This document shows positions 1 to 64,000 of a stretch of DNA of 64,000 nt, in pieces. The notes under the pieces are model-generated. The model had not been told where the DNA came from. It was given only the letters and a program-made list of their open reading frames with translations, and made no database searches. This DNA is from an uncultured Methanosarcinaceae archaeon (lineage in GTDB: Archaea > Halobacteriota > Methanosarcinia > Methanosarcinales > Methanosarcinaceae), in NCBI GenBank assembly GCA_963847185.1, contig CAWJYV010000008.1:992001-1056000 (forward strand), in the 5' to 3' direction. The position numbers and the translations under genes were made by a program. Numbering within the stretch: position 1 is the first letter of the stretch; each line of letters begins with the position of its first letter.

Positions 1-361
1 AGATTATTTTCTTTTTCTGCATGCCTGAGAATACTCAATAAACTGTAAATCTATATTTGATAGATTTTTATCAATAATTTTTGAAAAGGCATTGAGAGGT
101 GGGATTCTGGAAGTTTCGGGACTATATGCAATTTGTAAATATGCGGCTAAACTTTATGCCTGCCAGATCTGTAGAAGATATGTACGCATCCAATGTATGA
201 ACATAAAAAGGCATCTGTATCTGTTGTGCCAGCGGCAGGGCTGTTTATCCTGCAAATAGCTATGAAGAAAAGGGAGACTTAAGTGGTAAGTCAAATAAAA
301 TTTTTAATAACTTTTTATTGATGAAATTCTCCAGTAAAAATTTTTGTGGACTTCAAGTAAG

Positions 362-1294
362 TTATACAAGCAGGTTTATGGGGTGTCGATCTGCAGGTTC
401 TATATCCAGATCAGCTACAGCCTCAGAAATCATGATATCGCTCATGGCAGCCATAGGGAAAATGTATGGGGCATACTCAATAGGTCCATAAAGGATGAAA
501 TCCCCCGCTGCTGCCTGTTGCAAGCAGGTTGAACCTATATCACAGATCTTATAGAGAACAGGGTCTTTTTCTTTCTTCTGGTTTAGCCAGTTCCAGGCAG
601 ATGGTGCATTGTGGATCCCTGAACCAGTTGGGTATCCCCATTTTGCTTTTGCAGTGATTGTCATTCTGAGGGCTACGCCTGCTCCATCTCCCATAGGAGT
701 GATGCTAGGGTCTATAAGTTTGTTAACTATCCCACAGCTCTCTGCTACTGAAAGAAGCCCTTCTTCCAGAATGCATGCTCCGTTTTCCAGAAGTTCCATT
801 CTGCCCTGAAGAGATGAGTCCATAGCATTAAAGCCAAGGATTATCGAACTATCTATGTCGGATAAGGCAAGAGCTTCCCTTTCTGAAGCGTTTATACTCA
901 TGTTTATGGAGTTATAGATTGCCTTGTCTGCAAGCCCTACCTCACTCACATATTCCGCTGCATGGGCGCGCACAGCTCCCTCAGGGGAATCAATAAGAAA
1001 AGGAGCTTCAGAGATTTCTGCCACAAAATCAATATACTGAGTGATGCTTTTACGGGTAGTACCAAAAATATGGATTATATGAGGATTTCCGGTCTCTTCT
1101 GAAGCGGTTTCCTGTAGATTTACGAGCTTTTCGGCTGCAGCTCGGTCAAACAGGCCTTTTTCAGGGTCTTCCACAATTTCATGCTTATTGTAAAAAATAG
1201 TCCCTGCAAGCACTGTAGGGAGTTCTCCTGGTTGTCCGCCAATTTTAACCCCTGCAATGCTGGCTATTTCCTGCTCTTTCTGAAACTTAAACAT
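362..1294 (-). CDS. mtxH: MtrH-like methyltransferase subunit MtxH
   Basis: GGQPGELPTVLAGTIFY N-terminus, IHNAPSAW and GDFILYGPIE are MtrH-family motifs; third gene of the X-A-H operon. Confidence 0.88.
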   Translation of the reverse strand: MFKFQKEQEIASIAGVKIGGQPGELPTVLAGTIFYNKHEIVEDPEKGLFDRAAAEKLVNLQETASEETGNPHIIHIFGTTRKSITQYIDFVAEISEAPFLIDSPEGAVRAHAAEYVSEVGLADKAIYNSINMSINASEREALALSDIDSSIILGFNAMDSSLQGRMELLENGACILEEGLLSVAESCGIVNKLIDPSITPMGDGAGVALRMTITAKAKWGYPTGSGIHNAPSAWNWLNQKKEKDPVLYKICDIGSTCLQQAAAGDFILYGPIEYAPYIFPMAAMSDIMISEAVADLDIEPADRHPINLLV

Positions 1295-1407
1295 CTCTAC
1301 ACCCTCTAGATTTGTAGTTTAAAGGATTCTCTTTTAAATCACAAAACCTCCATATAAATATAAAGGCTCGTAATATATTTTCAAAGTAAGGCCCCTCAGA
1401 TTAAAAA

Positions 1408-2001
1408 TCAAAGGTTTTCAGCGTGGCAGACAATTCCTGCTGCTGTATCCATGACAAATTCCTCCGAAACTATTACGTCACCTGAGACTGGAACTGTGAA
1501 TGAACTTCGCTTTTTTTTCTGGGAGCAGACAACCATAGGTTCATCCGGGTAAGCTTCATCTTTATCTTTATATTTATTTACAAGCTTGAGGATCTCTTTG
1601 GAGTCTATAAGCCCTATTCTGTCAAGGAGGATTACCTGCTGCTGGAAGCGACTGACTGCTTCTCTGGAGATATTTTCTATGAAAGGGATTGCCCCTTCAG
1701 ATTCAATAATTCTGCCCTGTTCGTCAATTCCATTTGCATGAATAGCCAGCAATGAATGGCCTGCAAGATGACCTCTGGATTCAGCCCCGCAAACAAGAAT
1801 GTATCGGATATTGGAATTTGAAATGATATTTACGATTATTTTTTCTACTCCAAGATTTTCAGTTTTTGCACTTCCCCATATGGCTGCTTGAGGTAAGGGA
1901 TTTATGTGGCTTGCAAGGGTTACAACCGCAATTCGGGATTCAGGGTTTCCTGTTGTATAGTCTCCTTTTACTATCGGCCATGTGTCTGCAATGGTCTTCA
2001 A
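1408..2001 (-). CDS. mtxA: MtrA-like corrinoid protein MtxA (soluble, no C-terminal membrane anchor)
   Basis: WPIVKGDY, KTENLGVEKII, CGAESRGHLAG (His ligand) and GAIPFIEN motifs; TTG start overlaps the mtxX stop. Confidence 0.88.
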   Translation of the reverse strand: MKTIADTWPIVKGDYTTGNPESRIAVVTLASHINPLPQAAIWGSAKTENLGVEKIIVNIISNSNIRYILVCGAESRGHLAGHSLLAIHANGIDEQGRIIESEGAIPFIENISREAVSRFQQQVILLDRIGLIDSKEILKLVNKYKDKDEAYPDEPMVVCSQKKKRSSFTVPVSGDVIVSEEFVMDTAAGIVCHAENL

Positions 2002-2855
2002 AGAATCACCTTTTCCCTTTCCTTATTAAGATGAGAGAGTGCACTTGCAAGCATTATGGCCTTTGTAAAATGTCCACCTACCCTTGAAGTATCAACAAAA
2101 ACGTAATCATCCATCAGCACAGGCGCTCCCAGACCGTCGCCTCCTCCCAGAAAAGCAATGGTCCGAAAGATGAGGTTTCCTGATATCCCATCCGGAGCAA
2201 CTATAAAGTTTGATTCTTTTATGGCATCTTCTATGAGAATGGTGTAATGTTTGGCGTTGATCCCGAGTTCAACAGCTCTCCTCGTTATGAATTCTCCATC
2301 CGCAAGGGTTCTGTCTACTCGCCTGTCCCTTCCTATATCTCCTATCCTGCCACCTGAAAGCACGCCTACTACAGGTTCAATCCCGAATCTCCTTATGTAT
2401 TCGGCACCGAGAGTTACCATGCGGAGCTTGTCTGCAATGGTATTTCCCTCATCAATTCCTACAGGAGCAAGAAAGAAAGGTGTCCCGTCAACTGTCAGGA
2501 GTAAAGCCAACCGACAGATTCTCTTCTTTCCCAAGGCTTCCTTGAGGTGCGAAAGGGCTCCAGATGCTTTTGCAGTGCCCCGAATGACCGCATCGACCTT
2601 TCTTGAGATCAGAAGTTCTGCAAGAACTCTTTCCGGATCGTCGGTATCAACTACCTCAAGCTCCGTTCCTATCTCATCAATTTCTTTTTTACTTCCTACA
2701 AGGACGACCTGTGCATATCCCATTTCCTGGGCTTTCCATGCACTTTCGAGCATTTTGGGGTTTGGATCCCTTATTCCCATAGCCACTTTTGCCCTATTCA
2801 GGCGGGCTCGCGTTTCTATAGCCTCAAGGAGGGCATCCATACTGTTCTTTTGCAT
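1998..2855 (-). CDS. mtxX: MtxX, methanogenesis marker protein (phosphate acetyl/butyryltransferase-like fold)
   Basis: DAVIRG, FFLAPVGIDEG, APDGISGNLIFR and VFVDTSR motifs; start probably the ATG at 2855 (or 2861/2840) rather than 2954. Confidence 0.85.
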   Translation of the reverse strand: MQKNSMDALLEAIETRARLNRAKVAMGIRDPNPKMLESAWKAQEMGYAQVVLVGSKKEIDEIGTELEVVDTDDPERVLAELLISRKVDAVIRGTAKASGALSHLKEALGKKRICRLALLLTVDGTPFFLAPVGIDEGNTIADKLRMVTLGAEYIRRFGIEPVVGVLSGGRIGDIGRDRRVDRTLADGEFITRRAVELGINAKHYTILIEDAIKESNFIVAPDGISGNLIFRTIAFLGGGDGLGAPVLMDDYVFVDTSRVGGHFTKAIMLASALSHLNKEREKVIL

Positions 2856-2924
2856 ATCCATCCTAACTTTTGTATAAGATTTGAAGTAGTTCAAAGGAGT
2901 ACAACCACAATCATTAATTAATCT

Positions 2925-3115
2925 TGTCCTGCCCGAGTTCCGCTTCGGGAGCACGGGGTCTGTTTCGCTTCGCTCAAGCAGACTAGCTTATGGGGTAGAA
3001 TCTTGTCTAACTTCCCGAATTGCACATCAGGGTCGCAGAAAATCGGAAATTTTCTGGGAGTTGCGATGTACTCGCAACAGTACACAGTCCTTTTAGCTTC
3101 ACTCGAGATGACTAA
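2925..3115. repeat. GC-rich intergenic hairpin cluster (REP/MITE-like)
   Basis: GTCTG-tttcgcttcgctcaag-CAGAC (2958-2983), a degenerate second copy at 3086-3113, and the GTTGCGA-tgtac-TCGCAAC hairpin (3060-3078). Confidence 0.5.
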
Positions 3116-3397
3116 TTTTTTGATTTAGTTTTCGTTCACTTTTATTGTTTACATAGACTAAGTCTTAGAGATGTAGTTTTGTTTTTGGTTCAGAGGCTTA
3201 AATATTCTGTGTTTTGTTTTCGTTATTATGCTTCTTTATTAATACTTGAAGTACTTCTAGTGCCTGAGGTGACGGGATTTTTAAGTTACTACTTCAAATG
3301 GCGTTAGGATAGACAGGAGCAAAACCTTTTTACATATGGAAAAAATTAGAACATAAACAGTTAATAATGAGTTCCTTTTTTATTGGTATGGTTTAAG

Positions 3398-5233
3398 ATG
3401 ACGTTGGCAATCGAATGGGCTGAAAAATACCGCCCCCAGAGCCTCAAAGATATTATTGGGAACAAGAAGGCAGTGCAGGATCTGAAGACCTGGGCTGAGG
3501 AATGGCTTTCAGGAATTCCTGAGAAAAGGGCAGTCATTCTCCATGGGTCTGCAGGCGTAGGGAAGACTTCAAGTGTTCACGCTCTTGCCCGGGATCTGGG
3601 CTGGGAAGTGATAGAGCTCAACGCAAGTGATCAGAGGACTGCAGGGGTTATTGAAAGGATCGCAGGATCTGCAGCTTCTATGAGTACTTTTTTCGGAGGA
3701 AAGCGCCTGATCATTCTGGATGAGGCTGACAACATCCACGGGAGTGCAGACAGAGGCGGAATGCGGGCGATTGCAGGACTTATAAAAACTACACTTCAGC
3801 CGATGGTTCTGATTGCAAATGACATCTATGGGCTAACTCCTACTATTCGGAATCTCTGCCTGGAAATCAAGTTCGGATCCATTCAGAGCCGTTCAATGAT
3901 TCCAGTTTTGAAAAAGGTATGCGAGAATGAAGGAGTCCTTTGCAGTCCGGATGCAATCCAGCAGATTGCAGAAAATGCAGGTGGAGACTTGCGAAGTGCA
4001 ATGAATGATCTTCAGGCTTCAGCCAGTGGAAAGGAAGTACTGGAGCTAGAAGATATTAGTACTTCAGGCAGGGATGTCAAAGAAAACATTTTCAAGGCAA
4101 TGCAAAGGATATTCAAGAGCACTGATTGTAAAAAAGCTCTTGGAGTAGCAATCGAACTTGATGAGAGTCCTGAGGATCTTGTGCACTGGATCGATGAAAA
4201 CCTTCCCATCCAGTATGCCAGCAAAGAAGGTGACCTGGGAGACATAAGGACAGGTTTTGAGTTTCTCTCTAAGGCTGACCTCTATCTTGGTCGCGTAAAG
4301 AAACGCCAGAACTATCGGATGTGGAGATATGCCAGCATGCTGATGGTCTGTGGAGCTGTGATTTCAAAGACGAAATCCTACCCCGGATTTATTAAATATC
4401 AGCAGCCTTCTCTCTGGCGGAGGCTTGGACAGACGCGTTCGAAGCGAGACCTGAGGGATAATGTTTCTTCTAAAATTGGTGAGCACAGCTTTGAATCTAT
4501 CCGTTATTCAAGAAATAATCTCCTGAGGCTTTACTCCTGCATGGTAAAGGATGAAAAGACTGCAATTGAAGTTACTGCATTTCTCGGACTTGAACTCGAG
4601 GAATTGATCTACCTTTCCGGAAGTACCAAGCCCAGTAAAAAACTACAGAAAATCTATGATGAAGCGCAGGAACTGCTTCGAGAAGGAAAAGACGATGAAG
4701 AAGAACAGGGTTTCTTCAAGATTCCGGTTTCATCTGAAGATCGCAAACAGGTAACTTTTTGTTCCATAATCCAACGTCCCGAAGAACCAGAGAAAAAAAA
4801 TTCAGATAGTTCTGAGAATTCTGATTTTCGGCTTTCTGAGGGCAAGCAGAGGACCTTCAACTTCAATCTTGATGTTTCTTCTGAGATGTCGGGAGAAAAA
4901 GAGATTTCCGAAAGTAATACACCTGATTCCGTTGTATCTAATCCTCTTTTATCTGATATGCTGGCGTCTGATAGTCCCAAATCTCTGGGAAATAAAGTCT
5001 CCTATCCTTCTGAGCCTCTTGAGAAACAAGCTTTTCTCGGCTCTGAAACCTTGGATGAAAAAGTCTCTTCTGAGCCTCTAAAACAGAAGATGCCTGCAAA
5101 TGATGAACCTGCGGACAATAAGTCTGATATTATTGAGGCCCCGGAACCCAAGTCCTCAGATTTTGAAGTCGAAGCCTCGGGAACTCCTAAAAAAGCCGAA
5201 TTGAAAACTCAAAAAACACTCTTCGATTTCTAA
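3398..5233 (+). CDS. rfcL: Replication factor C large subunit
   Basis: WAEKYRP, Walker [20 protein letters not shown]; C-terminal PIP box QKTLFDF after an acidic disordered tail. Confidence 0.95.
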
Positions 5234-5429
5234 TTTTTTATTTCCTCATTTCTAAATAAATTGTTCTTCTCTAATTGTAGTATCTGTAATTATGTTTTAT
5301 TTCTAATTTATTATTTTTTTCTTTTCCTTTAATATTTGATACAAAAAGTTTTGAAATATACTCTAAAGAATATTCTACTGATCCTATCCATAATCTTTAC
5401 CTGAATAGATTCTGAATACACAAGAATTT

Positions 5430-5507
5430 ATGTGAGCGGATTGACGGGGTTAATAATAAAATAGTCTTAGTGTATATTGGGAATTGGGGACTGGGTCCCG
5501 CTCACAT
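5430..5507 (-). ncRNA. Candidate sRNA copy 1 (GUGAGCGG stem, C-rich loop)
   Basis: ATGTGAGCGG (5430-5439) pairs with CCGCTCACAT (5498-5507); minus-strand TTATAA box at 5528-5533. Confidence 0.55.
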
Positions 5508-5579
5508 GAACCACTTTGTAATTTTTCTTATAAGGATTTTTCCACTTTTTAGTGCTTATTCAATGACGGAGTCCTTACA

Positions 5580-5690
5580 GATAAGACAAATTCTTAACAA
5601 ATGAAGTAATTCAAACAAGTAAAATAAATTCTAAGTAAGCAGGATAAATTTCTAACAAATAAGATAAATTCTAAGTAAGTGGGATAATTC
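5580..5690. repeat. Degenerate ~20-bp tandem repeat (ATAAATTCTAAGTAAG-like)
   Basis: About five imperfect copies lying between hairpin units 1 and 2. Confidence 0.45.
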
Positions 5691-5724
5691 GCAGAAAAGT
5701 TGTGAAGACGAAAACAAGGAGTTT

Positions 5725-5817
5725 GTGAGCGGGTTAGGAGAGTTTTGGGGGAATATTGGGGGAATAGTTGGGGGGATATGGGTTTGGGGTTATACTATGG
5801 AAAAGAGACCCGCTCAC
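5725..5817 (-). ncRNA. Candidate sRNA copy 2
   Basis: GTGAGCGGGT (5725-5734) pairs with ACCCGCTCAC (5808-5817); minus-strand GAAAAAAAC-TATTTATA BRE/TATA at 5841-5857. Confidence 0.6.
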
Positions 5818-6004
5818 TCGACATGAGTACTTATTTATGGTATAAATAGTTTTTTCTTTTATTCGTTTTAATTTATAATTAAGGCTTTATTTGTACAAAT
5901 CAATTGTTTGACATAAAGGTTTCCTTAATTTTGGTTTAAAATCGATAGTTAATATGCAGGATTTACAGCACCGCAAAAAATTATTATTCTTAGAGAAAAT
6001 GGGA

Positions 6005-6077
6005 TGAGCGGGTTGGGGAGTATGAATTGGGGGTGTTGGGGGGTTGGGGTTATCTAACAAAAGAGAGACCCGCTCAC
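6005..6077 (-). ncRNA. Candidate sRNA copy 3
   Basis: TGAGCGGGT (6005-6013) pairs with ACCCGCTCA (6068-6076); minus-strand ATTTATAT box at 6101-6108. Confidence 0.6.
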
Positions 6078-6396
6078 AAGTATTACATCATGCTAGTCAG
6101 ATATAAATATATTTTGCTTGAATTTTTTTGAATAAACACTTTCGGAAGTCTCTATGTAAGAGGAAAACAAACCTTTTTTAAAACGAGGGTAATTTCGTTC
6201 CCTTTCTTATTCTCCTCTATGGCAGAGAGTTCTGATTATATTAGAGAGTCTCGATTATTTCGGGGAGTTTTGATTATATCTGCAAATTAGTCAGTTCTTT
6301 TTTGACAGTTTGTCGCTAACAAAAGACATATATATAACTAGTTACATTTTGGAGTTGCATTTGGAGCATTCCTGCAAATGTGCACAGCGGCAAAAT

Positions 6397-6470
6397 GGGC
6401 TCGTGGTCTAGTCGGTTATGACATCGCCTTTACACGGCGGGGATCCTGAGTTCGAATCTCAGCGGGCCCA
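6397..6470 (+). tRNA. tRNA-Val(TAC)
   Basis: GGGCTCG/CGGGCCC-A acceptor stem, TCGCC-TT-TAC-AC-GGCGG anticodon arm, GTTCGAATC T-loop. Confidence 0.97.
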
Positions 6471-6763
6471 CTCTCTTTATTATCCTTCTTTTCTAATTTT
6501 AAGTGCTTATTGAGCTTCTTTTCTAATGCTTCGACTCTTGCTTCAAGGTCAGATTTTACTTCTGGTTGTGCAACTTTAAGTTCACAGTTAATATTTTCTT
6601 CAAGGGAAATTACATACACAGGTTTACCATTATATTCTGTTTTGAAAATATGGGCAGTTTCTCCAGCAACACTCACTTCAGATTTCGGTAGCCTTACTAA
6701 AGGATATGTAATATGTGATTTTACATTATGTTTCATGACTTTAGACTTGCCTAATAGCTTCAT
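6416..6763 (-). pseudogene. Probable N-terminal fragment (intN) of an SSV1/pTN3-type tyrosine integrase overlapping the tRNA-Val 3' half
   Basis: ATG 6763 preceded by GAGGT; the ORF reads antisense through the tRNA (…GPAEIRTQDPRRVK…), the geometry of split SSV-type integrases; no catalytic domain present. Confidence 0.5.
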
Positions 6764-7710
6764 TTTTTGACCTCTAATCTTTAGAGGCACCGGAGAAAAG
6801 AAACTATGGTAGATTTCTAATAGTGTCTGATCGCGAGCAGTTTCATAGTTGTTTGATCCTATTCAATTTGAAATTAGATATACGATTTTTTTATTTCAGC
6901 TTCTATTCATGATAGCAATCTTTTGTCCTAAAATATTACTATTTCTACTTTTAAGGCCTATTTGGCAATATGTTGAATTTTCTGTAAATCACAAATCTCA
7001 AAAGTTTCTGGGAATAAAATACCGCTACATAAGAACTTAATTCCATGTGGCGAGGAAAATGTTGATTTCAAATTTACAGCAAATTTGCGACACTTACTTA
7101 GAACTACAAAACTGAAATATTAGTTGATAAAAATGGTACAAAATTAAATTCAGTGATACTTTTGACCCAGTCTATTACTAACCAGTGAAAACAGACAAAA
7201 CGTAATCAAAGATCGATAATTATTGAAAAAATTCGAAGTTGAAGTACAAAACTGGGTTACGCGTATGTAAGATATAACCAAAAATAAAAGAAATTAACAA
7301 AATGAAAGAATTTTGGGATAAAACACTTAATTCTTTCATATCTAAATTTTTTGGACATTTCTTCTTCATATATATATCTTTGTATATCCTTCTTTTTGTT
7401 TGCTACTCATTTTTTGTATCTATTCTTCTTCAAGTATCGGATTTTTTTTAAAAAGGCTCAGTTGGATGTGTTTCTCTATCTTCCCCTGACTGTAGACTCT
7501 TTTTCTTTAAAGACAATTGAGAATTTAGTAACTATAATTTTTTTTCTTTATAACTTATCATTTTATATCTCAATGATATGGTTATATAGAAAGGAAAACG
7601 ATAAAGGATTAGAATCTTTGTTACCGATAAAAAAATATGCTTTAAAATCTTTTTAAAGTGTTATTTCTTACAAAGATTATTTTTTTAACTACCGTGGGGG
7701 AGGAGTAAGT

Positions 7711-7938
7711 ATTAAGAGAAGGAGCAGGACTGATATTGCAGTTGATATTTTACGAGTTGCAATGAATGGAGCAAAGAAAACACATATTGTATACGAAGTA
7801 AATCTGAATTTTAATATTGCTCAGAAATACTTGGAAATGCTTAAAGATAAAGAACTTATTAAGCATGAAAACGGACTTTTCATTACTACTGATAAAGGAA
7901 AAGTGTTCCAGGAAATGGCTAAAGAACTTAAGCTTTAA
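7711..7938 (+). CDS. Small winged-helix transcription regulator (COG3432/HTH_45-like), apparent ATT start
   Basis: KRRSRTDIAVDILRVAMNGAKKTHIVYEVNLNF…ITTDKGK; GGAGGAG RBS directly upstream; missed by the ORF track. Confidence 0.8.
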   Translation: MKRRSRTDIAVDILRVAMNGAKKTHIVYEVNLNFNIAQKYLEMLKDKELIKHENGLFITTDKGKVFQEMAKELKL

Positions 7939-8078
7939 GTCCCTTTCTTGCAACTTTTCTACTTTTTCCCATTTTTCTGATTTTTTATGAAAAAGAAACT
8001 TAAAAGGCATCCTTAACAATGTTTCTGATTATTCATGCGTTCCCGTATATATAAATGAAGTTTTGAAACATATCTATT

Positions 8079-8756
8079 ATGGTGAAGGCCCTTCTTTTAA
8101 ATTACACATTAAGAAAACCGCACAGGATTTCGAATGCTGGTGCCTTCATTGACAAAGCTATTGATATTTTATGAGATTTTGGGATTGAAAATGAAATAAT
8201 GAGGGGTATGGATGATAGTGCAGCCTTTGGGATCTTTTCAGATGAAGGGGAAGGCGATAAATGACCTTTGATTCTTGAAAATAATAAAAGCTTACAATAT
8301 TATTATTATTATACCGGTTCCTATTATGGGTTAGTGTACTCTCTTCTGCGGCGAAAATGGTATTTAAGAGGCTGGGTGTAGTTTACATGAAGATATATCT
8401 TAAAACAGGAAAATATTCCCCTTACGGAAAGACCGCAGGAGTTATTGTTGCCAGAAATGAAGAAGTGGGCATGATATCTATTCACCCATAGTCTTCAACC
8501 TCACTTATCCAGGCTGTGCCGTACCTCTAAATGTTGACTGTTATCGGGTTGGTTATGCGGGCTCAGGTCTAAGTTTTCTCGAAACAGGAGGCAACAGAAA
8601 TTTCTCTATATATTGGACAGTATGATGTATGATGCCCAATCTGGTGCACTTGGCAAAGTCTGTCAAAGAAAAATCTATCCTACAAACTAGAAAAGGCTTG
8701 ATGAGAATGAAAAAAAGGCAGAGGCTGAAGCTGACCAGCTAAAGCCACCGCTTTAA
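8079..8756 (+). pseudogene. Decayed flavodoxin-family (NADPH-dependent FMN reductase-like) gene
   Basis: Fragments KALLLNYTLRK, FGIFSDEGEGDK*PLILE, YGKTAGVIVARNEE and NVDCYRVG, with multiple stops and frameshifts. Confidence 0.7.
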
Positions 8757-8849
8757 TTTTTTAAAAATTATTTCGTACTTTCGTTCTGTAATTGGGGATA
8801 TTATTTAACTGACTGGATAAGACTATGATATAATGAAAGGGGGTATTGT

Positions 8850-11144
8850 TTGACTGAAGGGGACAAGACCACGATAAAATTGAAGGTTGCAGAAGCTGAT
8901 CTGCGGGATGTTGGAAAGGGGATCGTCCGGATAGATGAAAGTTTCAGGCAAAAGCTGGGCTTAAAGCCTTTTGACGTCGTGGAAATCACGGGAGGAAAAG
9001 TAACTTCAGCTCTCATAGGGCGGCCTTATCCGAGCGATGAAGGTCTTGATATTATTCGTATGGACGGGCTTATCCGAACAAATTCAAAGACCAGTATAGG
9101 GGAATATGTGGAAATTCGTAAAGCAGAATGGAAAGAAGCAAAAAATGTGACTTTAGCTCCTGTCACAAAAGGTATGCAGATCTACGCTCCAAGTGAGATT
9201 CTTCAATCTGTCTTCATGAATCGGACCGTTTCGAAAGGGGATTTTATCTCCACCACCAGCTTAAGAAAATCCAGGGATAGAGATACTTACAGTAAAGGAC
9301 TCATGTTCGATGACTTTTTTCAGGACTTTCTCGGGCAGGGTTTAGGCCCTTCCTTCGGACTTGGAGAAATTAAGCTGCAGGTTGTTTCTACTTCACCTGC
9401 CGGAATCGTCAAGATTACGGACATGACCGAAATCGAACTCCTTCCTGAAGCCGTGCAGATTGTCCCTGAACAAAGTATTCCTACTGTTATGTATGAAGAT
9501 CTGGGCGGGCTCAAGGATGCAATTACAAAGGTCAGGGAAATGATAGAACTTCCTCTGAAACACCCTGAGCTTTTTGATAGGTTAGGGATCGATGCCCCAA
9601 AGGGGGTTTTACTCCACGGCCCTCCCGGAACGGGTAAAACCATGCTTGCAAGGGCGGTTGCAAATGAATCAGATGCTTACTTTATTTCCATCAACGGTCC
9701 TGAAATAATGTCTAAATATTATGGGGAATCCGAAAAGGCGATTCGTGACGTCTTTGATGAGGCCGAAAAGAATGCCCCTGCAATTATCTTTCTGGATGAA
9801 ATTGATTCCATTGCCCCAAAAAGAGCTGAAGTTACAGGGGAAGTAGAGAGAAGAGTGGTCGCCCAGTTACTTTCTCTGATGGACGGCCTGAAAAGCCGCA
9901 AGAACGTTATTGTCATAGGTGCAACAAACCGCCCCGAAGCCCTGGATCTGGCACTGCGCCGTCCTGGCAGGTTTGATCGAGAAATCGAACTCCGGGTTCC
10001 TGACTCCGAAGGCAGGCTTGAAATTTTCCAGATCCACACAAGAGGGATGCCCCTTACAGACAATGTGAGCCTGAGAGACCTCGCCCAGGTTACATATGGG
10101 TTTGTGGGCGCTGATATTGCTGCACTCTGCAGGGAGGCCGCTATGAGTGCTCTTCGCCGGATACTCCCCAAAATAAATCTCAAAGAACCTCAGATTCCAA
10201 AAGAAATTCTGGATTCTCTGCAAGTTACAGGAGAGGATTTCCAGGAGGCCATGAAAGAAGTCCAGCCCTCAGCCATCCGGGAAATCCTTATTGAGGTTCC
10301 CGATGTGAGCTGGGATGATGTGGGAGGTCTGGAAGGTGTAAAGAGTCTTTTAAAAGAAGTTGTGGAATGGCCGCTTAAAAATCCTGAGTCTTACCGTGAC
10401 ATAGGGGTAGAAGCTCCAAAGGGTGTGCTTCTATATGGTCCCCCTGGTACTGGAAAGACGCTTCTTGCAAAAGCTATTGCTCATGAATCCGACGCCAACT
10501 TTATCACAGCCAAAGGAAGTGATCTTCTCTCCAAATGGTATGGTGAATCCGAAAAGAGAATTTCTGAGGTATTCATGCGGGCAAGACAGGTTGCCCCTTC
10601 TATTGTTTTTCTGGACGAACTTGACTCTCTTGCCCCCATCCGTGGAGTCTCCGCAGGGGAACCTCAGGTTACGGCAAGAATTCTTAATCAGTTACTCTCA
10701 GAAATGGATGGGCTCGAAGAACTTCGGGGAGTTGTGGTAATCGGCGCAACCAACCGTCCTGATATTATTGACCCTGCTCTCATTCGTCCAGGGCGTTTTG
10801 ATGAGCTTATTCTTGTCCCGGTTCCGGATGAAGGTGCCCGAAAAGAAATATTCAATGTTCATACAAAGAATATGGCACTGGCAGAAGATGTTGATATTGA
10901 ATCTCTTATTGCCCTGACTGATAAATATACAGGTGCGGATATTGCAGACATATGCAAAAAGGCAGGCAGATATGCCCTTCGTGAGGACCTTCACGCAAAA
11001 GAAATCAGGCAAAGGCATTTTCTTAAAGCAATCTCAGAATCAGGTCCATCAGTTACCCCTGATACCATGAAATATTATGAAGCGATAAGAGGAGAGTTAA
11101 GAACCAGAAAATCAAAGGAAATTGAAAATCCTTCTTATATCTAA
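8850..11144 (+). CDS. cdc48: CDC48/VCP-family AAA+ ATPase
   Basis: N-domain plus two AAA modules (GPPGTGKT twice, DEID/DELD, RPGRFD twice). Confidence 0.96.
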   Translation: MTEGDKTTIKLKVAEADLRDVGKGIVRIDESFRQKLGLKPFDVVEITGGKVTSALIGRPYPSDEGLDIIRMDGLIRTNSKTSIGEYVEIRKAEWKEAKNVTLAPVTKGMQIYAPSEILQSVFMNRTVSKGDFISTTSLRKSRDRDTYSKGLMFDDFFQDFLGQGLGPSFGLGEIKLQVVSTSPAGIVKITDMTEIELLPEAVQIVPEQSIPTVMYEDLGGLKDAITKVREMIELPLKHPELFDRLGIDAPKGVLLHGPPGTGKTMLARAVANESDAYFISINGPEIMSKYYGESEKAIRDVFDEAEKNAPAIIFLDEIDSIAPKRAEVTGEVERRVVAQLLSLMDGLKSRKNVIVIGATNRPEALDLALRRPGRFDREIELRVPDSEGRLEIFQIHTRGMPLTDNVSLRDLAQVTYGFVGADIAALCREAAMSALRRILPKINLKEPQIPKEILDSLQVTGEDFQEAMKEVQPSAIREILIEVPDVSWDDVGGLEGVKSLLKEVVEWPLKNPESYRDIGVEAPKGVLLYGPPGTGKTLLAKAIAHESDANFITAKGSDLLSKWYGESEKRISEVFMRARQVAPSIVFLDELDSLAPIRGVSAGEPQVTARILNQLLSEMDGLEELRGVVVIGATNRPDIIDPALIRPGRFDELILVPVPDEGARKEIFNVHTKNMALAEDVDIESLIALTDKYTGADIADICKKAGRYALREDLHAKEIRQRHFLKAISESGPSVTPDTMKYYEAIRGELRTRKSKEIENPSYI

Positions 11145-11455
11145 GTAAGAATTAATTTAATTTTTGTTATTTCTTTTCTTATTATTTTTATTATCTCTTT
11201 ACTATTATTTTCATATTCTTTATTCTCTTTTTTGATAATTTTTCAATTATTTTTCTTCTCCTTTATATATTCTTATATTTTTTTTTAATATTGTAATTTC
11301 TCTAGTGGGACTTTTAAGTTGACCTTCTTTTTGAATTTTAATCCTTCTTATTCATTTTCCTTTTAGAGTACCTTCAGGCATCGATTATCGTGCCTCGAAA
11401 ATCATTTGTATATATACTCTTTTTATTATGTTAACCAATGATATTAAATACCATA

Positions 11456-11470
11456 ATTACTATCGGTAAT
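11456..11470. promoter_or_regulatory. Palindrome ATTAC-N5-GTAAT, candidate autoregulatory operator
   Basis: ATTACtatcgGTAAT ends 4 nt before the ATG of the HTH-CBS gene. Confidence 0.45.
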
Positions 11471-11474
11471 ATGT

Positions 11475-12038
11475 ATGCAGCTTCCAACACCCGAATATCT
11501 TAAAAAAAGAAGGAATGAGCTAGGACTAACCCAGAGCGACCTAGCTAAAAGGGCAGGAGTAAGCCAGCCCCTTATAGCTCGTATAGAATCGGGAGATGTG
11601 GACCCCAGACTTTCAACAGTAAAAAAAATTATTGATGCTTTTGGGGAAGTTGAAAAGGAACAGCAGATAATTATAAAGGACCTTATGCATTCTCCGGTCA
11701 TTCACGTTTCTCCAGATGACTCAGTGGAGGAAGTAGTAAATCTTATGCGTGTTCATGGTTTTTCACAAATTCCTGTACTTGATAGGGGCGTTCCGGTTGG
11801 AAGTATTTCTGAAGACATGATTGTAAAGCTAATGGGCGAAAATAAGAAAAAGTCAATTTCACAGTTGAAAGTTTCCGGGATAATGGGAGAAGCCTTTCCA
11901 ACGGTATCTCCAGGCATTTCCATCTCAGTAGTCTCACATATGCTGGAAGGAAATCCTGCCGTGCTGGTGATGGAAAAAGGAACAGTTATTGGAGTCGTTA
12001 CAAAACACGACGTAATGAAACTGCTCCATGGCCAATAA
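11475..12038 (+). CDS. XRE-type HTH plus CBS-pair transcription regulator (COG3620-like)
   Basis: LGLTQSDLAKRAGVSQPLIARIESG HTH followed by two CBS repeats (FSQIPVLD…VGSISE; IGVVTKHDVM). Confidence 0.9.
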   Translation: MQLPTPEYLKKRRNELGLTQSDLAKRAGVSQPLIARIESGDVDPRLSTVKKIIDAFGEVEKEQQIIIKDLMHSPVIHVSPDDSVEEVVNLMRVHGFSQIPVLDRGVPVGSISEDMIVKLMGENKKKSISQLKVSGIMGEAFPTVSPGISISVVSHMLEGNPAVLVMEKGTVIGVVTKHDVMKLLHGQ

Positions 12039-12388
12039 CAGGAATCTTTTTCCCAACAGACTGCTTCTTAAGACCAATATGGAAAGCACATCAATTATAT
12101 AGTAGGATTCAATTAAACCTGAAACTAAAATTTGATCAATTCCCTTAATATATTCAAAGTAACTGAAGTTTAAAATGTTTAACGATATCAGGGCAATAAA
12201 TAATATTTGGAGCCTTTAATACATTATACCCAGGCGATTCGATCTGTAATCCAGTAATGTATATAATGATAAAACTTAAATTATTCTTCTATGTCATCTC
12301 AAAATTACTACATTTACTACATTTATTACCTTTGTATAATAACAGCGAAAACGATTAAATCTTTGAAAAAATTCGGAGCATAATAAAT

Positions 12389-13540
12389 ATGGATCTGGAA
12401 GATACCCTTCTAATGATGCCTGGTCCCGTACCTGTTGCACCTAGAGTCCTTAGAGCGATGTCAAAACCGATGATTAATCACCGGAGTGCGGAATTCGCCG
12501 GAATTTACAGTGATTGCAGGGCAATTCTTGCTGACGTTTTCCAGACAAAGAACGACATCTTTGTACTCAGTGGCTCTGGAACTTCAGGAATGGAAGCTGC
12601 CGTAGGGTCTGTGGCTGGACCTGGAGACAAAGTCATTGCCATAGAAAATGGAAAGTTTGGAGAACGTTTTAAAGACATCGCAGCTCTTTACGCAGAAGTT
12701 GTGCCTGTTGTATTCGAATGGGGCCTTCCTGTAGATCTTGAACTTGTCAAGGAGAAGCTTGAAGAAGGGGCTAAGGCCATCACCCTTGTCCACAATGAAA
12801 CCTCAGCAGGTATTCTTAACCCCGCTGCAGAAATAGGTAAACTTGCCAAAAAGCATGATGCTCTCTTTATTATGGACGGCGTGACATCCCTTGGGGGAGA
12901 TGAAGTTAAAGTCGACGAGTGGGGAGTTGACATTGCAGTCGTAGGTTCACAGAAGTGTCTTGCTGCCCCTCCTGGGCTTGCATGCGTTTCAGTAAGTGAA
13001 AAAGCTTTTGAGGCTATTAATAGCATGAAGAAAAGGCCTTACTACAATGACCTCAAGGCGTACAAAAAGAGCGGAGATAAGCCCAAGCCAGAAACTCCAT
13101 ATACACCTGCGATTCCTCTCTTCTACGCACTTCAGGAAGCCCTGCATATTGTAAAAGAAGAGGGAATGGAAGCAAGAATTAAAAGACACAGAGTTCTTAC
13201 AGAAGCAGTAAGAGCTGCAGTTGCCGAAATGAACATCGAGATGTTTCCACAGCTCAACGAATACAGCAATTACTCCAATACAATCTCTGCCATGAAATCT
13301 CCTGCGAGCGTTGATGGGGAAGATATAAAGAATGACATGAAAAAACGTGGCATAATAATTGCAGAAGGGCAGGAGCGTCTTAAAGGTAAGATTTTCAGAA
13401 TTGGGTGCATGGGTATAGTTTCTGCAAGGGATGTGCTCTCAACAGTCCAGCAGCTGGAAATCGTTCTGAACAAACGTGGTTACCTTGACAGCGTGGGAGC
13501 AGGTACAGAGGCTGCAGTTCGGGTTATTGACAAGCTTTAA
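12389..13540 (+). CDS. Class V PLP aminotransferase (alanine-glyoxylate/serine-pyruvate family)
   Basis: LMMPGPV, HNETSAG, DGVTSLG, GSQKCLAAPPGL (PLP lysine), FRIG. Confidence 0.9.
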   Translation: MDLEDTLLMMPGPVPVAPRVLRAMSKPMINHRSAEFAGIYSDCRAILADVFQTKNDIFVLSGSGTSGMEAAVGSVAGPGDKVIAIENGKFGERFKDIAALYAEVVPVVFEWGLPVDLELVKEKLEEGAKAITLVHNETSAGILNPAAEIGKLAKKHDALFIMDGVTSLGGDEVKVDEWGVDIAVVGSQKCLAAPPGLACVSVSEKAFEAINSMKKRPYYNDLKAYKKSGDKPKPETPYTPAIPLFYALQEALHIVKEEGMEARIKRHRVLTEAVRAAVAEMNIEMFPQLNEYSNYSNTISAMKSPASVDGEDIKNDMKKRGIIIAEGQERLKGKIFRIGCMGIVSARDVLSTVQQLEIVLNKRGYLDSVGAGTEAAVRVIDKL

Positions 13541-13582
13541 AGATATGTAACTGGAGCCTGTAAATTTTGAGGGCTACTCTGA

Positions 13583-14080
<498 letters not shown>

Positions 14081-14121
14081 AGTAACTTATAGTAAAAAAC
14101 AATGACTGGAGACCTTATTAG

Positions 14122-14526
14122 ATGACTATCAGCCTAGGATTTGTTGTAGCTGAATTTAACAGGGATCTGACCTATCAGATGGAACTGCTTGGAAGAGAAC
14201 ACGCAGAGTTCCTGGGGGCAACAGTTAAGGAGACTATTCTTGTTCCAGGGGTCTTTGACATGCCCCTTGCAATCAAGAAGCTTTGCCAGAGAGATGATAT
14301 CGACGCTGTTGTTACAATCGGGTCGGTAATCGAGGGTGAGACTGATCATGATCAGATTGTTATGCAGCATGCTGCAAGAAAAATCATGGATCTTTCCCTC
14401 GAGTTCAATAAACCTGTAACTCTCGGGATTCCCGGCCCGGGTATGACCCGGATGGCTGCTCATGAACGCGTGGACTATGCTAAAAGGGCAGTTGAAGCTG
14501 CAGTAAAGCTTGTCCGGCGGCTGTAA
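14122..14526 (+). CDS. ribH: 6,7-dimethyl-8-ribityllumazine synthase
   Basis: [33 protein letters not shown]. Confidence 0.93.
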
Positions 14527-14573
14527 ATTCTTTAAACTAATCTAATACAACGTAACAGACCAGGACCATCCAT

Positions 14574-15716
14574 ATGACATCCGCAAGGCTCAAGCGTGTA
14601 GAAGAATCCGCAACGATCAGGATCTCCAACATTGCGACCAGAATGATTAAAGAGGGTAAAGACGTTATTAATTTCAGCCTTGGAGAACCTGACTTCAATA
14701 CCCCTAAAAATATCTGCGATGCTGCGGCAAAGGCTATGTATGAAGGAAAAACCCACTATGCTCCCTCAGCCGGTATCCCTGAACTACGGGCAGCTATTGC
14801 CGAAAAATTAAGGACGGAAAATAATCTGGATGTGACCGAGGCAAATGTACTGGTTACTCCGGGTGCAAAGCAGGGAATTTTTGAGGTAATGATGGGTGTT
14901 CTAGGTGACGGAGACCAGGCTCTTCTCTTTGACCCTGCCTGGGTAACTTATGACGCATGCATCCGGTTTGCAGGTGCAGATACTGTCTGGGTTCCAACAG
15001 TCCCTGAGAAAGGTTTTCTTCCTGACAATTTTGCAGATTACATAAATGATAAAACCAGGCTCATTGTTGTAAATAGTCCAGGAAATCCAACTGGTGGGGT
15101 TTTCGGGAAAAAGACTTTGAAGTGTATTGCCGACCTTGCAATCGATCACGATCTTATAGTAGTCTCAGATGAAATCTATGAGAAAATCATCTATGATAGG
15201 GAGCATATCAGCATCGGCAGTTTTGAAGGTATGCAGGAAAGAACTGTTACTGTAAACGGTTTTTCCAAAGCATATGCAATGACAGGCTGGAGACTTGGAT
15301 ACCTGACTGCTCCTCCTGATATTTTTAAGCTCTTGCAGAAGATTCAGTCTCATTCGGTTAGCAGTGCAACTACTTTTGTTCAGTACGGTGGGCTTGAAGC
15401 TCTTCAGGGTCCCCAGGATGGAGTTAAAGCAATGGTGGACCGGTTCAAAGTTCGCAGAGATGTTCTTATCGACGGCCTGAACAAGATAGGTTTTGAGTGT
15501 AAAAAGCCGGACGGAGCTTTTTATGCATTTGCCGATGTAAGCGAATATGGTAATGGAACAGATGTTGCAGAAAGGCTTTTGAAAGAAGCCCAGGTTGCGG
15601 TCACCCCTGGAATTGCTTTTGGGGAATCAGGAGATAATTTTATCCGGATTTCATATGCAACATCCATTGATCGGATCAGGGAAGCTCTCGAAAGGCTTGA
15701 AAAAATATTTTCCTAA
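14574..15716 (+). CDS. Class I/II PLP aminotransferase (aspartate aminotransferase-like)
   Basis: GEPDF, NSPGNPTG, SDEIY, GFSKAYAMTGWRLG. Confidence 0.92.
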   Translation: MTSARLKRVEESATIRISNIATRMIKEGKDVINFSLGEPDFNTPKNICDAAAKAMYEGKTHYAPSAGIPELRAAIAEKLRTENNLDVTEANVLVTPGAKQGIFEVMMGVLGDGDQALLFDPAWVTYDACIRFAGADTVWVPTVPEKGFLPDNFADYINDKTRLIVVNSPGNPTGGVFGKKTLKCIADLAIDHDLIVVSDEIYEKIIYDREHISIGSFEGMQERTVTVNGFSKAYAMTGWRLGYLTAPPDIFKLLQKIQSHSVSSATTFVQYGGLEALQGPQDGVKAMVDRFKVRRDVLIDGLNKIGFECKKPDGAFYAFADVSEYGNGTDVAERLLKEAQVAVTPGIAFGESGDNFIRISYATSIDRIREALERLEKIFS

Positions 15717-15796
15717 AACCAACTACAACAGGCAACATTTTTAACAAGAACCCAGAAAAACAGTTATCCTTTAAAATTGCAAACGGTAGGGTGTAA

Positions 15797-16216
15797 TTAC
15801 CCATACCGTTTAAGGATCTCTTTTATGATTGCGCCGGTACTGCAAAGTGGGCATTTCTTTGAAAGAGGAATCCTGACCACGTTTGCAGGAAGACCTCTTT
15901 TACTGAGTTCTTTTTCCAGAAAATCAATATCAAAGTGCTGGTCATAACCCAGAGTAATAATATCCGGCCTGATCTGTTTCAGGGGTTCGAACATATCTTT
16001 TTCGCTGCCAAGCAGAGCTTTATCGACCATTCCAAGTGCATTCACCATTTCCAGCCGCTGTTCCTCGGGTACTATAGGTTTTGGCTTGTGAGTTATGTTT
16101 GAATCCCTGGCAACAATGACGAAAAGTTCGTCTCCCAGGGCCCGTGCCTGGGTCAGAAAATATACATGCCCTGGATGGAGAAGGTCAAAAGTCCCTGTAG
16201 CAAGTACACGTGTCAA
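15797..16216 (-). CDS. ribL: Archaeal FAD synthetase
   Basis: GTFDLLHPGH (HxGH) cytidylyltransferase fold, LGYDQ, C-terminal CxxCST; adjacent to rib genes. Confidence 0.85.
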   Translation of the reverse strand: MTRVLATGTFDLLHPGHVYFLTQARALGDELFVIVARDSNITHKPKPIVPEEQRLEMVNALGMVDKALLGSEKDMFEPLKQIRPDIITLGYDQHFDIDFLEKELSKRGLPANVVRIPLSKKCPLCSTGAIIKEILKRYG

Positions 16217-16372
16217 CAGATCACCTGGTCTCGGGTAATACCCTGCAAGAATAAGAAACTTACTGAAAACACCCCTCTATTTCCTCATCAGAATTTTATA
16301 TTGTTTAGATTGTATTTCCTGTGAACTGTTACTATTTCTGTACAGCTAATCTGTTAAAAGGAGAAAATCTCG

Positions 16373-16527
16373 ATTATCGCAAGTAATATATATAGCTCGC
16401 AAATATGACTATTGTTCATCGAATTCAAGATGTTGACGTAAAAGTTTGAAATAGATCAATTTCGGAAGCAGCCTTTCACTCCTATCAGAGAAGCTGTTAC
16501 CTTTAGCATTATCACAAGTAATATATA
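16373..16527 (+). promoter_or_regulatory. Duplicated 20-bp element ATTATCRCAAGTAATATATA (operator overlapping a TATA-like box)
   Basis: Copies at 16373-16392 and 16508-16527 match at 19 of 20 positions. Confidence 0.55.
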
Positions 16528-16577
16528 ATTCTGATAAATATTACCATTTAGATAAATTTACAAAAAGAGGAAACCCA

Positions 16578-18080
16578 ATGGTTAAAAAATCGGTTCATGA
16601 GATCAATAGAAAAATTGAAGATGGTAGCGTCAATGTAGTCACAGCGGAGGAAATGGTAGGAATTGTTGAAGAACTTGGTGTGGAGGGCGCTGCAAAAGAA
16701 GTGGATGTGGTTACTACAGGCACATTTGGAGCAATGTGTTCCTCCGGTTTGATGCTTAATCTTGGACATTCGGAGCCTCCTATTAAAATTCAGAAGTTAT
16801 GGTTCAACAATGTGGAAGCATACGGCGGAGTTGCAGCTGTGGATGCTTACCTTGGGGCTGCCCAGATTTCGGATACAAGGGGAATTCAGTATGGTGGGGC
16901 TCATGTTATTGAAGATCTGCTCAGGGGAAAAGAAATTGATGTTCATGCAACATCATATGGGACGGACTGTTATCCCAGAAAAGTACTTGATACTACAATT
17001 ACTCTTGAAGACCTAAATGAAGCAGTTCTTTTGAATCCCAGGAACGCTTACCAGAAATATAACGCTGCTACCAATAGTTCCAAGAGAATTTTAAATACAT
17101 ATATGGGTGAGCTTCTTCCCAATTTCGGAAACATAACCTACTCCGGAGCAGGAGTGCTCTCTCCCCTTTCAAACGATCCTTCTTACGAAACTATCGGTAC
17201 CGGAACGAGGATTTTCCTTGGGGGAGCACAGGGATACGTTATAGGAAACGGAACCCAGCATTCTCCTTCTTCCGGTTTTGGCACCCTGATGCTCAAGGGA
17301 AACCTGAAGGATATGAGTCCTGATTATTTAAGGGCTGCTTCTTTTACAGGATACGGGACTACCCTTTACATGGGAGTTGGAATTCCTATTCCTATTCTCA
17401 ATGAGAAAATTGCAGCTTCAACTGCAGTGCGTGATGAGGATATTACAACAAAAATTCTGGATTATGCCGTGGGCAGCAGGGATAAACCAGTCATCAGATC
17501 CGTAAATTATGCAGAACTCAAATCAGGTCTGGTGCAAATTGATGGAAAGGACGTACCTACTTCTTCTCTCTCCAGCTTCAAGAATGCAAAGAAAATCGCC
17601 AATGAACTGAAGGAATGGGTAAAGTACGGGAAATTCTTTGTCAGCATGCCTGTAGAGAGACTTCAGGGCGAAGGTCTGGCCAAACCCATGAAGCAGACTC
17701 AAGCTGTGCCGCTTGTAAAGGATGTGATGTCCGATTTTATTGTAACTATTAAAAAAGACCAGACCATTCAGGAAGCTGCAAAGAAAATCTGGGAAAACTC
17801 TTTTAACCATCTGGCTGTAATTTCCGATACTGGAGAGCTGGTTGGGATCCTGACAGCCTGGGATATCTCCAAAGCTGTTGCAGAAAATATTTTTGATTCA
17901 GTTGAAAGCGTTATGACAAAAAAGGTACTGACCTGCGCTCCAAACGAACCGGTTGATCTTGCAGCCCGCAGACTGGACCGCTACGGAGTATCTGCCATGC
18001 CGGTAATCGATCCTCAGAGACGGGTTCTCGGAATAATAACAAGTGATAATATAAGCAAACTCTTTGCAAGGAGGTACTGA
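16578..18080 (+). CDS. L-aspartate semialdehyde sulfurtransferase / homocysteine biosynthesis protein (DUF39 + CBS; MA1821-like)
   Basis: VDVVTTGTFGAMCSSG, YGGAHVIEDL, NPRNAYQ, C-terminal CBS pair. Confidence 0.92.
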   Translation: MVKKSVHEINRKIEDGSVNVVTAEEMVGIVEELGVEGAAKEVDVVTTGTFGAMCSSGLMLNLGHSEPPIKIQKLWFNNVEAYGGVAAVDAYLGAAQISDTRGIQYGGAHVIEDLLRGKEIDVHATSYGTDCYPRKVLDTTITLEDLNEAVLLNPRNAYQKYNAATNSSKRILNTYMGELLPNFGNITYSGAGVLSPLSNDPSYETIGTGTRIFLGGAQGYVIGNGTQHSPSSGFGTLMLKGNLKDMSPDYLRAASFTGYGTTLYMGVGIPIPILNEKIAASTAVRDEDITTKILDYAVGSRDKPVIRSVNYAELKSGLVQIDGKDVPTSSLSSFKNAKKIANELKEWVKYGKFFVSMPVERLQGEGLAKPMKQTQAVPLVKDVMSDFIVTIKKDQTIQEAAKKIWENSFNHLAVISDTGELVGILTAWDISKAVAENIFDSVESVMTKKVLTCAPNEPVDLAARRLDRYGVSAMPVIDPQRRVLGIITSDNISKLFARRY

Positions 18081-18082
18081 AC

Positions 18083-18469
18083 ATGAAAATAAAAATCAGC
18101 ATTCCTACAGAGAGGATCCAGAACCCGATAATATCCGAGTCTATAGTCGAAACCGGAATCCTGATTAATATAATGGTCGCAAATATAGACTCGACCTACG
18201 GCGAATTGATTGCAGACGTAAACGATTGCAAGTTCGATAAGATTAAAAATGCTCTGGAATCCAGGGGAGCAATAGTTTCTATTCTGGACAGACCCATTCA
18301 CAGGGACGAAGAAGAGTGTGTTGAGTGTGGGGCCTGTATTTCGGTTTGTCCAATGAATGTTTATTCTTTTGACGAAACCTGGAGTGTCCATGTGGATGAA
18401 AAGAAGTGTATTCAATGTGGCATGTGCATAAAGATGTGTCCCCATGGAGCTTTGAAACTGGGAGAATGA
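18083..18469 (+). CDS. NIL domain plus 2[4Fe-4S] ferredoxin (MA1822-like partner)
   Basis: CVECGACISVCP and CIQCGMCIKMCP; directly downstream of the DUF39 gene. Confidence 0.92.
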   Translation: MKIKISIPTERIQNPIISESIVETGILINIMVANIDSTYGELIADVNDCKFDKIKNALESRGAIVSILDRPIHRDEEECVECGACISVCPMNVYSFDETWSVHVDEKKCIQCGMCIKMCPHGALKLGE

Positions 18470-18612
18470 AGAGAGAAAAATTGTGATATAAACTCAATAA
18501 TTCCTCTAGTGACTGTGAGTGAGTATTTTAGAGAAAACTCCTGCCCTTTTACTTCAAAAAAGAAAAAATTAAAGGAAAGCGCTTTATGAAAATAAAGCGT
18601 TATTCCTACTTT

Positions 18613-19836
18613 TTATTCCGTAGTAACTCCGTCAAATTCTGCTGGATTCGCTTCAGCTTCTGCTTTTGTGGCTCTCACTATGCAATCCTTATGGACAGGT
18701 GGTGAATAAACCGTATAGAGTTTAAGAGAATCAGTTTTCGAAGTACAGATGACGTTGTGCTCGGCTCCAGCCGGTATTATTACTGCAGATCCTTTATTTA
18801 TTTTATATTCATTTCCGTTAATTATACACTTTCCCTGCCCTTCTTCAAAACGTAAAAACTGGTCATTTTCCTTATGCATTTCCATTCCTATTTCTTCTCT
18901 AGGCTTGAGGCTCATAAGTACTAGCTGGTTGTGCTTTGCAGTGTAGAGTACCTTTCGGAAATTGTTATTTTCCAAAGTTGCTTTTTCTATATCAACACAA
19001 TATCCTTTCACTTTCTTTTCTGTTTTTTCTTTCTCTTCGTTCACTTCTTTCTCTTCGTTCACTTCTTTCTCTTCGTTCACTTCTTTCTTCTCCTCTTCTT
19101 CGTTCACTTCTTTCTCTTCGTTCACTTCTTTCTCTTCGTTCACTTCTTTCTCTTCGTTCACTTCTTTCTCTTCGTTCACTTCTTTCTCTTCGTTCACTTC
19201 TTTCTCTTCGTTCACTTCTTCCTTTTCTTTTGTCTTCTTTCCAGCTATATTGAATATCTCTTTAGCACCTACTGCCGTTGTTGTTACCGGCAGTAATTCC
19301 GTAGTCACTCCGTCAAACTCTGCTGGATTCGCCTCAGCTTCTGCTTTTGTGGCACGCACTATGCAATCCTTGTGAACAGGCGGTGAATAAACCGTATAGA
19401 GTTTAAGAGAATCAGTTTTCGAAGTACAGATGATGTTGTGCTGAGCACCGGCTGGTATTATCACCGCAGATCCTTTATATACTTCATATTCATTTCCATT
19501 AATTATGCACTTTCCCTGCCCTTCTTCAAAACGTAAAAACTGGTCATTTTCCTTATGTATTTCCATTCCTATTTCTTCCCCAGGCTTGAGGCTCATAAGT
19601 ACTAGCTGGCTGTGCTTTGCAGTATAGAGCACCTTTCGGAAATTGTCGTTTTCCAAAGTGGCTTTTTCGATGTCAATAGAATATCCTTTCACTTTCTTTT
19701 CTTCCTTAGTTACCTTCTCTCCAGCTTTATTAGGCGATTCTTTAGCACTTACTGCCGCTGCTGTCAATGACAATAAAAAACAAATTGCCAGCAAAATACC
19801 CAGCGTCTTTTTTACTCTGCCAAATTGTATTTCCAT
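18613..19836 (-). CDS. Secreted tandem cupin protein with acidic EVNEEK linker
   Basis: Signal peptide MEIQFGRVKKTLGILL…AVSA; two near-identical cupin domains (FRKVLYTAKH…EIGME.H.ENDQF…PPVH). Confidence 0.8.
   Translation of the reverse strand: MEIQFGRVKKTLGILLAICFLLSLTAAAVSAKESPNKAGEKVTKEEKKVKGYSIDIEKATLENDNFRKVLYTAKHSQLVLMSLKPGEEIGMEIHKENDQFLRFEEGQGKCIINGNEYEVYKGSAVIIPAGAQHNIICTSKTDSLKLYTVYSPPVHKDCIVRATKAEAEANPAEFDGVTTELLPVTTTAVGAKEIFNIAGKKTKEKEEVNEEKEVNEEKEVNEEKEVNEEKEVNEEKEVNEEKEVNEEEEKKEVNEEKEVNEEKEVNEEKEKTEKKVKGYCVDIEKATLENNNFRKVLYTAKHNQLVLMSLKPREEIGMEMHKENDQFLRFEEGQGKCIINGNEYKINKGSAVIIPAGAEHNVICTSKTDSLKLYTVYSPPVHKDCIVRATKAEAEANPAEFDGVTTE
19031..19220. repeat. 18-bp coding tandem repeat (EVNEEK), about 10-11 copies
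   Basis: TTCTCTTCGTTCACTTCT repeated. Confidence 0.95.
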
Positions 19837-20355
19837 TTGTCCACATCCCCTGACATATCTAAATAATTCATACATATATGATTTTTAGACGATTTGATTT
19901 TTAATTTAGGTTATTGTTTTTTGTATCTACTTTCCATCGACGGATCCATTGTGAAAGTATCATTTTTCAGCTAGTATCTTAATTCAGTTCTGAAGACTAT
20001 AGTATCAGTGAATTTTATATTCATTTTATGCGCCGATGAAAATGATTCGTAATTGTATCACTAGATTATTATTCATAGGTAAATATAATACAAATAGAAA
20101 TAATAATTAGGATTTAAATACGCTAATTATATTTAACAAGTCTATCCAAAGCAATTTTTATTCCAATAAAGGATCGAACTCATATAGCTAAGACGAAAAA
20201 TTGTGGCATTTAAATTTACCATGCTTTATTTTTATACCTTGAGTGCATAAGTTCTATGGAATTAGAACGATACCTTAAGGTCAAAATCTATCGAATTCCA
20301 TCTTTCATTTTGGAACTGGGTCATTGGAAAGCAACTGTGTTTTATGGGGGAAATA

Positions 20356-20791
20356 ATGAGAAAAGCACTGATTACATTGATACTACTATTTGGCGTCTTC
20401 CTGATAATAGGATGTACGGAAAATAAGCCGATAACTCCAAACAAAACTGGAACTCCAGAGCAATCTGTAACTCCTGCTGAAACAGTTACTCCAACCGGAG
20501 AAAAATACAACTGAAAAACAGACTACAACTGAAATGCAGAATGTAACAGAGAAACTGGAAGTGAAAGAATATACACTTGAAGAACTTGCAGAATACAACG
20601 GTAAAAATGGGGGGAAGACATACGTTGCCTATCAAGGCAAGGTCTACGACGTCTCTGATAATAATGTTTGGAAAAATGGCACTCATAAAGGATGCAACGC
20701 AGGGACGGATCTCACTGGAAAAATGGACAAGGCACCACATAGGGCTGAAATATTAAAGGTATACCCTGTTGTTGGGACTTTGAAAAAATAA
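20356..20791 (+). pseudogene. Lipoprotein with cytochrome b5-like heme/steroid-binding domain, +1 frameshift near 20500
   Basis: MRKALITLILLFGVFLIIG-C lipobox; removing one base joins it to EYTLEELAEYNGKNG…YVAYQGKVYDVS…AGTDLT…APH. Confidence 0.75.
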
Positions 20792-21036
20792 CCTCATTCT
20801 GTAAAACCTCTAAAACAGGTTTTATCTTTTTCATGGTTCATGAATTTTCAGGTAAAACTTATCAATTTCCTTTAATTTATCTCTAATTTGAGAAAATTTT
20901 CCTAAATTCTGATTAATGCATGCATTGAGGACAAACATATAGGAATTAACGTAGTAAACTCATTTTCTTTATAATGTCTTATTATCTATGAGCTAATCCT
21001 GAACTAAAAAATGATTCTTAGAGTTTTTATTACATT

Positions 21037-21300
21037 GGGAGCGCAGAGGTCACTGAGTACCCCATTCTTTAGATTGGGGATGAAGTGAACCCTCGCCTCT
21101 TCGTTTTTCCCTTTACATATCTTAATAATCTAATCTTTGGAAAGTGATCGGAAATCGGACAGAGTCTCGGTGGCAGAGTTTCAATCACTTAGATCAATGA
21201 AACCATGTTAAAGGACACTGTGACTTCTTTTCCGAGTAACCGGGCGGGCGGCCCAAGCATACCCCATCCTTTAGGGTGGGGTGGCCGCCCGCAATTTGAT
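21037..21300 (+). mobile_element. Non-autonomous IS200/IS605-family derivative (both subterminal hairpins, no transposase)
   Basis: Left ACCCCATTCTTTAGATTGGGG (21059-21079); right ACCCCATCCT-TT-AGGGTGGGGT (21261-21282) inside a GCGGGCGGCC/GGCCGCCCGC stem; GC-rich in an AT-rich context. Confidence 0.6.
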
Positions 21301-21346
21301 TTTATATATCACGTCAGCATAATGTATTTTTGTGCATTTTTTGCAC

Positions 21347-22866
21347 TTAATTCTCCTCGTTATTAGTAGTACTCCCTGAACTTCTGTTCGTTATTAATAG
21401 TGCTTCCTGAATTCTCCCCGTTATTAGTAGTACTTCCTGCACTTTGTCCGTTATTAATAGTGCTTCCTGAATTCTCCCCGTTATTAGTAGTACTTCCTGC
21501 ACTTTGTCCGTTATTAATAGTGCTTCCTGAATTCTCCCCGTTATTAGTAGTACTTCCTGCACTTTGTCCGTTATTAATAGTGTTTCCACCGTCTACTGTA
21601 CTTCCGGAGTAATCTCCATTGTTAATGGTATTTCCACCATCTACTGTACTTCCTGAATTATCTCCATTATTAATGGTATTTCCACCGTCTACTGTACTTC
21701 CGGAGTAATCTCCATTGTTAATGGTATTTCCACCATCTACTGTACTTCCGGAGTAATCTCCATTGTTAATGGTATTTCCACCATCTACTGTACTTCCGGA
21801 GTAATCTCCATTGTTAATGGTATTTCCACCATCTACTGTACTTCCGGAATTATCCCCATTGTTGATAGTGTTTCCACCATTAACTATACTTCCTGCATTT
21901 TGTCCGTTATTGATGATGTTTCCCGCATGTTCTCCATTGTTAATGAAATTTCCTGCACTTTGTCCATTATTAATGGTATTATATCCATTAGTTATACTTC
22001 CGGAGTTCTCTCCATTGTATATTTCGGCCTCTGCATATTGTCCATCATTAATGGTCACCCCTGCATCCTGTCCATTATTGATGGTATTATCTCCATTAGA
22101 CTATACTTCCTGAGTTCTCTCCATTGTTTATTTCGGCCTCTGCATATTGTCCATCGTTAATGGTCACCCCTGCATCCTGTCCATTATTGATGGTATTATC
22201 TCCATTATCTATACTCCCTGCGTCCTCTCCATTATTAATGGTGCTTCCTGCATATTGTCCACTGTTAATAGTGCTTCCTGCTTCCTCTCCATCATTTACA
22301 GTGTTCCCTGAGGATTGCCCATTGTTAATAGTGCTTCCTGCGTTCTGACCTATGTTAATAGTAGCCCCTGCATACTGTCCTATATTGAATGTGCTTCCAG
22401 CGTACTGCCCTATGTTAAAGGAACTTCCTGCATCCTGTCCATTCGCAGTAGTGTTCCCTGCATCAGATTCATTGTTAGTGGTATTTCCTGTACTGGATTC
22501 ATTGTTAATTGTGCCGTTTATGTTCAACTCATCGTTAACGTTACTTCCTGAGCTCCGGCGATTGTGAATTATGATCCTTGATTTCTGCTCATTGTTAAAT
22601 GTGACATTATTAAATGTGACATCGTTAAATGTATTACACGAGTCAGGTCCATTGACAAATATAACATTGTTAAATGTTACATTATTAAATATGTTCCCTG
22701 ATTCTGCATCTATATAAATAGGGGGTTCTGTATTCTTCTCTGAATTACTGTTGTTTCCTATCTCACTGGTGCTTTCTGCTGCTGCAGTTGTCACTAATAT
22801 CAAAAAAAGAGTTGTTATGAAAAGGCATCCTGTCTTCTTAATTCTATTAAATTTCTGTTTTCCCAT
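21347..22866 (-). pseudogene. Secreted Asn/Gly/Thr-rich repeat protein (10- and 16-aa repeats) with two +1 frameshifts
   Basis: Signal MGKQKFNRIKK…TTAAA; repeats GSTINNGQSA and GSTVDGGNTINNGDYS; extra bases near 22099 and 21383 break the repeat phase. Confidence 0.75.
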
Positions 22867-23517
22867 TTGTTCCTGTTCCCCACTCGTTTACTTAACTTGC
22901 TATGATTTTAAGGTTGACATTATCAATTTATTTCCCGTAGATAAACGACTGTAAAGTGCTATTTTTCTTTATTTTCAGTCCAGTCAAGTCTTTAAAAAAC
23001 GTTTACAAGATAATATGATAAAATTCGAAAATAAATAGGTATGTAAGGCCTAAATTAATATTAATATTGTTTTGATATCATACTGAAACGTGCCACATTT
23101 TTGTTAAACTTCCAAATCATCACTTCTTTGTGAAATGATTTTTTTAGAACCAAGTCAGTAATCTGGAGTGTAATATCTGATTCAATTGAGCACCAATTAA
23201 GGAATTCCAGAGAAAAACGAAATCTTTCCCTGGGTTTTAATCGGTTTATTTATGGATACTGATTTCTATCTCGAAACTCTCATTATTTATACGTTAAAAC
23301 AAATAATTATAGTATATAATAAAACGAAGGCAGTAAAAAGGATGCCCTCTTAATAATAAATTAATAGTTTCTCAAGAAGCTTCTCAAAAATCTAGTAATA
23401 ATAACCCTTTGCTCATTGTGCTTTTTTCATTGAAAGAGCAAAGTAGCTGTGAACTATCTCTATAATTAAAGACCGATTAAAAATAAAATTTGAAGTTCTT
23501 AAAAAGGGGTGCAGTTT

Positions 23518-24324
23518 ATGAAAATTCTCGTACTTTATTCAGGCGAACTTGGAAAAAAGGTCATTCAGAATCTGATTAATCCGGCAAGTTTCTGTGTGTC
23601 TTGTGGAGAACTCTGCAACCACTGCAGACAGGTCAGGAAGTCATATGCAAATCTCATTGTAGGAATTCATGAATTTCCCGAAGATTTGCCCCAGTTCATA
23701 GAAGAGCCAGAACAATACCTACCTTCAGGGCTTCCGGAATGTGATCTGATACTTGCTATCGGAATCCATCCTGATCTCATCATAGCTTTGCCGGAGGTTG
23801 TGCGAAACACAAAGGCAAAAGCCGTAATTGCACCAGCTGAAGACTCGAAAAAAACTCCTGCAGGTATCCTTGAACAGCTTAGAAAAGAGCTTGAAGCCAT
23901 GGGAGTTGAGTTTGAGGCACCAAAACCCTTCTGTGCCCTTGTGAAAACCGGGAAGCCTATTATAGATGCTTTCGTCGATCTTGGTTTCGGAAAGCCTGTG
24001 CTCAGAATCGAAATGAGCCCTGACGGAAAGATGTTCATAGGCGCAGGTGTTCTCAGGGACGCTCCATGCGGCTCAACCTGGTTTGTGGCCAAAAAGCTCG
24101 GCTGGACTGATATTTCCGGATACAAAGAAACTGTTTCAGGTGCTCATCATTCCTACCCCTGTACCGGAAGCATGGACAAAGATCCTCAGCTTGGGGACAC
24201 TATCCTGCACAAAGCGGGGTACATTATCAGGGAAGCTGTTGAAGAAGGAATGGAATGTGCAAAAAATGAAAAGGCACGAATTTCAGTAACCTGCGGTGAT
24301 GAGATCTCCAGCTCAAGTTTCTGA
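23518..24324 (+). CDS. DUF166-family protein
   Basis: CVSCGELCNHCR, IHPDL, PKPFCAL, RDAPCGSTW, HHSYPCTGSM; AGGGGTG RBS before ATG 23518. Confidence 0.75.
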   Translation: MKILVLYSGELGKKVIQNLINPASFCVSCGELCNHCRQVRKSYANLIVGIHEFPEDLPQFIEEPEQYLPSGLPECDLILAIGIHPDLIIALPEVVRNTKAKAVIAPAEDSKKTPAGILEQLRKELEAMGVEFEAPKPFCALVKTGKPIIDAFVDLGFGKPVLRIEMSPDGKMFIGAGVLRDAPCGSTWFVAKKLGWTDISGYKETVSGAHHSYPCTGSMDKDPQLGDTILHKAGYIIREAVEEGMECAKNEKARISVTCGDEISSSSF

Positions 24325-24537
24325 AAGAAGCGGAGTAATTATGAAAGCGAATTAATTTGCGAATACCAATCCGAACTCAACTGAAAAAGGCTATTTTAAC
24401 TAAGTCTTTATTAATTTTTAAAGGCGCGGAGACATTGGAAAAAATAAAGGCACGATTTTTCCGTACCTATCCTTACTTTTCTCAATTGCAGAACCCTATA
24501 GGATCAGCTGTAGGTTTTAAAGCCCTAAACTTTATTT

Positions 24538-25239
24538 TCAGGTTTGGGCCTGGAAATAAACCTCTTCGTAGGGCTGAACGACCACAAATCCTTCTCCTTT
24601 AAATGCCATCTGGATGGATTCTCCACTGCTTCTTCCAACCAGAGTTTTCAGGGAAATATCAGTTTTTATGTCCGGTTCAAGATTCCCTGACCAGGCAACT
24701 GTAGCATTGGGATCTGTGAAAACAGGGTTCCCTTCACTCACCTTGAGAGTCAGGGGTTCATAATGGGTAGTTATGGCAACCATGCCCGTTCCTTCCAGCT
24801 TCACGTTGAAAAGTCCTCCTGCCATCATACCAGCAACTTTTCTCAGGAGCCTGATATCCCAGTTTATTGAAGTCTCGAATGCAAGAAGATCATTTCCGTT
24901 TACAAAGATAGAATCGTTTTCCAGCTTCAGGACTGAGACTTTCTTTCCCTCGTCTGCGAGGTAGAGTTTTCCCCTCCCTTCAGCTTTTGTAAGGCTGACC
25001 CCTTCCCCTGTAAGGGATTTTTTCACGAGTTTGCCAAGCCCGTGTTCAAGAATTCCTTCTCGTGTAAACATGATGTTTCCTGTATAAGCGACCATGGAGC
25101 CTTTTTTTGTCCAGACCGTTCCATCAAGGTTTACCTCAAGCAAACGTTCGCGTTCCAGCTCGAAAACTCCCTGGTTAAGATTTCTTTCTCCTGTGCTTTG
25201 AATGAAATCTTCTATCGAATAACGTTCCATTTTTCTCAT
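24538..25239 (-). CDS. AIM24-family protein
   Basis: KKGSMVAYTG, GEGVSL…GRGKLYLAD, GGLFNVKLEGTG, GESIQMAFKGEGFVVVQP. Confidence 0.88.
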   Translation of the reverse strand: MRKMERYSIEDFIQSTGERNLNQGVFELERERLLEVNLDGTVWTKKGSMVAYTGNIMFTREGILEHGLGKLVKKSLTGEGVSLTKAEGRGKLYLADEGKKVSVLKLENDSIFVNGNDLLAFETSINWDIRLLRKVAGMMAGGLFNVKLEGTGMVAITTHYEPLTLKVSEGNPVFTDPNATVAWSGNLEPDIKTDISLKTLVGRSSGESIQMAFKGEGFVVVQPYEEVYFQAQT

Positions 25240-25620
25240 CTCTTTTTTTATGTCTTTATTTTTTATAACTTTAAAAGAGTTTTATTGTTTATCCTCAAAT
25301 ATAAAATAGAGATATATTTTAGACTGTTCTCCTGATGAGAGATAGTATCCCGGAAAAACTGTTACATTATATCGCTGGAATTTTTGCGATTAAACTGAAA
25401 AATCAACAGCAAATAATTGAATAAGAAAAAGCATTATGTGGTTTTGAAGCAAAGTTGAATATAAGAGGTGCTATTGGATGATTTGTGAGAAACCCAAATT
25501 CCTCCTCTAAATACCGTGGAAATTAATTACTGTCTACTTTGTACTATTTAATTTCAGATTTCAGGAACGCAAATTGGTTGGCTCTCAGTTAATTAACTGA
25601 GAGTTTCCCAATTGAGTTTC

Positions 25621-26517
25621 TTATTTACAATTTACAATTTTATTGTCGTGTATATTTACATTAGTTTCTTTTGTGTTTACATGTGCTATTGCAGGAGCAG
25701 GCAAATCATGGAAATAGTTGCCATAGACTTCTATGTTAGAAACTTTTCCTTCTAATTCCAGACCCGCATATCCTCCTCCAGATGTTGTACATTCGTTATT
25801 CGCAAACACTCCGTTGGTAATAGTATAGAATCTGCAGGAGGAGTTAGTCCGATTTATAAATTTGCTATTTTTAACTGTAATGTTTTTTGAATTATAGGCA
25901 TATACACCGTCATGCCCGCATTTATTCGCTGTAATTCCATCTATGAGAATATTGGAACATTTATTCAATAGGATAGCATCGTTACATCCATTCTTAAATG
26001 TGACATTCTCAATTGTTAACCCGTTAACGCCTATGAGTGTTGCCATGTTGTAACAGGAAGTTCCAAGCTTTACTTTTGGGTAGTAATCGCTCTGGCTGCC
26101 GTCAACTACTATGTTACTGAGTCCAACATTGGTTGCAGAATTGCCTTTTATCATAAACATAGCTTTTTCGTTTGCTATACTGACCTTTCGACCACCCCAA
26201 ACAGGTAGTCCAGAGGCGAGTTTCACTGTTGCAGTGCTGTCTCCCGTCAGAGTTACTCCGCTTCGAAGCATAATGGAGTCAGCTATATAATATGTAAACG
26301 AGCCTTTTAAGTAGACTGTTGGAATGGAATTTGCTGCTGCATATTCAAGTGCCTTGTTAATCTCAACATTATCGGCTTTTCCATCGCAGTTGTAGTCTCC
26401 GCTTCCATCTCCGGCAACAGTTATAACCTGTGTACTCTGAGCGCCTAATACATTCGGTACGGTTGTTAAAATAAGGCATGTGACCAGGAATAGGGTTCCT
26501 AGCTGTCTTTTTTGCAT
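25621..26517 (-). CDS. Secreted right-handed beta-helix protein (disaggregatase-related/pectin lyase-like)
   Basis: Signal peptide, VAGDGSGDYNCDG..DNVEIN.AL motif, GHDG and parallel beta-helix repeats. Confidence 0.8.
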   Translation of the reverse strand: MQKRQLGTLFLVTCLILTTVPNVLGAQSTQVITVAGDGSGDYNCDGKADNVEINKALEYAAANSIPTVYLKGSFTYYIADSIMLRSGVTLTGDSTATVKLASGLPVWGGRKVSIANEKAMFMIKGNSATNVGLSNIVVDGSQSDYYPKVKLGTSCYNMATLIGVNGLTIENVTFKNGCNDAILLNKCSNILIDGITANKCGHDGVYAYNSKNITVKNSKFINRTNSSCRFYTITNGVFANNECTTSGGGYAGLELEGKVSNIEVYGNYFHDLPAPAIAHVNTKETNVNIHDNKIVNCK

Positions 26518-26519
26518 CG

Positions 26520-27010
26520 TATCACCTTTGGGTTGGATTTTTATAGGGATTCAAGTAAAATCAAAATTCATAAGGTAATTCTATACTTTTCCCAAATATT
26601 TCTGAAAATTCCATATTACGTACTCGTAATACCTTTTTTCCGACACATCTAATTAGATTGGATCAGATCCTCTAATCAGGTCGGCTCTATACGGTCATTC
26701 AAAAATCTATATTACGTCTGCGTAATATTTTTGAACCTATCCAATTCGGTTCTCTGCGATTATGTGGGGCGGACACGTTGCACACAGAGTCTCCATTTTC
26801 CAATCACTTTAGGGATTGGTTATTGGAGGTGGCCGGAAATGAGAAGCCTCTGCTTCTCCTACTCAAAATCTGCTACTGACCGCAGGATTTACTCCTTCTG
26901 GTCAATACCTCCTATTTTGTTACTCCAGGCTTTTAGCCAGGTCAACCCTTCTTCCGAAAAATATTCAATTCAAAAGATTTCGTTCACATATCATTAAATT
27001 TCTGAGTTGA
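26520..27010 (-). ncRNA. Candidate long structured 5' leader
   Basis: TTTATAA box at 27033-27039 on the minus strand; at least seven hairpins between it and the ATG at 26517. Confidence 0.45.
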
Positions 27011-27998
27011 CAAATATGGTTATGTGATTATGTTATAAATTATTTTTGGTATTTAATAAAATTAATTTATACAGTTTTCTTCTTTTTTAAGTTAACGTAA
27101 GTTTTTGAATGGATATAAAAAGTAGAATATTCGAAACATTAAAAAAAATTATCAGGAATCAATGAATAAAACAAAGTACGAATAAATAAATTAAATAAAA
27201 AAAATAATATCACTTATATAAATAAATATTAACATATTAGATAATGAATTATAAGCTTTCATACACATCATTTATTCAAAAACGCAATGCTTAGGTATGG
27301 TGCTCATAAAAACAAAAACTATGATATCTTATTGGCATTTTCATCTTATTTTTGACCTTACTTCATAAAATTAAATTTTTTAAGTAAGTATTGTGAAAAA
27401 CCTTTCAAAAGAATTCATTTAATCAGTTGATTGACTAAATACTAGATTATAAATAAATATATATTGTTAATTAAATTCAAATAGCTTGCTAAAATTTAAA
27501 TGAAAAATAGTGAGGAACAAAATCAAAAGATAGTTAATTGTTGAGATGGCTCCATCTCCAATATAAACTAATTAGTAAGTATTTTCATAAGTTGGCCTAT
27601 GAGAGAGCCTACTAAGGTTCAGGAATATATCAATATCTCAGTATAATGATTATTACCAGGTATGAGGAGTTGAAATTTGACAACTAATTATCTTTTATTA
27701 ATTTTTTCCCCGGCCTGGCATCTTTACCTTCTATTTAATGTTAATTTTTTATTTGGTATTGCTAACTAAATATAGTTAACTCATTATTTCTGTATTTCAT
27801 TAAGAGAAGTACAGAGTACTTTAGCATTTCAAGACTCTTAGTATAACACTTTGTCTTTCGCCTCAATCTTGCCAGAACATTCAAAATAAAAAGTATACCC
27901 TGCAGGTTTCTTACCAAAATATTTATTATATTTGGACTGTAATGACATTGCCTAGACACAACCTGTAAGCTGGGGCTCTTTTGATGAAAACAAGGCAA

Positions 27999-29297
27999 AT
28001 GTTGGCAGAAAACGATGAAATTGGTACGTTTAGTTTTGTTCATACTGCGGACTTGCACCTTGACAGTCCTTTTGTCGGAATTTCCGGAGTGGACCCAAAA
28101 CTGGGAGAGAGGCTTGCAAAAGCGACATTTCAGGCATATGAAACCATCATCGAACTTTGTATCGATAGAGAGGTTAACTTCCTTCTTATAGCAGGGGATG
28201 TGTATGATAGTACTGATAAGAGCCTTTATGCACAGGTCAGATTCATAGAAGGACTTAAAAAACTAAATGTTGCCGGGATCCAGGCATATATTTGCCACGG
28301 GAACCATGATCCGCTTGAAGGCTGGTCTGCGAGTCTTCTATGGCCTGAAAACGTACACATTATGAGTGGGAAAAGTACTGAGATACTGGAATTTGAAAAA
28401 AATGGAGAAACTGCTGCAATCGTTGCTGGAAGAAGTTATCTCACCCAGCGTATCACGACCAATCTTGTAAAAAGCTTCCCACAAAAAGAAGAAAACTGGC
28501 CTTTTACTATAGGACTCCTGCATTGCAGTGTGGGAAACTGTGAGGGACATGATCCCTATGCACCCTGTACTCTACAGGACCTTAAGGATCTCAATTATAA
28601 TTACTGGGCTCTGGGCCATATCCATACTCCTTCTATAATTTGCAAAGAAGATCCAGTTGTAATATATCCTGGAAACCCCCAGGGAAGACACTCAGGAGAA
28701 ACCGGGGCAAGAGGCTGCTATTTCGTTAAAGTTGAAGCAGGGGAGATAGTATCTGCAGAGTTTATTGAAACCGGCTCCGTTAGATGGCATATAAGGGAAG
28801 TTTCCATCGAAGGCCTGGAAAATGAAGGAAAACTCATAGAAATCCTTTCAAATCAACTGGAAGATATCAGAGAAAATTCCGAGGGTAGAGCTGCTATTTG
28901 CAGACTGGTGCTCAAAGGAAGGGGACCTTTACACCGCTCCCTCAGGAATGAAGGTTTTCTTGGAGAAATTCTCCAGATCCTCAGAGAAAACGAAAGCCAG
29001 AGCCAGCAGTTTGTCTGGGTAGAACGCATTGAAGACGAGACACGTTTCCCGATCGAAAGGGACTTTCTGCTTAAAAGGGAGGATTTTCTGGGGGATGTGG
29101 TAAAAATCTCGGAGTTATTAAAGACTGATTTGGCAGCCCGGAATGAATTTCTTGAAAGCCTGAACTCTCTTTTTAATTCAAAGAGCGGGAGAAAATTCAT
29201 TTCAAAAATAAATGATGAAGAAATGGATTCTTTGCTTGAACGTGCAGAAAACATCCTTCTTGATACTCTTTTAACGGAGGAAAAACATGAAAATTAA
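27999..29297 (+). CDS. YhaO/SbcD/Mre11-like metallophosphoesterase nuclease
   Basis: ADLHLD, AGDVYD, GNHD, LGHIH, YPGNPQGR; start uncertain (27981-27999). Confidence 0.9.
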   Translation: MLAENDEIGTFSFVHTADLHLDSPFVGISGVDPKLGERLAKATFQAYETIIELCIDREVNFLLIAGDVYDSTDKSLYAQVRFIEGLKKLNVAGIQAYICHGNHDPLEGWSASLLWPENVHIMSGKSTEILEFEKNGETAAIVAGRSYLTQRITTNLVKSFPQKEENWPFTIGLLHCSVGNCEGHDPYAPCTLQDLKDLNYNYWALGHIHTPSIICKEDPVVIYPGNPQGRHSGETGARGCYFVKVEAGEIVSAEFIETGSVRWHIREVSIEGLENEGKLIEILSNQLEDIRENSEGRAAICRLVLKGRGPLHRSLRNEGFLGEILQILRENESQSQQFVWVERIEDETRFPIERDFLLKREDFLGDVVKISELLKTDLAARNEFLESLNSLFNSKSGRKFISKINDEEMDSLLERAENILLDTLLTEEKHEN

Positions 29298-32200
29298 TGC
29301 CCTCCATATCGACGGGTTTGGAAAATTTTCCGGGCTGTCCATAGAAGACCTGCCATCCGGCCTTGTCGTTTATAAAGGGGCAAACGAAGCCGGGAAATCC
29401 ACATTGTTTACTTTCATCAGGCGAATGTTTTTTGGAATCCCTAATAATAGGTCCTGCAACCTTTACCTCCCACTGGAAGGAGGACAACATGGGGGAAGAC
29501 TGATTGTCAACAATTCTTACGGGGAGCGCTGCGTAATAGAAAGAAATACCAGCAGAAAAGACGAGGTAAAAGTCAGACTTCCTGATGGAACTGAAGGAGG
29601 AAGAATCGAGCTCCTGAAACTCCTTGATCATGCCGATAGAAGTGTTTTCGAAAATATCTATGCATTTGGCCTGGAAGAATTGCAGAGTTTTGAAACCCTG
29701 AATGACCAGAGTATTAACAGTAAACTCTACTGTGCAGGCACAGGAATTGGAGTTTCCATTTCCGAAGTTCTGGACTCGATCAGTAGTAGAGAAAGTAACC
29801 TGTACAAACTAAAGGGAAGCAAACCCAGGATAAATGAGCTGTTCAGAGAAATTGGGGAAATCCAGAAAAAAATTACCGAAATTGAAGAAGTCCAGAAAAA
29901 ATACGATTCACTTCATTTTGAACTTGAACAGAAATCAAGACTTATTGAGGAGTTAAAAGGAAAATCCCAGAAGGTTAAAAGAAAGTCGGATCATATCCAG
30001 AGCTTATTTTCGGTGTGGGAAAATTGGAGGGCCTTACAGGAATCAGGAACCTCTCTGAGAGAGCTACCTGAGCTTAAGAGTTTTCCTGAAAAAGGGGAAG
30101 AAACTGTTTTAAAGCTTCAGGAAAAGCTCAAAGAGCTCAAAGAAGCTATTTCAGACCTTCAGCAGGAACTCGAGAAAAACGGTATAAGACAAAGGGACAT
30201 CCAGATTGATGAAAAGCTGCTTGGGAAAAAAAATGAAATACTGGAACTGGCAGGCGGGGTTGAGAAATACAGATCAGAATGTAAAACGTTTCCTGTGCTG
30301 GAAATAAACCTCAAGGAGGAAAAAGCTGAATTTTCAGAACGCCTTCTGGAATTGGGCCCTTCCTGGAATGAAAACATACTGAACAATTTTGACCGCTCTA
30401 TCCCAGCAAAAGAAGCCATAATCCAGATGCAAAAGGCTATTGAGAATGCTGAAAGCGAAATCAAAGAGAAAAGATCTGAACTGGTGCAGGTCCTGAGAAG
30501 CCTCGAAAAGTGCCTTAAGGAAAACAATGGATTTGACGAAAGGTTCCTGATGCATAAGGATATAATTGCAGAACTTGGAAACGGTATTGCAAAATACCGA
30601 GCCGACAGGGATTTCCTCCTATCCGGAGAACAGGAACTTAATGCTAAGAGGATCGAATTCCATGAAATAATAAGCGGATTGGGTAGTGGCTGGGATGAAG
30701 AGACCTTAAATCTTTTTGATCATTCGATTTCTACAAGAGAAAATATAGTCCAGAAGCGGAAGGAAATAGAAGATTCTGCAAGAATTATTGAGAGAATCCG
30801 GGATCGGATGGAAGAAGCCGTTAAAGAAATTGACGAACTGCGCGAAGAAATAGAGTCTCTGGAAGAGAAACTGAATTCGCATTCAATCCTTCCGAGTTAT
30901 GAAAAAATAAAGCAAGAACTTGAAGCAGTGAGTTACCTCAGGGCAAAATATCCATTGCTTAAGGAAAAAGAAGCTGAACTCAAGAATCTCGAAAAAGACC
31001 TGGAAAAAGATGCACGTCTCTTTGCAACACTCAGGCCCGGTAATGTCACCGGAAGTGAAGGAAAACTCCCCCTATGGCCTGCAGGGATGATTCTGGTCTC
31101 AGGAGGCATCGGTTTAGTTTATGAGTACATGAATGATTCTCTGCTTCCAGGAGTTGTCATATTCCTGCTTCTTTTTGCAACTTCTGTTGCATATGTTTTG
31201 ACAGTCACGAAAAAATCTCCAGTTTCTTCTTCCCTCTCTTCTCCTCTCCCGGCACAGCAAGAGGAAAGTGTAGCAGAAAATAGAAGAGCGCAGGGTCTGA
31301 AAGAGCAGCTTTCTAAGGAGCTTATATTCCTGAAAGACAGTATGAAAATAAAAGCAAAAAGATGCGGCTTTGAAGAAATTCCTGATCCTTCTGTGCTGGA
31401 GAGGAAAGCTGATGAGCTGCAAAATACAAAGGAAGAATTAAGAGCTGCCAGTGAATTGAGGCTGCAGCAGGAGAGGCTCCAGAAGAAACTGGACAGGTTG
31501 AATTCCAGTTACTTCTCTCTTGAGAATACCCTGAATGCCGAGAAAAGAAAGGAAGAAGAAAAATTTCAGGGATGGAGACAGCAGCTTGTTTCCTTTGGAC
31601 TTAATCCTGCACTCTCTACCGAGAATGTGCTTGAGATTTTCTCCTCTATCAGGACATGCCTGGAAAAACAGAAGACTATTAAAGAGCTTGAAAAGCAGGT
31701 AAAGCTCAAAGAAGAAGCTGTTGCGAAGTATGAAAAGGAATCACAGGATGTCCTGAAAGCCTGTGGAAAGCCAGTTATGGGAGCAGGCTTAGAAAATGAA
31801 ATAGCAAAGCTCAGAGAAGAAGTGAATATTGCATTTAACCAGGCTGAGAGAGGGAAAAAACTTGAAGCTGAGGCCGAAGTCCTGAAGAAGAAAAAAGAGG
31901 AACTCGAAGACCAGCTTCTGCAAGAAGAGAAGGAAAGAGCCGAGCTTTCCAATAACTGGAGCAAGTGGCTTGTATCCTGTGGACTTGACCCCTCACTTTC
32001 CGTAGAAAGTGTTATCGGAATCTTTTCAGGAATCAGAATCTGCTTTGACAAGCAGAGAAGTATCAGAAAGCTTGAGGAACAGATAGCTTCCGGCAGGACT
32101 TCAATAAAAGCTTACGAAACAAAGGTATCCGGGATTTTGCAGGAATGCAGCCGTTCAGTATCAGGGGTTTCTTTTGACACGGAAGTTGAAAAACTCCGTT

Positions 32201-33168
32201 TAGACCTTGAGCTTGAATCTGAAAGACTTAGAAATCTGGAACAGCTTAAATTAAAATCCAAAGAGCTGGAGATCGAAATTAAAAATACCCTGAACAGGCA
32301 CGAGGGAGACAGAAAAGAACTTACAACCTTCCTGGCTGCAGGCTGGGCCGAAACCGAAGACCAATTTTTTGAAAATGCAAGAATCTGGGAGCAAAGTACC
32401 GGACTCAAAAGCAGGATTTACGAGGCGGAACAGCAAATCAGGAGGATTTCAGGGGATGGGGAAAAGTATGAGGCTTTTGTTGAAGAGCTTCAGAACACGG
32501 ATCCCATTACTCTGCAAGAAGAAAGACAGAGGCTTGAGGAATGCCTTAAAGACCTGGACCAGAAAATATCTGAAGAAATGGACAGCCGCGGAGCAATAAG
32601 AAATCAGATCGAGCAGCTTGAACATGAAGACGGAGGTTCTTTAACCCGACTCATGAAAGAGGGTCTGCTTGAGGAACTTCACGAGAAATCAAGAGACTGG
32701 GCATCCCTTGTGCTCGCAAGAAAAATACTTGAAAAAGCTGTTGAAGTTTACGAAAAAGAAAGGCAGCCTGCAGTTATTATTGAAGCTCAAGCTTTTTTCT
32801 CAAAGATTACAGGGGGCAGATACGCGCGGATTTATTCTCCTCTTAATTCGTCTCAAATTTACGTTGAAGATAGAGAAGGCCGTCAGAAGACTGTTACAGA
32901 GCTTAGCCGCGGGACAGCCGAACAACTTTATCTCTCGCTAAGATTTGGTTTTATAAGAGAGTTTGAAAGACATTCGGAACCTCTACCTATTGTTTTTGAT
33001 GACATACTTGTAAACTTCGATCCCGAACGCTGCAGCAAGACCTGTGAAGCTATAAAAGACCTGGCAACAACCAACCAGATTTTCTACTTTACCTGTCACC
33101 CCGAAACTGTAGATATGCTTTCAGAAAGATTCCCTGAATGCCGGGTCGTTGATCTTGATAAAATTTAA
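29287..33168 (+). CDS. YhaN-like SMC/Rad50-type coiled-coil ATPase with central hydrophobic hairpin
   Basis: GANEAGKST Walker A, LSRGTAEQLYLSLR signature, FDDILVNFD Walker B/D-loop, FTCH; overlaps the upstream nuclease gene. Confidence 0.9.
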   Translation: MKINALHIDGFGKFSGLSIEDLPSGLVVYKGANEAGKSTLFTFIRRMFFGIPNNRSCNLYLPLEGGQHGGRLIVNNSYGERCVIERNTSRKDEVKVRLPDGTEGGRIELLKLLDHADRSVFENIYAFGLEELQSFETLNDQSINSKLYCAGTGIGVSISEVLDSISSRESNLYKLKGSKPRINELFREIGEIQKKITEIEEVQKKYDSLHFELEQKSRLIEELKGKSQKVKRKSDHIQSLFSVWENWRALQESGTSLRELPELKSFPEKGEETVLKLQEKLKELKEAISDLQQELEKNGIRQRDIQIDEKLLGKKNEILELAGGVEKYRSECKTFPVLEINLKEEKAEFSERLLELGPSWNENILNNFDRSIPAKEAIIQMQKAIENAESEIKEKRSELVQVLRSLEKCLKENNGFDERFLMHKDIIAELGNGIAKYRADRDFLLSGEQELNAKRIEFHEIISGLGSGWDEETLNLFDHSISTRENIVQKRKEIEDSARIIERIRDRMEEAVKEIDELREEIESLEEKLNSHSILPSYEKIKQELEAVSYLRAKYPLLKEKEAELKNLEKDLEKDARLFATLRPGNVTGSEGKLPLWPAGMILVSGGIGLVYEYMNDSLLPGVVIFLLLFATSVAYVLTVTKKSPVSSSLSSPLPAQQEESVAENRRAQGLKEQLSKELIFLKDSMKIKAKRCGFEEIPDPSVLERKADELQNTKEELRAASELRLQQERLQKKLDRLNSSYFSLENTLNAEKRKEEEKFQGWRQQLVSFGLNPALSTENVLEIFSSIRTCLEKQKTIKELEKQVKLKEEAVAKYEKESQDVLKACGKPVMGAGLENEIAKLREEVNIAFNQAERGKKLEAEAEVLKKKKEELEDQLLQEEKERAELSNNWSKWLVSCGLDPSLSVESVIGIFSGIRICFDKQRSIRKLEEQIASGRTSIKAYETKVSGILQECSRSVSGVSFDTEVEKLRLDLELESERLRNLEQLKLKSKELEIEIKNTLNRHEGDRKELTTFLAAGWAETEDQFFENARIWEQSTGLKSRIYEAEQQIRRISGDGEKYEAFVEELQNTDPITLQEERQRLEECLKDLDQKISEEMDSRGAIRNQIEQLEHEDGGSLTRLMKEGLLEELHEKSRDWASLVLARKILEKAVEVYEKERQPAVIIEAQAFFSKITGGRYARIYSPLNSSQIYVEDREGRQKTVTELSRGTAEQLYLSLRFGFIREFERHSEPLPIVFDDILVNFDPERCSKTCEAIKDLATTNQIFYFTCHPETVDMLSERFPECRVVDLDKI

Positions 33169-33173
33169 AAAAC

Positions 33174-33280
33174 AAGTTTGAGAAATGAAGTTTGAGAAAG
33201 AAAGTTTGAAAAAGAAAGTTTGAAAAAGAAAGTTTGAAAAAGAAAGTTTGAAAAATGAGTTTGAAAAATGAGTTTAAAAA
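33174..33280. repeat. ~14-bp intergenic tandem repeat AAGTTTGAAAAAGA, about 8 copies
   Basis: Visible directly between convergent genes. Confidence 0.85.
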
Positions 33281-33316
33281 AAGCTCGATACGAACTGTGT
33301 AAAAGGAAAATAGGCC

Positions 33317-34045
33317 TCAGGCAGTTTTCAATAATTTTTCAAGTTTTTGAATTCTATTAAGCTGTTTGAAAAGATAACGGCTATAATCCAATTCTGAACC
33401 TATGGAATCCATTTTTACTTTGATTTTTTCCCTTGAAGGATGCATTATCCAGTTCCTGAATCTGTCAAGTCCGCCGAATTGTTCAATATCTCTGATTGAT
33501 AAATCATGTTCCTGCTTGAAGGAATCATAATTTTTTAGAGCTACCAGATAATCATAAAAACTGCACTCCTCAAAAACAGACATCTCATATTCTTTCTTTT
33601 GGATTCTGCATTTTGGCTTTGCAATCTTTATAAATTCAGCTTCAGACATTCTTTCTTTAAAGAAGAGCTTCATCTGGGTTTCCAACCTGTAAAGCAATAG
33701 ATAAAAGAATACTCTGACAGCGCCTTTTCTTAGATCTGCAGCAGTAATTATCCCTACAACATCAGCATGAATTACAAAAAAGAAAGAGCTTCTATCCAGC
33801 ATTTTGATTAAAGAGATTATATCCAGGTCTTTTGAAACTATTTTATCTGGCAAAATGTAGTATTCTTTTGAGTACCTGCTGTCAAAATATTTAATAATGC
33901 TTCCATCCTCATTTTTAACAGGAAAAATAGTTATCTCTTTGTGCAACTCAGAATCTTGAGGATAAAAATAGAAGTCATCTTTTGGAGTCATTATCTGTTC
34001 TACGGTTAAACCCCTGTGAATTTGCTCAAATATATCATCATTCAC
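33317..34045 (-). CDS. CBS-domain protein with C-terminal HEPN-like RxxxxH motif
   Basis: LTVEQIMTP and VVGIITAADL (CBS); LYRLETQMK helix and RNWIMH; GTG start with AGGTG RBS. Confidence 0.6.
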   Translation of the reverse strand: MNDDIFEQIHRGLTVEQIMTPKDDFYFYPQDSELHKEITIFPVKNEDGSIIKYFDSRYSKEYYILPDKIVSKDLDIISLIKMLDRSSFFFVIHADVVGIITAADLRKGAVRVFFYLLLYRLETQMKLFFKERMSEAEFIKIAKPKCRIQKKEYEMSVFEECSFYDYLVALKNYDSFKQEHDLSIRDIEQFGGLDRFRNWIMHPSREKIKVKMDSIGSELDYSRYLFKQLNRIQKLEKLLKTA

Positions 34046-34597
34046 TTAAAACACCTAATTTTACCGACATCATTTTGAAAGGAGTAGGTTTCTTAGCTTA
34101 AATAGTACATAATAATATGGTATCTCCGAGGCAGTACAGCAATTTCTTGATATGCCCATTGAAAAGAAATGATACTTAACTTTGCTAAATGTATTAATCT
34201 GATTAATTAAAGTCTTACAGATAGGATTGGATAGAATTTATATATTTTTAGTGCAAAGGATCTGGCAAGTGCTACTCATGGTAACAGTATAAAAAGGTAA
34301 ATGTTATTTATGCCTTTCAAAAGAGCAACTTTCCATAACTCATAATCAAAAGTTTAAAGTCTCTTCTTTTCAAATTGGACTTTCCAATAAGTCAGGCCTC
34401 AAGTCACAGGTACCTTTCCCTACCCAAGCATCTTTCTTCTAATCTGTTATTGGCTCACGAAGACTTTGGTAATGTCCAGGCCCAAATTCAAGATCAAAGA
34501 GTATGAAGAGAAGAGGAAAAAGGGAAAAGAATAGGAAAAGAAGGAAAATATACTGACAAGATCAGATATTAGGACGGGTATATAAATAGATTTCACT

Positions 34598-34646
34598 CAA
34601 AGAAAAGCTGAAGGTAGAGACATGTCTCCCCTTCCAGAGAAAAAAC
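34598..34646 (-). terminator. Hairpin plus U-tract after Gly-rich gene 1
   Basis: Minus strand CTGGAAGGGGAGA-CATG-TCTCTACCTTCAG-CTTTTCTTT; a homologous sequence follows Gly-rich gene 2 (35175-35232). Confidence 0.55.
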
Positions 34647-35096
34647 TCAAGCACCACCGGATGCTCCACCAGAGGCTCCGCCTGATGCACCACCGGAACC
34701 ACCATAGACTACTCCACCAGTAGCTATACCAGACGAACCGCCGCCAGAAGCTCCGCCAGAAGCGCCACCGGAACCACCATAGACTACTCCACCAGTAGCT
34801 GCACCAGATAAACCGCCGCCAGAAGACCCACCACGAGCTCCAGCAGATGAACCACCGCCAGAAGACCCAGCAGTAGCTTCACCAGATGAGCCGCCGCCAG
34901 AAACCTCACCACGAGCTCCAGCAGATGAATCACAACAGACTATCCCACCAGTAGCTTCACCAGATGAACCGCTACCAAAAATAGGAACTTTAATAGATTC
35001 TGCACTTAATGTAGCAGCTGCCACTAACATAACAAAAAAGACTACTGTGGAGATGCACAGCACCCTTTTTATTCTGTCAATCGCTTGTTTTCTCAT
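34647..35096 (-). CDS. Secreted Gly/Ser/Ala-rich protein 1
   Basis: GGGGATGG RBS, signal MRKQAIDRIKRVL…TLSA, repeats GGGSSGxATGG and GGAS. Confidence 0.8.
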   Translation of the reverse strand: MRKQAIDRIKRVLCISTVVFFVMLVAAATLSAESIKVPIFGSGSSGEATGGIVCCDSSAGARGEVSGGGSSGEATAGSSGGGSSAGARGGSSGGGLSGAATGGVVYGGSGGASGGASGGGSSGIATGGVVYGGSGGASGGASGGASGGA

Positions 35097-35232
35097 TTGT
35101 CCATCCCCTATTATTTGACTTTTATACTTACCTTTTGAAAGCAAAGCGAATTGAGTTATAACTATTTACTGCGCCAAAGAAAAAGCTGGAGGTGGAGAAA
35201 ATCTCCCCTTCCTCCCCTTCCAGAGAAGAAAC

Positions 35233-36226
35233 TCAAGCGCCGCCAGAGGCTCCACCAGAGCCCGCCACGAGCGCCACCGGAACCGCCAGAACCGCCACCG
35301 GATGCTCCACCAGAAGCTCCACCGGAACCACCAAAGCCGCCGCCGCCGGAAGCACCACCAGAAGCTCCACCAGAACCGCCGGAACCGCCACCGGATGCTC
35401 CACCAGAAGCTCCACCGGAACCACCAAAGCCGCCGCCGCCGGAAGCACCACCAGAAGCTCCACCAGAACCGCCGGAACCGCCACCGGAGGCTCCACCAGA
35501 AGCTCCACCGGAACCACCAAAGCCGCCGCCGCCGGAAGCACCACCAGAAGCTCCACCAGAACCGCCGGAACCGCCACCAGATGCTCCACCAGAGGCTCCA
35601 CCGGAACCGCCAAAACCGCCACCACCTGAAGCACCACCAGAGGCTCCACCGGAACCACCAAAGCCGCCGCCACCAGATGCTCCACCAGAGGCTCCACCGG
35701 AACCACCAAAGCCGCCGCCGCCAGAGGCTCCGCCAGAAGCTCCACCGGAACCACCAAAGCGGCCACCAAAGCGGCCACCAAAGCGGCCACCGGGACCGCC
35801 ACCACCAGAAGCGCCACCAGAAGCTCCACCGGAACCGCCGAAGAAGCCGCCACCGCCAGAAGCGCCACCAGAAGCTCCACCGGAACCGCCGAAGAAGCCG
35901 CCACCGCCAGAAGCGCCACCAGAAGCTCCACCGGAACCACCAGGACCGCCACCGCCAGAAGCGCCACCAGAAGCTCCACCGGAACCACCAGGACCGCCAC
36001 CGCCAGAAGCGCCACCAGAAGCTCCACCGGAACCGCCAGGACCGCCACCGCCAGAAGCGCCACCAGAAGCTCCACCGGAACCGCCAGGACCGCCACCACC
36101 AGAAGCACCACCAGAGGCTCCACCGGATTGAGCACATACTGCCTCAGCTGCCACTGATATTACAAAAAAGGCTACTACGCAAAAGCACAGCATCTTTTTC
36201 ATTCTATCAAGCGTTTGTCTTCCCAT
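35233..36226 (-). CDS. Secreted Gly-rich protein 2, (GGASGGASGGGG[F/P]GGS)n, with a +1 frameshift about 9 codons before the natural stop
   Basis: Signal MGRQTLDRMKKML…AVCA; removing one G at 35261-35263 gives …GGASGGA* at 35233, the same ending and 3' flank as paralog 1. Confidence 0.75.
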
Positions 36227-36661
36227 TTAATCACTCCCCATATATTGTTATTAGTTAGATACAATTTCAGATGGTAATTTTCGCTCAATTCCCGTTGGCA
36301 AATGCAACTCATAGATAAAGGCATAGATAATTTGTTACTCATTCATTTAGATATATTTTTTAAAGATTATTGAATTGACAAATCACATTTTTTGCTATTT
36401 GTTAAGCATTTGCACCCTACAGCAAGCGATTTCGAATTGTACCACTAAGTAATAACTATCCAGAATACATAATAACTTGAGAAATATAAATAAGAAACCA
36501 ATATTAATCAAAACAAGATGTTATTTAGTCTAGGTTTCCACATGTTGTTTAAAATCTATATAAATATAATATTTAAATATTAAAAAAGGAACATCATAAA
36601 GATGAAGAACGTCAACTTTAATCTACATAGCTAATCATAAAAATAAGCAGTAAAAGATGAT

Positions 36662-37894
36662 TTACTGCTCTGAAGACCCGCTAAATAACGAATCATCTGA
36701 CATATTTTTTCCGTTAATGTTTACGTCATTGCCTGAGACGGTATTACCGTTGCCTCCCATATTGACGCCATTGCCTGAGACGGTATTACCGTCGCCCCCA
36801 ATATTGACGCCATTGCCTGAGACGGTATTACCGTCGCCCTCCATATTGACGCTTTTACCGCCTACATCACCAGAAGTAGCACTGCCAACACTATTTCCAT
36901 TGCCTCTAATATTGATACCATCACCGCCTACGCCACCAGAAGTAGCACTGCCAACACTATTACCACTACCATCAATATTGACACCTTTACCTCCTACACC
37001 TCCAGAAGTAGCACTGCCAACACTATTATCACTGCCACCAATATTGATGCCGTCACCACCTACACCTCCAGAAGTAGCGCTGCCAGCAATATTACCGCTG
37101 CCACCAATATTGACACCTTTACCACCTACTCCACCAGTAGCTCCTCCGGAAGCACCACTGCCAATGACGTCACCAGAAACACCGCCTGTAGCACTGCCAG
37201 CAATATTGCCGCTACCTCCAATATTGGTTCCGTCGCCACCTACTCCACCAGTAGCTCCACCGGATGCACCACTGCCAATAACGTCGCCAGAGATACCGCC
37301 TGTAGCACTACCGGCAATATTACCGCTACCTCCAATATTTATACCTTTACCACCTACGCCACCGGTAGCTCCGCCGGATGCACCACTGCCAATAACGTCA
37401 CCAGAAACACCGCCTGTAGCACTACCAGCAATATTGTTTCGGCCACCAATATTGATGCCGTCGCCGCCTACACCACCGGTAGCTCCGCCGGATGCACCAC
37501 TGCCAATAACGTCGCCAGAGATACCGCCTGTAGCACTACCAGCAATATTGTTTCGACCATCAACATTGATACCTTTACCACCTACGCCACCGGTAGCTCC
37601 GCCAGATGCACCACTGCCAATAACGTCACCAGAGATACCGCCTGTAGCACTGCCAGCAATATTACCACTGCCACAAACATTGATACCTTTACCACTTACT
37701 CCACCAGTAGCTCCACCGGATGCACCACTGCCAATAACGTCACCAGAGATACCGCCTGTAGCACTGCCAGCAATATTACCGTGACCTTTAAAAGGAACTG
37801 CATTTACTGTTGCAGCTGTAACTGATATTACAAGAAAGGTCAATAGCAAAATAGCCAAAATCTTTTTTAATCCGTCAAACGTCTGCTTCCCCAT
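36662..37894 (-). CDS. Secreted Gly/Asn/Ile-rich repeat protein 3 (38-aa, then 21- and 14-aa repeats)
   Basis: Signal MGKQTFDGLKKIL…TVNA; repeat NIAGSATGGISGDVIGSGASGGATGGVGGKGINIGGSG. Confidence 0.8.
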   Translation of the reverse strand: MGKQTFDGLKKILAILLLTFLVISVTAATVNAVPFKGHGNIAGSATGGISGDVIGSGASGGATGGVSGKGINVCGSGNIAGSATGGISGDVIGSGASGGATGGVGGKGINVDGRNNIAGSATGGISGDVIGSGASGGATGGVGGDGINIGGRNNIAGSATGGVSGDVIGSGASGGATGGVGGKGINIGGSGNIAGSATGGISGDVIGSGASGGATGGVGGDGTNIGGSGNIAGSATGGVSGDVIGSGASGGATGGVGGKGVNIGGSGNIAGSATSGGVGGDGINIGGSDNSVGSATSGGVGGKGVNIDGSGNSVGSATSGGVGGDGINIRGNGNSVGSATSGDVGGKSVNMEGDGNTVSGNGVNIGGDGNTVSGNGVNMGGNGNTVSGNDVNINGKNMSDDSLFSGSSEQ

Positions 37895-38558
37895 TAGCCA
37901 CACCATCTAAATTCTTACTAAAATTTTTCAATTTTAAAACTGTTTTTTTTCGCATTAATTTCTCAATTTGCATCATTGCAACTAATCTGACCCGCATTCT
38001 AGTTTACTTGCAAGAAATAAACGAAAAGTACTGCGAAAAAAAGATCAGATGCAAACAAGCAAATGTCTAGAATCTCATATTTTATTGGAAATTAAGGACA
38101 TTATTACTCATAATATCAATATATATTCGAATAAATTTTTTATTTTTTTATATTTTGTTTATATTTTAAGATTAATTTACTTAATAAATAAAAGAATTAA
38201 ATAAATTAATCAAAAAATTTTATTTTTATTGATAATAGACAAAATATCTAAATTATATAAGATGTATAGAAAAGAATATACTTAATTTTAATAATGTTTA
38301 AAAAAGTTTTTACTAAATTATTTTGTATAAAAATAGTCAAATGTAACCTGGTGGATTTGTACCAAAATGATGAAACTTGCTCTACTCGTAAAGAGCAGTT
38401 CTAGAACTTCTCAGAACGTTTTTTCTGAACATTTATTCCTAAAAATATATGCCCTTAGAAAAGAAACGATACTATAATTGCCAAATATGCTTTTAATAAG
38501 ATTTGAATCCATTCGAACGGAATATTAAATACATTTTTAAGTTGGGGGTATCAGGAAA

Positions 38559-38963
38559 ATGTTATTAATGGACATAGTAATGTGGGAACCGAAAGACTCC
38601 GAAAAAGTCGCGGAGCTCTATGCGAATTATAAATATCCGGAGAATATAAAAGTGCTCAATGAATGGTTTGACCTTACGGGATACCGCTTTTTCATAATTT
38701 ACGAAACTGATGACGAAAAAGCGTATGCATCTTCGGTTCTTCCTTTTATGGGATCCTGCTGGTTTGAAACATTTCCGGTTATGAAAGCAGAAGAATATAT
38801 CCAGCTAGCTCAGAAGCTGACTGAAGAAATGGGAGTTAAAAAAACCGGATCTGAAGAGACCAAGGGGTCTACAGGAGAAGTCCTGGAGCAAATTGAAAAT
38901 CTTGAAAAAAGAGTCGAACGTCTGGAACATCACTCCTTTGTCCAGCAGGAAGATACGACCTGA
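38559..38963 (+). CDS. DUF3303-family protein with C-terminal coiled coil
   Basis: MLLMDIVMWEP…EWFDLTGYRFFIIYE…ETFPVM. Confidence 0.65.
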   Translation: MLLMDIVMWEPKDSEKVAELYANYKYPENIKVLNEWFDLTGYRFFIIYETDDEKAYASSVLPFMGSCWFETFPVMKAEEYIQLAQKLTEEMGVKKTGSEETKGSTGEVLEQIENLEKRVERLEHHSFVQQEDTT

Positions 38964-39321
38964 AGATCTTCAAAACACGGTTAAGAATCGGACCTTAAGG
39001 GCCGATTGGATCTTAAGGCCCAGATTCACGAAAAACCTGGCATTAATGAAGCATATCAATTTTTCTTCTATTATTTTATCATTTAAAAGAGAACCAGATG
39101 AATAATAATAAAACAATAACTTTACATAGAATATTGTACATTCAAAAAGATGATCATTGCAGCCATTTTATAATAAGTTGAATTTCACTGGACAGATTTT
39201 TTATTCCTGATTTTTTGATTGATGGCTGTCAATTGTCAGCGAAATCAACCCTAAATTTTGACTATCCCAGAATAGATTAAAGAATCTAAAAGGGAAAAAT
39301 TGGATAAATTGGAGGAGTAGG

Positions 39322-39819
39322 ATGAATAAACAATATTTACCATTTTTTGCTGCAATTATTATTGCGCTTCTAGTAATTGCACCGGGCATTGCAGGGGCAG
39401 ATTCTAAGACTCAGTTTAGTTGCCCAACCGGATATCAGAATGTGACTGCCATTCAAGCTGAAAAAATTCTCGAAAAAGGAAATGTCTACCTTCTTGACGT
39501 TCGTATCCCTGCTGAATACAACTATACGCATATAGAAGGAGCAAAATTGATACCATTAAGAAATGCTTTCGGGTCAAACTTAAATCCAAGTACATTTTTG
39601 GAAAACAGGACAGTTGAATTGCCAAAGAACAAGAACACAAAGATAGTTGTTTACTGCAAGAGTGGAACCAGAAGTGCTCCAGCATGCGATTTCCTGGTAA
39701 AAATCGGTTACAAAAAGGTCTATAACATGCAGGGTGGCATTACTGAATGGGTAAAGACAGGATATCCGGTTATAGTGGACCCTACTTTCTGGACAGCTAA
39801 TTACCCGACAAAAGCATAA
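39322..39819 (+). CDS. Secreted rhodanese-domain protein
   Basis: Signal peptide; LLDVR..EY…HIEGA, CKSGTRS active-site loop, MQGGITEW. Confidence 0.88.
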   Translation: MNKQYLPFFAAIIIALLVIAPGIAGADSKTQFSCPTGYQNVTAIQAEKILEKGNVYLLDVRIPAEYNYTHIEGAKLIPLRNAFGSNLNPSTFLENRTVELPKNKNTKIVVYCKSGTRSAPACDFLVKIGYKKVYNMQGGITEWVKTGYPVIVDPTFWTANYPTKA

Positions 39820-40209
39820 CAACATAGGCAATATTTTAGACTGAATTTAGACTGTATTAACTGTATCAACTGACTTAAACGGATTTTCAAATTCAGAAGG
39901 CGCATTTAACTCAGACTAATATGCATCTAATTGGTATTTATGTACAAATACTAAGTAGAACGATATCAATAGCCAACTCAGCTATAATTTAATCGGTTAA
40001 CTTTTGGTAACGATTTCTTTAACGTTGGTTATTGACTAATTTTTTCAGTTATTCGTATTTAGCCATCAAAAATTTTGAAAATTCAAGGAATCTCTTTGAG
40101 AACTCAAGAAATAATCACGAAATGACAGACATTTCTAAATTACGAAGACTCATAATTGAGAATCTCATGAAAAGAATTCGAGGATATGAACCATAATCAC
40201 GTATGGAGT

Positions 40210-40707
40210 TTATTTTTCAAGAGCGCTTTCAAACCTTTCCTGATTCATCCGGTAGATGTGCCACCCTTCTACAGGGCTTCCCCCCAGGTATTCATAGAAC
40301 TCTCTTGCAGGGTTCCAGTCAAGAACTGCCCATTCCATCCTTCCGCAGTTCCTTTCTTTTGCCAGCTTTACGCAGTGCAGGAACATTGCCTTTCCTATTC
40401 CTTTTCCGCGAAACTCTGGCTTTACAAAAATATCTTCAATATAAAGGCCCTGTTTCCCTACAAAAGTAGAGAAATTATGGAAAAAGACCGTAAAACCTGC
40501 AGGAACCCCCTCCAGTTCAGCAAAAAAAACCTCAGCATAGGGCTTCTCGCCGAACATGGATTTCATCAGGCTTTCTTCGGTTGCTGTAACCAGATGGGAA
40601 AGGTTTTCAAACTCGGCAATGCCTTTGACGAACTCAAGAATTAGAGGAACGTCTTTTTTCTCTGCAGTGCGAATCTTTAAACCGGTATTTATTTCAGTCT
40701 CTGCCAT
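40210..40707 (-). CDS. GNAT acetyltransferase (spermidine/diamine N-acetyltransferase-like)
   Basis: FHNFSTFVGKQGLYIEDIFV.PEFRGKGIG, MEWAVLDWN. Confidence 0.9.
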   Translation of the reverse strand: MAETEINTGLKIRTAEKKDVPLILEFVKGIAEFENLSHLVTATEESLMKSMFGEKPYAEVFFAELEGVPAGFTVFFHNFSTFVGKQGLYIEDIFVKPEFRGKGIGKAMFLHCVKLAKERNCGRMEWAVLDWNPAREFYEYLGGSPVEGWHIYRMNQERFESALEK

Positions 40708-41011
40708 TTTTTATTCCTTTTTGAGTTGATAAGTTAAGATGATCATAGTAGAATTAATAATGGAATAATAATGGAATTGATAGATTGATTTTCGGTAGAT
40801 TGATTTTCCTCGATTTCATGCCACAAGTTATAATGAGGTTGAATTAATTAACCTGATTTCGAGCTTCAATTTATGATGAGGCAAATTAGTTTTCATTTCA
40901 CACTGCAAGTACATAAGTGCTGTTAGCTTAAAGATAGTCTTTAATTTAATTTATAGAAACAGATGTATTAATAATAAATAAATTCAAAGCCAAATCAAAG
41001 TTTTGTTTAAA

Positions 41012-41941
41012 ATGCTTAGTCAAGAAGATTTCAAACCAGTCACACTTGCCGACAGGGCCTTTTTCGAACGCCATTACGCGCTCTACCCGCAAACCCATAG
41101 CGACAATAATTTCACAAACATGGTCTGCTGGAGCCATTTTACTCAGTACAGCTATGCATATGTGGAAGGAAGTGTAATTCTTGCTTGCTCAACCCCCAGA
41201 GGGACCCGATTCCACCCTCCGATAGGCCCTCGTGATCCTGCACTTATGAAGGCTCTTATACAACTGGCGCTGGAAGTAGGAGACAATGATAAGCCCCTTA
41301 TAATCATCGACCCTGATACCGCAAAGTGGATAAAGGAAATCGATCCTGAACTTGTACTGGTTCCTAACCTGACCCGTTTCGAGTATGTGTACAGGACTTT
41401 AGACCTTACTAAACTCTCTGGAAAGAAATATCTTAAGATCCGGGGCCAGATCAACAGATTCCGGAAGAATTACCAGCACACAATAGAACAGGTAACTCCA
41501 GAAAATCGGGAAGAGATAATGGATTTTCTGGAAAAGTGGTGTGAGAGCAAAAGGTGCGAGGACGATTTTGTCCTTGCTCACGAAGTAGAGGCGATCTTTT
41601 ACGCAATAGAGCACTTCACAGAACTTCCCCTGCAGGGCCTATTGATCCGGGTCGATTCGAAGGTAGGTGCAATTTCTCTTTTCGAGCTTTTCAACGAAAA
41701 TACAGCCTTAATCCATTTTGAGAAAGGGCTCCCTGAATATGAAGGGATTTACAAGGTCATCAACACAGAAACAGCAGCTTTTCTTGCAGATAAGGTGGAA
41801 TACATAAACCGAGAAAGCGATCTGGGAATCAGCGGACTTCGAAAAGCAAAGCTGAGGTATCATCCGCACCACATGGTAAAAGTATATTCACTCAAACGTA
41901 GAACTTCTCCTTCCTTAACAGAAAATCCTTTTCACCTGTAA
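41012..41941 (+). CDS. DUF2156 / phosphatidylglycerol lysyltransferase C-terminal-like protein
   Basis: EYVY…L..LSGKKY, IHFEKG, YINRESDLGISGLRKAKLRYHP. Confidence 0.85.
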   Translation: MLSQEDFKPVTLADRAFFERHYALYPQTHSDNNFTNMVCWSHFTQYSYAYVEGSVILACSTPRGTRFHPPIGPRDPALMKALIQLALEVGDNDKPLIIIDPDTAKWIKEIDPELVLVPNLTRFEYVYRTLDLTKLSGKKYLKIRGQINRFRKNYQHTIEQVTPENREEIMDFLEKWCESKRCEDDFVLAHEVEAIFYAIEHFTELPLQGLLIRVDSKVGAISLFELFNENTALIHFEKGLPEYEGIYKVINTETAAFLADKVEYINRESDLGISGLRKAKLRYHPHHMVKVYSLKRRTSPSLTENPFHL

Positions 41942-42099
41942 AAAAGGGTTAAAAAAGTAAGAATAGAAAAAAGAGAAAGAGTTGAAAGAAAAAAAAGTTA
42001 TGAGAAAAGATTGAAAAAGAAGAGGTTATGAGAAAAAATTGAAAAAGAAAAGGTTATAAAAACTCATTTTTCCTTTAAAACTTATTCTTCCTTTAAAAC

Positions 42100-43386
42100 T
42101 CATTCTTCCTTTTTCTTTTCCTCAAAGGCTTCCTTTACGATTTTCATGGCGCAGAGATTTCCGCACATCGAACAGGCATCACTTTCTGTCTTTCGGGCAT
42201 CCCGGATTTTGCGAGCTCTTTCGCCGTCGATTGCGAGTTCAAACTGCTTTTCCCAGTCAAGGTCCCTGCGGGCATAGGCCATTGCTAAGTCTTTTTCCCA
42301 TGCACGTTCTCTTTGACCTTCTTTTATAAGGTCTATGGTGTGAGCTGCAATTTTTGTTACAAGCAGACCTTCTTTGATATCGTCAAGGGTTGGAAGGGCA
42401 AGATGTTCAGAAGGGGTTACCATACAGAGGAAATCCGTACCGTACATTCCTGCGATTGCTCCTCCGATTGCGCCTGTAATGTGGTCAAAGCCAGGGGCAA
42501 TATCGGTAACAAGAGGGCCCAGGAGGTAAAGAGGGGCGTTATTACAGAGTTCCTTCATGCCTCTGACGCTGAGTTCGATCTCATTTAAGGGAACATGGCC
42601 AGGGCCTTCAACAAAAGTCTGGACATTGGCAGCCCTTGCCCGTTTTACAAGTTCTCCAAGCGTAATGAATTCCATGAATTTCGGGCGGTCGGAAGCATCG
42701 GCAATACAGCCAGGACGCATACCATCTCCAAGGCTCAGGGTCATGTCGTATTCTTTTGCGATTTCCATGAGGTAGTCGTATTCTGTGTAAAAGGGATTGT
42801 CTTCCCCGTTGTGCAGCATCCAGGCAAGTGTAAAAGAACCTCCGCGGCTAACGACATTCATTATTCTGTCACTCTGGCGCAGGCGTTCAAGGGAGTTTAA
42901 GTTGATGCCGACATGCACGGTTACAAAGTCCACGCCCTGTTTGGCATGTTTCCTGACAGCATTGAACATGTCATCAGACGTCATTTCCACAACAACTTTG
43001 CTGGAGGCTGCAGCCTGGTAAATCGGAACGGTTCCTACCGGAATGTTTACAGCTTTAAGGATGCGGGTGCGGATTTCATCCAGATCCCCGCCTGTGGAAA
43101 GGTCCATGACTGCATTAGCTCCCAGAGCTTCTGCAGCCTTTGCTTTTTCGACTTCAGCATCAATGTCAATACAGTCCCTGGAAGTTCCTATATTGGCATT
43201 GATCTTTGTGCTCATGTACTTGCCAATCCCGACAGGAAGGGTTTCTCGCCTATCGTTTTTAGGAATGGCAATCAGCCCTTTTGCCACGCAGGAACGGACA
43301 ACTTCGGGATCTATTCCTTCAGTTTTTGCTACGGCTTCTATTGAGGGGGTGATGATTCCCTTCTTTGCATCTTCCATCAGTGTCAT
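42100..43386 (-). CDS. thiC: ThiC-family radical SAM enzyme (phosphomethylpyrimidine synthase; a BzaA/B-type paralog is not excluded)
   Basis: [45 protein letters not shown]. Confidence 0.88.
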
Positions 43387-43417
43387 TGCTACTCCAGATT
43401 GTTAAGTGGATGAGACA

Positions 43418-43433
43418 TTATAACGCGATATAA
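43418..43433. promoter_or_regulatory. Near-perfect 16-bp palindrome TTATAACGCGATATAA overlapping the thiC TATA box
   Basis: One mismatched pair; 32-47 nt upstream of the thiC ATG. Confidence 0.4.
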
Positions 43434-44070
43434 ATTAGGAAGTACTGATAATAAAAATATGTCAATATTAACAATTGTAATTAAACCGACATATTATATT
43501 GACCCTATTAGAATAAATGGTATAAAGATAAATCGGGGTGTTTAAGTCTCGCAGAGTAGAACAGACAGTACACGGATATATATCTTTTCACATTCGTGAA
43601 GTCATTTTATAAAGTATAAGTAAACAAATATATAAATAATGTAAGCCTATTATGTATCGTGTAGATGTAGAAAAAATTGTGGGATCGATTAAAAAGTAAA
43701 GGATTTTTACAGATAGAAGACCTTATTAAACTGGCGTATACAGAAAAAAAATAAGAAAATGGAAGCTGGAAAGCTTTTCCTTTAAATTTCTCTATATGCT
43801 TTCTTGTGCATATTCTTACACATTTCCTTTGCATTTCTTACATATTTCCTTGAGATTTGTTTGAGATTTATATAATTTTATATATCAAAAATATCTTTAC
43901 CAGATCCCGAAAATGTCTCAAGCTGTTCCCTAAATATTCAACTGATCTCAACCGGATATCAATAATCTAAAAAATATCTTAACCGGATATCAAGATATTC
44001 CAACTAATCCAGAACAACCTTCAAATTATCAAAATTTAGATTATCACAATAACAAGTTAAGGTACTCGAT

Positions 44071-46662
44071 ATGACAGTTGTCGCATTTGCTGAAAAAAAC
44101 AAGGCAGCAGCCCAGATTGCCAGCATCCTGGGCGAAGGGGACGTGGAAAAGATTGTAGTAGAAGGGCTGCCCGCATATGAATTTAAGTGGAAAGGAGAGG
44201 AGTGGGTGGTCATGGGGCTGTCCGGGCATATAATGAATTACGATTTCCCGGAGCAGTACAATAAATGGAGTGATGTTTCCCCAGGAGTACTCCTTGAAGT
44301 TGACCCTGTAAAATTTGTGACAAGAGCAGAGTATGCAGCTGCGATAAAGAGGCTTGCAAAAAGGGCTCACAAGATTATTCTTGCCTGCGACTACGACAGG
44401 GAAGGAGAAAATATAGGGTTTGAAGCAAAAACTCTTGCTGAAGAGGTTACAAATATACCGGTTGCAAGAGCCCGTTTTTCAGCCCTCTCTCCAAAAGAGG
44501 TAAGAAAAGCTTTCGAGAACCTGACAGACCCTGATTATAATATGGCAATGGCTGCAGAGGCAAGGCAGATTCTGGACCTGAAAATGGGCGCAGCTTTCAC
44601 CCGTTTTGTCACGCTGTCTGTCAGGGAAAAGGCAAGGACAAAAGATGTCCTTTCAATTGGCCCCTGCCAGACCCCTACCTGTGGTTTTGTGTACGAGAGA
44701 GAGAAATCAATTCGGGCTTTTCAGACAAAGGACTTCTGGAAGATTACGGCAATTTTCTCTACAAAAGGCGGCGAATTTGAAGGTATCCACAGGGCTGGAA
44801 ACATCTATGACAAAGAAAAAGCCGCTGAAATCTTCAAAAAGCTGAAAGGAGCAAAAGAAGGGCTTGTTGCAAAAAAGACAGTAAAGGAAACAAAAATTAG
44901 TCCTCCGAACCCGCTTAATACTACTGAATTTCTAAAGCGGGCCTCAAAGTTCCTGGGAATCAGTCCAGAAGTTGCCCTGGAAGTTGCAGAACAGCTCTAC
45001 CTCGCAGGATTTACCAGCTATCCTAGAACAGAGACAAACAAATACGCAGATGACTTTGATTTCAAGTCTCTACTCTTTGATTTTGCGCGGCAGAAAGAAT
45101 ACAAGCCCTTTGCAGAATCTATTCTTGTAGTTCCGATTGTCCCGAAAAATGGGGATAAGGACGCCCACGATCACCCTCCTATCCACCCTATAAAGGCTGC
45201 TTCAAGAAGAGAGATCAGTGCTGCAGTAAATATCCCGCAGGCCCCCGAGGTCTACGACCTTATTGCAAGACACTTCTTAGCAAACCTTATGCCTGCAGCG
45301 GTTTTTGAGAAGACTCACCTCCATATGCTTGTTCAGGAAGATCCTTTTGACTCCTCAGGAACCGTGCTTAAGGATTCAGGCTGGCTCGAAGCCTATCCCT
45401 TCGAAAACAAGAAGGACAAGCTCCTTCCTTTTGTAGAGGAAGGAGAAAAGCTTGACATAAAAAAGTTGAGTAATACAAAATCAAAAACCAGCCCTCCCAA
45501 AAAGTTAACCGAAGCCGAGCTTCTGACCCTTATGGACAAAAACGGAATCGGGACAAAAGCAACAGCTCCGACTCATATTGAGACAAATAAAAAAAGAGGG
45601 TATTTCGAGACCAAAGGAAAGACAATTTCCATTCTTGATATTGGCTTTACCCTTATGGACGGCCTCTCCTGCACGGTGCCGATACTTGTCAGGCCTGAGA
45701 TTAGGGCAAAAATAGAGGCTCTTATACAGGAAGTTGAGGACGGGAAAAAAGAGTTTGAAACCGCCCTTGAGGATGGTACGGCCCTGATTAAAGAGATGTA
45801 CGCCCAGCTTGAAGCAAACAAAAAAGAATTGACTTCAAGCATAGCAGGCACAATAAAGGATGAAGCTGCCCTTGAGGACAAGAAAAACTATATCGGAGCC
45901 TGTAAGGCATGCGGGCATATCCTCAGGATCGTACAGACAGATTCCGGCCGTTTTGTTGGTTGCACAGGCTATCCGGACTGTAAAAACTCGTTTCCTCTGC
46001 CGAAAACCGGAGCTCTTACTATACTCAGGAGCAAGGAATGCAAAAAAGAAGGGGCCGCTGTCCTGAAAGTAGGAAGCAAGTACAACTGGGCTGTAGGTAT
46101 AGGGCCCTGCTTTACATGCGACCTTGAAAAGGAATGTTATCCTCCTGAAACCGTAGGACCCTGCCCTGAATGTGACGGGAGCATGTTCCTGATAACTTTC
46201 AAGGACAATCGCTTCCTGGGCTGTACAAAACGATGCGGGTATACACACTCAGTCCCAAAAACTGGAAAACTGACCCTGCTCGACAAAACCTGCGAAACCT
46301 GCGGCTGGAAGATGTTCAGCTTAAAAGAAGAAGGAGAAGCAGCTTCTGAAGAGAATTTATGTATAAACCGGCGCTGCAAGGAAGGTAGACAATACTGGAG
46401 AAATGCAGGCCCGGGAGCTGATTCCAGATCTCAGGCAAAGGTTTCTGTTAGTTCGGCAGGAAATTCAACGGCAGGCCAGACGACAGGCTCAACTGTTAAT
46501 TCTGGAAAGAGAAGGGCAGCAAGTTCAGTGAGCTCAACAACAGGTTTAAAAGCAGATTCAGCAACAATCCCAACGGCAGGCTCAAGAACAGGCTCGGCAA
46601 CCAGTACAGGAGTAAAAAAGGTTTCAAAAATATCCGGTGAAGGTCGAAAAGAGAATAAATAA
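44071..46662 (+). CDS. topA: Type IA DNA topoisomerase with C-terminal zinc ribbons
   Basis: AEK, DYDREGENI (TOPRIM), SYPRTET catalytic Tyr, GIGTKAT, repeated CxxC motifs. Confidence 0.95.
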   Translation: MTVVAFAEKNKAAAQIASILGEGDVEKIVVEGLPAYEFKWKGEEWVVMGLSGHIMNYDFPEQYNKWSDVSPGVLLEVDPVKFVTRAEYAAAIKRLAKRAHKIILACDYDREGENIGFEAKTLAEEVTNIPVARARFSALSPKEVRKAFENLTDPDYNMAMAAEARQILDLKMGAAFTRFVTLSVREKARTKDVLSIGPCQTPTCGFVYEREKSIRAFQTKDFWKITAIFSTKGGEFEGIHRAGNIYDKEKAAEIFKKLKGAKEGLVAKKTVKETKISPPNPLNTTEFLKRASKFLGISPEVALEVAEQLYLAGFTSYPRTETNKYADDFDFKSLLFDFARQKEYKPFAESILVVPIVPKNGDKDAHDHPPIHPIKAASRREISAAVNIPQAPEVYDLIARHFLANLMPAAVFEKTHLHMLVQEDPFDSSGTVLKDSGWLEAYPFENKKDKLLPFVEEGEKLDIKKLSNTKSKTSPPKKLTEAELLTLMDKNGIGTKATAPTHIETNKKRGYFETKGKTISILDIGFTLMDGLSCTVPILVRPEIRAKIEALIQEVEDGKKEFETALEDGTALIKEMYAQLEANKKELTSSIAGTIKDEAALEDKKNYIGACKACGHILRIVQTDSGRFVGCTGYPDCKNSFPLPKTGALTILRSKECKKEGAAVLKVGSKYNWAVGIGPCFTCDLEKECYPPETVGPCPECDGSMFLITFKDNRFLGCTKRCGYTHSVPKTGKLTLLDKTCETCGWKMFSLKEEGEAASEENLCINRRCKEGRQYWRNAGPGADSRSQAKVSVSSAGNSTAGQTTGSTVNSGKRRAASSVSSTTGLKADSATIPTAGSRTGSATSTGVKKVSKISGEGRKENK

Positions 46663-47062
46663 ACATATAAAAATAGATGCCTGGTGATTAAACAGTTGAT
46701 ACTACTCCCAGGGAGCATGAATAGCATCCTGGGTCTTTCTTGTTCCATGCACACTCCGGGCATCTAAATTTTTGTTCAAAGCACTTTCTAATCCTGTTCT
46801 CTTCAATGCTTGATTTTATATTTATATATGAAAATAATTCTAGAGTTTTAATTTAATGCTCTTAAGTTCTTATGTAGCTCGTTTTAAGGACTAGGGTATT
46901 TTTCGCTATATAGGCATCCAAAAAAGTTATCGGGAAGGCTAAAGAAAATGAACATAAGAAACAACATGTTGGAGTAAAGAATACTTAGAGGTAATTCCAA
47001 GCAAAAAGAAGAAAAGTAAGGAGAGATAAGAAGAGACAAAATTATAAATCTACTATCATTTT

Positions 47063-47147
47063 GCGAGGGTCGCCCAGCCCGGTCAAAGGCGCCAGACTTA
47101 AGATCTGGTATCGAAGGATTTCGTGGGTTCGAATCCCATCCCTCGCA
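47063..47147 (+). tRNA. tRNA-Leu(TAA)
   Basis: GCGAGGG/CCCTCGC-A acceptor stem, CCAGA-CT-TAA-GA-TCTGG anticodon arm, long variable arm, GTTCGAATCCC. Confidence 0.96.
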
Positions 47148-47184
47148 CTAACTTTTTTACATCGAACTTTCGATTTTGCCTTTT

Positions 47185-49693
47185 TTACTTCTTTTTATAC
47201 AGGAGTACTGCAAGCAAACCGGCTACTCCGTAATATATTTCAAAGTCTGGTGTACTCAAGATTTCTTTTTGTTCATTTTGTGGTTCTTTATTCGTTGTAT
47301 TGTTTTTATTAATTGTTTCAGGGTAATCAATCTCTGTTTTCGTTACAGTATCTTCAGGTGATGGTTTTGCTGTACCCGTTATAGCAAATGAAGAGAATCC
47401 TGAAGTTTTGGCTGTGAAATACAGGAATTTGTCATCTTCTCCTGACAGGTTTACTGGGAATTGCTCCCATTTTTTCTCGCTGTATCTGTCAAGAATAATA
47501 GAATCTTGATCGATCATTTTGTCCTTTATCCAGGATTTTTCAATCTTGAAACAGACGACTGGATTTTCTATGTTCTTAGAGGTTGCAACTCCTCCGTTTC
47601 CGACCCAGACATTAAACGACTTGTAAACCTCTCCAGAGGGTAGTTCGGGAACCAGAGTTGACTTTCCTTTCAGCATCTCTACAATAGTCGTGGTTTTACC
47701 AAAAGTTTTCGTTGAATCAAAGCTCACATACACGACACAGGTTGCATTCTTCGTGAAATCAAACTTTACAGTTTTTCCATTTGTAATAAACGCCTGTGAA
47801 AGTTCCTTTACCTGAACATTTCTTGAAGATTCTGGGGAACCGCCTGCACCACCTCCACTGGAACTACTATGGCTGCTTCCATCACTTGAGCTGCTTGGTG
47901 TAAGTACATTTATTGTAGAAAGTTTTGAGGCAGTTCCATTTGCGTTACTTACAGTCAGGTTGACAGTATAAGTTCCAGCATTTGCGTATATATAAACTGG
48001 ATTTATGTCACTGGAGTCAGACTGTCCATCGCCATTGAAGTCCCAGGTCCTTGAAGTTGCTTTCTGGGAAAGATCATTAAACTGCATTATCAGGGGAGCA
48101 TAACCCTCGGTAACGTTGCTACTGAAGTTTGCAACCGGAGTGTTTGGATCAGTAACAACTATGTAGCCTGGCCTTGACGTTGTATTGTTCCCTATAATGT
48201 TTCCCACGGTTAGACTAATTGTATAATTTCCTGGTTTCGTAAAAGTGTGAACTGTAGCCGAATCTTTTGAATCGGTACCATCGCTAAAATCCCAATACCA
48301 AGACGTAGGTTCTTCGACTTTACTTGTAGCCCCGCCTTTACTTGTAGCAGCGAATAACACCGTTAGAGGCGCTGTTCCAGAGGTTACATTAGTAGAAAAA
48401 TCTGCCACTGGTGCTTGTGGGGGAGTCACAGTAATATAATTCGGTTTCGTTATTGTGCTATTGCCTGCTTCATTTGCCACTGTTAAAGTAACGTTATACA
48501 CCCCTGGATTCGTAAAAGTGTGAGTTGCATTCGTAGCATGCTTTGAATTGATACCGTCTCCGGTGTCCCAATACCAGGAAGTTGGTACTCCACCAGTGCT
48601 GAGATCCGTGAATCGTACAACTAAAGGTAGAGTTCCAGAAGTTACGTTCGCGGTAAATTCAGCTACTGGTGGCAAGATGTTTGTGGCAGAAAGATCACTT
48701 ATATAGATGCCATTATCATTAACCCCACCATAAGCTACCTTCTATTCCCCATACAATAGTATCATTGTAGATGTCAGGTGTTGTGGAAGTCCCTTCTGGA
48801 TAAATATAGACTGGCGTGCTTTTTGCTGTAGGAATATCATAAACGTATACACCCGTATAACCAAATTGGTCATCGCCAGATTTTGAATATACGATTTTAT
48901 CCCCGTTTATGTCAACGTGAGTGCCGGTGTCGTCTCCAGCGTCAGCATATGAATTTGCGTATTCAGGTAAGGTATTACCTGTATTATCACTGGTGACATC
49001 TATAGTTTCTTTTGTATCGATGTTATACATCGAAATGTATCCCATTCTGGTGTAGAAGTCCGACCATATAACTTTGTTACCATAAATGTGTGGTCGGTAA
49101 AGATTACCGTCACGATGTCGGGCTAATATAGTCTCATTAGTGAGAATATCATATACATAGATACCTTCCGCGTCAATACCGTCATAAGAATATGCTATCC
49201 TGGTATCGTATATGTCCGGGTCCGTACCATCTGTCACTCTAGTCTGTGTGGATGTAGATATGTCCCGCATATATACTCCACCGTTTGCACTCCACACAAT
49301 TCTGTTGCCGTAAATAGCAGGTTTGCTCCAGCTGTCCACATCCTTTGTTATATACGTTTTTGCGGCAGTTGATATGTCATAAACCGTAAATCTTGGCACT
49401 CCACTGCTTTCATCATACCAAACTAATTTGTTACCGTAAATAGCTGGATGAGATGCTGCAGAAGAATCAACTGCAGTATCTGTTTTCGAGGTCAAATCAT
49501 AAACGTGAATAACACCACTGTCTGTCCATACCACTTTGTTATCATAGACAGCAGGATCAGATCCATTACCAATTCTCGTCACCTGTGCCGCTACCTGTGC
49601 CGCTGACGCCACGGATGAAATTAAAATCGAAAATACAAAAATCAAGGTTGCTGAAGCTAAGGCTATTGAATGTAACTTTTGCTTATCTTTCAT
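47185..49693 (-). pseudogene. Cell-surface protein (Methanosarcina beta-propeller repeats, 3 PKD, PGF-pre-PGF, C-terminal anchor) with +1 frameshift at ~48732
   Basis: Signal peptide; PAIYGNKLVW repeats; PVADFSTNVTSG PKD domains; GGGAGGSPE…FSSFAITG; TPDF+hydrophobic+KKK tail; removing one base fuses ORFs 48719-49693 and 47185-48675. Confidence 0.85.
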
Positions 49694-49852
49694 TTATTCC
49701 CTCTACCCCCTAAAAATTAATAGAATGTTATTACTGAATATATCCTAATATTCTTTATACGTATTGTTTCGCTTCAATTATGACGTTTCTGGCATCTGAG
49801 TTTCTCCTACGATTCTTTATACTCATCAAGCCATATTTTCTATTGATCTTCC

Positions 49853-50314
49853 ATGCTTGAAGAATATGAGAAGAAGAGACACTTCAAAAAGACGCCTGAG
49901 CCGCTTGCAAGTGATTTGAACGGAAATTCTGATAAGCCGATTTTTGTAGTTCAGCGGCATGATGCACGGAATCTCCATTATGATTTTCGCCTTGAGATGG
50001 ATGGGGTTTTGAAAAGCTGGGCCGTACCAAAAGAGCCGCCAAAAAAGGCAGGCGTAAAAAGGCTTGCCATCCAGACAGAAGACCATCCTCTGGCATATGC
50101 TGATTTTGAAGGGGAGATTCCCGAAGGAGAATATGGAGCCGGAAAGGTGGAGATCTGGGATAAAGGGACTTTTGAGCTTCTGAAGCGTGAAGATAAAGAA
50201 ATTGTTGTAACGCTTCATGGGGAAGAGTTGAAAGGAGATTACGTTTTAATAAGGACAAAATATGGGAAAGAAGAAAAAGGATGGCTTCTGTTTAAAAGAG
50301 TTACTGATATGTGA
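49853..50314 (+). CDS. Stand-alone LigD-type DNA 3'-phosphoesterase
   Basis: FVVQRHDARNLHYDFRLE, KSWAVPK, RLAIQTEDHP, YGAG.V.IWD. Confidence 0.93.
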   Translation: MLEEYEKKRHFKKTPEPLASDLNGNSDKPIFVVQRHDARNLHYDFRLEMDGVLKSWAVPKEPPKKAGVKRLAIQTEDHPLAYADFEGEIPEGEYGAGKVEIWDKGTFELLKREDKEIVVTLHGEELKGDYVLIRTKYGKEEKGWLLFKRVTDM

Positions 50315-50357
50315 AAACCAGATTTTTCGGTTTAAACCTTGGACTTTTTAAACCATT

Positions 50358-50744
50358 ATGAGAATAAACAATATGGGAATGCCTATGGAAGAACAAATAA
50401 AAATCATAGTTATGGAAACTGCTGGAGATGATTGCTGTGTTGCTGCCTGTGACGGCCAGAAGGTTCACGACAGAATTGAGGCTGCTCTCTGCGAGAAGAA
50501 GAAGGTGGAACTTTCTTTTTCAGGAATAGACGACCTGACTCCTGCCTTTTTGAATGCGGCAGTGGGACAGCTTTACGGGTGCTTTCCTCCAGAGCTAATT
50601 GAGAGTAGTCTCTCGTTTACTGACATTTCCGAGGAAGATGAAGTTATTCTTAAAAGGGTACTCGAGAGGGCAAAAACCTATATTGAGAACGCATCTTCCT
50701 GCAGAAAAGCCCTCAGGGACGTGCTGGGAGGCGAAGATGCCTGA
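50358..50744 (+). CDS. STAS-like domain protein (DUF4325)
   Basis: DGQKVHDRI…VELSFSGID.LTPAFLNAAVGQLY. Confidence 0.75.
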   Translation: MRINNMGMPMEEQIKIIVMETAGDDCCVAACDGQKVHDRIEAALCEKKKVELSFSGIDDLTPAFLNAAVGQLYGCFPPELIESSLSFTDISEEDEVILKRVLERAKTYIENASSCRKALRDVLGGEDA

Positions 50745-51375
50745 AAGAGCGAGTTTCCATCGGGCAACCGTATTTCCGGTAGTGCGCCGCCCTAGAATTG
50801 TTCCTGGCAGACCTATACGCGCAAAACCCGCTCCTGTAAAAATCCATTCTATAGAGAACTATGACTTTCCCGAAGAGAAGAATTATTTCTTTGATACCAA
50901 TATCTGGCTCTATATTTACGGCCCTATTGGCTGGCCTGATGAGAAGTCTGATATTTATTCCAGGGCATTAAAAAGGATCAGGGACTCAAGAGGCACAATC
51001 TATATAAATTGCCTGATACTTTCAGAATTTATCAATACTTTCTCAAGAATAGAGTTCAAGCAGCAGTCCGACATTACGAGATACAAAGATTTTCGAAACT
51101 CCCTTGCCTACAGGGGCATTGCCCAGGATATCGCCTCAAACATAAGAAAAATTCTCAGAAGCACCCTGACCTGCGACCCTGAAATGCAAGTCATAGACCT
51201 CCCTGCAGTTATGGACCTCTTCGAGCAGGGAAAATATGATTTCAATGACCTCCTCTTCGCCCAGATCTGTAGCGCAAAAAATATGGTCTTCGTAACCCAT
51301 GACAGAGATTTCAGCGAACTCGGAGTCGAGATCCTGACCGCAAACGAAAGGCTGATGGGTAAAGGAAAAGGATAA
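50737..51375 (+). CDS. PIN-domain ribonuclease
   Basis: FFDTNIWL, ILSEFIN, DFND, VTHDRDF; ATGCCTGA start/stop overlap with the STAS gene. Confidence 0.82.
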   Translation: MPERASFHRATVFPVVRRPRIVPGRPIRAKPAPVKIHSIENYDFPEEKNYFFDTNIWLYIYGPIGWPDEKSDIYSRALKRIRDSRGTIYINCLILSEFINTFSRIEFKQQSDITRYKDFRNSLAYRGIAQDIASNIRKILRSTLTCDPEMQVIDLPAVMDLFEQGKYDFNDLLFAQICSAKNMVFVTHDRDFSELGVEILTANERLMGKGKG

Positions 51376-51516
51376 AAACTGAAGGATAAAGGAAAAGACT
51401 GAAGATTTAAGCTCCTCACTTTTCAGATTTCAGCCTCAAAGCAGATTTTAGGACTTCTTCAAAAAGAAATGGAGAGCCGACGACAGGTATAATTATCCAG
51501 ATTCCGATTTACTTAT

Positions 51517-53845
51517 ATGTCCAGACAGGCAATAGATACTGCTATTCGAATTTTAAACATTATCCCTTCCCTGATTGAAAAAGAAGATTACATTCAGGCT
51601 TTTGAAAAGGCCGACAAAGCCCAGAAGCTTGCGGAAAAAGCAAATGTTCCGGACCTCGTTAGCTGGGCGCTGATGGCAAAGGGTGAGATCCTTGACGCTT
51701 CCTGCAGGCTGGAGGAAGCTGTGGAGACTTATGAGAAGGCTCTGGATCTTTCCTCAGATCTGTTTTTCGAAGATATGGAAAAGACCAGCCACCAGGAAAT
51801 CCTGTACAGTAACATCGACCAGCTTGGAAAAACGCTTGAAGAATTAGACAGCGTTGCAAAAGCCCGGCAGGCTTGCAAAAAGGCCGGGAAAATTTTTGAA
51901 AAAATTCATACCGCGTATAAAAATCTGCTCTCAAAGAACCCTGAAAATTCGGAATATCTCTCCAATTACCTGAAAACAATGGAAAATATCTGGGTATGTT
52001 ATAATATAGCAGAAGACCTTGAAAAACAAATTACTCTTGTACCGGACATCGTGAAGAACTGTGAAAAAATAATTGAATCAGACCCGGAAGATGTGGAAAA
52101 TTACCTCAGGATGGACAATATTGTAAGAAGGACTGGAGAAGCTTGCCTGGAAAAAGGACTATTCGAAGAGGCAAAAAACACTTACGAACAGGTGTATGCT
52201 GTTTATAAAAATATCTACGAAAAATATCCGGAAAACAAACTTGCCCTTAATTTCCTGCTTTTCTCTCACGACTATTTAGGGAAACTTTATGCAAAAACTG
52301 AAGAAATTGATAAAGTTAAATACTACTATTCAGTGGCCCTTGAACTTGCTGAAGAGCACCTCCAAAAAGATCCTGAAGACTTTTCAATTATCATGAACCA
52401 GGGAAAAATTTACCGGGACATGGGGACTTTATATTCCGATTCAGAAGAGTTAGAAAAGGCAGAATTCTACTACGAAAAAGCCCTGGAAAATAATACTAAA
52501 CTTATCGGAAAGCGTCCTGAAGATCCGGGGTACAGCTACCGCCTTGTCGAGATATTTGACGAGCTTGCTGAAAATTTCATGGATATTTCCATTGTGGAAA
52601 AAGCAAAGGAATGCTATATGAAGGAAATAGAAATCTATGAATCTCTGATAGAATCTGAAATTGATGAGGTGGATAATGAGCTGAATATAGCCGAGACATT
52701 TGCCCACATTGCTAATCTCTATGCTGAAAATGATGATCCGGAAAGTGCAAAAGAGTACTATGAAAAAGAAATGGAGATATACAAAAAGCTTCTTTCCGAA
52801 TCCCCAGAAGAAACGGATTATGAACTCTATATTGCAGAAACCTTCAATGAACTTGGAGATCTTTATTTCGGAGATGATGAAATTTCTGCACTGCAGTACT
52901 ACGAAAAAGCTCTTGAAATTACTGGTAAAGCAGTAGAACGGGCTCCGGAAGACTTTCTCTCCCTATCGGATCATATTAAAACCCTAATGAATATTGCAGA
53001 GCTGAATAAGATCCATAAGCATTATGAAGACCTCAATTCTTTTTCAGCAGCGTGTACTCGAATTCCAACTTGAGATTACAAAAAGATTTCCAAAGGACTG
53101 GACCCATATACGTGACCTTGGAAATACCTTCAGCGAACTCGGAGTTCTTTTCGAAAATGTTGGCGATTTGAAGCAGGCAAAGCGTTTTCATTTAAATGCC
53201 GTAGAGACGTTTTCAGAAGTCATGTTTGGCAGGGAAAGTTCTTCCACAAGAAGACGCATGGCTACTGAAGTTCAGCTGCGTGGTTTTGGCTACCTGCGTT
53301 CCAAAAAATATCTGAGTGCCGAACCCTACCTGAGACTTGCCCATAAATACTACGAAGAAGCCTGTGAAGAGGAACCCGAGAATTCCCGCAATCTTAATGG
53401 CCTCTTTTCTGCCCTTTATGATATAGGTCTCCTGCATCATGGAATGGAAAACTTCGAAGAAGCCATTGAAAGCTACAAAGCCGCATTTTTAGTCCTTGAA
53501 AGGTTGACTGAAGCTTCTCCTGAAGAATCAGAATTGAAGGCTAAGAAACTGGACCTGTATGTAGGGTTTGGGGTATCTTATTCTGCCCTTAAAGAGTTCG
53601 AAAAGTCAAAAGATGCCTTTGAAAAAGCCCTTGCCATAAATACAGAACTCCGTGAAAAAGAACCTGAAAGCGTTTATCACCTTGAAGATAAAGCCAAAAT
53701 TTTAAAAGAATATGCAAACCTGCTCCTTAAAACAGGCAAAACTGCAGAAGCCGAAGCGTATAAAGCAGAGTCTGCAGATCTATACAAAGAAGTCGATGCT
53801 AAGGACCCAATCCTCATGAAATTCCGAAACATAGATGATATTTAA
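51517..53845 (+). pseudogene. Large TPR-repeat protein with +1 frameshift at ~53031
   Basis: Many A..YYEKALE TPR units; removing one C fuses ORFs 51517-53073 and 53024-53845. Confidence 0.8.
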
Positions 53846-53885
53846 GGTAAAATGATATTTAAGGTAAATAAGCATCAGGATGTTT

Positions 53886-54066
53886 TTACATCCTTTCTTT
53901 TCTTTTTTCCTGTTCAACTCCAAGGTAAAGCTCGGTAGCTTCTTTAATTTTACTCTTTAATTCATCAAGTGTCTTTACCTGCATGTAACATCCCGGAAGC
54001 TCAGGTACAGAAGCTACATAAACTTTCTTTGTCCTGTTCAATGATAATAGTGAACTCTTTTATTAT
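53886..54066 (-). pseudogene. HicB-family antitoxin remnant
   Basis: KEFTIIIEQD / VYVASVPELPGCYMQVKTLDELKSKIKEATELYL; frameshifted, no canonical start, no adjacent hicA. Confidence 0.75.
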
Positions 54067-54234
54067 AAATTTCTGACTTGCTGATATTTTCTGAATAAAA
54101 TCCTACTGATTTATTTGTGAGATTGTCTATATACGTGGAGAGTAACTTATTGTTTTTCTAACAACAATAAGGATATTGGAAAGATATTGAAAAATATAGT
54201 CCTGGGAAAAATATTTTTTAAAGTAGTGATATTA

Positions 54235-55386
54235 ATGGTAAATTATTGGTTGGATTTATTTACGGGAGTTACTTGGGAAGACTTTCGAAGAGCAGGTGCA
54301 AATGTTAGTGGATTTCGGGAAAATCGTAAGAAAACAATTAATAAAGTAAAGGAAGGAGACATCCTTCTTTGCTATACTACGGGTATTATGCATTGGGTTG
54401 GAGCACTAGAAGTTATTGGCCCTAGCACTGATACTCGAAAAATTTGGAATTTAGAGGATAAATCTGAAACTTTAGAATTTCCTTCAAGGTTAGACGTAAA
54501 GCCAATAATCATACTTGATCCTGAATATGGTGTACCTATGGCTGAATTGGAAGGCAAAGTTAGTTTTTATCAGGATCCTACCGATCGCCTTAAAGGTTTT
54601 AAAGGATTTATCAGGGGAAGTCTTGGTAAATTTGGAACAGAAGATGGAGATCTTATCTTTAAGCTCTTAAGAGAGGCGGAAGAAAAACCTCAGAAGAAAC
54701 AAATAGACCCTAAAAAATGGAAAAAGGTTCCATTATATAAAACCAAACAGGGCGAACTTGACAGAGTTGTAAGTGTTCCTGATTCACAAGATGAGATTAA
54801 TAATGAAGAAACAATTAGTAAGCATAAAGTATCAGATCCCACAGAACATACCGAGATTCAATATTATCTGCTGGATTTAGGCTCAAAAATGGGCTTGAAT
54901 GTACGGGCTGCAACAAATGATTTTTCTAAAGAATTCAATGGTATTAGTTTTGCATCAATACCAAATACTATCTCAGAATTACCACTGCAATTTAATGAAG
55001 CTACCCAAAAAACAATCGAATTAATAGATGTTCTTTGGTTAAAAGGAAATACAATCGTTGCGGCCTTTGAGATTGAGTATTCAACATCCATATATTCAGG
55101 CCTTCTAAGAATGAGTGATTTAATTGCCCTTCAACCAAATCTGGATATAAAATTATACTTAGTTGCTCCCGATGCTCGAGGAGATAAAGTTAGAAGAGAA
55201 ATACTGAGACCCACCTTTGAGTATTTACAAAAGCCACTTTCGAAGACATGTGGTTTTATTCCATTCTCAGATTTGAAGGATAAAGCATCAAAAATTAAAG
55301 CTTTAGGTATTGCTCCTCATCTGAGTCCAAACTTTTTGGATGGAGTAGCTGAATACTTTTCCATAGAAAGTGAGTATCAGGAATAA
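54235..55386 (+). CDS. EVE-domain plus PD-(D/E)XK-like nuclease (candidate modification-dependent restriction enzyme)
   Basis: NYWL…W…GF…VKEGDILLCY EVE pattern; C-terminal HTEIQ…IDVLW…AFEIE.STSIYSGLLRM. Confidence 0.7.
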   Translation: MVNYWLDLFTGVTWEDFRRAGANVSGFRENRKKTINKVKEGDILLCYTTGIMHWVGALEVIGPSTDTRKIWNLEDKSETLEFPSRLDVKPIIILDPEYGVPMAELEGKVSFYQDPTDRLKGFKGFIRGSLGKFGTEDGDLIFKLLREAEEKPQKKQIDPKKWKKVPLYKTKQGELDRVVSVPDSQDEINNEETISKHKVSDPTEHTEIQYYLLDLGSKMGLNVRAATNDFSKEFNGISFASIPNTISELPLQFNEATQKTIELIDVLWLKGNTIVAAFEIEYSTSIYSGLLRMSDLIALQPNLDIKLYLVAPDARGDKVRREILRPTFEYLQKPLSKTCGFIPFSDLKDKASKIKALGIAPHLSPNFLDGVAEYFSIESEYQE

Positions 55387-55505
55387 TTAAATGCCGGTTT
55401 TACGGAGATTAACGATAGAGGTAGCAGCTAAAAATGAAATAAATGTAAAAATTCCCAAAATCATAAAAACCCTCAAATAAAACTCAGGGTCACATTTTTT
55501 CCATA

Positions 55506-58500
55506 TTATTTCAATAAGTTCTTCACCCGAATCCCCGTTAATCTGCAAACTCCATAACTTAATTCAATTTCAAATTCTCTTTCTTCCCCATTTTGCTTGC
55601 AGAAATCCACCAGATTGAGCATATGGTTAAACCCATCAGCTGCTTTTTTATTCTGAAGGATCTCTAAGGGTGGTTCCAGTAATGGGCGCGGTAAAAAGAC
55701 TATGCATTTGGATTTTGCCCTGGTAATCGATACATTCAGCCTGTTCAAACTGTAAATGAACTCTGCTTCATTCATTGCTGTGTCAGTATCGCTGACTCCG
55801 TAGCTTACTATGACAGCGTCTGCTTCCTGACCCTGAGTTTTATCAACCGTATCTACAAAGGGGCTTTGATGCCAGGTTCTTAACTTACTGAGATGGCTCT
55901 GGATTGTGCGGATCTGGGCACGGTGGGGGCTGACAATAAAGAGATTGTTTTTCCAGAAGGCAGAATCTCCCTCTTCGTTATCAGGGTATTTTTTATGCGT
56001 TTCTCCCCGGAGCAAATGTTCTCTTAAGTGTACTGCAAGTTTTGCAACAAGTTCGGCTTCTATTTCGTTTTCTACTGTCGCCTGAGTGTTTTCAAGAATA
56101 ATTACACTTAAAGAGTAGTCCGGATCAAGAATCCAGTTTATTAATTCTGCCTCTAATCCCGCTTCTATTTCTACTTCCGTTTCCGGCAAAATTTCATTGT
56201 TTGAAGGCAGGAGTTTAAGTTTTTGATTTGCAATCTCTTCTGTTGCCGGTTTATACCCTTCTCCGTAAAGGGTTGTTGAAGAGAAGCTGGATAGATGTTT
56301 CGTTCATTCTCCAGTTTTCAAGAAGCTGGCAGGTATATTTCGGATTCTCAGCATCATCTCTATGTCGCAGGTATGAGAATATCGAGTCATATAAGCCAGG
56401 GAGGCCGTCTTCTGTTTCCGGATAATCTCCTGCGATAATCGGAGGCAGCTGGAGATCGTCACCGGCTAAAACGAGTCTTTTTCCTTCCTCTAAAATTGAC
56501 ATTCCGAGAGCTAATTCTGCGGGTTTCATCTGAGAGGCTTCGTCAACAATAAGGATGTCAAAAGGATTCATTTTTCTCCTTATTTTGTTGAAACTGTTGA
56601 CAGTACCGCCCAGAATAAGGAAAGGAGAATCTAACTTGTCCTGAATTTCGTATTCTGACTGGACTCTTAAAAGTTGCTGCCCTTTGCCTGTTTTTATGTC
56701 TTTTAGCTTGTAGATCTCAAGTCCGTTGCCAAATTTCCACTCTTGGGAGAGCTCCTGGATTTTTATAAGGAGATTTTCGATTGCAGAATGCGTAAAGGCT
56801 GTAACAGCAATATGGATCTTTTCTCTCCTTTCCATTTTGGCTTTTACAAAGTTGAGAATTGCTCTGGCAAGGAAGTAAGTCTTTCCTGTGCCTGGAGGTC
56901 CCCAGATAAGGGTCAGTCTATTATTTACCATGTGCTCAAAAGCTCTTTTCTGGCTTTCCGTAAAACCGGATTCAAGAGCATATTTTTGGGCAATTTCGAA
57001 AAAGGAATTTGAAGAAGAATTGGAACGGGAACTAGATTCCCTGATTGGGACTGCAAATTCATGAGGATTTCGGAGAAGGCGGATAAAATCGTGTTCAAGC
57101 TGCTCATCCATTTCTGTGAGCCTGTCAAATATTCTTTCCGAGGAAAAATCAGTAAATCTGGGATGAAGTACAGCTTCGTCTCCTGTTTTAAAAGGTTGCT
57201 GCCCTTCGTTGTATGAAATTTCAAGGAAAAAACCCATTAATTTTCCGGTTTTTTCGTTCTCTATTTTCTTGTTTACAATGGCAAAACATACATTGCTCTG
57301 GCCTGGGTTCCTGAGATTTGTCCTGTACCTGTAATCTTCAAAAGTAAGCTGGGCTTTTTCACCTGCTTCCCCTTTTGGTACAAGAAGGTAACTGATATTT
57401 TCATTTTGCTCAAATAGTCTGAAGTCAACGTCTGCAGATACTTTCCATAAATTTTGCTCCAAATATTGTATAGGGATACTGATTCCTTCTTTTACTCTTG
57501 TATCCCAGGGCAGACTGCGTTTTTCACGAATTTCCATATTCCTCAGGTAGGATTCATATCTGGTAATGAAAATCATCTGAGAAATTTCAGGATAATTATA
57601 TTTTTTAGACGCAGGAATCTGGAATTTGGGGGCCCAGGAGACTAAATAATTCTCAGTTTTAGCGCGAAGCCCTTCCAGTACGCTGCTTGTGGCTAAAAGC
57701 CTCATTGAGAGTTCTTTTCTGATCCAGTCGATGGCTTCAATTCTATTACTTTCCCAGGCCATTGAAATTGCATCGCTTTTAAGCGCATTGCTTTGCTCAA
57801 ACCAGAATAAGCTGTTCGGATTAATTTTGAAGTCTAAATTCGGATTTGGCAAAGCTTCTACTACTTCCGGAAGCCTTAGAGAAAAAGGAATAGGTAAACT
57901 TACAAGCTTTTGGATTTCATTAGTCAGCACAACTATCGGAAAAGAAGCCCTGGAAAGAGGGTGCTGCTTTTCATTAAATAAAGAGGGATCCTGGAAGTAG
58001 AATAGTAAATCTAATGCGACTGCTGCCAGCCCGACATCTTTAACGGACTCTCGTAACAGTTCTTTTAATAAGTCAAGCTCGTAGCTGTCATAAACATATA
58101 TCTGAAGAGATTTTTGCTCCTTCCATTCAAGATTGCCATCATACATTTCATTATATTCGTGCAGTATTTTTAGCTCCCCAAATAGATCAAGCAGGAAACT
58201 CTTTTGAATTTCCGTACATTTTTCAGGACTTTCAGCTACGTAGATTCGTTCATTTACTGCATCTCCGTAAACTGATTTACCCTTAAACCGCCTGAAGCCG
58301 GCTGAATAGATCTGGCCTGAAACAGGCTCTTTCTGGAGGGTAATAAAGAGGCTTACATCTTCGTTTTTAGGTAACGCAAGTGAAGTCCTTTTATTGATTA
58401 CAACTTCTTTTTCTCTCAGAGCTCTTAATATATTACGTAAGGAATCTCCTTTATTTCGCAAAGATCCACAATTGCTTAAGACATCATCCGAGTTCTGATT

Positions 58501-59442
58501 ATTGAGAAAAACTTCCAGTTCGGAGAGAGAGTTTATTGAAGTTTGATTGCTTATTGAAGTTTGATTATTTATTGAAATCTGATTGTTTATTGAAGTCTGG
58601 TTCTCCCATTCTGCCCCTCTCAAGTATTTTCTTCCGCTAACCGAAAGGTAGGGAATAAGAGAAACAGAATATGACTCCTCAGCCTCTTTTCTACAATACT
58701 GGTAAAAATCACATAGCTCACAACGGCTATAAACATGCCATGGGACACTTTCAAGAGGAGATTCAAGGATTTTAGGTAACCGATAATGCAAAAATTCTTC
58801 AATTATCTTGGAATTGAAACTCAAATTGAATAATTCGGGTTCTTCCTGCCCATTAAGCCAGATTCCAGCCTGGTTTAAGTCCACCTGGATATCAATATAA
58901 TTTTTTGCCAGCACATCATTCAGCATCAGGGCATATAACGTAGCCTGGATTCTGTGGCTTGAACTTAATTCATCACTGGCCTTTACATCAATTATCTGTA
59001 AGCAGATGTCTCCCTGTTCCTTCTCTACAACCCGGACTAAATCAGGCCTGCAGGCGGAAAATCTGCATATTTCGGGAGATAAATGATAGTTTTGATAGAA
59101 CTGAGGTGAAACTAAAATTGTAGGCTGATAAACTGAATCTCCAGTCTTTAGTTTTCTGAATATTTCCAGGCTTGCCTCTATAGAATGTGATCTTTCATGA
59201 AGAGCCTCTTGTCCTGCAGGAATTATTACATTGCTTTTCAGTTTATTGAGAATTACGGACTCTTCCCATTTATTTCCTGCATCTAAGAGGGCTTTTGTAA
59301 CCGGATTTTGATTTTGATTTACAACCGGAACTCCTATTTTACTACGCGCCTGTAAAGGAGTAGCATTAAATCGAAGATAGCGTTCACAATTGTGATAAAA
59401 AAATCTGGCTATTAACGAGGGACTTAGATTGTGTTTTACCAT
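55506..59442 (-). pseudogene. Dna2-like Cas4/RecB nuclease plus SF1 (UPF1-like) helicase with +1 frameshift at ~56295
   Basis: CERYL, RPDL…IIDVKAS, H.IQ..LY, CELCDFYQYC; GPPGTGKT, DEASQ, GDDLQLPP, NWRMN, TVDKTQGQE, RLNVSITRAK; NQTSIN 18-bp repeat at ~58530-58600. Confidence 0.82.
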
Positions 59443-59900
59443 TTAACCACTGAAGATCAATAATAATTACTTAAAAAATATACTTGCAAGTTAGATACGA
59501 ATAACAGTCATGATTTATAATAATTGGCATTTACTTCTGGACTGTAAAATAAAAACTAATTGATCCAAGCAGAGCCTGATTTATCTGGCGAAATCTATTA
59601 GCAAGCAACTTAGCAAGCATAACTTTACAAAAAATGAGAAACAATCTGATTATTCACGATCAACCTGCTGCCTGAAATATAAAAGATAAGTCTTAAAAAC
59701 CAACCTCTATAAATCAGTTATATCTCTTTTCTGCCGGTCGGTTGGGAATTGATCAAAGAAGAGAAGACTAAAAACAAAAACAGAGATTTAATATGTCTTC
59801 TTGAGTGAAGCTTTTTTTGAAGCTATAATTTCAGGTGACAGGATAAACAACGTTTAATCAAGAACCATGAATGTCAATAATTTGAATATATACTTCACTT

Positions 59901-60985
59901 TAGTACTTACGCGGTTGAAGCACTTTTGTAAATCATATTAAAATACTTCTTTCAATATAATATATGTAATATAATCAAAAGAAATCTTTGAGTTGAATGA
60001 ATAAATCCGGCTAAATGCACTGAACTTGATTACATCAACTTTCTCATTGCTTCTTCTCGAGTCTTCAGCTGTACTGAAGCTTCTAAGTGCAGTTTTATAG
60101 ACTCCACTAGTCCAGCCCATGACTCTTTTTCTCGTCTTCTTCTAAGGCAGCCTCCGGACACGGAGGCTTTATGGGAAGAAGTCAATGATTTTGTCATTCC
60201 TGACACTGGATTTCTTATTATCGATGATACCGTTCTTGATAAACCTTATTCCAAACACATTGATCTTGTCTACAGGCAATGGAGTGGTAAACATCATCAG
60301 ATTGTAAATGGGATTAATCTTGAAACCGTTGTCTGGACATATAATGATGCTATAATCCCTGTTGACTTTAGAATTTACGATATAGATACTGATGGAAAAA
60401 CAAAAAATGATCACTTCCTTGATATGCTAAATAAGGCAGAAGAACGCGGTTTTAGACCCGAATTTGTTCTGTTTGATACATGGTATTCAAGCATAAAGAA
60501 TCTCAAAGAAATCAGGAAAAAAGGATGGCACTGGTTAACAAGGTTGAAGAAAAACCGGTTAGTTAACCCTAATAAGACTGGTAATGTAGCAATTGAATTG
60601 TTAACTATTCCACCAGAAGGAATTACGGTTCATCTGAAAGAATACGGCTTTATTAAGGTATTTCGGATAGTTTCCAAAGAAGGAGACACGCAATACTGGG
60701 CTACAGATGTACTGGATATGAAGGAAGAAAAAAGGAAAGAGTTGGGGAAAAAAGCCTGGAAAATTGAAGAGTATCATAGAGGAATAAAACAGTTTTGTGG
60801 AGTAGAACGCTGTCAGGCAAGAAGAAACAATGTGCAAAGAGCACACATTATGATGGCGATAAGAGCATTTCTAAGATTTGAAATCCAAAGAATAAAAACA
60901 GGGATTACATGGTTTGAACAAAGAGGAACATTACAAGAAATGCTGTTAATCAATTTATAAGAAACCCAATATATACTTTGGATTA
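59901..60985 (+). mobile_element. Defective IS701-family element
   Basis: Open frame from ATA 60001 (NPAKCTELDYINFLIA…IIDDTVLDKPY…FDTWY…WKIEEYHRGIKQ); 1-bp deletion near 60918; left-end-like TAGTACTTACGCGGTTG at 59901; no matching right end seen. Confidence 0.8.
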
Positions 60986-61561
60986 AAACTTGAGAAAATT
61001 AAAAAGTTGCCTGCAAGGCAGGCAAATGTACAGATTTTGTAAAAAATAGATATTTTATTTTTGACTCCTGGGAGCATACATTTTTAAATAATCCTCTTTT
61101 ATCTATATCAATCAGAGGTTATATTAGCAAGAGATTCGAACTACCGTGCACTACCGGATAAAAGCGGTTCTGACCGATTTGTTTATATATGGAAATGATA
61201 TGTATAGTGAGCCATTAACTAGTTATAAGCCGCTAATTTCTGAGAATTTCTGGCCATTTTCGGGATCATACTTTTGATTATCAGGAGCCTGTAGCTGCTG
61301 GCATATAGGGGATGTATCCAATTTTTGGAACAGAGGCTCGGGAATTTTATATGGGAACAGAATAAAGTGCTGAAAGCTCAAACTTTGCCGGGCAGCGCAA
61401 AATCTGTGCAGAGGCAATGAACGATCATTCACGCTCATCGATTAAGGAAAAGCCCATTAGGGCATCCGAAAAGCAGACCCTGAGCGGCCTGAGGGCCGCA
61501 GACCAAATACAATAGCATATAAAGAACTATTCTAAATTGAATATCATTTTGGAGGAATCAC

Positions 61562-62185
61562 TTGGCAAGAAAGAAAGTACAAAGAAAAGTTGACGGATGG
61601 AAATCTAAGGAATGGTATAATATCGAAGCTCCTGTCTACTTAAACAGAGCTTCTGTCGGCAACACCATTGCAGGCGACCCGTCCCTGCTCATTGGTCGCA
61701 ATGTTGAAACCACTGTTGGGGAACTCACCAACGATATGACCAAGAACAATACAAAGGTCATTCTCAGGATCAACAATGTTGTGGGAGACACAGCAACAAC
61801 AGACCTTATTGGCCATGAACTCACAACCGACTATGTCCGTTCAATTGTAAAGAGGCAGACATCCAGGATCGATGCCAATATTGATGTAAAAACCAAAGAC
61901 GGATATACTATTCGTGTAAAACCCACCTGCTTTACCATCAAGAGGGCACGCTCAAGCCAGATAAAAGCCATCAGGGAAATGATGGTTGGAATCGTCAAAA
62001 AGCACGCCTCAGACTCCGATTTCGAGACTTTCATGCAGGAAGCAATCCTTGGCAGGCTCTCAGCAGCCATTTACAGACAGGCCAAATTCATCTACCCGCT
62101 CCGCAGAGTAGAAATCAGGAAAACCCAGGTTGAAGCTGCGCCGAAAGTTGCGCCCGCACTTGCAGCAAGCATAACTTCATTTTGA
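61562..62185 (+). CDS. rps3ae: 30S ribosomal protein S3Ae (eS1)
   Basis: [43 protein letters not shown]; GGAGG RBS with TTG start. Confidence 0.96.
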
Positions 62186-62205
62186 GTTAAAAATTATAAG
62201 CAGGG

Positions 62206-62240
62206 GAAAATCCGAAAGGATTTTCTTATCTCTCTTTTAA
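62206..62240 (+). terminator. Hairpin after rps3ae
   Basis: GAAAATCC-GAAA-GGATTTTC followed by a pyrimidine tract. Confidence 0.6.
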
Positions 62241-62432
62241 AAATGTAGTTTTTGTTTTAATCTATTTATTCATTGGATTGCTTATTCATCTGAGTTTGCT
62301 CCTATCTGGATTGAGTCATTTTTTGAGTTTGTACCCGTCTGGATTTAGTTACTTTTTGAGGCCTGGTTGTTTCTTTAGATTACTACCTATTTTAGATTGC
62401 CTTCTTTTACCCGAGGGATTCTGGAACTATTA

Positions 62433-62708
62433 TCATTTTTTAGATCTAGCCAACGCATAATCTGCATAAATTTTCAAAAACTCCCTATCAGTTTGCAGGA
62501 GAACAGTTTCAAACATAGCTACGTGAATTTTTTCTTTCCTGGCGATGTCAAGCAGAATTTTACGAATTTCCTCGTTTTTCGTCAAATTTGCCATCTGTTC
62601 ATAGATATTGACAGCATCCAGTTCTGCAATCATCGCGACTCTGAGGATTTCCTTATCCAAGTCTTCAGGTTTCGTATTCTTAAGATCTGCAAGTACTTTT
62701 GAGAACAG
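62433..62708 (-). CDS. Small ferritin-like/rubrerythrin-family protein, apparent CTG start
   Basis: ILRVAMIAELDAVNIYEQMA…LDIARKEKIHV; frame stays open to CTG 62708, just after a GGGGGAG RBS. Confidence 0.75.
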   Translation of the reverse strand: MFSKVLADLKNTKPEDLDKEILRVAMIAELDAVNIYEQMANLTKNEEIRKILLDIARKEKIHVAMFETVLLQTDREFLKIYADYALARSKK

Positions 62709-63276
62709 GCTTCTCCCCCCATAAATGCCTTGATAAGATATTGAAAGGCAAAAGTAATATTTTTTTCGATAGGAGATATAATTATGAAAAGATTAAAACT
62801 GAGGAAGTTAAATATGAAGTTGTCAAGAAAGGAATCTAAAAAAGTTCAATAAGAAAGCACAATAAAAAATTAGCTAAAAATTAGATTGAAAAAAATTATA
62901 CATAGAAACTATTATGCTTAAAACTTAAATATTCAAAATAATTAATAAATAATATCAAAATAAATGAACAATAAATGAACAAAACGGATTTATCTTTTCA
63001 AATAAAATTATACTTTTTTTAAAATATTTGACCATAAAATATGGTGAAAAAATGGTCTTTTACCAATTTAAAGGATAAATTAACTTAATTGACATCATTT
63101 TAAAAGAAAAACAAATTAATTATATTAGTTTAGACATAAATATAATTGGAAAAAGACTTATATATAAAATTTACAAATATCATAACAATAAACATAATTA
63201 TACATTTTCATGTCCCAGCCTGGGCTGGAGACCGCATCTGCATTTAGCAAAAAGCCAACTCCTGAGGCTGGAAAAC

Positions 63277-64000
63277 TTGAAAAACGTGGAATCATCCGTA
63301 CTTATAGTTATTATCCTTATTTCGTGTTTAATGAGCAGTTCATTTCTTGCTGCAGCTGTTGTAGAAAACTCTGAAGTTCCCCAAAATAATACATCTTGTT
63401 GTGCGCTTGAAACAGCACCTATGAACCCTGATTTTCAGGAATCCGGGGAGTCTGCTTCAATTGACCTTGTCTCCATAGTTGATGATCGTATATACGTGTC
63501 AGATGCAGGATACAAACCTTCTCCTGTAGATCTGTCCGAAATTGTGGAATCTGAAGTACTTGAAGGAAGACTGCTAGTGAGAGCTTCAGATGACATTCCG
63601 ACAGCATATGATTTGAGAAAAGAAGGTAAACTAACAGCTATAGGAAACCAGGGACAGATTGGAAGCTGCTGGGCTTTTTCAAGTATCGCTTCTCTTGAAT
63701 CCTATCTTTTAGGCACAGAAGGAAAAAGCTATGATTTTTCCGAAAACAATATGAAAAATCTTGTTTCAGAAAGCTATTCTGAGGGTTTTGACCTGACTCC
63801 TGAAGACGGAGGAAATGCATTCATGTCAACAGCATACCTTTCTCGCTGGGCAGGGCCTGTTAATGAATCCGAAGACCCTTACAGCGATTCATCAGTCAAT
63901 TCACCCACTGGGCTTTCTGAACAGAAACATGTGCAGGAAGTACTTTTCCTGCCATTAAGGACAGAGTCTCTGGACAATGAGATGCTCAAAAAAGCAATTA
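63277..64000 (+). CDS. Secreted papain-family (C1A) cysteine protease / cell-surface protein, truncated by the window edge
   Basis: Hydrophobic N-terminus, APMNPDF, PSPVDLS, YDLR, NQGQIGSCWAF catalytic Cys motif, DGGN..MSTAYL. Confidence 0.88.
   Translation, partial: MKNVESSVLIVIILISCLMSSSFLAAAVVENSEVPQNNTSCCALETAPMNPDFQESGESASIDLVSIVDDRIYVSDAGYKPSPVDLSEIVESEVLEGRLLVRASDDIPTAYDLRKEGKLTAIGNQGQIGSCWAFSSIASLESYLLGTEGKSYDFSENNMKNLVSESYSEGFDLTPEDGGNAFMSTAYLSRWAGPVNESEDPYSDSSVNSPTGLSEQKHVQEVLFLPLRTESLDNEMLKKAI

Follow-up and report, generated by a model that had tools for sequence, protein, structure and literature searches.

The window, a 64,000-nucleotide stretch of the genome of an uncultured Methanosarcinaceae archaeon, contains three tandem, separately promoted units that are, with near certainty, genes of a non-coding small RNA (sRNA) family. 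The trio consists of lineage-specific duplicates of an ancient class-wide RNA family, with unit 1 as its diverged third copy. The archetype of this family is an unlinked, near-invariant copy in the same genome (C8:754723-754800), of the type known from Methanosarcina mazei as sRNA047. The transcripts are already known; the definition of the family, its breadth and its 13-nt core motif, ACCCCCACUCCCC, appear to be new. The best explanation of the array as a whole couples these sRNA genes with a proposed action against ribosome-binding sites (RBSs), and to this complete account we give a little less than even weight.

An array of clamped stem-loops

All three units lie on the minus strand (Table 1) and are closed by a common clamp of 9-10 bp (GUGAGCGGG/CCCGCUCAC). 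An earlier, sequence-only reading of this DNA had proposed such a shared closing stem, and both pattern searches and folding recover it on that strand. The same reading placed the units about 280 bp apart, which is roughly right, the start-to-start distances being 312 and 260 nt. It also gave every unit a loop built from C-runs. This is true of units 2 and 3, each with four runs of at least four Cs and only one or two Gs, but unit 1 holds just two C4 runs and is poorer in C. The 54-73 nt loops are G-poor throughout the array, and those of units 2 and 3 are C-rich.

A search with GTGAGCGG-N30-60-CCGCTCA recovers units 1 and 3, and none of 100 shuffles gave any match; unit 2 appeared once the gap in the pattern was widened. 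Folding of the minus-strand RNA gives units 2 and 3 a closing helix alone, around an open loop, and unit 1 a closing helix plus small extra hairpins (folding Z-scores -3.4, -5.2 and -3.8 for the units). The plus strand carries at least four G-runs per unit.

Table 1. Features of the three-unit array, in window coordinates
Feature	Position	Strand	Description
Unit 3 promoter	6100..6116	-	TATA TTTATATC 6100-6107; A-rich BRE-like 6108-6116; 22 nt to first stem G
Unit 3 stem-loop	6004..6077	-	Orthologue of M. mazei sRNA021; covariance model (CM) score 85.2 bits
Unit 3 arms	5′ 6068-6077; 3′ 6004-6013	-	5′ GUGAGCGGGU; 3′ ACCCGCUCAU; closing pair G·U
Unit 3 loop	6014-6067	-	54 nt; U4 run and four C-runs
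Unit 3 candidate termination sites	5975..5999	-	T4 5996-5999; T6 5975-5980
Unit 2 promoter	5841..5857	-	TATA-like TATTTATA 5841-5848; A-rich 5849-5857; 23 nt to first stem G
Unit 2 stem-loop	5725..5817	-	Orthologue of M. mazei sRNA022; CM score 73.7 bits
Unit 2 arms	5808-5817 and 5725-5734	-	
Unit 2 loop	5735-5807	-	73 nt; U4 run, then ~11-nt modules with one C-run each (11-nt repeat spacing)
Unit 2 candidate termination sites	5695..5714	-	T4 runs 5711-5714 and 5695-5698
Unit 1 weak promoter-like site	5529..5545	-	TCCTTATA 5529-5536, A-rich upstream; 23 nt to first stem G
Unit 1 stem-loop	5432..5505	-	Diverged paralogue; CM E-value 2.8e-8
Unit 1 arms	5497-5505 and 5432-5440	-	GUGAGCGGG and UCCGCUCAC; one G·U pair
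Unit 1 loop		-	56 nt; two C4 runs, U-rich stretch late

Every unit has a TATA-like site of its own with A-rich sequence upstream, 22-23 nt before the first G of the stem. This largely bears out the 23-25 nt proposed earlier, except that the TATA of unit 1 is weak. Compared with TTTATATA, the three 8-mers match at 5/8 (unit 1), 6/8 (unit 2) and 7/8 (unit 3) positions. Across the family, 95 of 99 members have a TATA with a match of at least 6/8 ahead of the clamp, on the C-rich strand, and the gap from TATA to stem measures 20-26 nt in 89 of the 99. In one relative (L035), the counterpart of unit 1 has a better TATA at the same place. Archaeal transcription terminates at T-runs, and candidate sites of this kind follow units 3 and 2. 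The 5′ ends predicted for the minus-strand transcripts agree with the published ends of the M. mazei orthologues, which fall at the first stem G for sRNA021 and 2 nt before it for sRNA022; the 3′ end published for sRNA021 lies ~10 nt past the 3′ arm (supplement of PMC11456600).

Published counterparts in Methanosarcina mazei

The M. mazei catalogue that contains sRNA021, sRNA022 and sRNA047 is said to originate with Jäger et al. 2009. By sequence, strand and gene order, unit 3 is the orthologue of sRNA021 and unit 2 that of sRNA022 in strain Gö1, and the unlinked family copy in the genome studied here matches sRNA047. The novelty implied by the earlier reading is therefore lost for two of the three units and for the family archetype. 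By-eye comparison with the supplement of PMC11456600 shows one difference between unit 3 and sRNA021 over the 74-nt stem-loop. Unit 2 and sRNA022 are ~90% alike by eye, with the same arms and motif order and with C-runs of different length. The supplement gives all three RNAs on the C-rich strand, with sRNA021 at 336282 and sRNA022 at 336727. In M. mazei these two are followed by a unit-1-like hairpin within 337026-337259, which reproduces the array order. Strand, 5′ ends and order are thus shared between two different genomes, and unit 1 is the one member not listed in M. mazei: the PMC11456600 entries, as far as they are covered here, contain no sRNA at that place, and no transcript is on record. 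The place is annotated in M. mazei as a hypothetical gene on the opposite strand.

The three catalogued RNAs are abundant and sparsely occupied by ribosomes. Their RNA rpkm values are 29,949-142,299 (sRNA021), 19,663-45,761 (sRNA022) and 481,730-698,607 (sRNA047), with translation efficiencies (TE) of 0.07-0.33 (PMC11456600); on one page of that supplement, the TE of coding genes is mostly 1-18. The main text of PMC11456600 does not mention sRNA021, sRNA022 or sRNA047. A literature search for C-rich or abundant conserved sRNAs of Methanosarcina or Methanosarcinales, and for the sRNA names, returned no paper that discusses these RNAs or treats them as one family; several key M. mazei sRNA papers (Jäger 2009, Prasse 2017, Buddeweg 2018 and the Prasse & Schmitz review) lie outside the texts searched. 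A search with the stem 9-mers returned unrelated papers only. Four metagenome or metatranscriptome runs of relatives held 5-16% of the words, and their contigs (2-7x, 88-99% alike) extend over parts of the units and spacers; these are uninformative on strand, ends and level.

A class-wide family

Sequence conservation points to selection on the units. Identity to 14 related genomes is 88-97% for unit 3 and 83-94% for unit 2, and unit 1 has orthologues in at least six genomes of the same genus. The sequence between units had been called unconserved, and in the same 14 genomes the spacer between units 2 and 3 is indeed only 13-63% identical and 183-1382 nt long. A segment of the neighbouring RFC protein is 38-60% identical within the genus. 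In eight of eight same-genus loci, the trio sits between the gene for the RFC large subunit and tRNA-Val. Over a wider range, 14 loci from six genera or families have no neighbouring gene in common.

The family is much broader than the array. Its covariance model, R1, matches 149 of 151 genomes in a sample of the order and 145 of 151 in a sample of the class. Beyond the class it picks up a single additional family, and 113 genomes from 22 other families of the phylum gave no hit. The family is limited neither to the array nor to accessory genes. Within the genome studied here (4.04 Mb) there are three exact-pattern copies and six clear copies by model R1. A permissive first scan of the genome for clamped, G-poor windows produced 501 hits, mostly meaningless, and gave way to a stricter one. 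The earlier reading of the units as separately promoted minus-strand genes is supported, as is that of a multicopy family in which the clamp stays fixed and the C-rich loop varies. Rfam, which had been named as a place where the family might already be known, gave no match at E values up to 10 for the window region, up to 1 for 13 relatives and up to 5 for the sRNA047-type copy.

Compensatory changes across species, the check suggested for the stem, are present: six of the ten clamp pairs change on both sides, as in the variant stems GCGAGCGGG/CCCGCUCGC, ACGAGCGGG/CCCGCUCGU and GUGGGCAGG/CCUGCCCAC. The clamp is paired in 96.8% of 1010 cells, a figure favoured by fitting the alignment to model R1, and a control with slid partners gives 28-45%. 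None of 500 shuffles reached the covariation score. Among 101 distinct sequences, wobble cells comprise 37 G·U or U·G and 5 A·C or C·A. Variation is unevenly spread, as two of the ten pairs never vary and four more vary in just 1-3 of the 101 sequences. The absence of a common open reading frame (ORF) was also confirmed, the frame from the GUG of the stem being 3-73 codons long in 35 distinct sequences and shifting between species. Compensatory stem changes, the preponderance of G·U over A·C, a conserved promoter and the lack of a conserved reading frame together are evidence for a non-coding RNA on the C-rich strand.

The family loop is 31-84 nt long, with a base content of 2.5% G and 43% C; being almost without G, it cannot fold on itself. 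A run of at least four Us is present in 100 of 101 members. Such a single-stranded U-tract is a feature of sRNAs bound by Sm-like (Lsm) proteins, a putative partner of these RNAs. The U-tract comes first and is followed by the C-runs, and most members close the loop, next to the 3′ arm, with the 13-nt core ACCCCCACUCCCC or a remnant of it. The core 10-mer CCCCACUCCC occurs in 44 of the 101 distinct members and the remnant ACUC(C/U)CC in 74; the core is letter-identical across distant families of the class. In being poor in G, rich in C and supplied with a U-run, the loops of units 2 and 3 agree with the family in full, and they carry the remnants ACUCUCC and ACUCCCC, respectively; unit 1 agrees in part, having fewer C-runs and a late U-run. 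The module number of unit 2 varies among species, so that its stem-loops measure 86-99 nt.

Possible modes of action

Transcription starts at the clamp or 2 nt before it, and the GC-rich clamp of 9-10 bp joins the 5′ and 3′ ends of the RNA. In the mechanism proposed here, the clamp would shield both ends from exonucleases. The U-tract would recruit an Sm-like protein, and the permanently exposed C-runs would pair in trans with G-runs of other RNAs. The best candidate targets would be the G-run class of RBSs (GGGGG, GGGGA and AGUGGGG), in which case a high RNA copy number would damp or buffer the translation of mRNAs with such sites. We infer this mechanism of clamp, U-tract and C-runs only tentatively, as possible rather than probable; an anti-Shine-Dalgarno (SD) role of the C-rich loops is plausible. 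In its favour, the masking of RBSs is an established action of M. mazei sRNAs (sRNA154 and sRNA41; PMC5867862). Against the account as a whole stands the manual curation in PMC11456600, in which each of the three M. mazei RNAs has small ORFs marked as translated.

Taken overall, the target tests were neutral to weakly positive. The G-run RBSs listed in the earlier reading are where it placed them, for example GGGGG 6 nt before the ATG at 20346 and UGGGGAGUG 5 nt before the ATG at 36226 on the minus strand. Genome-wide, G-run 5-mers are 4-8 fold enriched at -20 to -3 of crude gene starts (GGGGG 7.6x, 80 genes; GGGGA 4.3x, 118 genes). Of the sites complementary to core 8-mers, 11.7% precede a start codon, compared with a shuffle median of 8.4% and with 13.9% for the 16S anti-SD; two of 30 composition-matched shuffles were as high. 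For core-complement 7-mers the start association is 0.07-0.12, no higher than for unrelated purine-rich 7-mers, and canonical SD 7-mers reach 0.15-0.19. The four loops pair with 900 start regions at mean duplex energies of -9.9 to -10.5 kcal/mol and with coding windows at -9.3 to -9.7 kcal/mol, hardly a difference, and mononucleotide-shuffled loops bind as well as or better than the real ones. By inspection against the 16S 3′ end, the core forms only 4 bp, and no full pairing, with the canonical GGAGG. Outside the family loci, the only perfect 10-nt complement of the core in this genome is one coding-region site (C6:67192).

One gene family, DUF1699, offers a lead for a target, not a link. Of its 14 paralogues in this genome, eight carry an RBS of the form (A)GUGGGG(G) or AUGGGGG, complementary to CCCCCACU. 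Nine of nine orthologues from Methanosarcina and its sister genus keep this complementarity; in five other genera it is lost. DUF1699 is also absent (0/15) from the outside family that has the RNA and present (4/4) in one without it.

A near-fixed 13-nt motif and clamp over a whole class fit a fixed partner, protein or rRNA, at least as well as many mRNAs. The family could be an unrecognised class-wide housekeeping RNA, among the most abundant transcripts in the cell, that acts as a global titrator of a C-specific protein, of the ribosome or of G-run leaders and not as an ordinary sRNA tied to particular conditions, with the trio as extra, faster-evolving copies that widen binding capacity; we consider this broad reading somewhat unlikely.

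Also unlikely, though the likeliest of the specific alternatives, is a protein-binding scaffold or sponge. Here the clamp and the ACCCCCACUCCCC core would be recognition sites for one or more proteins, such as a C-specific single-strand RNA binder together with an Sm-like protein on the U-tract. The abundant RNA would titrate or carry its protein, like bacterial CsrB or 6S RNA, and the extra C-run modules of units 2 and 3 would be added sites. The spread of the core 10-mer and its remnant, and a core that distant families share letter for letter, argue for such a role, as does a clamp whose sequence is closer to fixed than a mere helix would need. Abundance in the range of housekeeping RNAs, a variable number of modules and the failure of any convincing RNA target to emerge point the same way. 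On the other hand, no partner protein is known or predicted, and the 14 loci show no conserved neighbouring gene. DUF1699, the sole co-distributed family tested, differs in its distribution outside the class. A strict protein site would also be expected to resist drift of the kind that has carried the loops of units 1-3 away from the core.

An rRNA-directed RNA is a quite improbable alternative. The C-rich core would pair with a G-run of 16S rRNA or mimic the anti-SD end, and would thereby affect the ribosome, or its assembly, and not single mRNAs. The constancy of the motif would follow from a partner that is itself invariant. Of the 110 sites in the genome that offer a 9-nt complement to the core region, the only ones in structural RNAs are in the three 16S genes, at GGGGGGUUA, which lies ~50 nt from the 3′ end. 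Within the order, one family (relatives L006-L010) has the clamp followed by a tail, CCCACCUCC and then Us, that is near the 16S end CACCUCCU. However, the pairing spans just 7-9 bp, and the 16S match may be luck because a 9-mer hit in a 1.5-kb RNA has, by rough estimate, a ~2% chance per RNA. The 16S stretch is, moreover, presumably paired in the mature subunit. Abundant ribonucleoprotein RNAs often contaminate Ribo-seq, and this, together with the low TE, tempers the finding that the M. mazei RNAs are plentiful there (RIBO rpkm up to 227,135 for sRNA047; supplement of PMC11456600).

Still less probable is that the units are leaderless mRNAs for small proline-rich proteins, or dual-function RNAs, with the stem GUG read as the start codon, in the manner of sORF_036, sORF_037 and sORF_070 of M. 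mazei. DeepRibo predictions on sRNA021, sRNA022 and sRNA047 did receive a 'yes' in the manual Ribo-seq curation (PMC11456600), and units 2 and 3 and their orthologues open with the same six codons (V S G S L F). These codons, however, simply spell out the clamp and the U-run. The frame behind them has the erratic length described above: single-base changes in C-run length shift it between close species, and it stops at codon 8 in unit 3 of the window and at codons 8 and 10 in two other species. TE is 10-100 times below that of typical coding genes, and the rows for these RNAs in PMC11456600 contain no proteomics entry. A DNA-level element without RNA function, whether a MITE-like inverted repeat or a G-quadruplex/i-motif tract, would account for the inverted terminal arms and the plus-strand G-runs, but we assign it a negligible chance given six clear copies only, the eight syntenic same-genus loci (which, with the low copy number, also answer the earlier concern about a MITE), a conserved promoter on one side only, the wobble bias and the existence of abundant transcripts.

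Relation to known small RNAs

To our knowledge, functional sRNAs have been described in a handful of archaea, and nearly all of those studied are narrow in range. The present family was recovered from almost all genomes sampled in a class whose methanogens and methane oxidisers are important to the methane cycle, and it combines a simple design with a conserved 13-nt motif. Its archetype reaches RNA rpkm values near 500,000-700,000, which would be about a tenth of the counted reads for a 168-nt RNA if rpkm is taken per million counted reads (our arithmetic). It appears that no one has studied the family. Genetics exist for M. mazei, so a deletion or pull-down there could uncover a new level at which translation or RNA is controlled. 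RNA databases could also gain a family they lack from a covariance model of the R1 kind, which would end the annotation of these loci as small ORFs or hypothetical genes.

Among archaeal sRNAs, sRNA41 and sRNA154 of M. mazei come from the same group of organisms; in the portion of PMC5867862 covered, they are intergenic, trans-acting RNAs that mask RBSs by pairing through their loops. By inspection of the supplement, their sequences have neither the clamp nor the core, and in the genome studied here model R1 lists clamp-type loci only. In addition, sRNA154 is nitrogen-responsive, whereas sRNA047 is not (RNA log2 change 0.18, adjusted p 0.79, not significant; PMC11456600). The sscA RNA of Thermococcales and Methanococcales was considered as an analogue and set aside: as far as the source describes it, it is a 5′-UTR element with two stems and no evident likeness, and there is no Rfam match.

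C-rich seeds of bacterial sRNAs are thought or known to pair with the G-rich SD regions of several mRNAs. RsaE/RoxS, other staphylococcal Rsa RNAs and actinobacterial 6C (abstracts of PMC3961350 and PMC6486639) share with the present family unpaired C-runs, often with several C-motifs per RNA. The family differs from RsaE/RoxS and 6C in being archaeal and in matching no Rfam model in sequence or structure. Its C-runs also lie in one large loop clamped end to end, rather than in the apical loops of local hairpins, and the same loop holds the U-tract.

Strand and structure of the array

The RNA units between the replication factor C (RFC) large subunit gene and tRNA-Val belong to a gene family rather than being a local oddity. 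As the sequence-only reading had proposed, three minus-strand units with a common closing stem lie at 5430-6110. All three start with GUGAGCGGG and finish in (C/U)CCGCUCA(C/U), a stem pattern absent from 100 shuffles of the window, and their starts are 312 and 260 nt apart. Folded as RNA, units 2 and 3 form the closing helix alone with an open loop inside (Z-scores -5.2 and -3.8); unit 1 scores -3.4. In units 2 and 3 each loop has four C-runs and 1-2 G; the unit 2 loop is built of ~11-nt modules (repeat family D1), and unit 1 is poorer in C. Every unit has a TATA-like 8-mer, preceded by an A-rich stretch and ending 22-23 nt upstream of the first stem G, a weak one in unit 1 and good ones in units 2 and 3. 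Between units 1 and 2 the spacer contains a ~39-nt repeat in three tandem copies, 74-88% alike (families D2, D3, D6 and D7) and, so far as spacer identities tell, not conserved in relatives.

Promoter, wobble, covariation and published transcripts concur on the C-rich strand as the one transcribed. The TATA element agrees with the consensus at 6 or more of 8 positions in 95 of 99 family members, with a TATA-to-stem gap of 20-26 nt in 89/99; the direction of transcription follows from the A-rich upstream side of the TATA element. Among 101 distinct sequences there are 37 G·U or U·G wobble cells versus 5 A·C or C·A. These counts would be reversed on the other strand, which favours the C-rich strand; related sequences are not independent, so the test is support, not proof. 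The 9-10 bp end-to-end stem (the clamp) is paired in 96.8% of 1010 cells versus 28-45% with slid partners, and six of its ten pairs show two-sided changes (28 cells). None of 500 shuffles reached its covariation score, in an alignment whose fitting to the family covariance model (R1) helps pairing; stem variants such as GUGGGCAGG/CCUGCCCAC are evident in the raw sequences. Stem covariation across species is thus borne out.

Transcripts of two of the three units are already known from Methanosarcina mazei Gö1, as is that of the archetype, an unlinked copy with a doubled motif. In the part of the published data available (PMC11456600), sRNA021 is the orthologue of unit 3, sRNA022 of unit 2 and sRNA047 of the archetype. 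Their RNA levels are 29,949-142,299, 19,663-45,761 and 481,730-698,607 rpkm, with translation efficiencies (TE) of 0.07-0.17, 0.10-0.16 and 0.23-0.33; among the coding genes that open the source data, TE is mostly 1-18. The unit-1-like hairpin of M. mazei sits within a gene annotated as hypothetical on the other strand (RNA base mean 24) and is without an sRNA entry in the available supplement table.

The same data include sRNA023, ~10 kb from sRNA021/022, whose clamp GUGAACGGG/CCCGUUCAC is one compensatory pair away from that of the units and whose loop is G-poor and C/A-rich; by this likeness it may be a further relative. Two small ORFs marked 'yes', sORF_035 (antisense to sRNA021) and sORF_071 (antisense to sRNA047), are predicted on the G-rich strand and hint at antisense reads or spill-over of very abundant sense RNA (PMC11456600).

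Locations of the array, related RNAs and candidate target loci (window positions unless a contig, C1-C9, of the window's own genome or M. mazei is named)
Feature	Location	Strand	Basis or remark
Unit 1	5432-5505	-	window sequence
Unit 2	5725-5817	-	window sequence
Unit 3	6004-6077	-	window sequence
RFC large subunit gene, array flank	3383-5233	+	ORF reading
tRNA-Val, array flank	6397-6471	+	window sequence
39-nt spacer repeat	5574-5690		
Archetype, motif ACCCCCCACUCCCC twice	C8:754723-754800		relaxed scan, covariance model
Unlinked short form, compensatory stem ACGAGCGGG/CCCGCUCGU	C7:22631-22691		relaxed scan, covariance model
Unlinked member	C5:64425-64544		relaxed scan, covariance model
Second-set locus	C1:152800	+	outside window
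Second-set locus	C6:68810	+	outside window
Second-set locus	C9:23375	-	outside window
Second-set locus	C9:4438	-	outside window
Second-set locus	C9:2449	-	outside window
sRNA021, M. mazei	336282-336365	+	C-rich strand; starts at first stem G (PMC11456600)
sRNA022, M. mazei	336727-336912	+	C-rich strand; starts 2 nt ahead of stem (PMC11456600)
sRNA047, M. mazei	846462-846629	-	C-rich strand (PMC11456600)
sRNA023, M. mazei	NC_003901.1:347388-347497	+	PMC11456600
sORF_035, M. mazei	336224-336355	-	PMC11456600
sORF_071, M. mazei	846553-846591	+	PMC11456600
DUF1699 gene	C7:928244-928648	-	example
DUF1699 gene	C8:983456-983851	+	example
DUF1699 gene	C8:969519-969917	-	example
16S rRNA gene with GGGGGGUUA	C7:733032		
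16S rRNA gene with GGGGGGUUA	C8:1103290		
16S rRNA gene with GGGGGGUUA	C7	-	further copy

Coding potential and constraint

Leaderless small ORFs from the stem GUG (sORF_036, sORF_037 and sORF_070) were predicted in M. mazei, with manual curation 'yes' in the available data (PMC11456600). Among 35 distinct sequences this frame runs from 3 to 73 codons. Single-base C-run changes shift it, it ends at codon 8 in unit 3 of the window, and its common first codons are merely clamp and U-run. Such a variable, shifting and early-stopped frame, taken with the low TE, makes a conserved protein product unlikely. The earlier view of a separately promoted, multicopy, non-coding minus-strand sRNA family with no shared ORF stands on promoter, covariation, wobble, M. 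mazei transcripts and this frame.

In comparisons with 14 genomes of the genus and its sister genus, identity is 88-97% for unit 3 and 83-94% for unit 2. In the same genomes the stretch separating these two units is 13-63% identical and 183-1382 nt long, and the adjoining RFC segment has 38-60% protein identity. Because the units are far more alike than spacer and RFC, the loops are under strong constraint in sequence, beyond composition.

Distribution of the family

Exact-pattern copies in the window's own genome (4.04 Mb, 10 contigs) are limited to units 1-3, and a relaxed scan with the covariance model adds three unlinked members. Of 61 related genomes, 48 carry the exact pattern (34/36 within the genus). 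The trio, or units 2 and 3 at least, lies between RFC and tRNA-Val in 8/8 loci with enough flank from other same-genus genomes.

The covariance search suggested by the sequence-only reading returned matches in nearly all genomes sampled from the order and the class that hold Methanosarcina. Trained on 33 sequences, with a clamp of 10 bp, and applied at E <= 0.001 per genome, R1 matched 149 of 151 genomes in the order sample (6/6 families, 23/23 genera, 1-13 copies per genome) and 145 of 151 in the class sample, where it extended to one additional family (70/74) and another (1/3). The phylum sample yielded 35 of 151: class members, an outside family (14/15) and another family (2/4), whose two matches appear on inspection to be one real and one false. 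In 22 other families of the phylum, 0/113 genomes matched. We inspected 20 distant class matches and, from the phylum sample, seven convincing ones, of which five lie outside the class and two within it. All share one plan: upstream TATA, clamp, short spacer, U-run and a C-rich, G-free stretch to the 3′ arm. Ahead of this arm the motif is, within the class, almost always ACCCCCACUCCCC, of which ACUCCCC in unit 3 and ACUCUCC in unit 2 are relics.

Rfam 15 holds no matching model, so the check for an already characterised family came back empty, and the M. mazei sRNA41 and sRNA154 have no sequence relationship to the family. So far as found, the literature does not describe the family, its breadth or its function; a remark in the original catalogue paper or in the sRNA41 and sRNA154 papers is possible, and sRNA021, sRNA022 and sRNA047 go unnamed in the main text of PMC11456600. 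The trio adds new, lineage-specific members to an RNA family that is catalogued and of the C-rich-seed kind. Newly added here are the family definition, its class-wide distribution, the conserved core (a 13-nt C-rich loop motif) and the evidence against coding.

Five further loci in the same genome have the same design and a different stem, (U)GGGCAUCUG.../...CAGAUGCCC(A), each with a TATA ~25 nt upstream, clamp, U-run and C-runs. A single 57-kb contig holds three of them, and the available M. mazei sRNA table contains none of the stem words (PMC11456600).

Possible function and targets

Loop bases are 2.5% G and 43% C. A U-run of at least 4, in most cases 3-10 nt into the loop, is present in 100 of 101 members, and the RNAs of the family are very abundant in the available M. 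mazei data. The clamp would shield the 5′ and 3′ ends, the lack of G would keep the C-runs single-stranded, the U-run is probably an Sm-like protein site, and the C-runs could pair with G-runs elsewhere. Masking of G-rich ribosome-binding sites ranks first among the functional readings, but only tentatively, because the fixed clamp and core would be explained no less well by a protein or rRNA partner than by mRNA targets.

This genome does have a class of G-run ribosome-binding sites: at -20..-3 of crudely called starts, the enrichment is 7.6 fold for GGGGG and 8.6 fold for GGAGG, and the 16S rRNA 3′ end reads ...GGAUCACCUCCU. Direct tests of pairing gave weak results. Of 460 sites complementary to core 8-mers, 11.7% lie upstream of a start codon, versus a shuffle median of 8.4% (n=30), with 2/30 shuffles matching or exceeding the real value and the true anti-SD at 13.9%. 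Single 7-mers complementary to the core are nothing special. Predicted duplex energies do not set start regions apart from coding regions, and by the same measure shuffled loops bind as strongly as real ones, or more so.

Sequence complementarity makes DUF1699 (PF08004) a lead as a target family. It has 15 copies in this genome and up to 21 in a relative, and in 8/14 of the paralogues the ribosome-binding site, (A)GUGGGG(G) or AUGGGGG, is complementary to the core. Such sites are limited to Methanosarcina and its sister genus, and the range of DUF1699 outside the class is unlike that of the RNA family.

A role as protein scaffold or sponge, which the fixed clamp and core would also fit, is the second and somewhat less probable reading. 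A ribosome-directed role is improbable. A further lead is GGGGGGUUA, which lies ~50 nt from the 16S 3′ end and is complementary over 9 nt to the UAACCCCCC part of the core region; the three 16S genes are the sole structural-RNA matches among 110 9-mer sites, and the complement may be chance. In one family of the order (L006-L010), the clamp is followed by a tail, CCCACCUC(U/C) then U's, that resembles the 16S 3′ end CACCUCCU.

Within the window, the seemingly paralogous gene starts at 19836, 35096 and 36226 (-) each have a GGGG-type site. At 36226 (-), UGGGGAGUG lies 5 nt upstream of the ATG that opens a 354-codon ORF; the encoded product begins with a signal-like segment and Gly/Ser repeats.

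Follow-up and report, generated by a model that had tools for sequence, protein, structure and literature searches.

A putative Sec-type signal peptide kept unusually constant across unrelated secreted proteins of Methanosarcina

In Methanosarcina, many secreted proteins that are otherwise unrelated, and for the most part small and repetitive, start with a near-identical export signal of 30 residues. Judged by its sequence, this leader resembles an ordinary Sec signal peptide of the cleavable kind that has been kept unusually constant. Five copies are found in the 64,000-nucleotide stretch of DNA analyzed here (the window), and these probably belong to a family of Sec-type signal peptides that is specific to Methanosarcina and whose members are homologous, cleavable, inherited as a module and used in general Sec export.

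The five N-termini singled out in the initial annotation correspond to ORFs starting at 19836, 22866, 35096, 36226 and 37894, all on the minus strand, and the residues quoted for them match. The string GGGGA-n(3-6)-ACAAATG, said to precede three of them, occurs upstream of exactly three starts (19836, 22866 and 35096), and a similar G-rich, Shine-Dalgarno-like stretch lies upstream of 36226 and 37894. The leader of gene 18613-19836 spans 31 codons (19744..19836; HMM score 60.6 bits) and is followed by a mature part (18613..19743) with two cupin domains (Cupin_2, E 1.8e-27) joined by an 18-bp tandem repeat of the EVNEEK type (19027-19220). The leader of the Asn/Gly-repeat gene 22096-22866 (30 codons, 22777..22866; 58.5 bits) is the most diverged of the window's five. 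The gene is interrupted: the Asn/Gly-repeat cargo (21363..22776) undergoes a one-base frame change within a 109-bp repeat, near 22096-22100, and ORF 21363-22058 carries on the repeats in a different frame. Proteins of 414-545 aa related to this cargo are present elsewhere in the genome.

The remaining three leader genes lie head-to-tail in one orientation (34647..37894, minus strand), and their Gly-rich repeat cargos differ from one another. They comprise a Gly/Ser/Ala-rich gene (34647-35096; leader of 32 codons, 35001..35096; 61.6 bits), a Gly-rich gene with 48/93-bp tandem repeats (35162-36226; 32 codons, 36131..36226; 65.1 bits) and a Gly-rich repeat gene with 114-bp units (36662-37894; 32 codons, 37799..37894; 63.8 bits). 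The cargos of the five genes had been described as unrelated, which holds overall, but two of the Gly-rich cargos both have SGGASGGA-type units and thus are not fully unrelated. Contigs from RNA libraries (two metatranscriptome runs of one study) span the leader and upstream DNA of two of these genes, covering 34907-35260 (gene 34647-35096) and 36039-36415 (gene 35162-36226), a weak hint that they are expressed.

The similarity of the five leaders is far beyond chance. An iterated HMM search, started from the five window N-termini, covered all 61,846 start-to-stop ORF N-termini in the 4.04-Mb genome, genes being called by crude ORF rules. The profile recovered 21 intact leader genes and one remnant, all at 45 bits or more (for the 21 genes, at least 45.7 bits and E <= 1.1e-11), the genes being scattered over 13 genomic regions. 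Next, at 21.4 bits, comes a diverged relative present in three almost identical copies, and no further match exceeds 14.6 bits. Among 280 ORF starts that are signal-peptide-like by a crude rule, 21 score at least 45 bits and 259 less than 15 bits; generic Sec signal peptides, the comparison named in advance as a check on the profile, are thus not picked up. Within the window, the beta-helix protein (25621-26517) and the rhodanese (39322-39819) belong to the low-scoring group, in agreement with the earlier observation that other secreted proteins encoded there lack the leader. The reported absence of a C-terminal anchor extends to the whole set, since all 21 leader proteins pass a filter for further transmembrane segments and none has a second hydrophobic segment.

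Within the genus, the leader was found in 34 of 35 genomes, with 1-83 matches per genome, and outside it only as single weak matches of 24-27 bits. These are short signal peptides of the ordinary kind, similar to the leader's h/c-region, as would be expected if any hydrophobic signal peptide resembled the leader. Such generic resemblance is refuted by the gap of 45 versus 15 bits within the genome and by the 780 clusters (at 50% identity) headed by the leader in a library of 1.84 billion proteins, among the best 150 of which 140 match within the first 6 residues; restriction to one genus also speaks against it. The family seems to be Methanosarcina-specific and undescribed. As had been surmised, no Pfam or NCBIfam model corresponds to it, and a full-text literature search recovered no paper describing it. 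Neither did the full-text literature or Pfam/NCBIfam yield a motif-bearing, lineage-specific Sec leader class for archaea.

Two forms of the leader occur, one with a long, basic n-region of ~12 residues carrying the short motif KQxFDRIKK, and the other with a short n-region of ~5-7 residues (101 of 243 proteins). Both continue into an h-region of ~11 uncharged residues ending in FFV and a polar c-region of the SxTAAxVSA type, so that the tripartite build of Sec-type (class I) signals is present. Over the 243 proteins K11 (95%), F21 (94%), S24 (95%) and T26 (97%) are near-invariant, K10 reaches 63%, and information content collapses directly after model position 32. In 217 distinct contexts, position -1 is A, S or T in 216 and position -3 is V, A, I, T, L or G in all, in keeping with the small or neutral residues of class I sites. 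Pro is shunned at +1, as at such sites (1/217, versus 58/217 at +2), and charged residues number 6 in total across -12..-1, versus 28-75 per position at +1..+8.

Other signal classes were considered and rejected. Two lysines (K 63%/95%, R 5%/2%) form the basic pair, in place of the R-R of twin-arginine (Tat) signals. K11 is followed by T (60%), I (18%), A (8%) or V (6%) and not by the [K/R]-[G/A] arrangement of class III (prepilin/archaellin-like) signals, which are also disfavoured because conservation stops past the hydrophobic stretch, at the A-x-A site. A lipobox is rejected for the family, given that Cys at +1 occurs in 14 of 217 contexts and is not invariant; these 14 leaders, by their sequence, could be those of lipoproteins.

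Alternatively, the leader could stay uncut as an N-in membrane anchor tethering the cargo to the cell surface; its conserved small residues S24, A27/A28 and S31/A32 would then line a helix face that packs against further copies or against a shared membrane partner. Positions 13 to 32 provide 20 uncharged residues, enough to span the membrane, and the cargos are without any other anchor. The cited portion of PMC4350412 reports signal-peptide excision for the S-layer protein only, among 31 recovered Methanosarcina N-termini, and over-called cleavage by predictors in this genus, leaving an uncleaved anchor some small probability. However, the exclusion of Pro at +1, the strict -3/-1 pattern and the sharp end of conservation are all predicted by a peptidase site and unneeded by a membrane anchor, making an uncut leader improbable.

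Downstream of the putative cleavage site, the proteins diverge widely. The suggestion of a leader that is distinct and portable was supported, as one homologous N-terminal module occurs on unrelated cargos: 216 mature parts yielded 79 BLAST groups, of which 64 are singletons, and 132 of the 144 clusters scanned have no Pfam domain. Folded cargos recognized by Pfam include cupin, globin, YVTN propeller+PKD, Big_9, thioredoxin, cupredoxin, GH25 and NosD-type beta-helix. Most cargo is small, low-complexity and lineage-specific, of Gly-, His-, Trp/Lys- and Cys-rich composition types. The median low-entropy fraction of leader proteins is 0.74, versus 0.10 in the remaining ORFs with a signal-peptide-like start (Mann-Whitney p 1e-10).

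The leaders share common descent, as codon sharing goes beyond expectation and the flanks are close to random. Identical residues have the same codon 1384 times, 1.68x the 823 that the codon usage of the genome predicts, with an excess of up to 4.4x at c-region S, T and S positions; the pairs counted here, like those behind the leader/cargo identities and pN/pS values given below, are of related sequences and not independent. Between leader genes, identity is 0.35 over 60 nt upstream and 0.30 over 96 nt downstream. Part of the codon-sharing excess could stem from a codon preference peculiar to leaders and not from descent. The excess would also suit conservation at the RNA or DNA level, be it as an sRNA target, a translation or localization element, or a recombination site swapping cargos. 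Such a role is highly improbable, given that third codon positions of the leader are less alike (identity 0.59) than first plus second positions (0.69), that pN is lower than pS in 173 of 190 paralog pairs (leader pN 0.31, pS 0.52), that similarity stops before the 5' UTR, and that the upstream regions have no common motif. The leader is under constraint at the protein level, only moderate in strength (pN/pS 0.6). No upstream k-mer stands out given the number of k-mers tested, so that a shared promoter motif was not found by this test and the co-regulation proposed for leader genes gained no support.

Among pairs with homologous cargo, leaders are 73% identical versus 54% for cargos, and the leader is the more conserved part in 1538 of 1623 pairs, a comparison dominated by one cargo group (Big_9). 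In the control set, the generic signal peptides of the genome, the N-terminus is 38% identical versus 45% for the mature part and exceeds it in 18 of 57 pairs. Even where cargos are unrelated, leaders are still 48% identical, versus 18% for controls.

The dedicated export or processing route put forward in the initial annotation was not borne out. The genome, 99.8% complete, encodes one SecY and one SRP54; neither a second translocon nor a second SecY of the accessory Sec type was found in it. Around the 13 leader-gene regions, no gene for a peptidase or a transporter turns up repeatedly, nor does any other gene recur beside leader genes. The sole extra signal peptidase is a SipW-type paralog (C10:209087-209542) flanked by its own three TIGR04088-type substrates (C10:206998-211208), which are the only TIGR04088 matches (0/21 leader genes). 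This peptidase does not track the leader, since it is missing from leader-carrying genomes of 99% completeness that have one peptidase only (G016, G011 and G002, with 14, 11 and 9 leader matches). SipW-cognate signals are, like the leader, a conserved signal-peptide class, and both occur in the same genome; unlike them, clustered with their own Sec11-type peptidase, the leader family is spread over 13 regions and has no partner.

Conservation of the leader beyond that of its cargo, taken with near-invariant F21, S24 and T26, makes a specific reader possible, and S24 and T26 (polar, within the hydrophobic part) and F21 exceed what general Sec export needs. With such a reader, the leader would be an address tag for a specific factor, such as a chaperone or targeting factor, or for a site-specific secretion zone, handling small or disordered preproteins, comparable to YSIRK and accessory-Sec leaders of Gram-positive bacteria. 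The near-invariance of K11, the strong tie to low-complexity cargo and the hydrophobic residues of the long n-region, apparently spaced as in an amphipathic helix, are consistent with this. Yet such a tag is unlikely in view of the single SecY and SRP54, the lack of a recurring neighbor or tracking peptidase paralog, the absence of the most distinctive motif from short-n-region members, and the drift of the leader at 'invariant' positions within one orthologous family (YVTN/PKD).

Several known systems resemble the leader in part. YSIRK-G/S (TIGR01168) of staphylococci and streptococci is a sequence-conserved Sec signal with an extended, motif-bearing n-region, occurring on many unrelated, often repeat-rich surface proteins, which are exported by the general Sec channel and cut by the general signal peptidase. 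The leader is likewise lineage-restricted and sequence-conserved, has a motif in an extended n-region, heads unrelated, often repeat-rich cargos and, to judge from its sequence, would use the same general machinery. The two are, however, unrelated in sequence (TIGR01168 reaches at most 12 bits in the genome, in an unrelated location), the archaeal host has neither cell wall nor sortase, and the cargos have no LPXTG-type anchor. KxYKxGKxW (TIGR03715) signal peptides of serine-rich repeat glycoproteins, exported by accessory SecA2/SecY2, also place a conserved n-region motif ahead of low-complexity repeat cargo. Here the best TIGR03715 matches reach 13.3 bits at unrelated places, SecY is single, no linked transport genes were found, and archaea are not known to have SecA. 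NCBIfam scans of 20 of the 21 leader proteins found neither family. In conotoxins and frog preprodermaseptins a conserved signal sequence precedes a hypervariable mature peptide, and the leader resembles such toxin and antimicrobial-peptide superfamilies in being more conserved than its cargo, in its hundreds of small, compositionally extreme products and in spreading through gene duplication. The leader proteins differ in that they have no pro-region and include unrelated folded domains, so that domain replacement is needed besides divergence.

In the general Sec export favored here, the preprotein would enter the membrane through the single SecYE-beta channel, presumably targeted by SRP, and the housekeeping Sec11-type signal peptidase would cut after the V/A-x-A site, as the sequence pattern suggests, freeing the cargo outside the membrane. 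Gene duplication would spread the leader as a module, often producing tandem copies like those at 34647-37894, and the cargo behind it would turn over by repeat expansion or replacement by unrelated domains, with the leader held under purifying selection and changing more slowly. Most likely the leader stays constant because it is a general signal, well tuned to preproteins that are short or disordered, and does not direct them to machinery of their own.

Experimental verification exists for few archaeal signal peptides, as stated in the cited portion of PMC4350412. In a methanogen genus of environmental and industrial importance, a large secreted and unannotated 'dark proteome' is flagged by the leader and can be annotated in one step; possible uses of the leader are as an HMM for genome annotation and as a secretion tag for Methanosarcina genetics. 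It also raises the question of why a signal peptide is more conserved than its own cargo. If its conserved residues are read by a specific factor, the family would provide a system for studying the export of very short or disordered proteins without SecA. A true address tag, in which a Methanosarcina factor would read K11, F21, S24 and T26 to export, across the genus, hundreds of small, disordered, fast-evolving and compositionally extreme proteins whose extracellular roles would be as matrix, metal-binding or antagonistic effectors, is conceivable if doubtful; it would be an archaeal counterpart of YSIRK/accessory-Sec leaders and of the 'conserved signal, hypervariable cargo' venom and antimicrobial superfamilies.

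Five minus-strand ORFs of the window, starting at positions 19836, 22866, 35096, 36226 and 37894, encode exactly the N-termini that the initial annotation had quoted for them, as confirmed from the ORF listing and by script. Their products comprise a cupin protein (18613-19836), an Asn/Gly-repeat protein (22096-22866) and three Gly-rich proteins (34647-35096, 35162-36226 and 36662-37894). Alternative longer upstream starts are available for three of the five, yet the quoted starts are preferred on the basis of the family alignment and of a G-rich Shine-Dalgarno-like stretch located 7-12 nt upstream. The sequence GGGGA-n(3-6)-ACAAATG, described earlier upstream of three of these genes, does occur at three and only three of the five; this Shine-Dalgarno-like element of the window genes was rejected as a family-wide feature.

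Two of the five genes show irregularities in their repeats. The Asn/Gly-repeat gene is split (21363-22866, minus strand) by a one-base frame change in a 109-bp tandem repeat followed by a stop (junction near 22096-22100), and ORF 21363-22058 carries on the same repeats past the frame change. Intact relatives of 414-545 aa occur elsewhere in the genome (C1:3600, C1:201343 and C8:415790), and the split may reflect a pseudogene, misassembly of the repeat or slippage. At the 3' end of gene 35162-36226 (minus strand; 35162-35290) the last ~40 residues turn W/L/R/F-rich, apparently out of frame, and another frame keeps the Gly/Ser/Ala repeats going; contigs from RNA libraries end with loose letters at 35260. 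These metatranscriptome contigs, from two runs of one study and with small word shares, cover 34907-35260 and 36039-36415 at about 90-98% identity and span the leaders of two window genes together with the DNA preceding them, a weak hint of their expression that proves neither transcription nor its starts; uncovered portions of the window carry no information on expression. Also, an intergenic 14-nt tandem array (AAGTTTGAAAAAGA, about 7-9 copies) lies at 33160-33282, between a large ATPase gene (29287-33168) and ORF 33317-34045.

In order to delimit the leader family, an HMM of 32 columns was built from the five N-termini and iterated three times against the N-termini of 61,846 start-to-stop ORFs of at least 50 aa from the host genome (4.04 Mb, 10 contigs), in which the window occupies C8:992001-1056000. 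The search converged at 21 genes (E <= 1.1e-11, 45.7-74 bits). The next match (21.4 bits) is a diverged relative present in three near-identical copies, with an Asn/Gly cargo resembling that of the window gene starting at 22866, and below this relative the background reaches 14.6 bits at best. Among 280 signal-peptide-like ORFs selected by a crude rule in this genome, 21 score at least 45 bits and 259 below 15 bits, with none in between. This bimodal distribution argues against the alternative that the model picks up generic Sec signal peptides indiscriminately. A six-frame scan also recovered an orphan leader fragment limited to the h/c-region (C7:248075-248158, minus strand; 32.5 bits, 28-codon open frame), which is a decayed member of the family. 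Two K/W-rich leader genes (C7:799248-799622 and C10:588890-589264) have identical N-termini and first 45 residues, differ at two positions over the whole proteins and share the same 130 nt upstream where compared, and represent a recent segmental duplication.

Alignment of 243 proteins revealed high conservation at model positions 9-32 and its collapse from position 33 onwards. K11 (95%), F21 (94%), S24 (95%) and T26 (97%) are nearly constant, position 32 is A (80%) or S (18%), and the basic n-region occurs in a long (119/243) and a short (101/243) form. In 217 distinct contexts of the predicted cleavage site, position -1 is A, S or T in 216 and position -3 is V, A, I, T, L or G in all; Pro is seen a single time at +1 versus 58 times at +2, and charged residues are nearly lacking at -12 to -1 and common from +1. 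Judged from sequence, these -3/-1 residues and the Pro and charge patterns are the signature of a predicted signal peptidase I site, which argues against a mere membrane anchor. The leader differs from Tat signals in having a K-K instead of an R-R pair, its anatomy argues against a prepilin-type signal, and with Cys at +1 in 14/217 contexts it is not a general lipobox.

Within the genome, identical leader residues are encoded by the same codon 1384 times versus 823 expected. Similarity is about random both in the 60 nt preceding the leader and in the 96 nt following it, indicating that the homologous unit spans the stretch between roughly the start codon and the cleavage site. The earlier proposal of a portable leader is supported, in the form of one module carried by unrelated cargos. 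Synonymous divergence is substantial and exceeds the non-synonymous (pS 0.52, pN 0.31; pN<pS in 173/190 pairs), so that the leaders are best read, from codon comparison, as old paralogs under moderate protein-level constraint and not as products of recent gene conversion. In pairs with homologous cargo, which are not independent and are dominated by one cargo group, leaders are 73% identical versus 54% for the cargo, and the leader is the more similar part in 1538/1623. Generic signal peptides of the same genome follow the reverse trend (38% versus 45% for the mature part; N-terminus more alike in 18/57 pairs). Leaders on unrelated cargos are still 48% identical, versus 18% in controls. Orthologs of the YVTN/PKD protein carry the leader in 9/9 genomes, drifted at some of the "invariant" positions.

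The distribution of the leader was analyzed by whole-genome searches with an alignment of 19 leaders. Matches were found in 23/24 and 18/19 Methanosarcina genomes of two sets (34/35 distinct genomes together), with 1-83 matches per genome and a best E <= 5.3e-10 in 33 of the 34. Genomes G018 (83 matches) and G005 (34) are rich in leaders, and G008 (99% complete) has no match to this alignment and G146 (99% complete) a single weak one. Outside the genus, one weak match each occurs in 11/101 genomes of other genera of the family (E 1e-5 to 8e-4) and in 1/16 genomes of other families of the order. Such matches from other genera were rejected as members, the five inspected being ordinary short signal peptides (24-27 bits) that lack the long n-region. 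Among 1.84 billion cluster representatives, searched exhaustively with hmmsearch, 780 clusters matched at E <= 1e-3, 41 of them at E <= 1e-10. Among the best 150 of the 780, 140 match within the first 6 residues, and the other 10 have a Met where the match begins, which points to over-long gene calls. A word-indexed protein search with a 42-residue alignment (7,997 candidates scored) gave a partial catalogue skewed to Big_9 proteins, in which source-named matches belong to Methanosarcina plus one "Euryarchaeota archaeon" and are annotated as hypothetical, Ig-like domain-containing or thioredoxin. A single leader protein gave no match in plasmid and phage records (tblastn, low-complexity filter on), a negative of little weight. 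The ESM Atlas gave no usable match.

The possibility that the motif is an already defined family was also evaluated. In 20 of the 21 proteins (the last is a near-identical copy) Pfam and NCBIfam matches over threshold fall on cargo domains only, and the SipW-cognate, YSIRK and KxYKxGKxW signal-peptide models match at no leader gene. No description was found in the main text of openly available articles, and passages of PMC4158269, PMC12352652 and PMC4350412 make no mention of the leader.

The dedicated export or processing route suggested by the initial annotation gains no support from genomic context. Across the 13 regions holding the 21 genes, peptidases and transporters do not recur within 6 kb, and the genome encodes one SecY and one SRP54. 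The only recurrent neighbour is a PAS-type sensor protein, in 3/13 regions, which was put down to chance since the genome has many sensors of this kind. Besides the 188-aa housekeeping Sec11-type signal peptidase there is one paralog. The extra, SipW-type enzyme (C10:209087-209542) is flanked by three TIGR04088 SipW-cognate signal-peptide genes (C10:206998-211208), a separate, known kind of dedicated system. It was rejected as the leader's own enzyme given its location among these genes and its absence from the complete genomes G002, G011 and G016, which carry 9-14 leader matches. In view of the unusual conservation of the leader, a dedicated route may nevertheless exist. Co-regulation, also proposed earlier, fared similarly: in 20 upstream regions no common promoter or 5' UTR motif was detected, and the best k-mer (ATTGTAT, 5/20) was rejected as evidence, its p of 9e-5 being uncorrected for the thousands of k-mers.

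A conserved three-gene module occurs at C10:166584-170721 and at loci L047-L056 of other Methanosarcina. Its first gene encodes a leader and a GY-rich ~110-aa protein, the middle one a ~310-aa protein that combines an outside domain with a single membrane segment and a winged helix of DUF7343/MarR-like type, and the third, convergent, a short-form leader with a K/W-rich protein. The regulator-like gene is present in 10/10 of the other loci (one truncated), a count biased by the choice of loci with two leader matches ~2.7 kb apart.

Apart from the five window proteins, the 21 cargos comprise five K/W-rich repeat proteins, three GY-rich proteins, three Big_9 Ig-like proteins (one with thioredoxin), two Gly/Cys-rich proteins, a Gly/Ser protein, a globin and a YVTN propeller+PKD protein. 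Pfam domains over threshold occur in 6 of the 20 scanned proteins and in 12 of 144 cluster representatives (PKD in 8; Big_9, cupredoxin, GH25 and NosD in 1 each), leaving 132 with none, and BLAST sorts 216 mature parts into 79 groups, of which 64 have a single member. In composition the cargos either lack K/R or are all K. Low-entropy sequence makes up a median fraction of 0.74 of leader cargo versus 0.10 in other signal-peptide-like ORFs (p 1e-10). The pair C8:75495/76863 has a common leader and C-terminus and different middle repeats and, like the run of three Gly-rich genes at 34647-37894, suggests tandem duplication accompanied by turnover of the repeats. Leader proteins elsewhere in Methanosarcina (P0177, P0166, P0109, P0116 and others) include a GH25 muramidase, a cupredoxin and many His-, Trp- and Cys-rich mini-proteins, raising the idea of putative antibacterial or metal-binding roles. 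The leader itself is specific to the genus, appears to be new, and belongs with the known classes of sequence-conserved Sec signal peptides.
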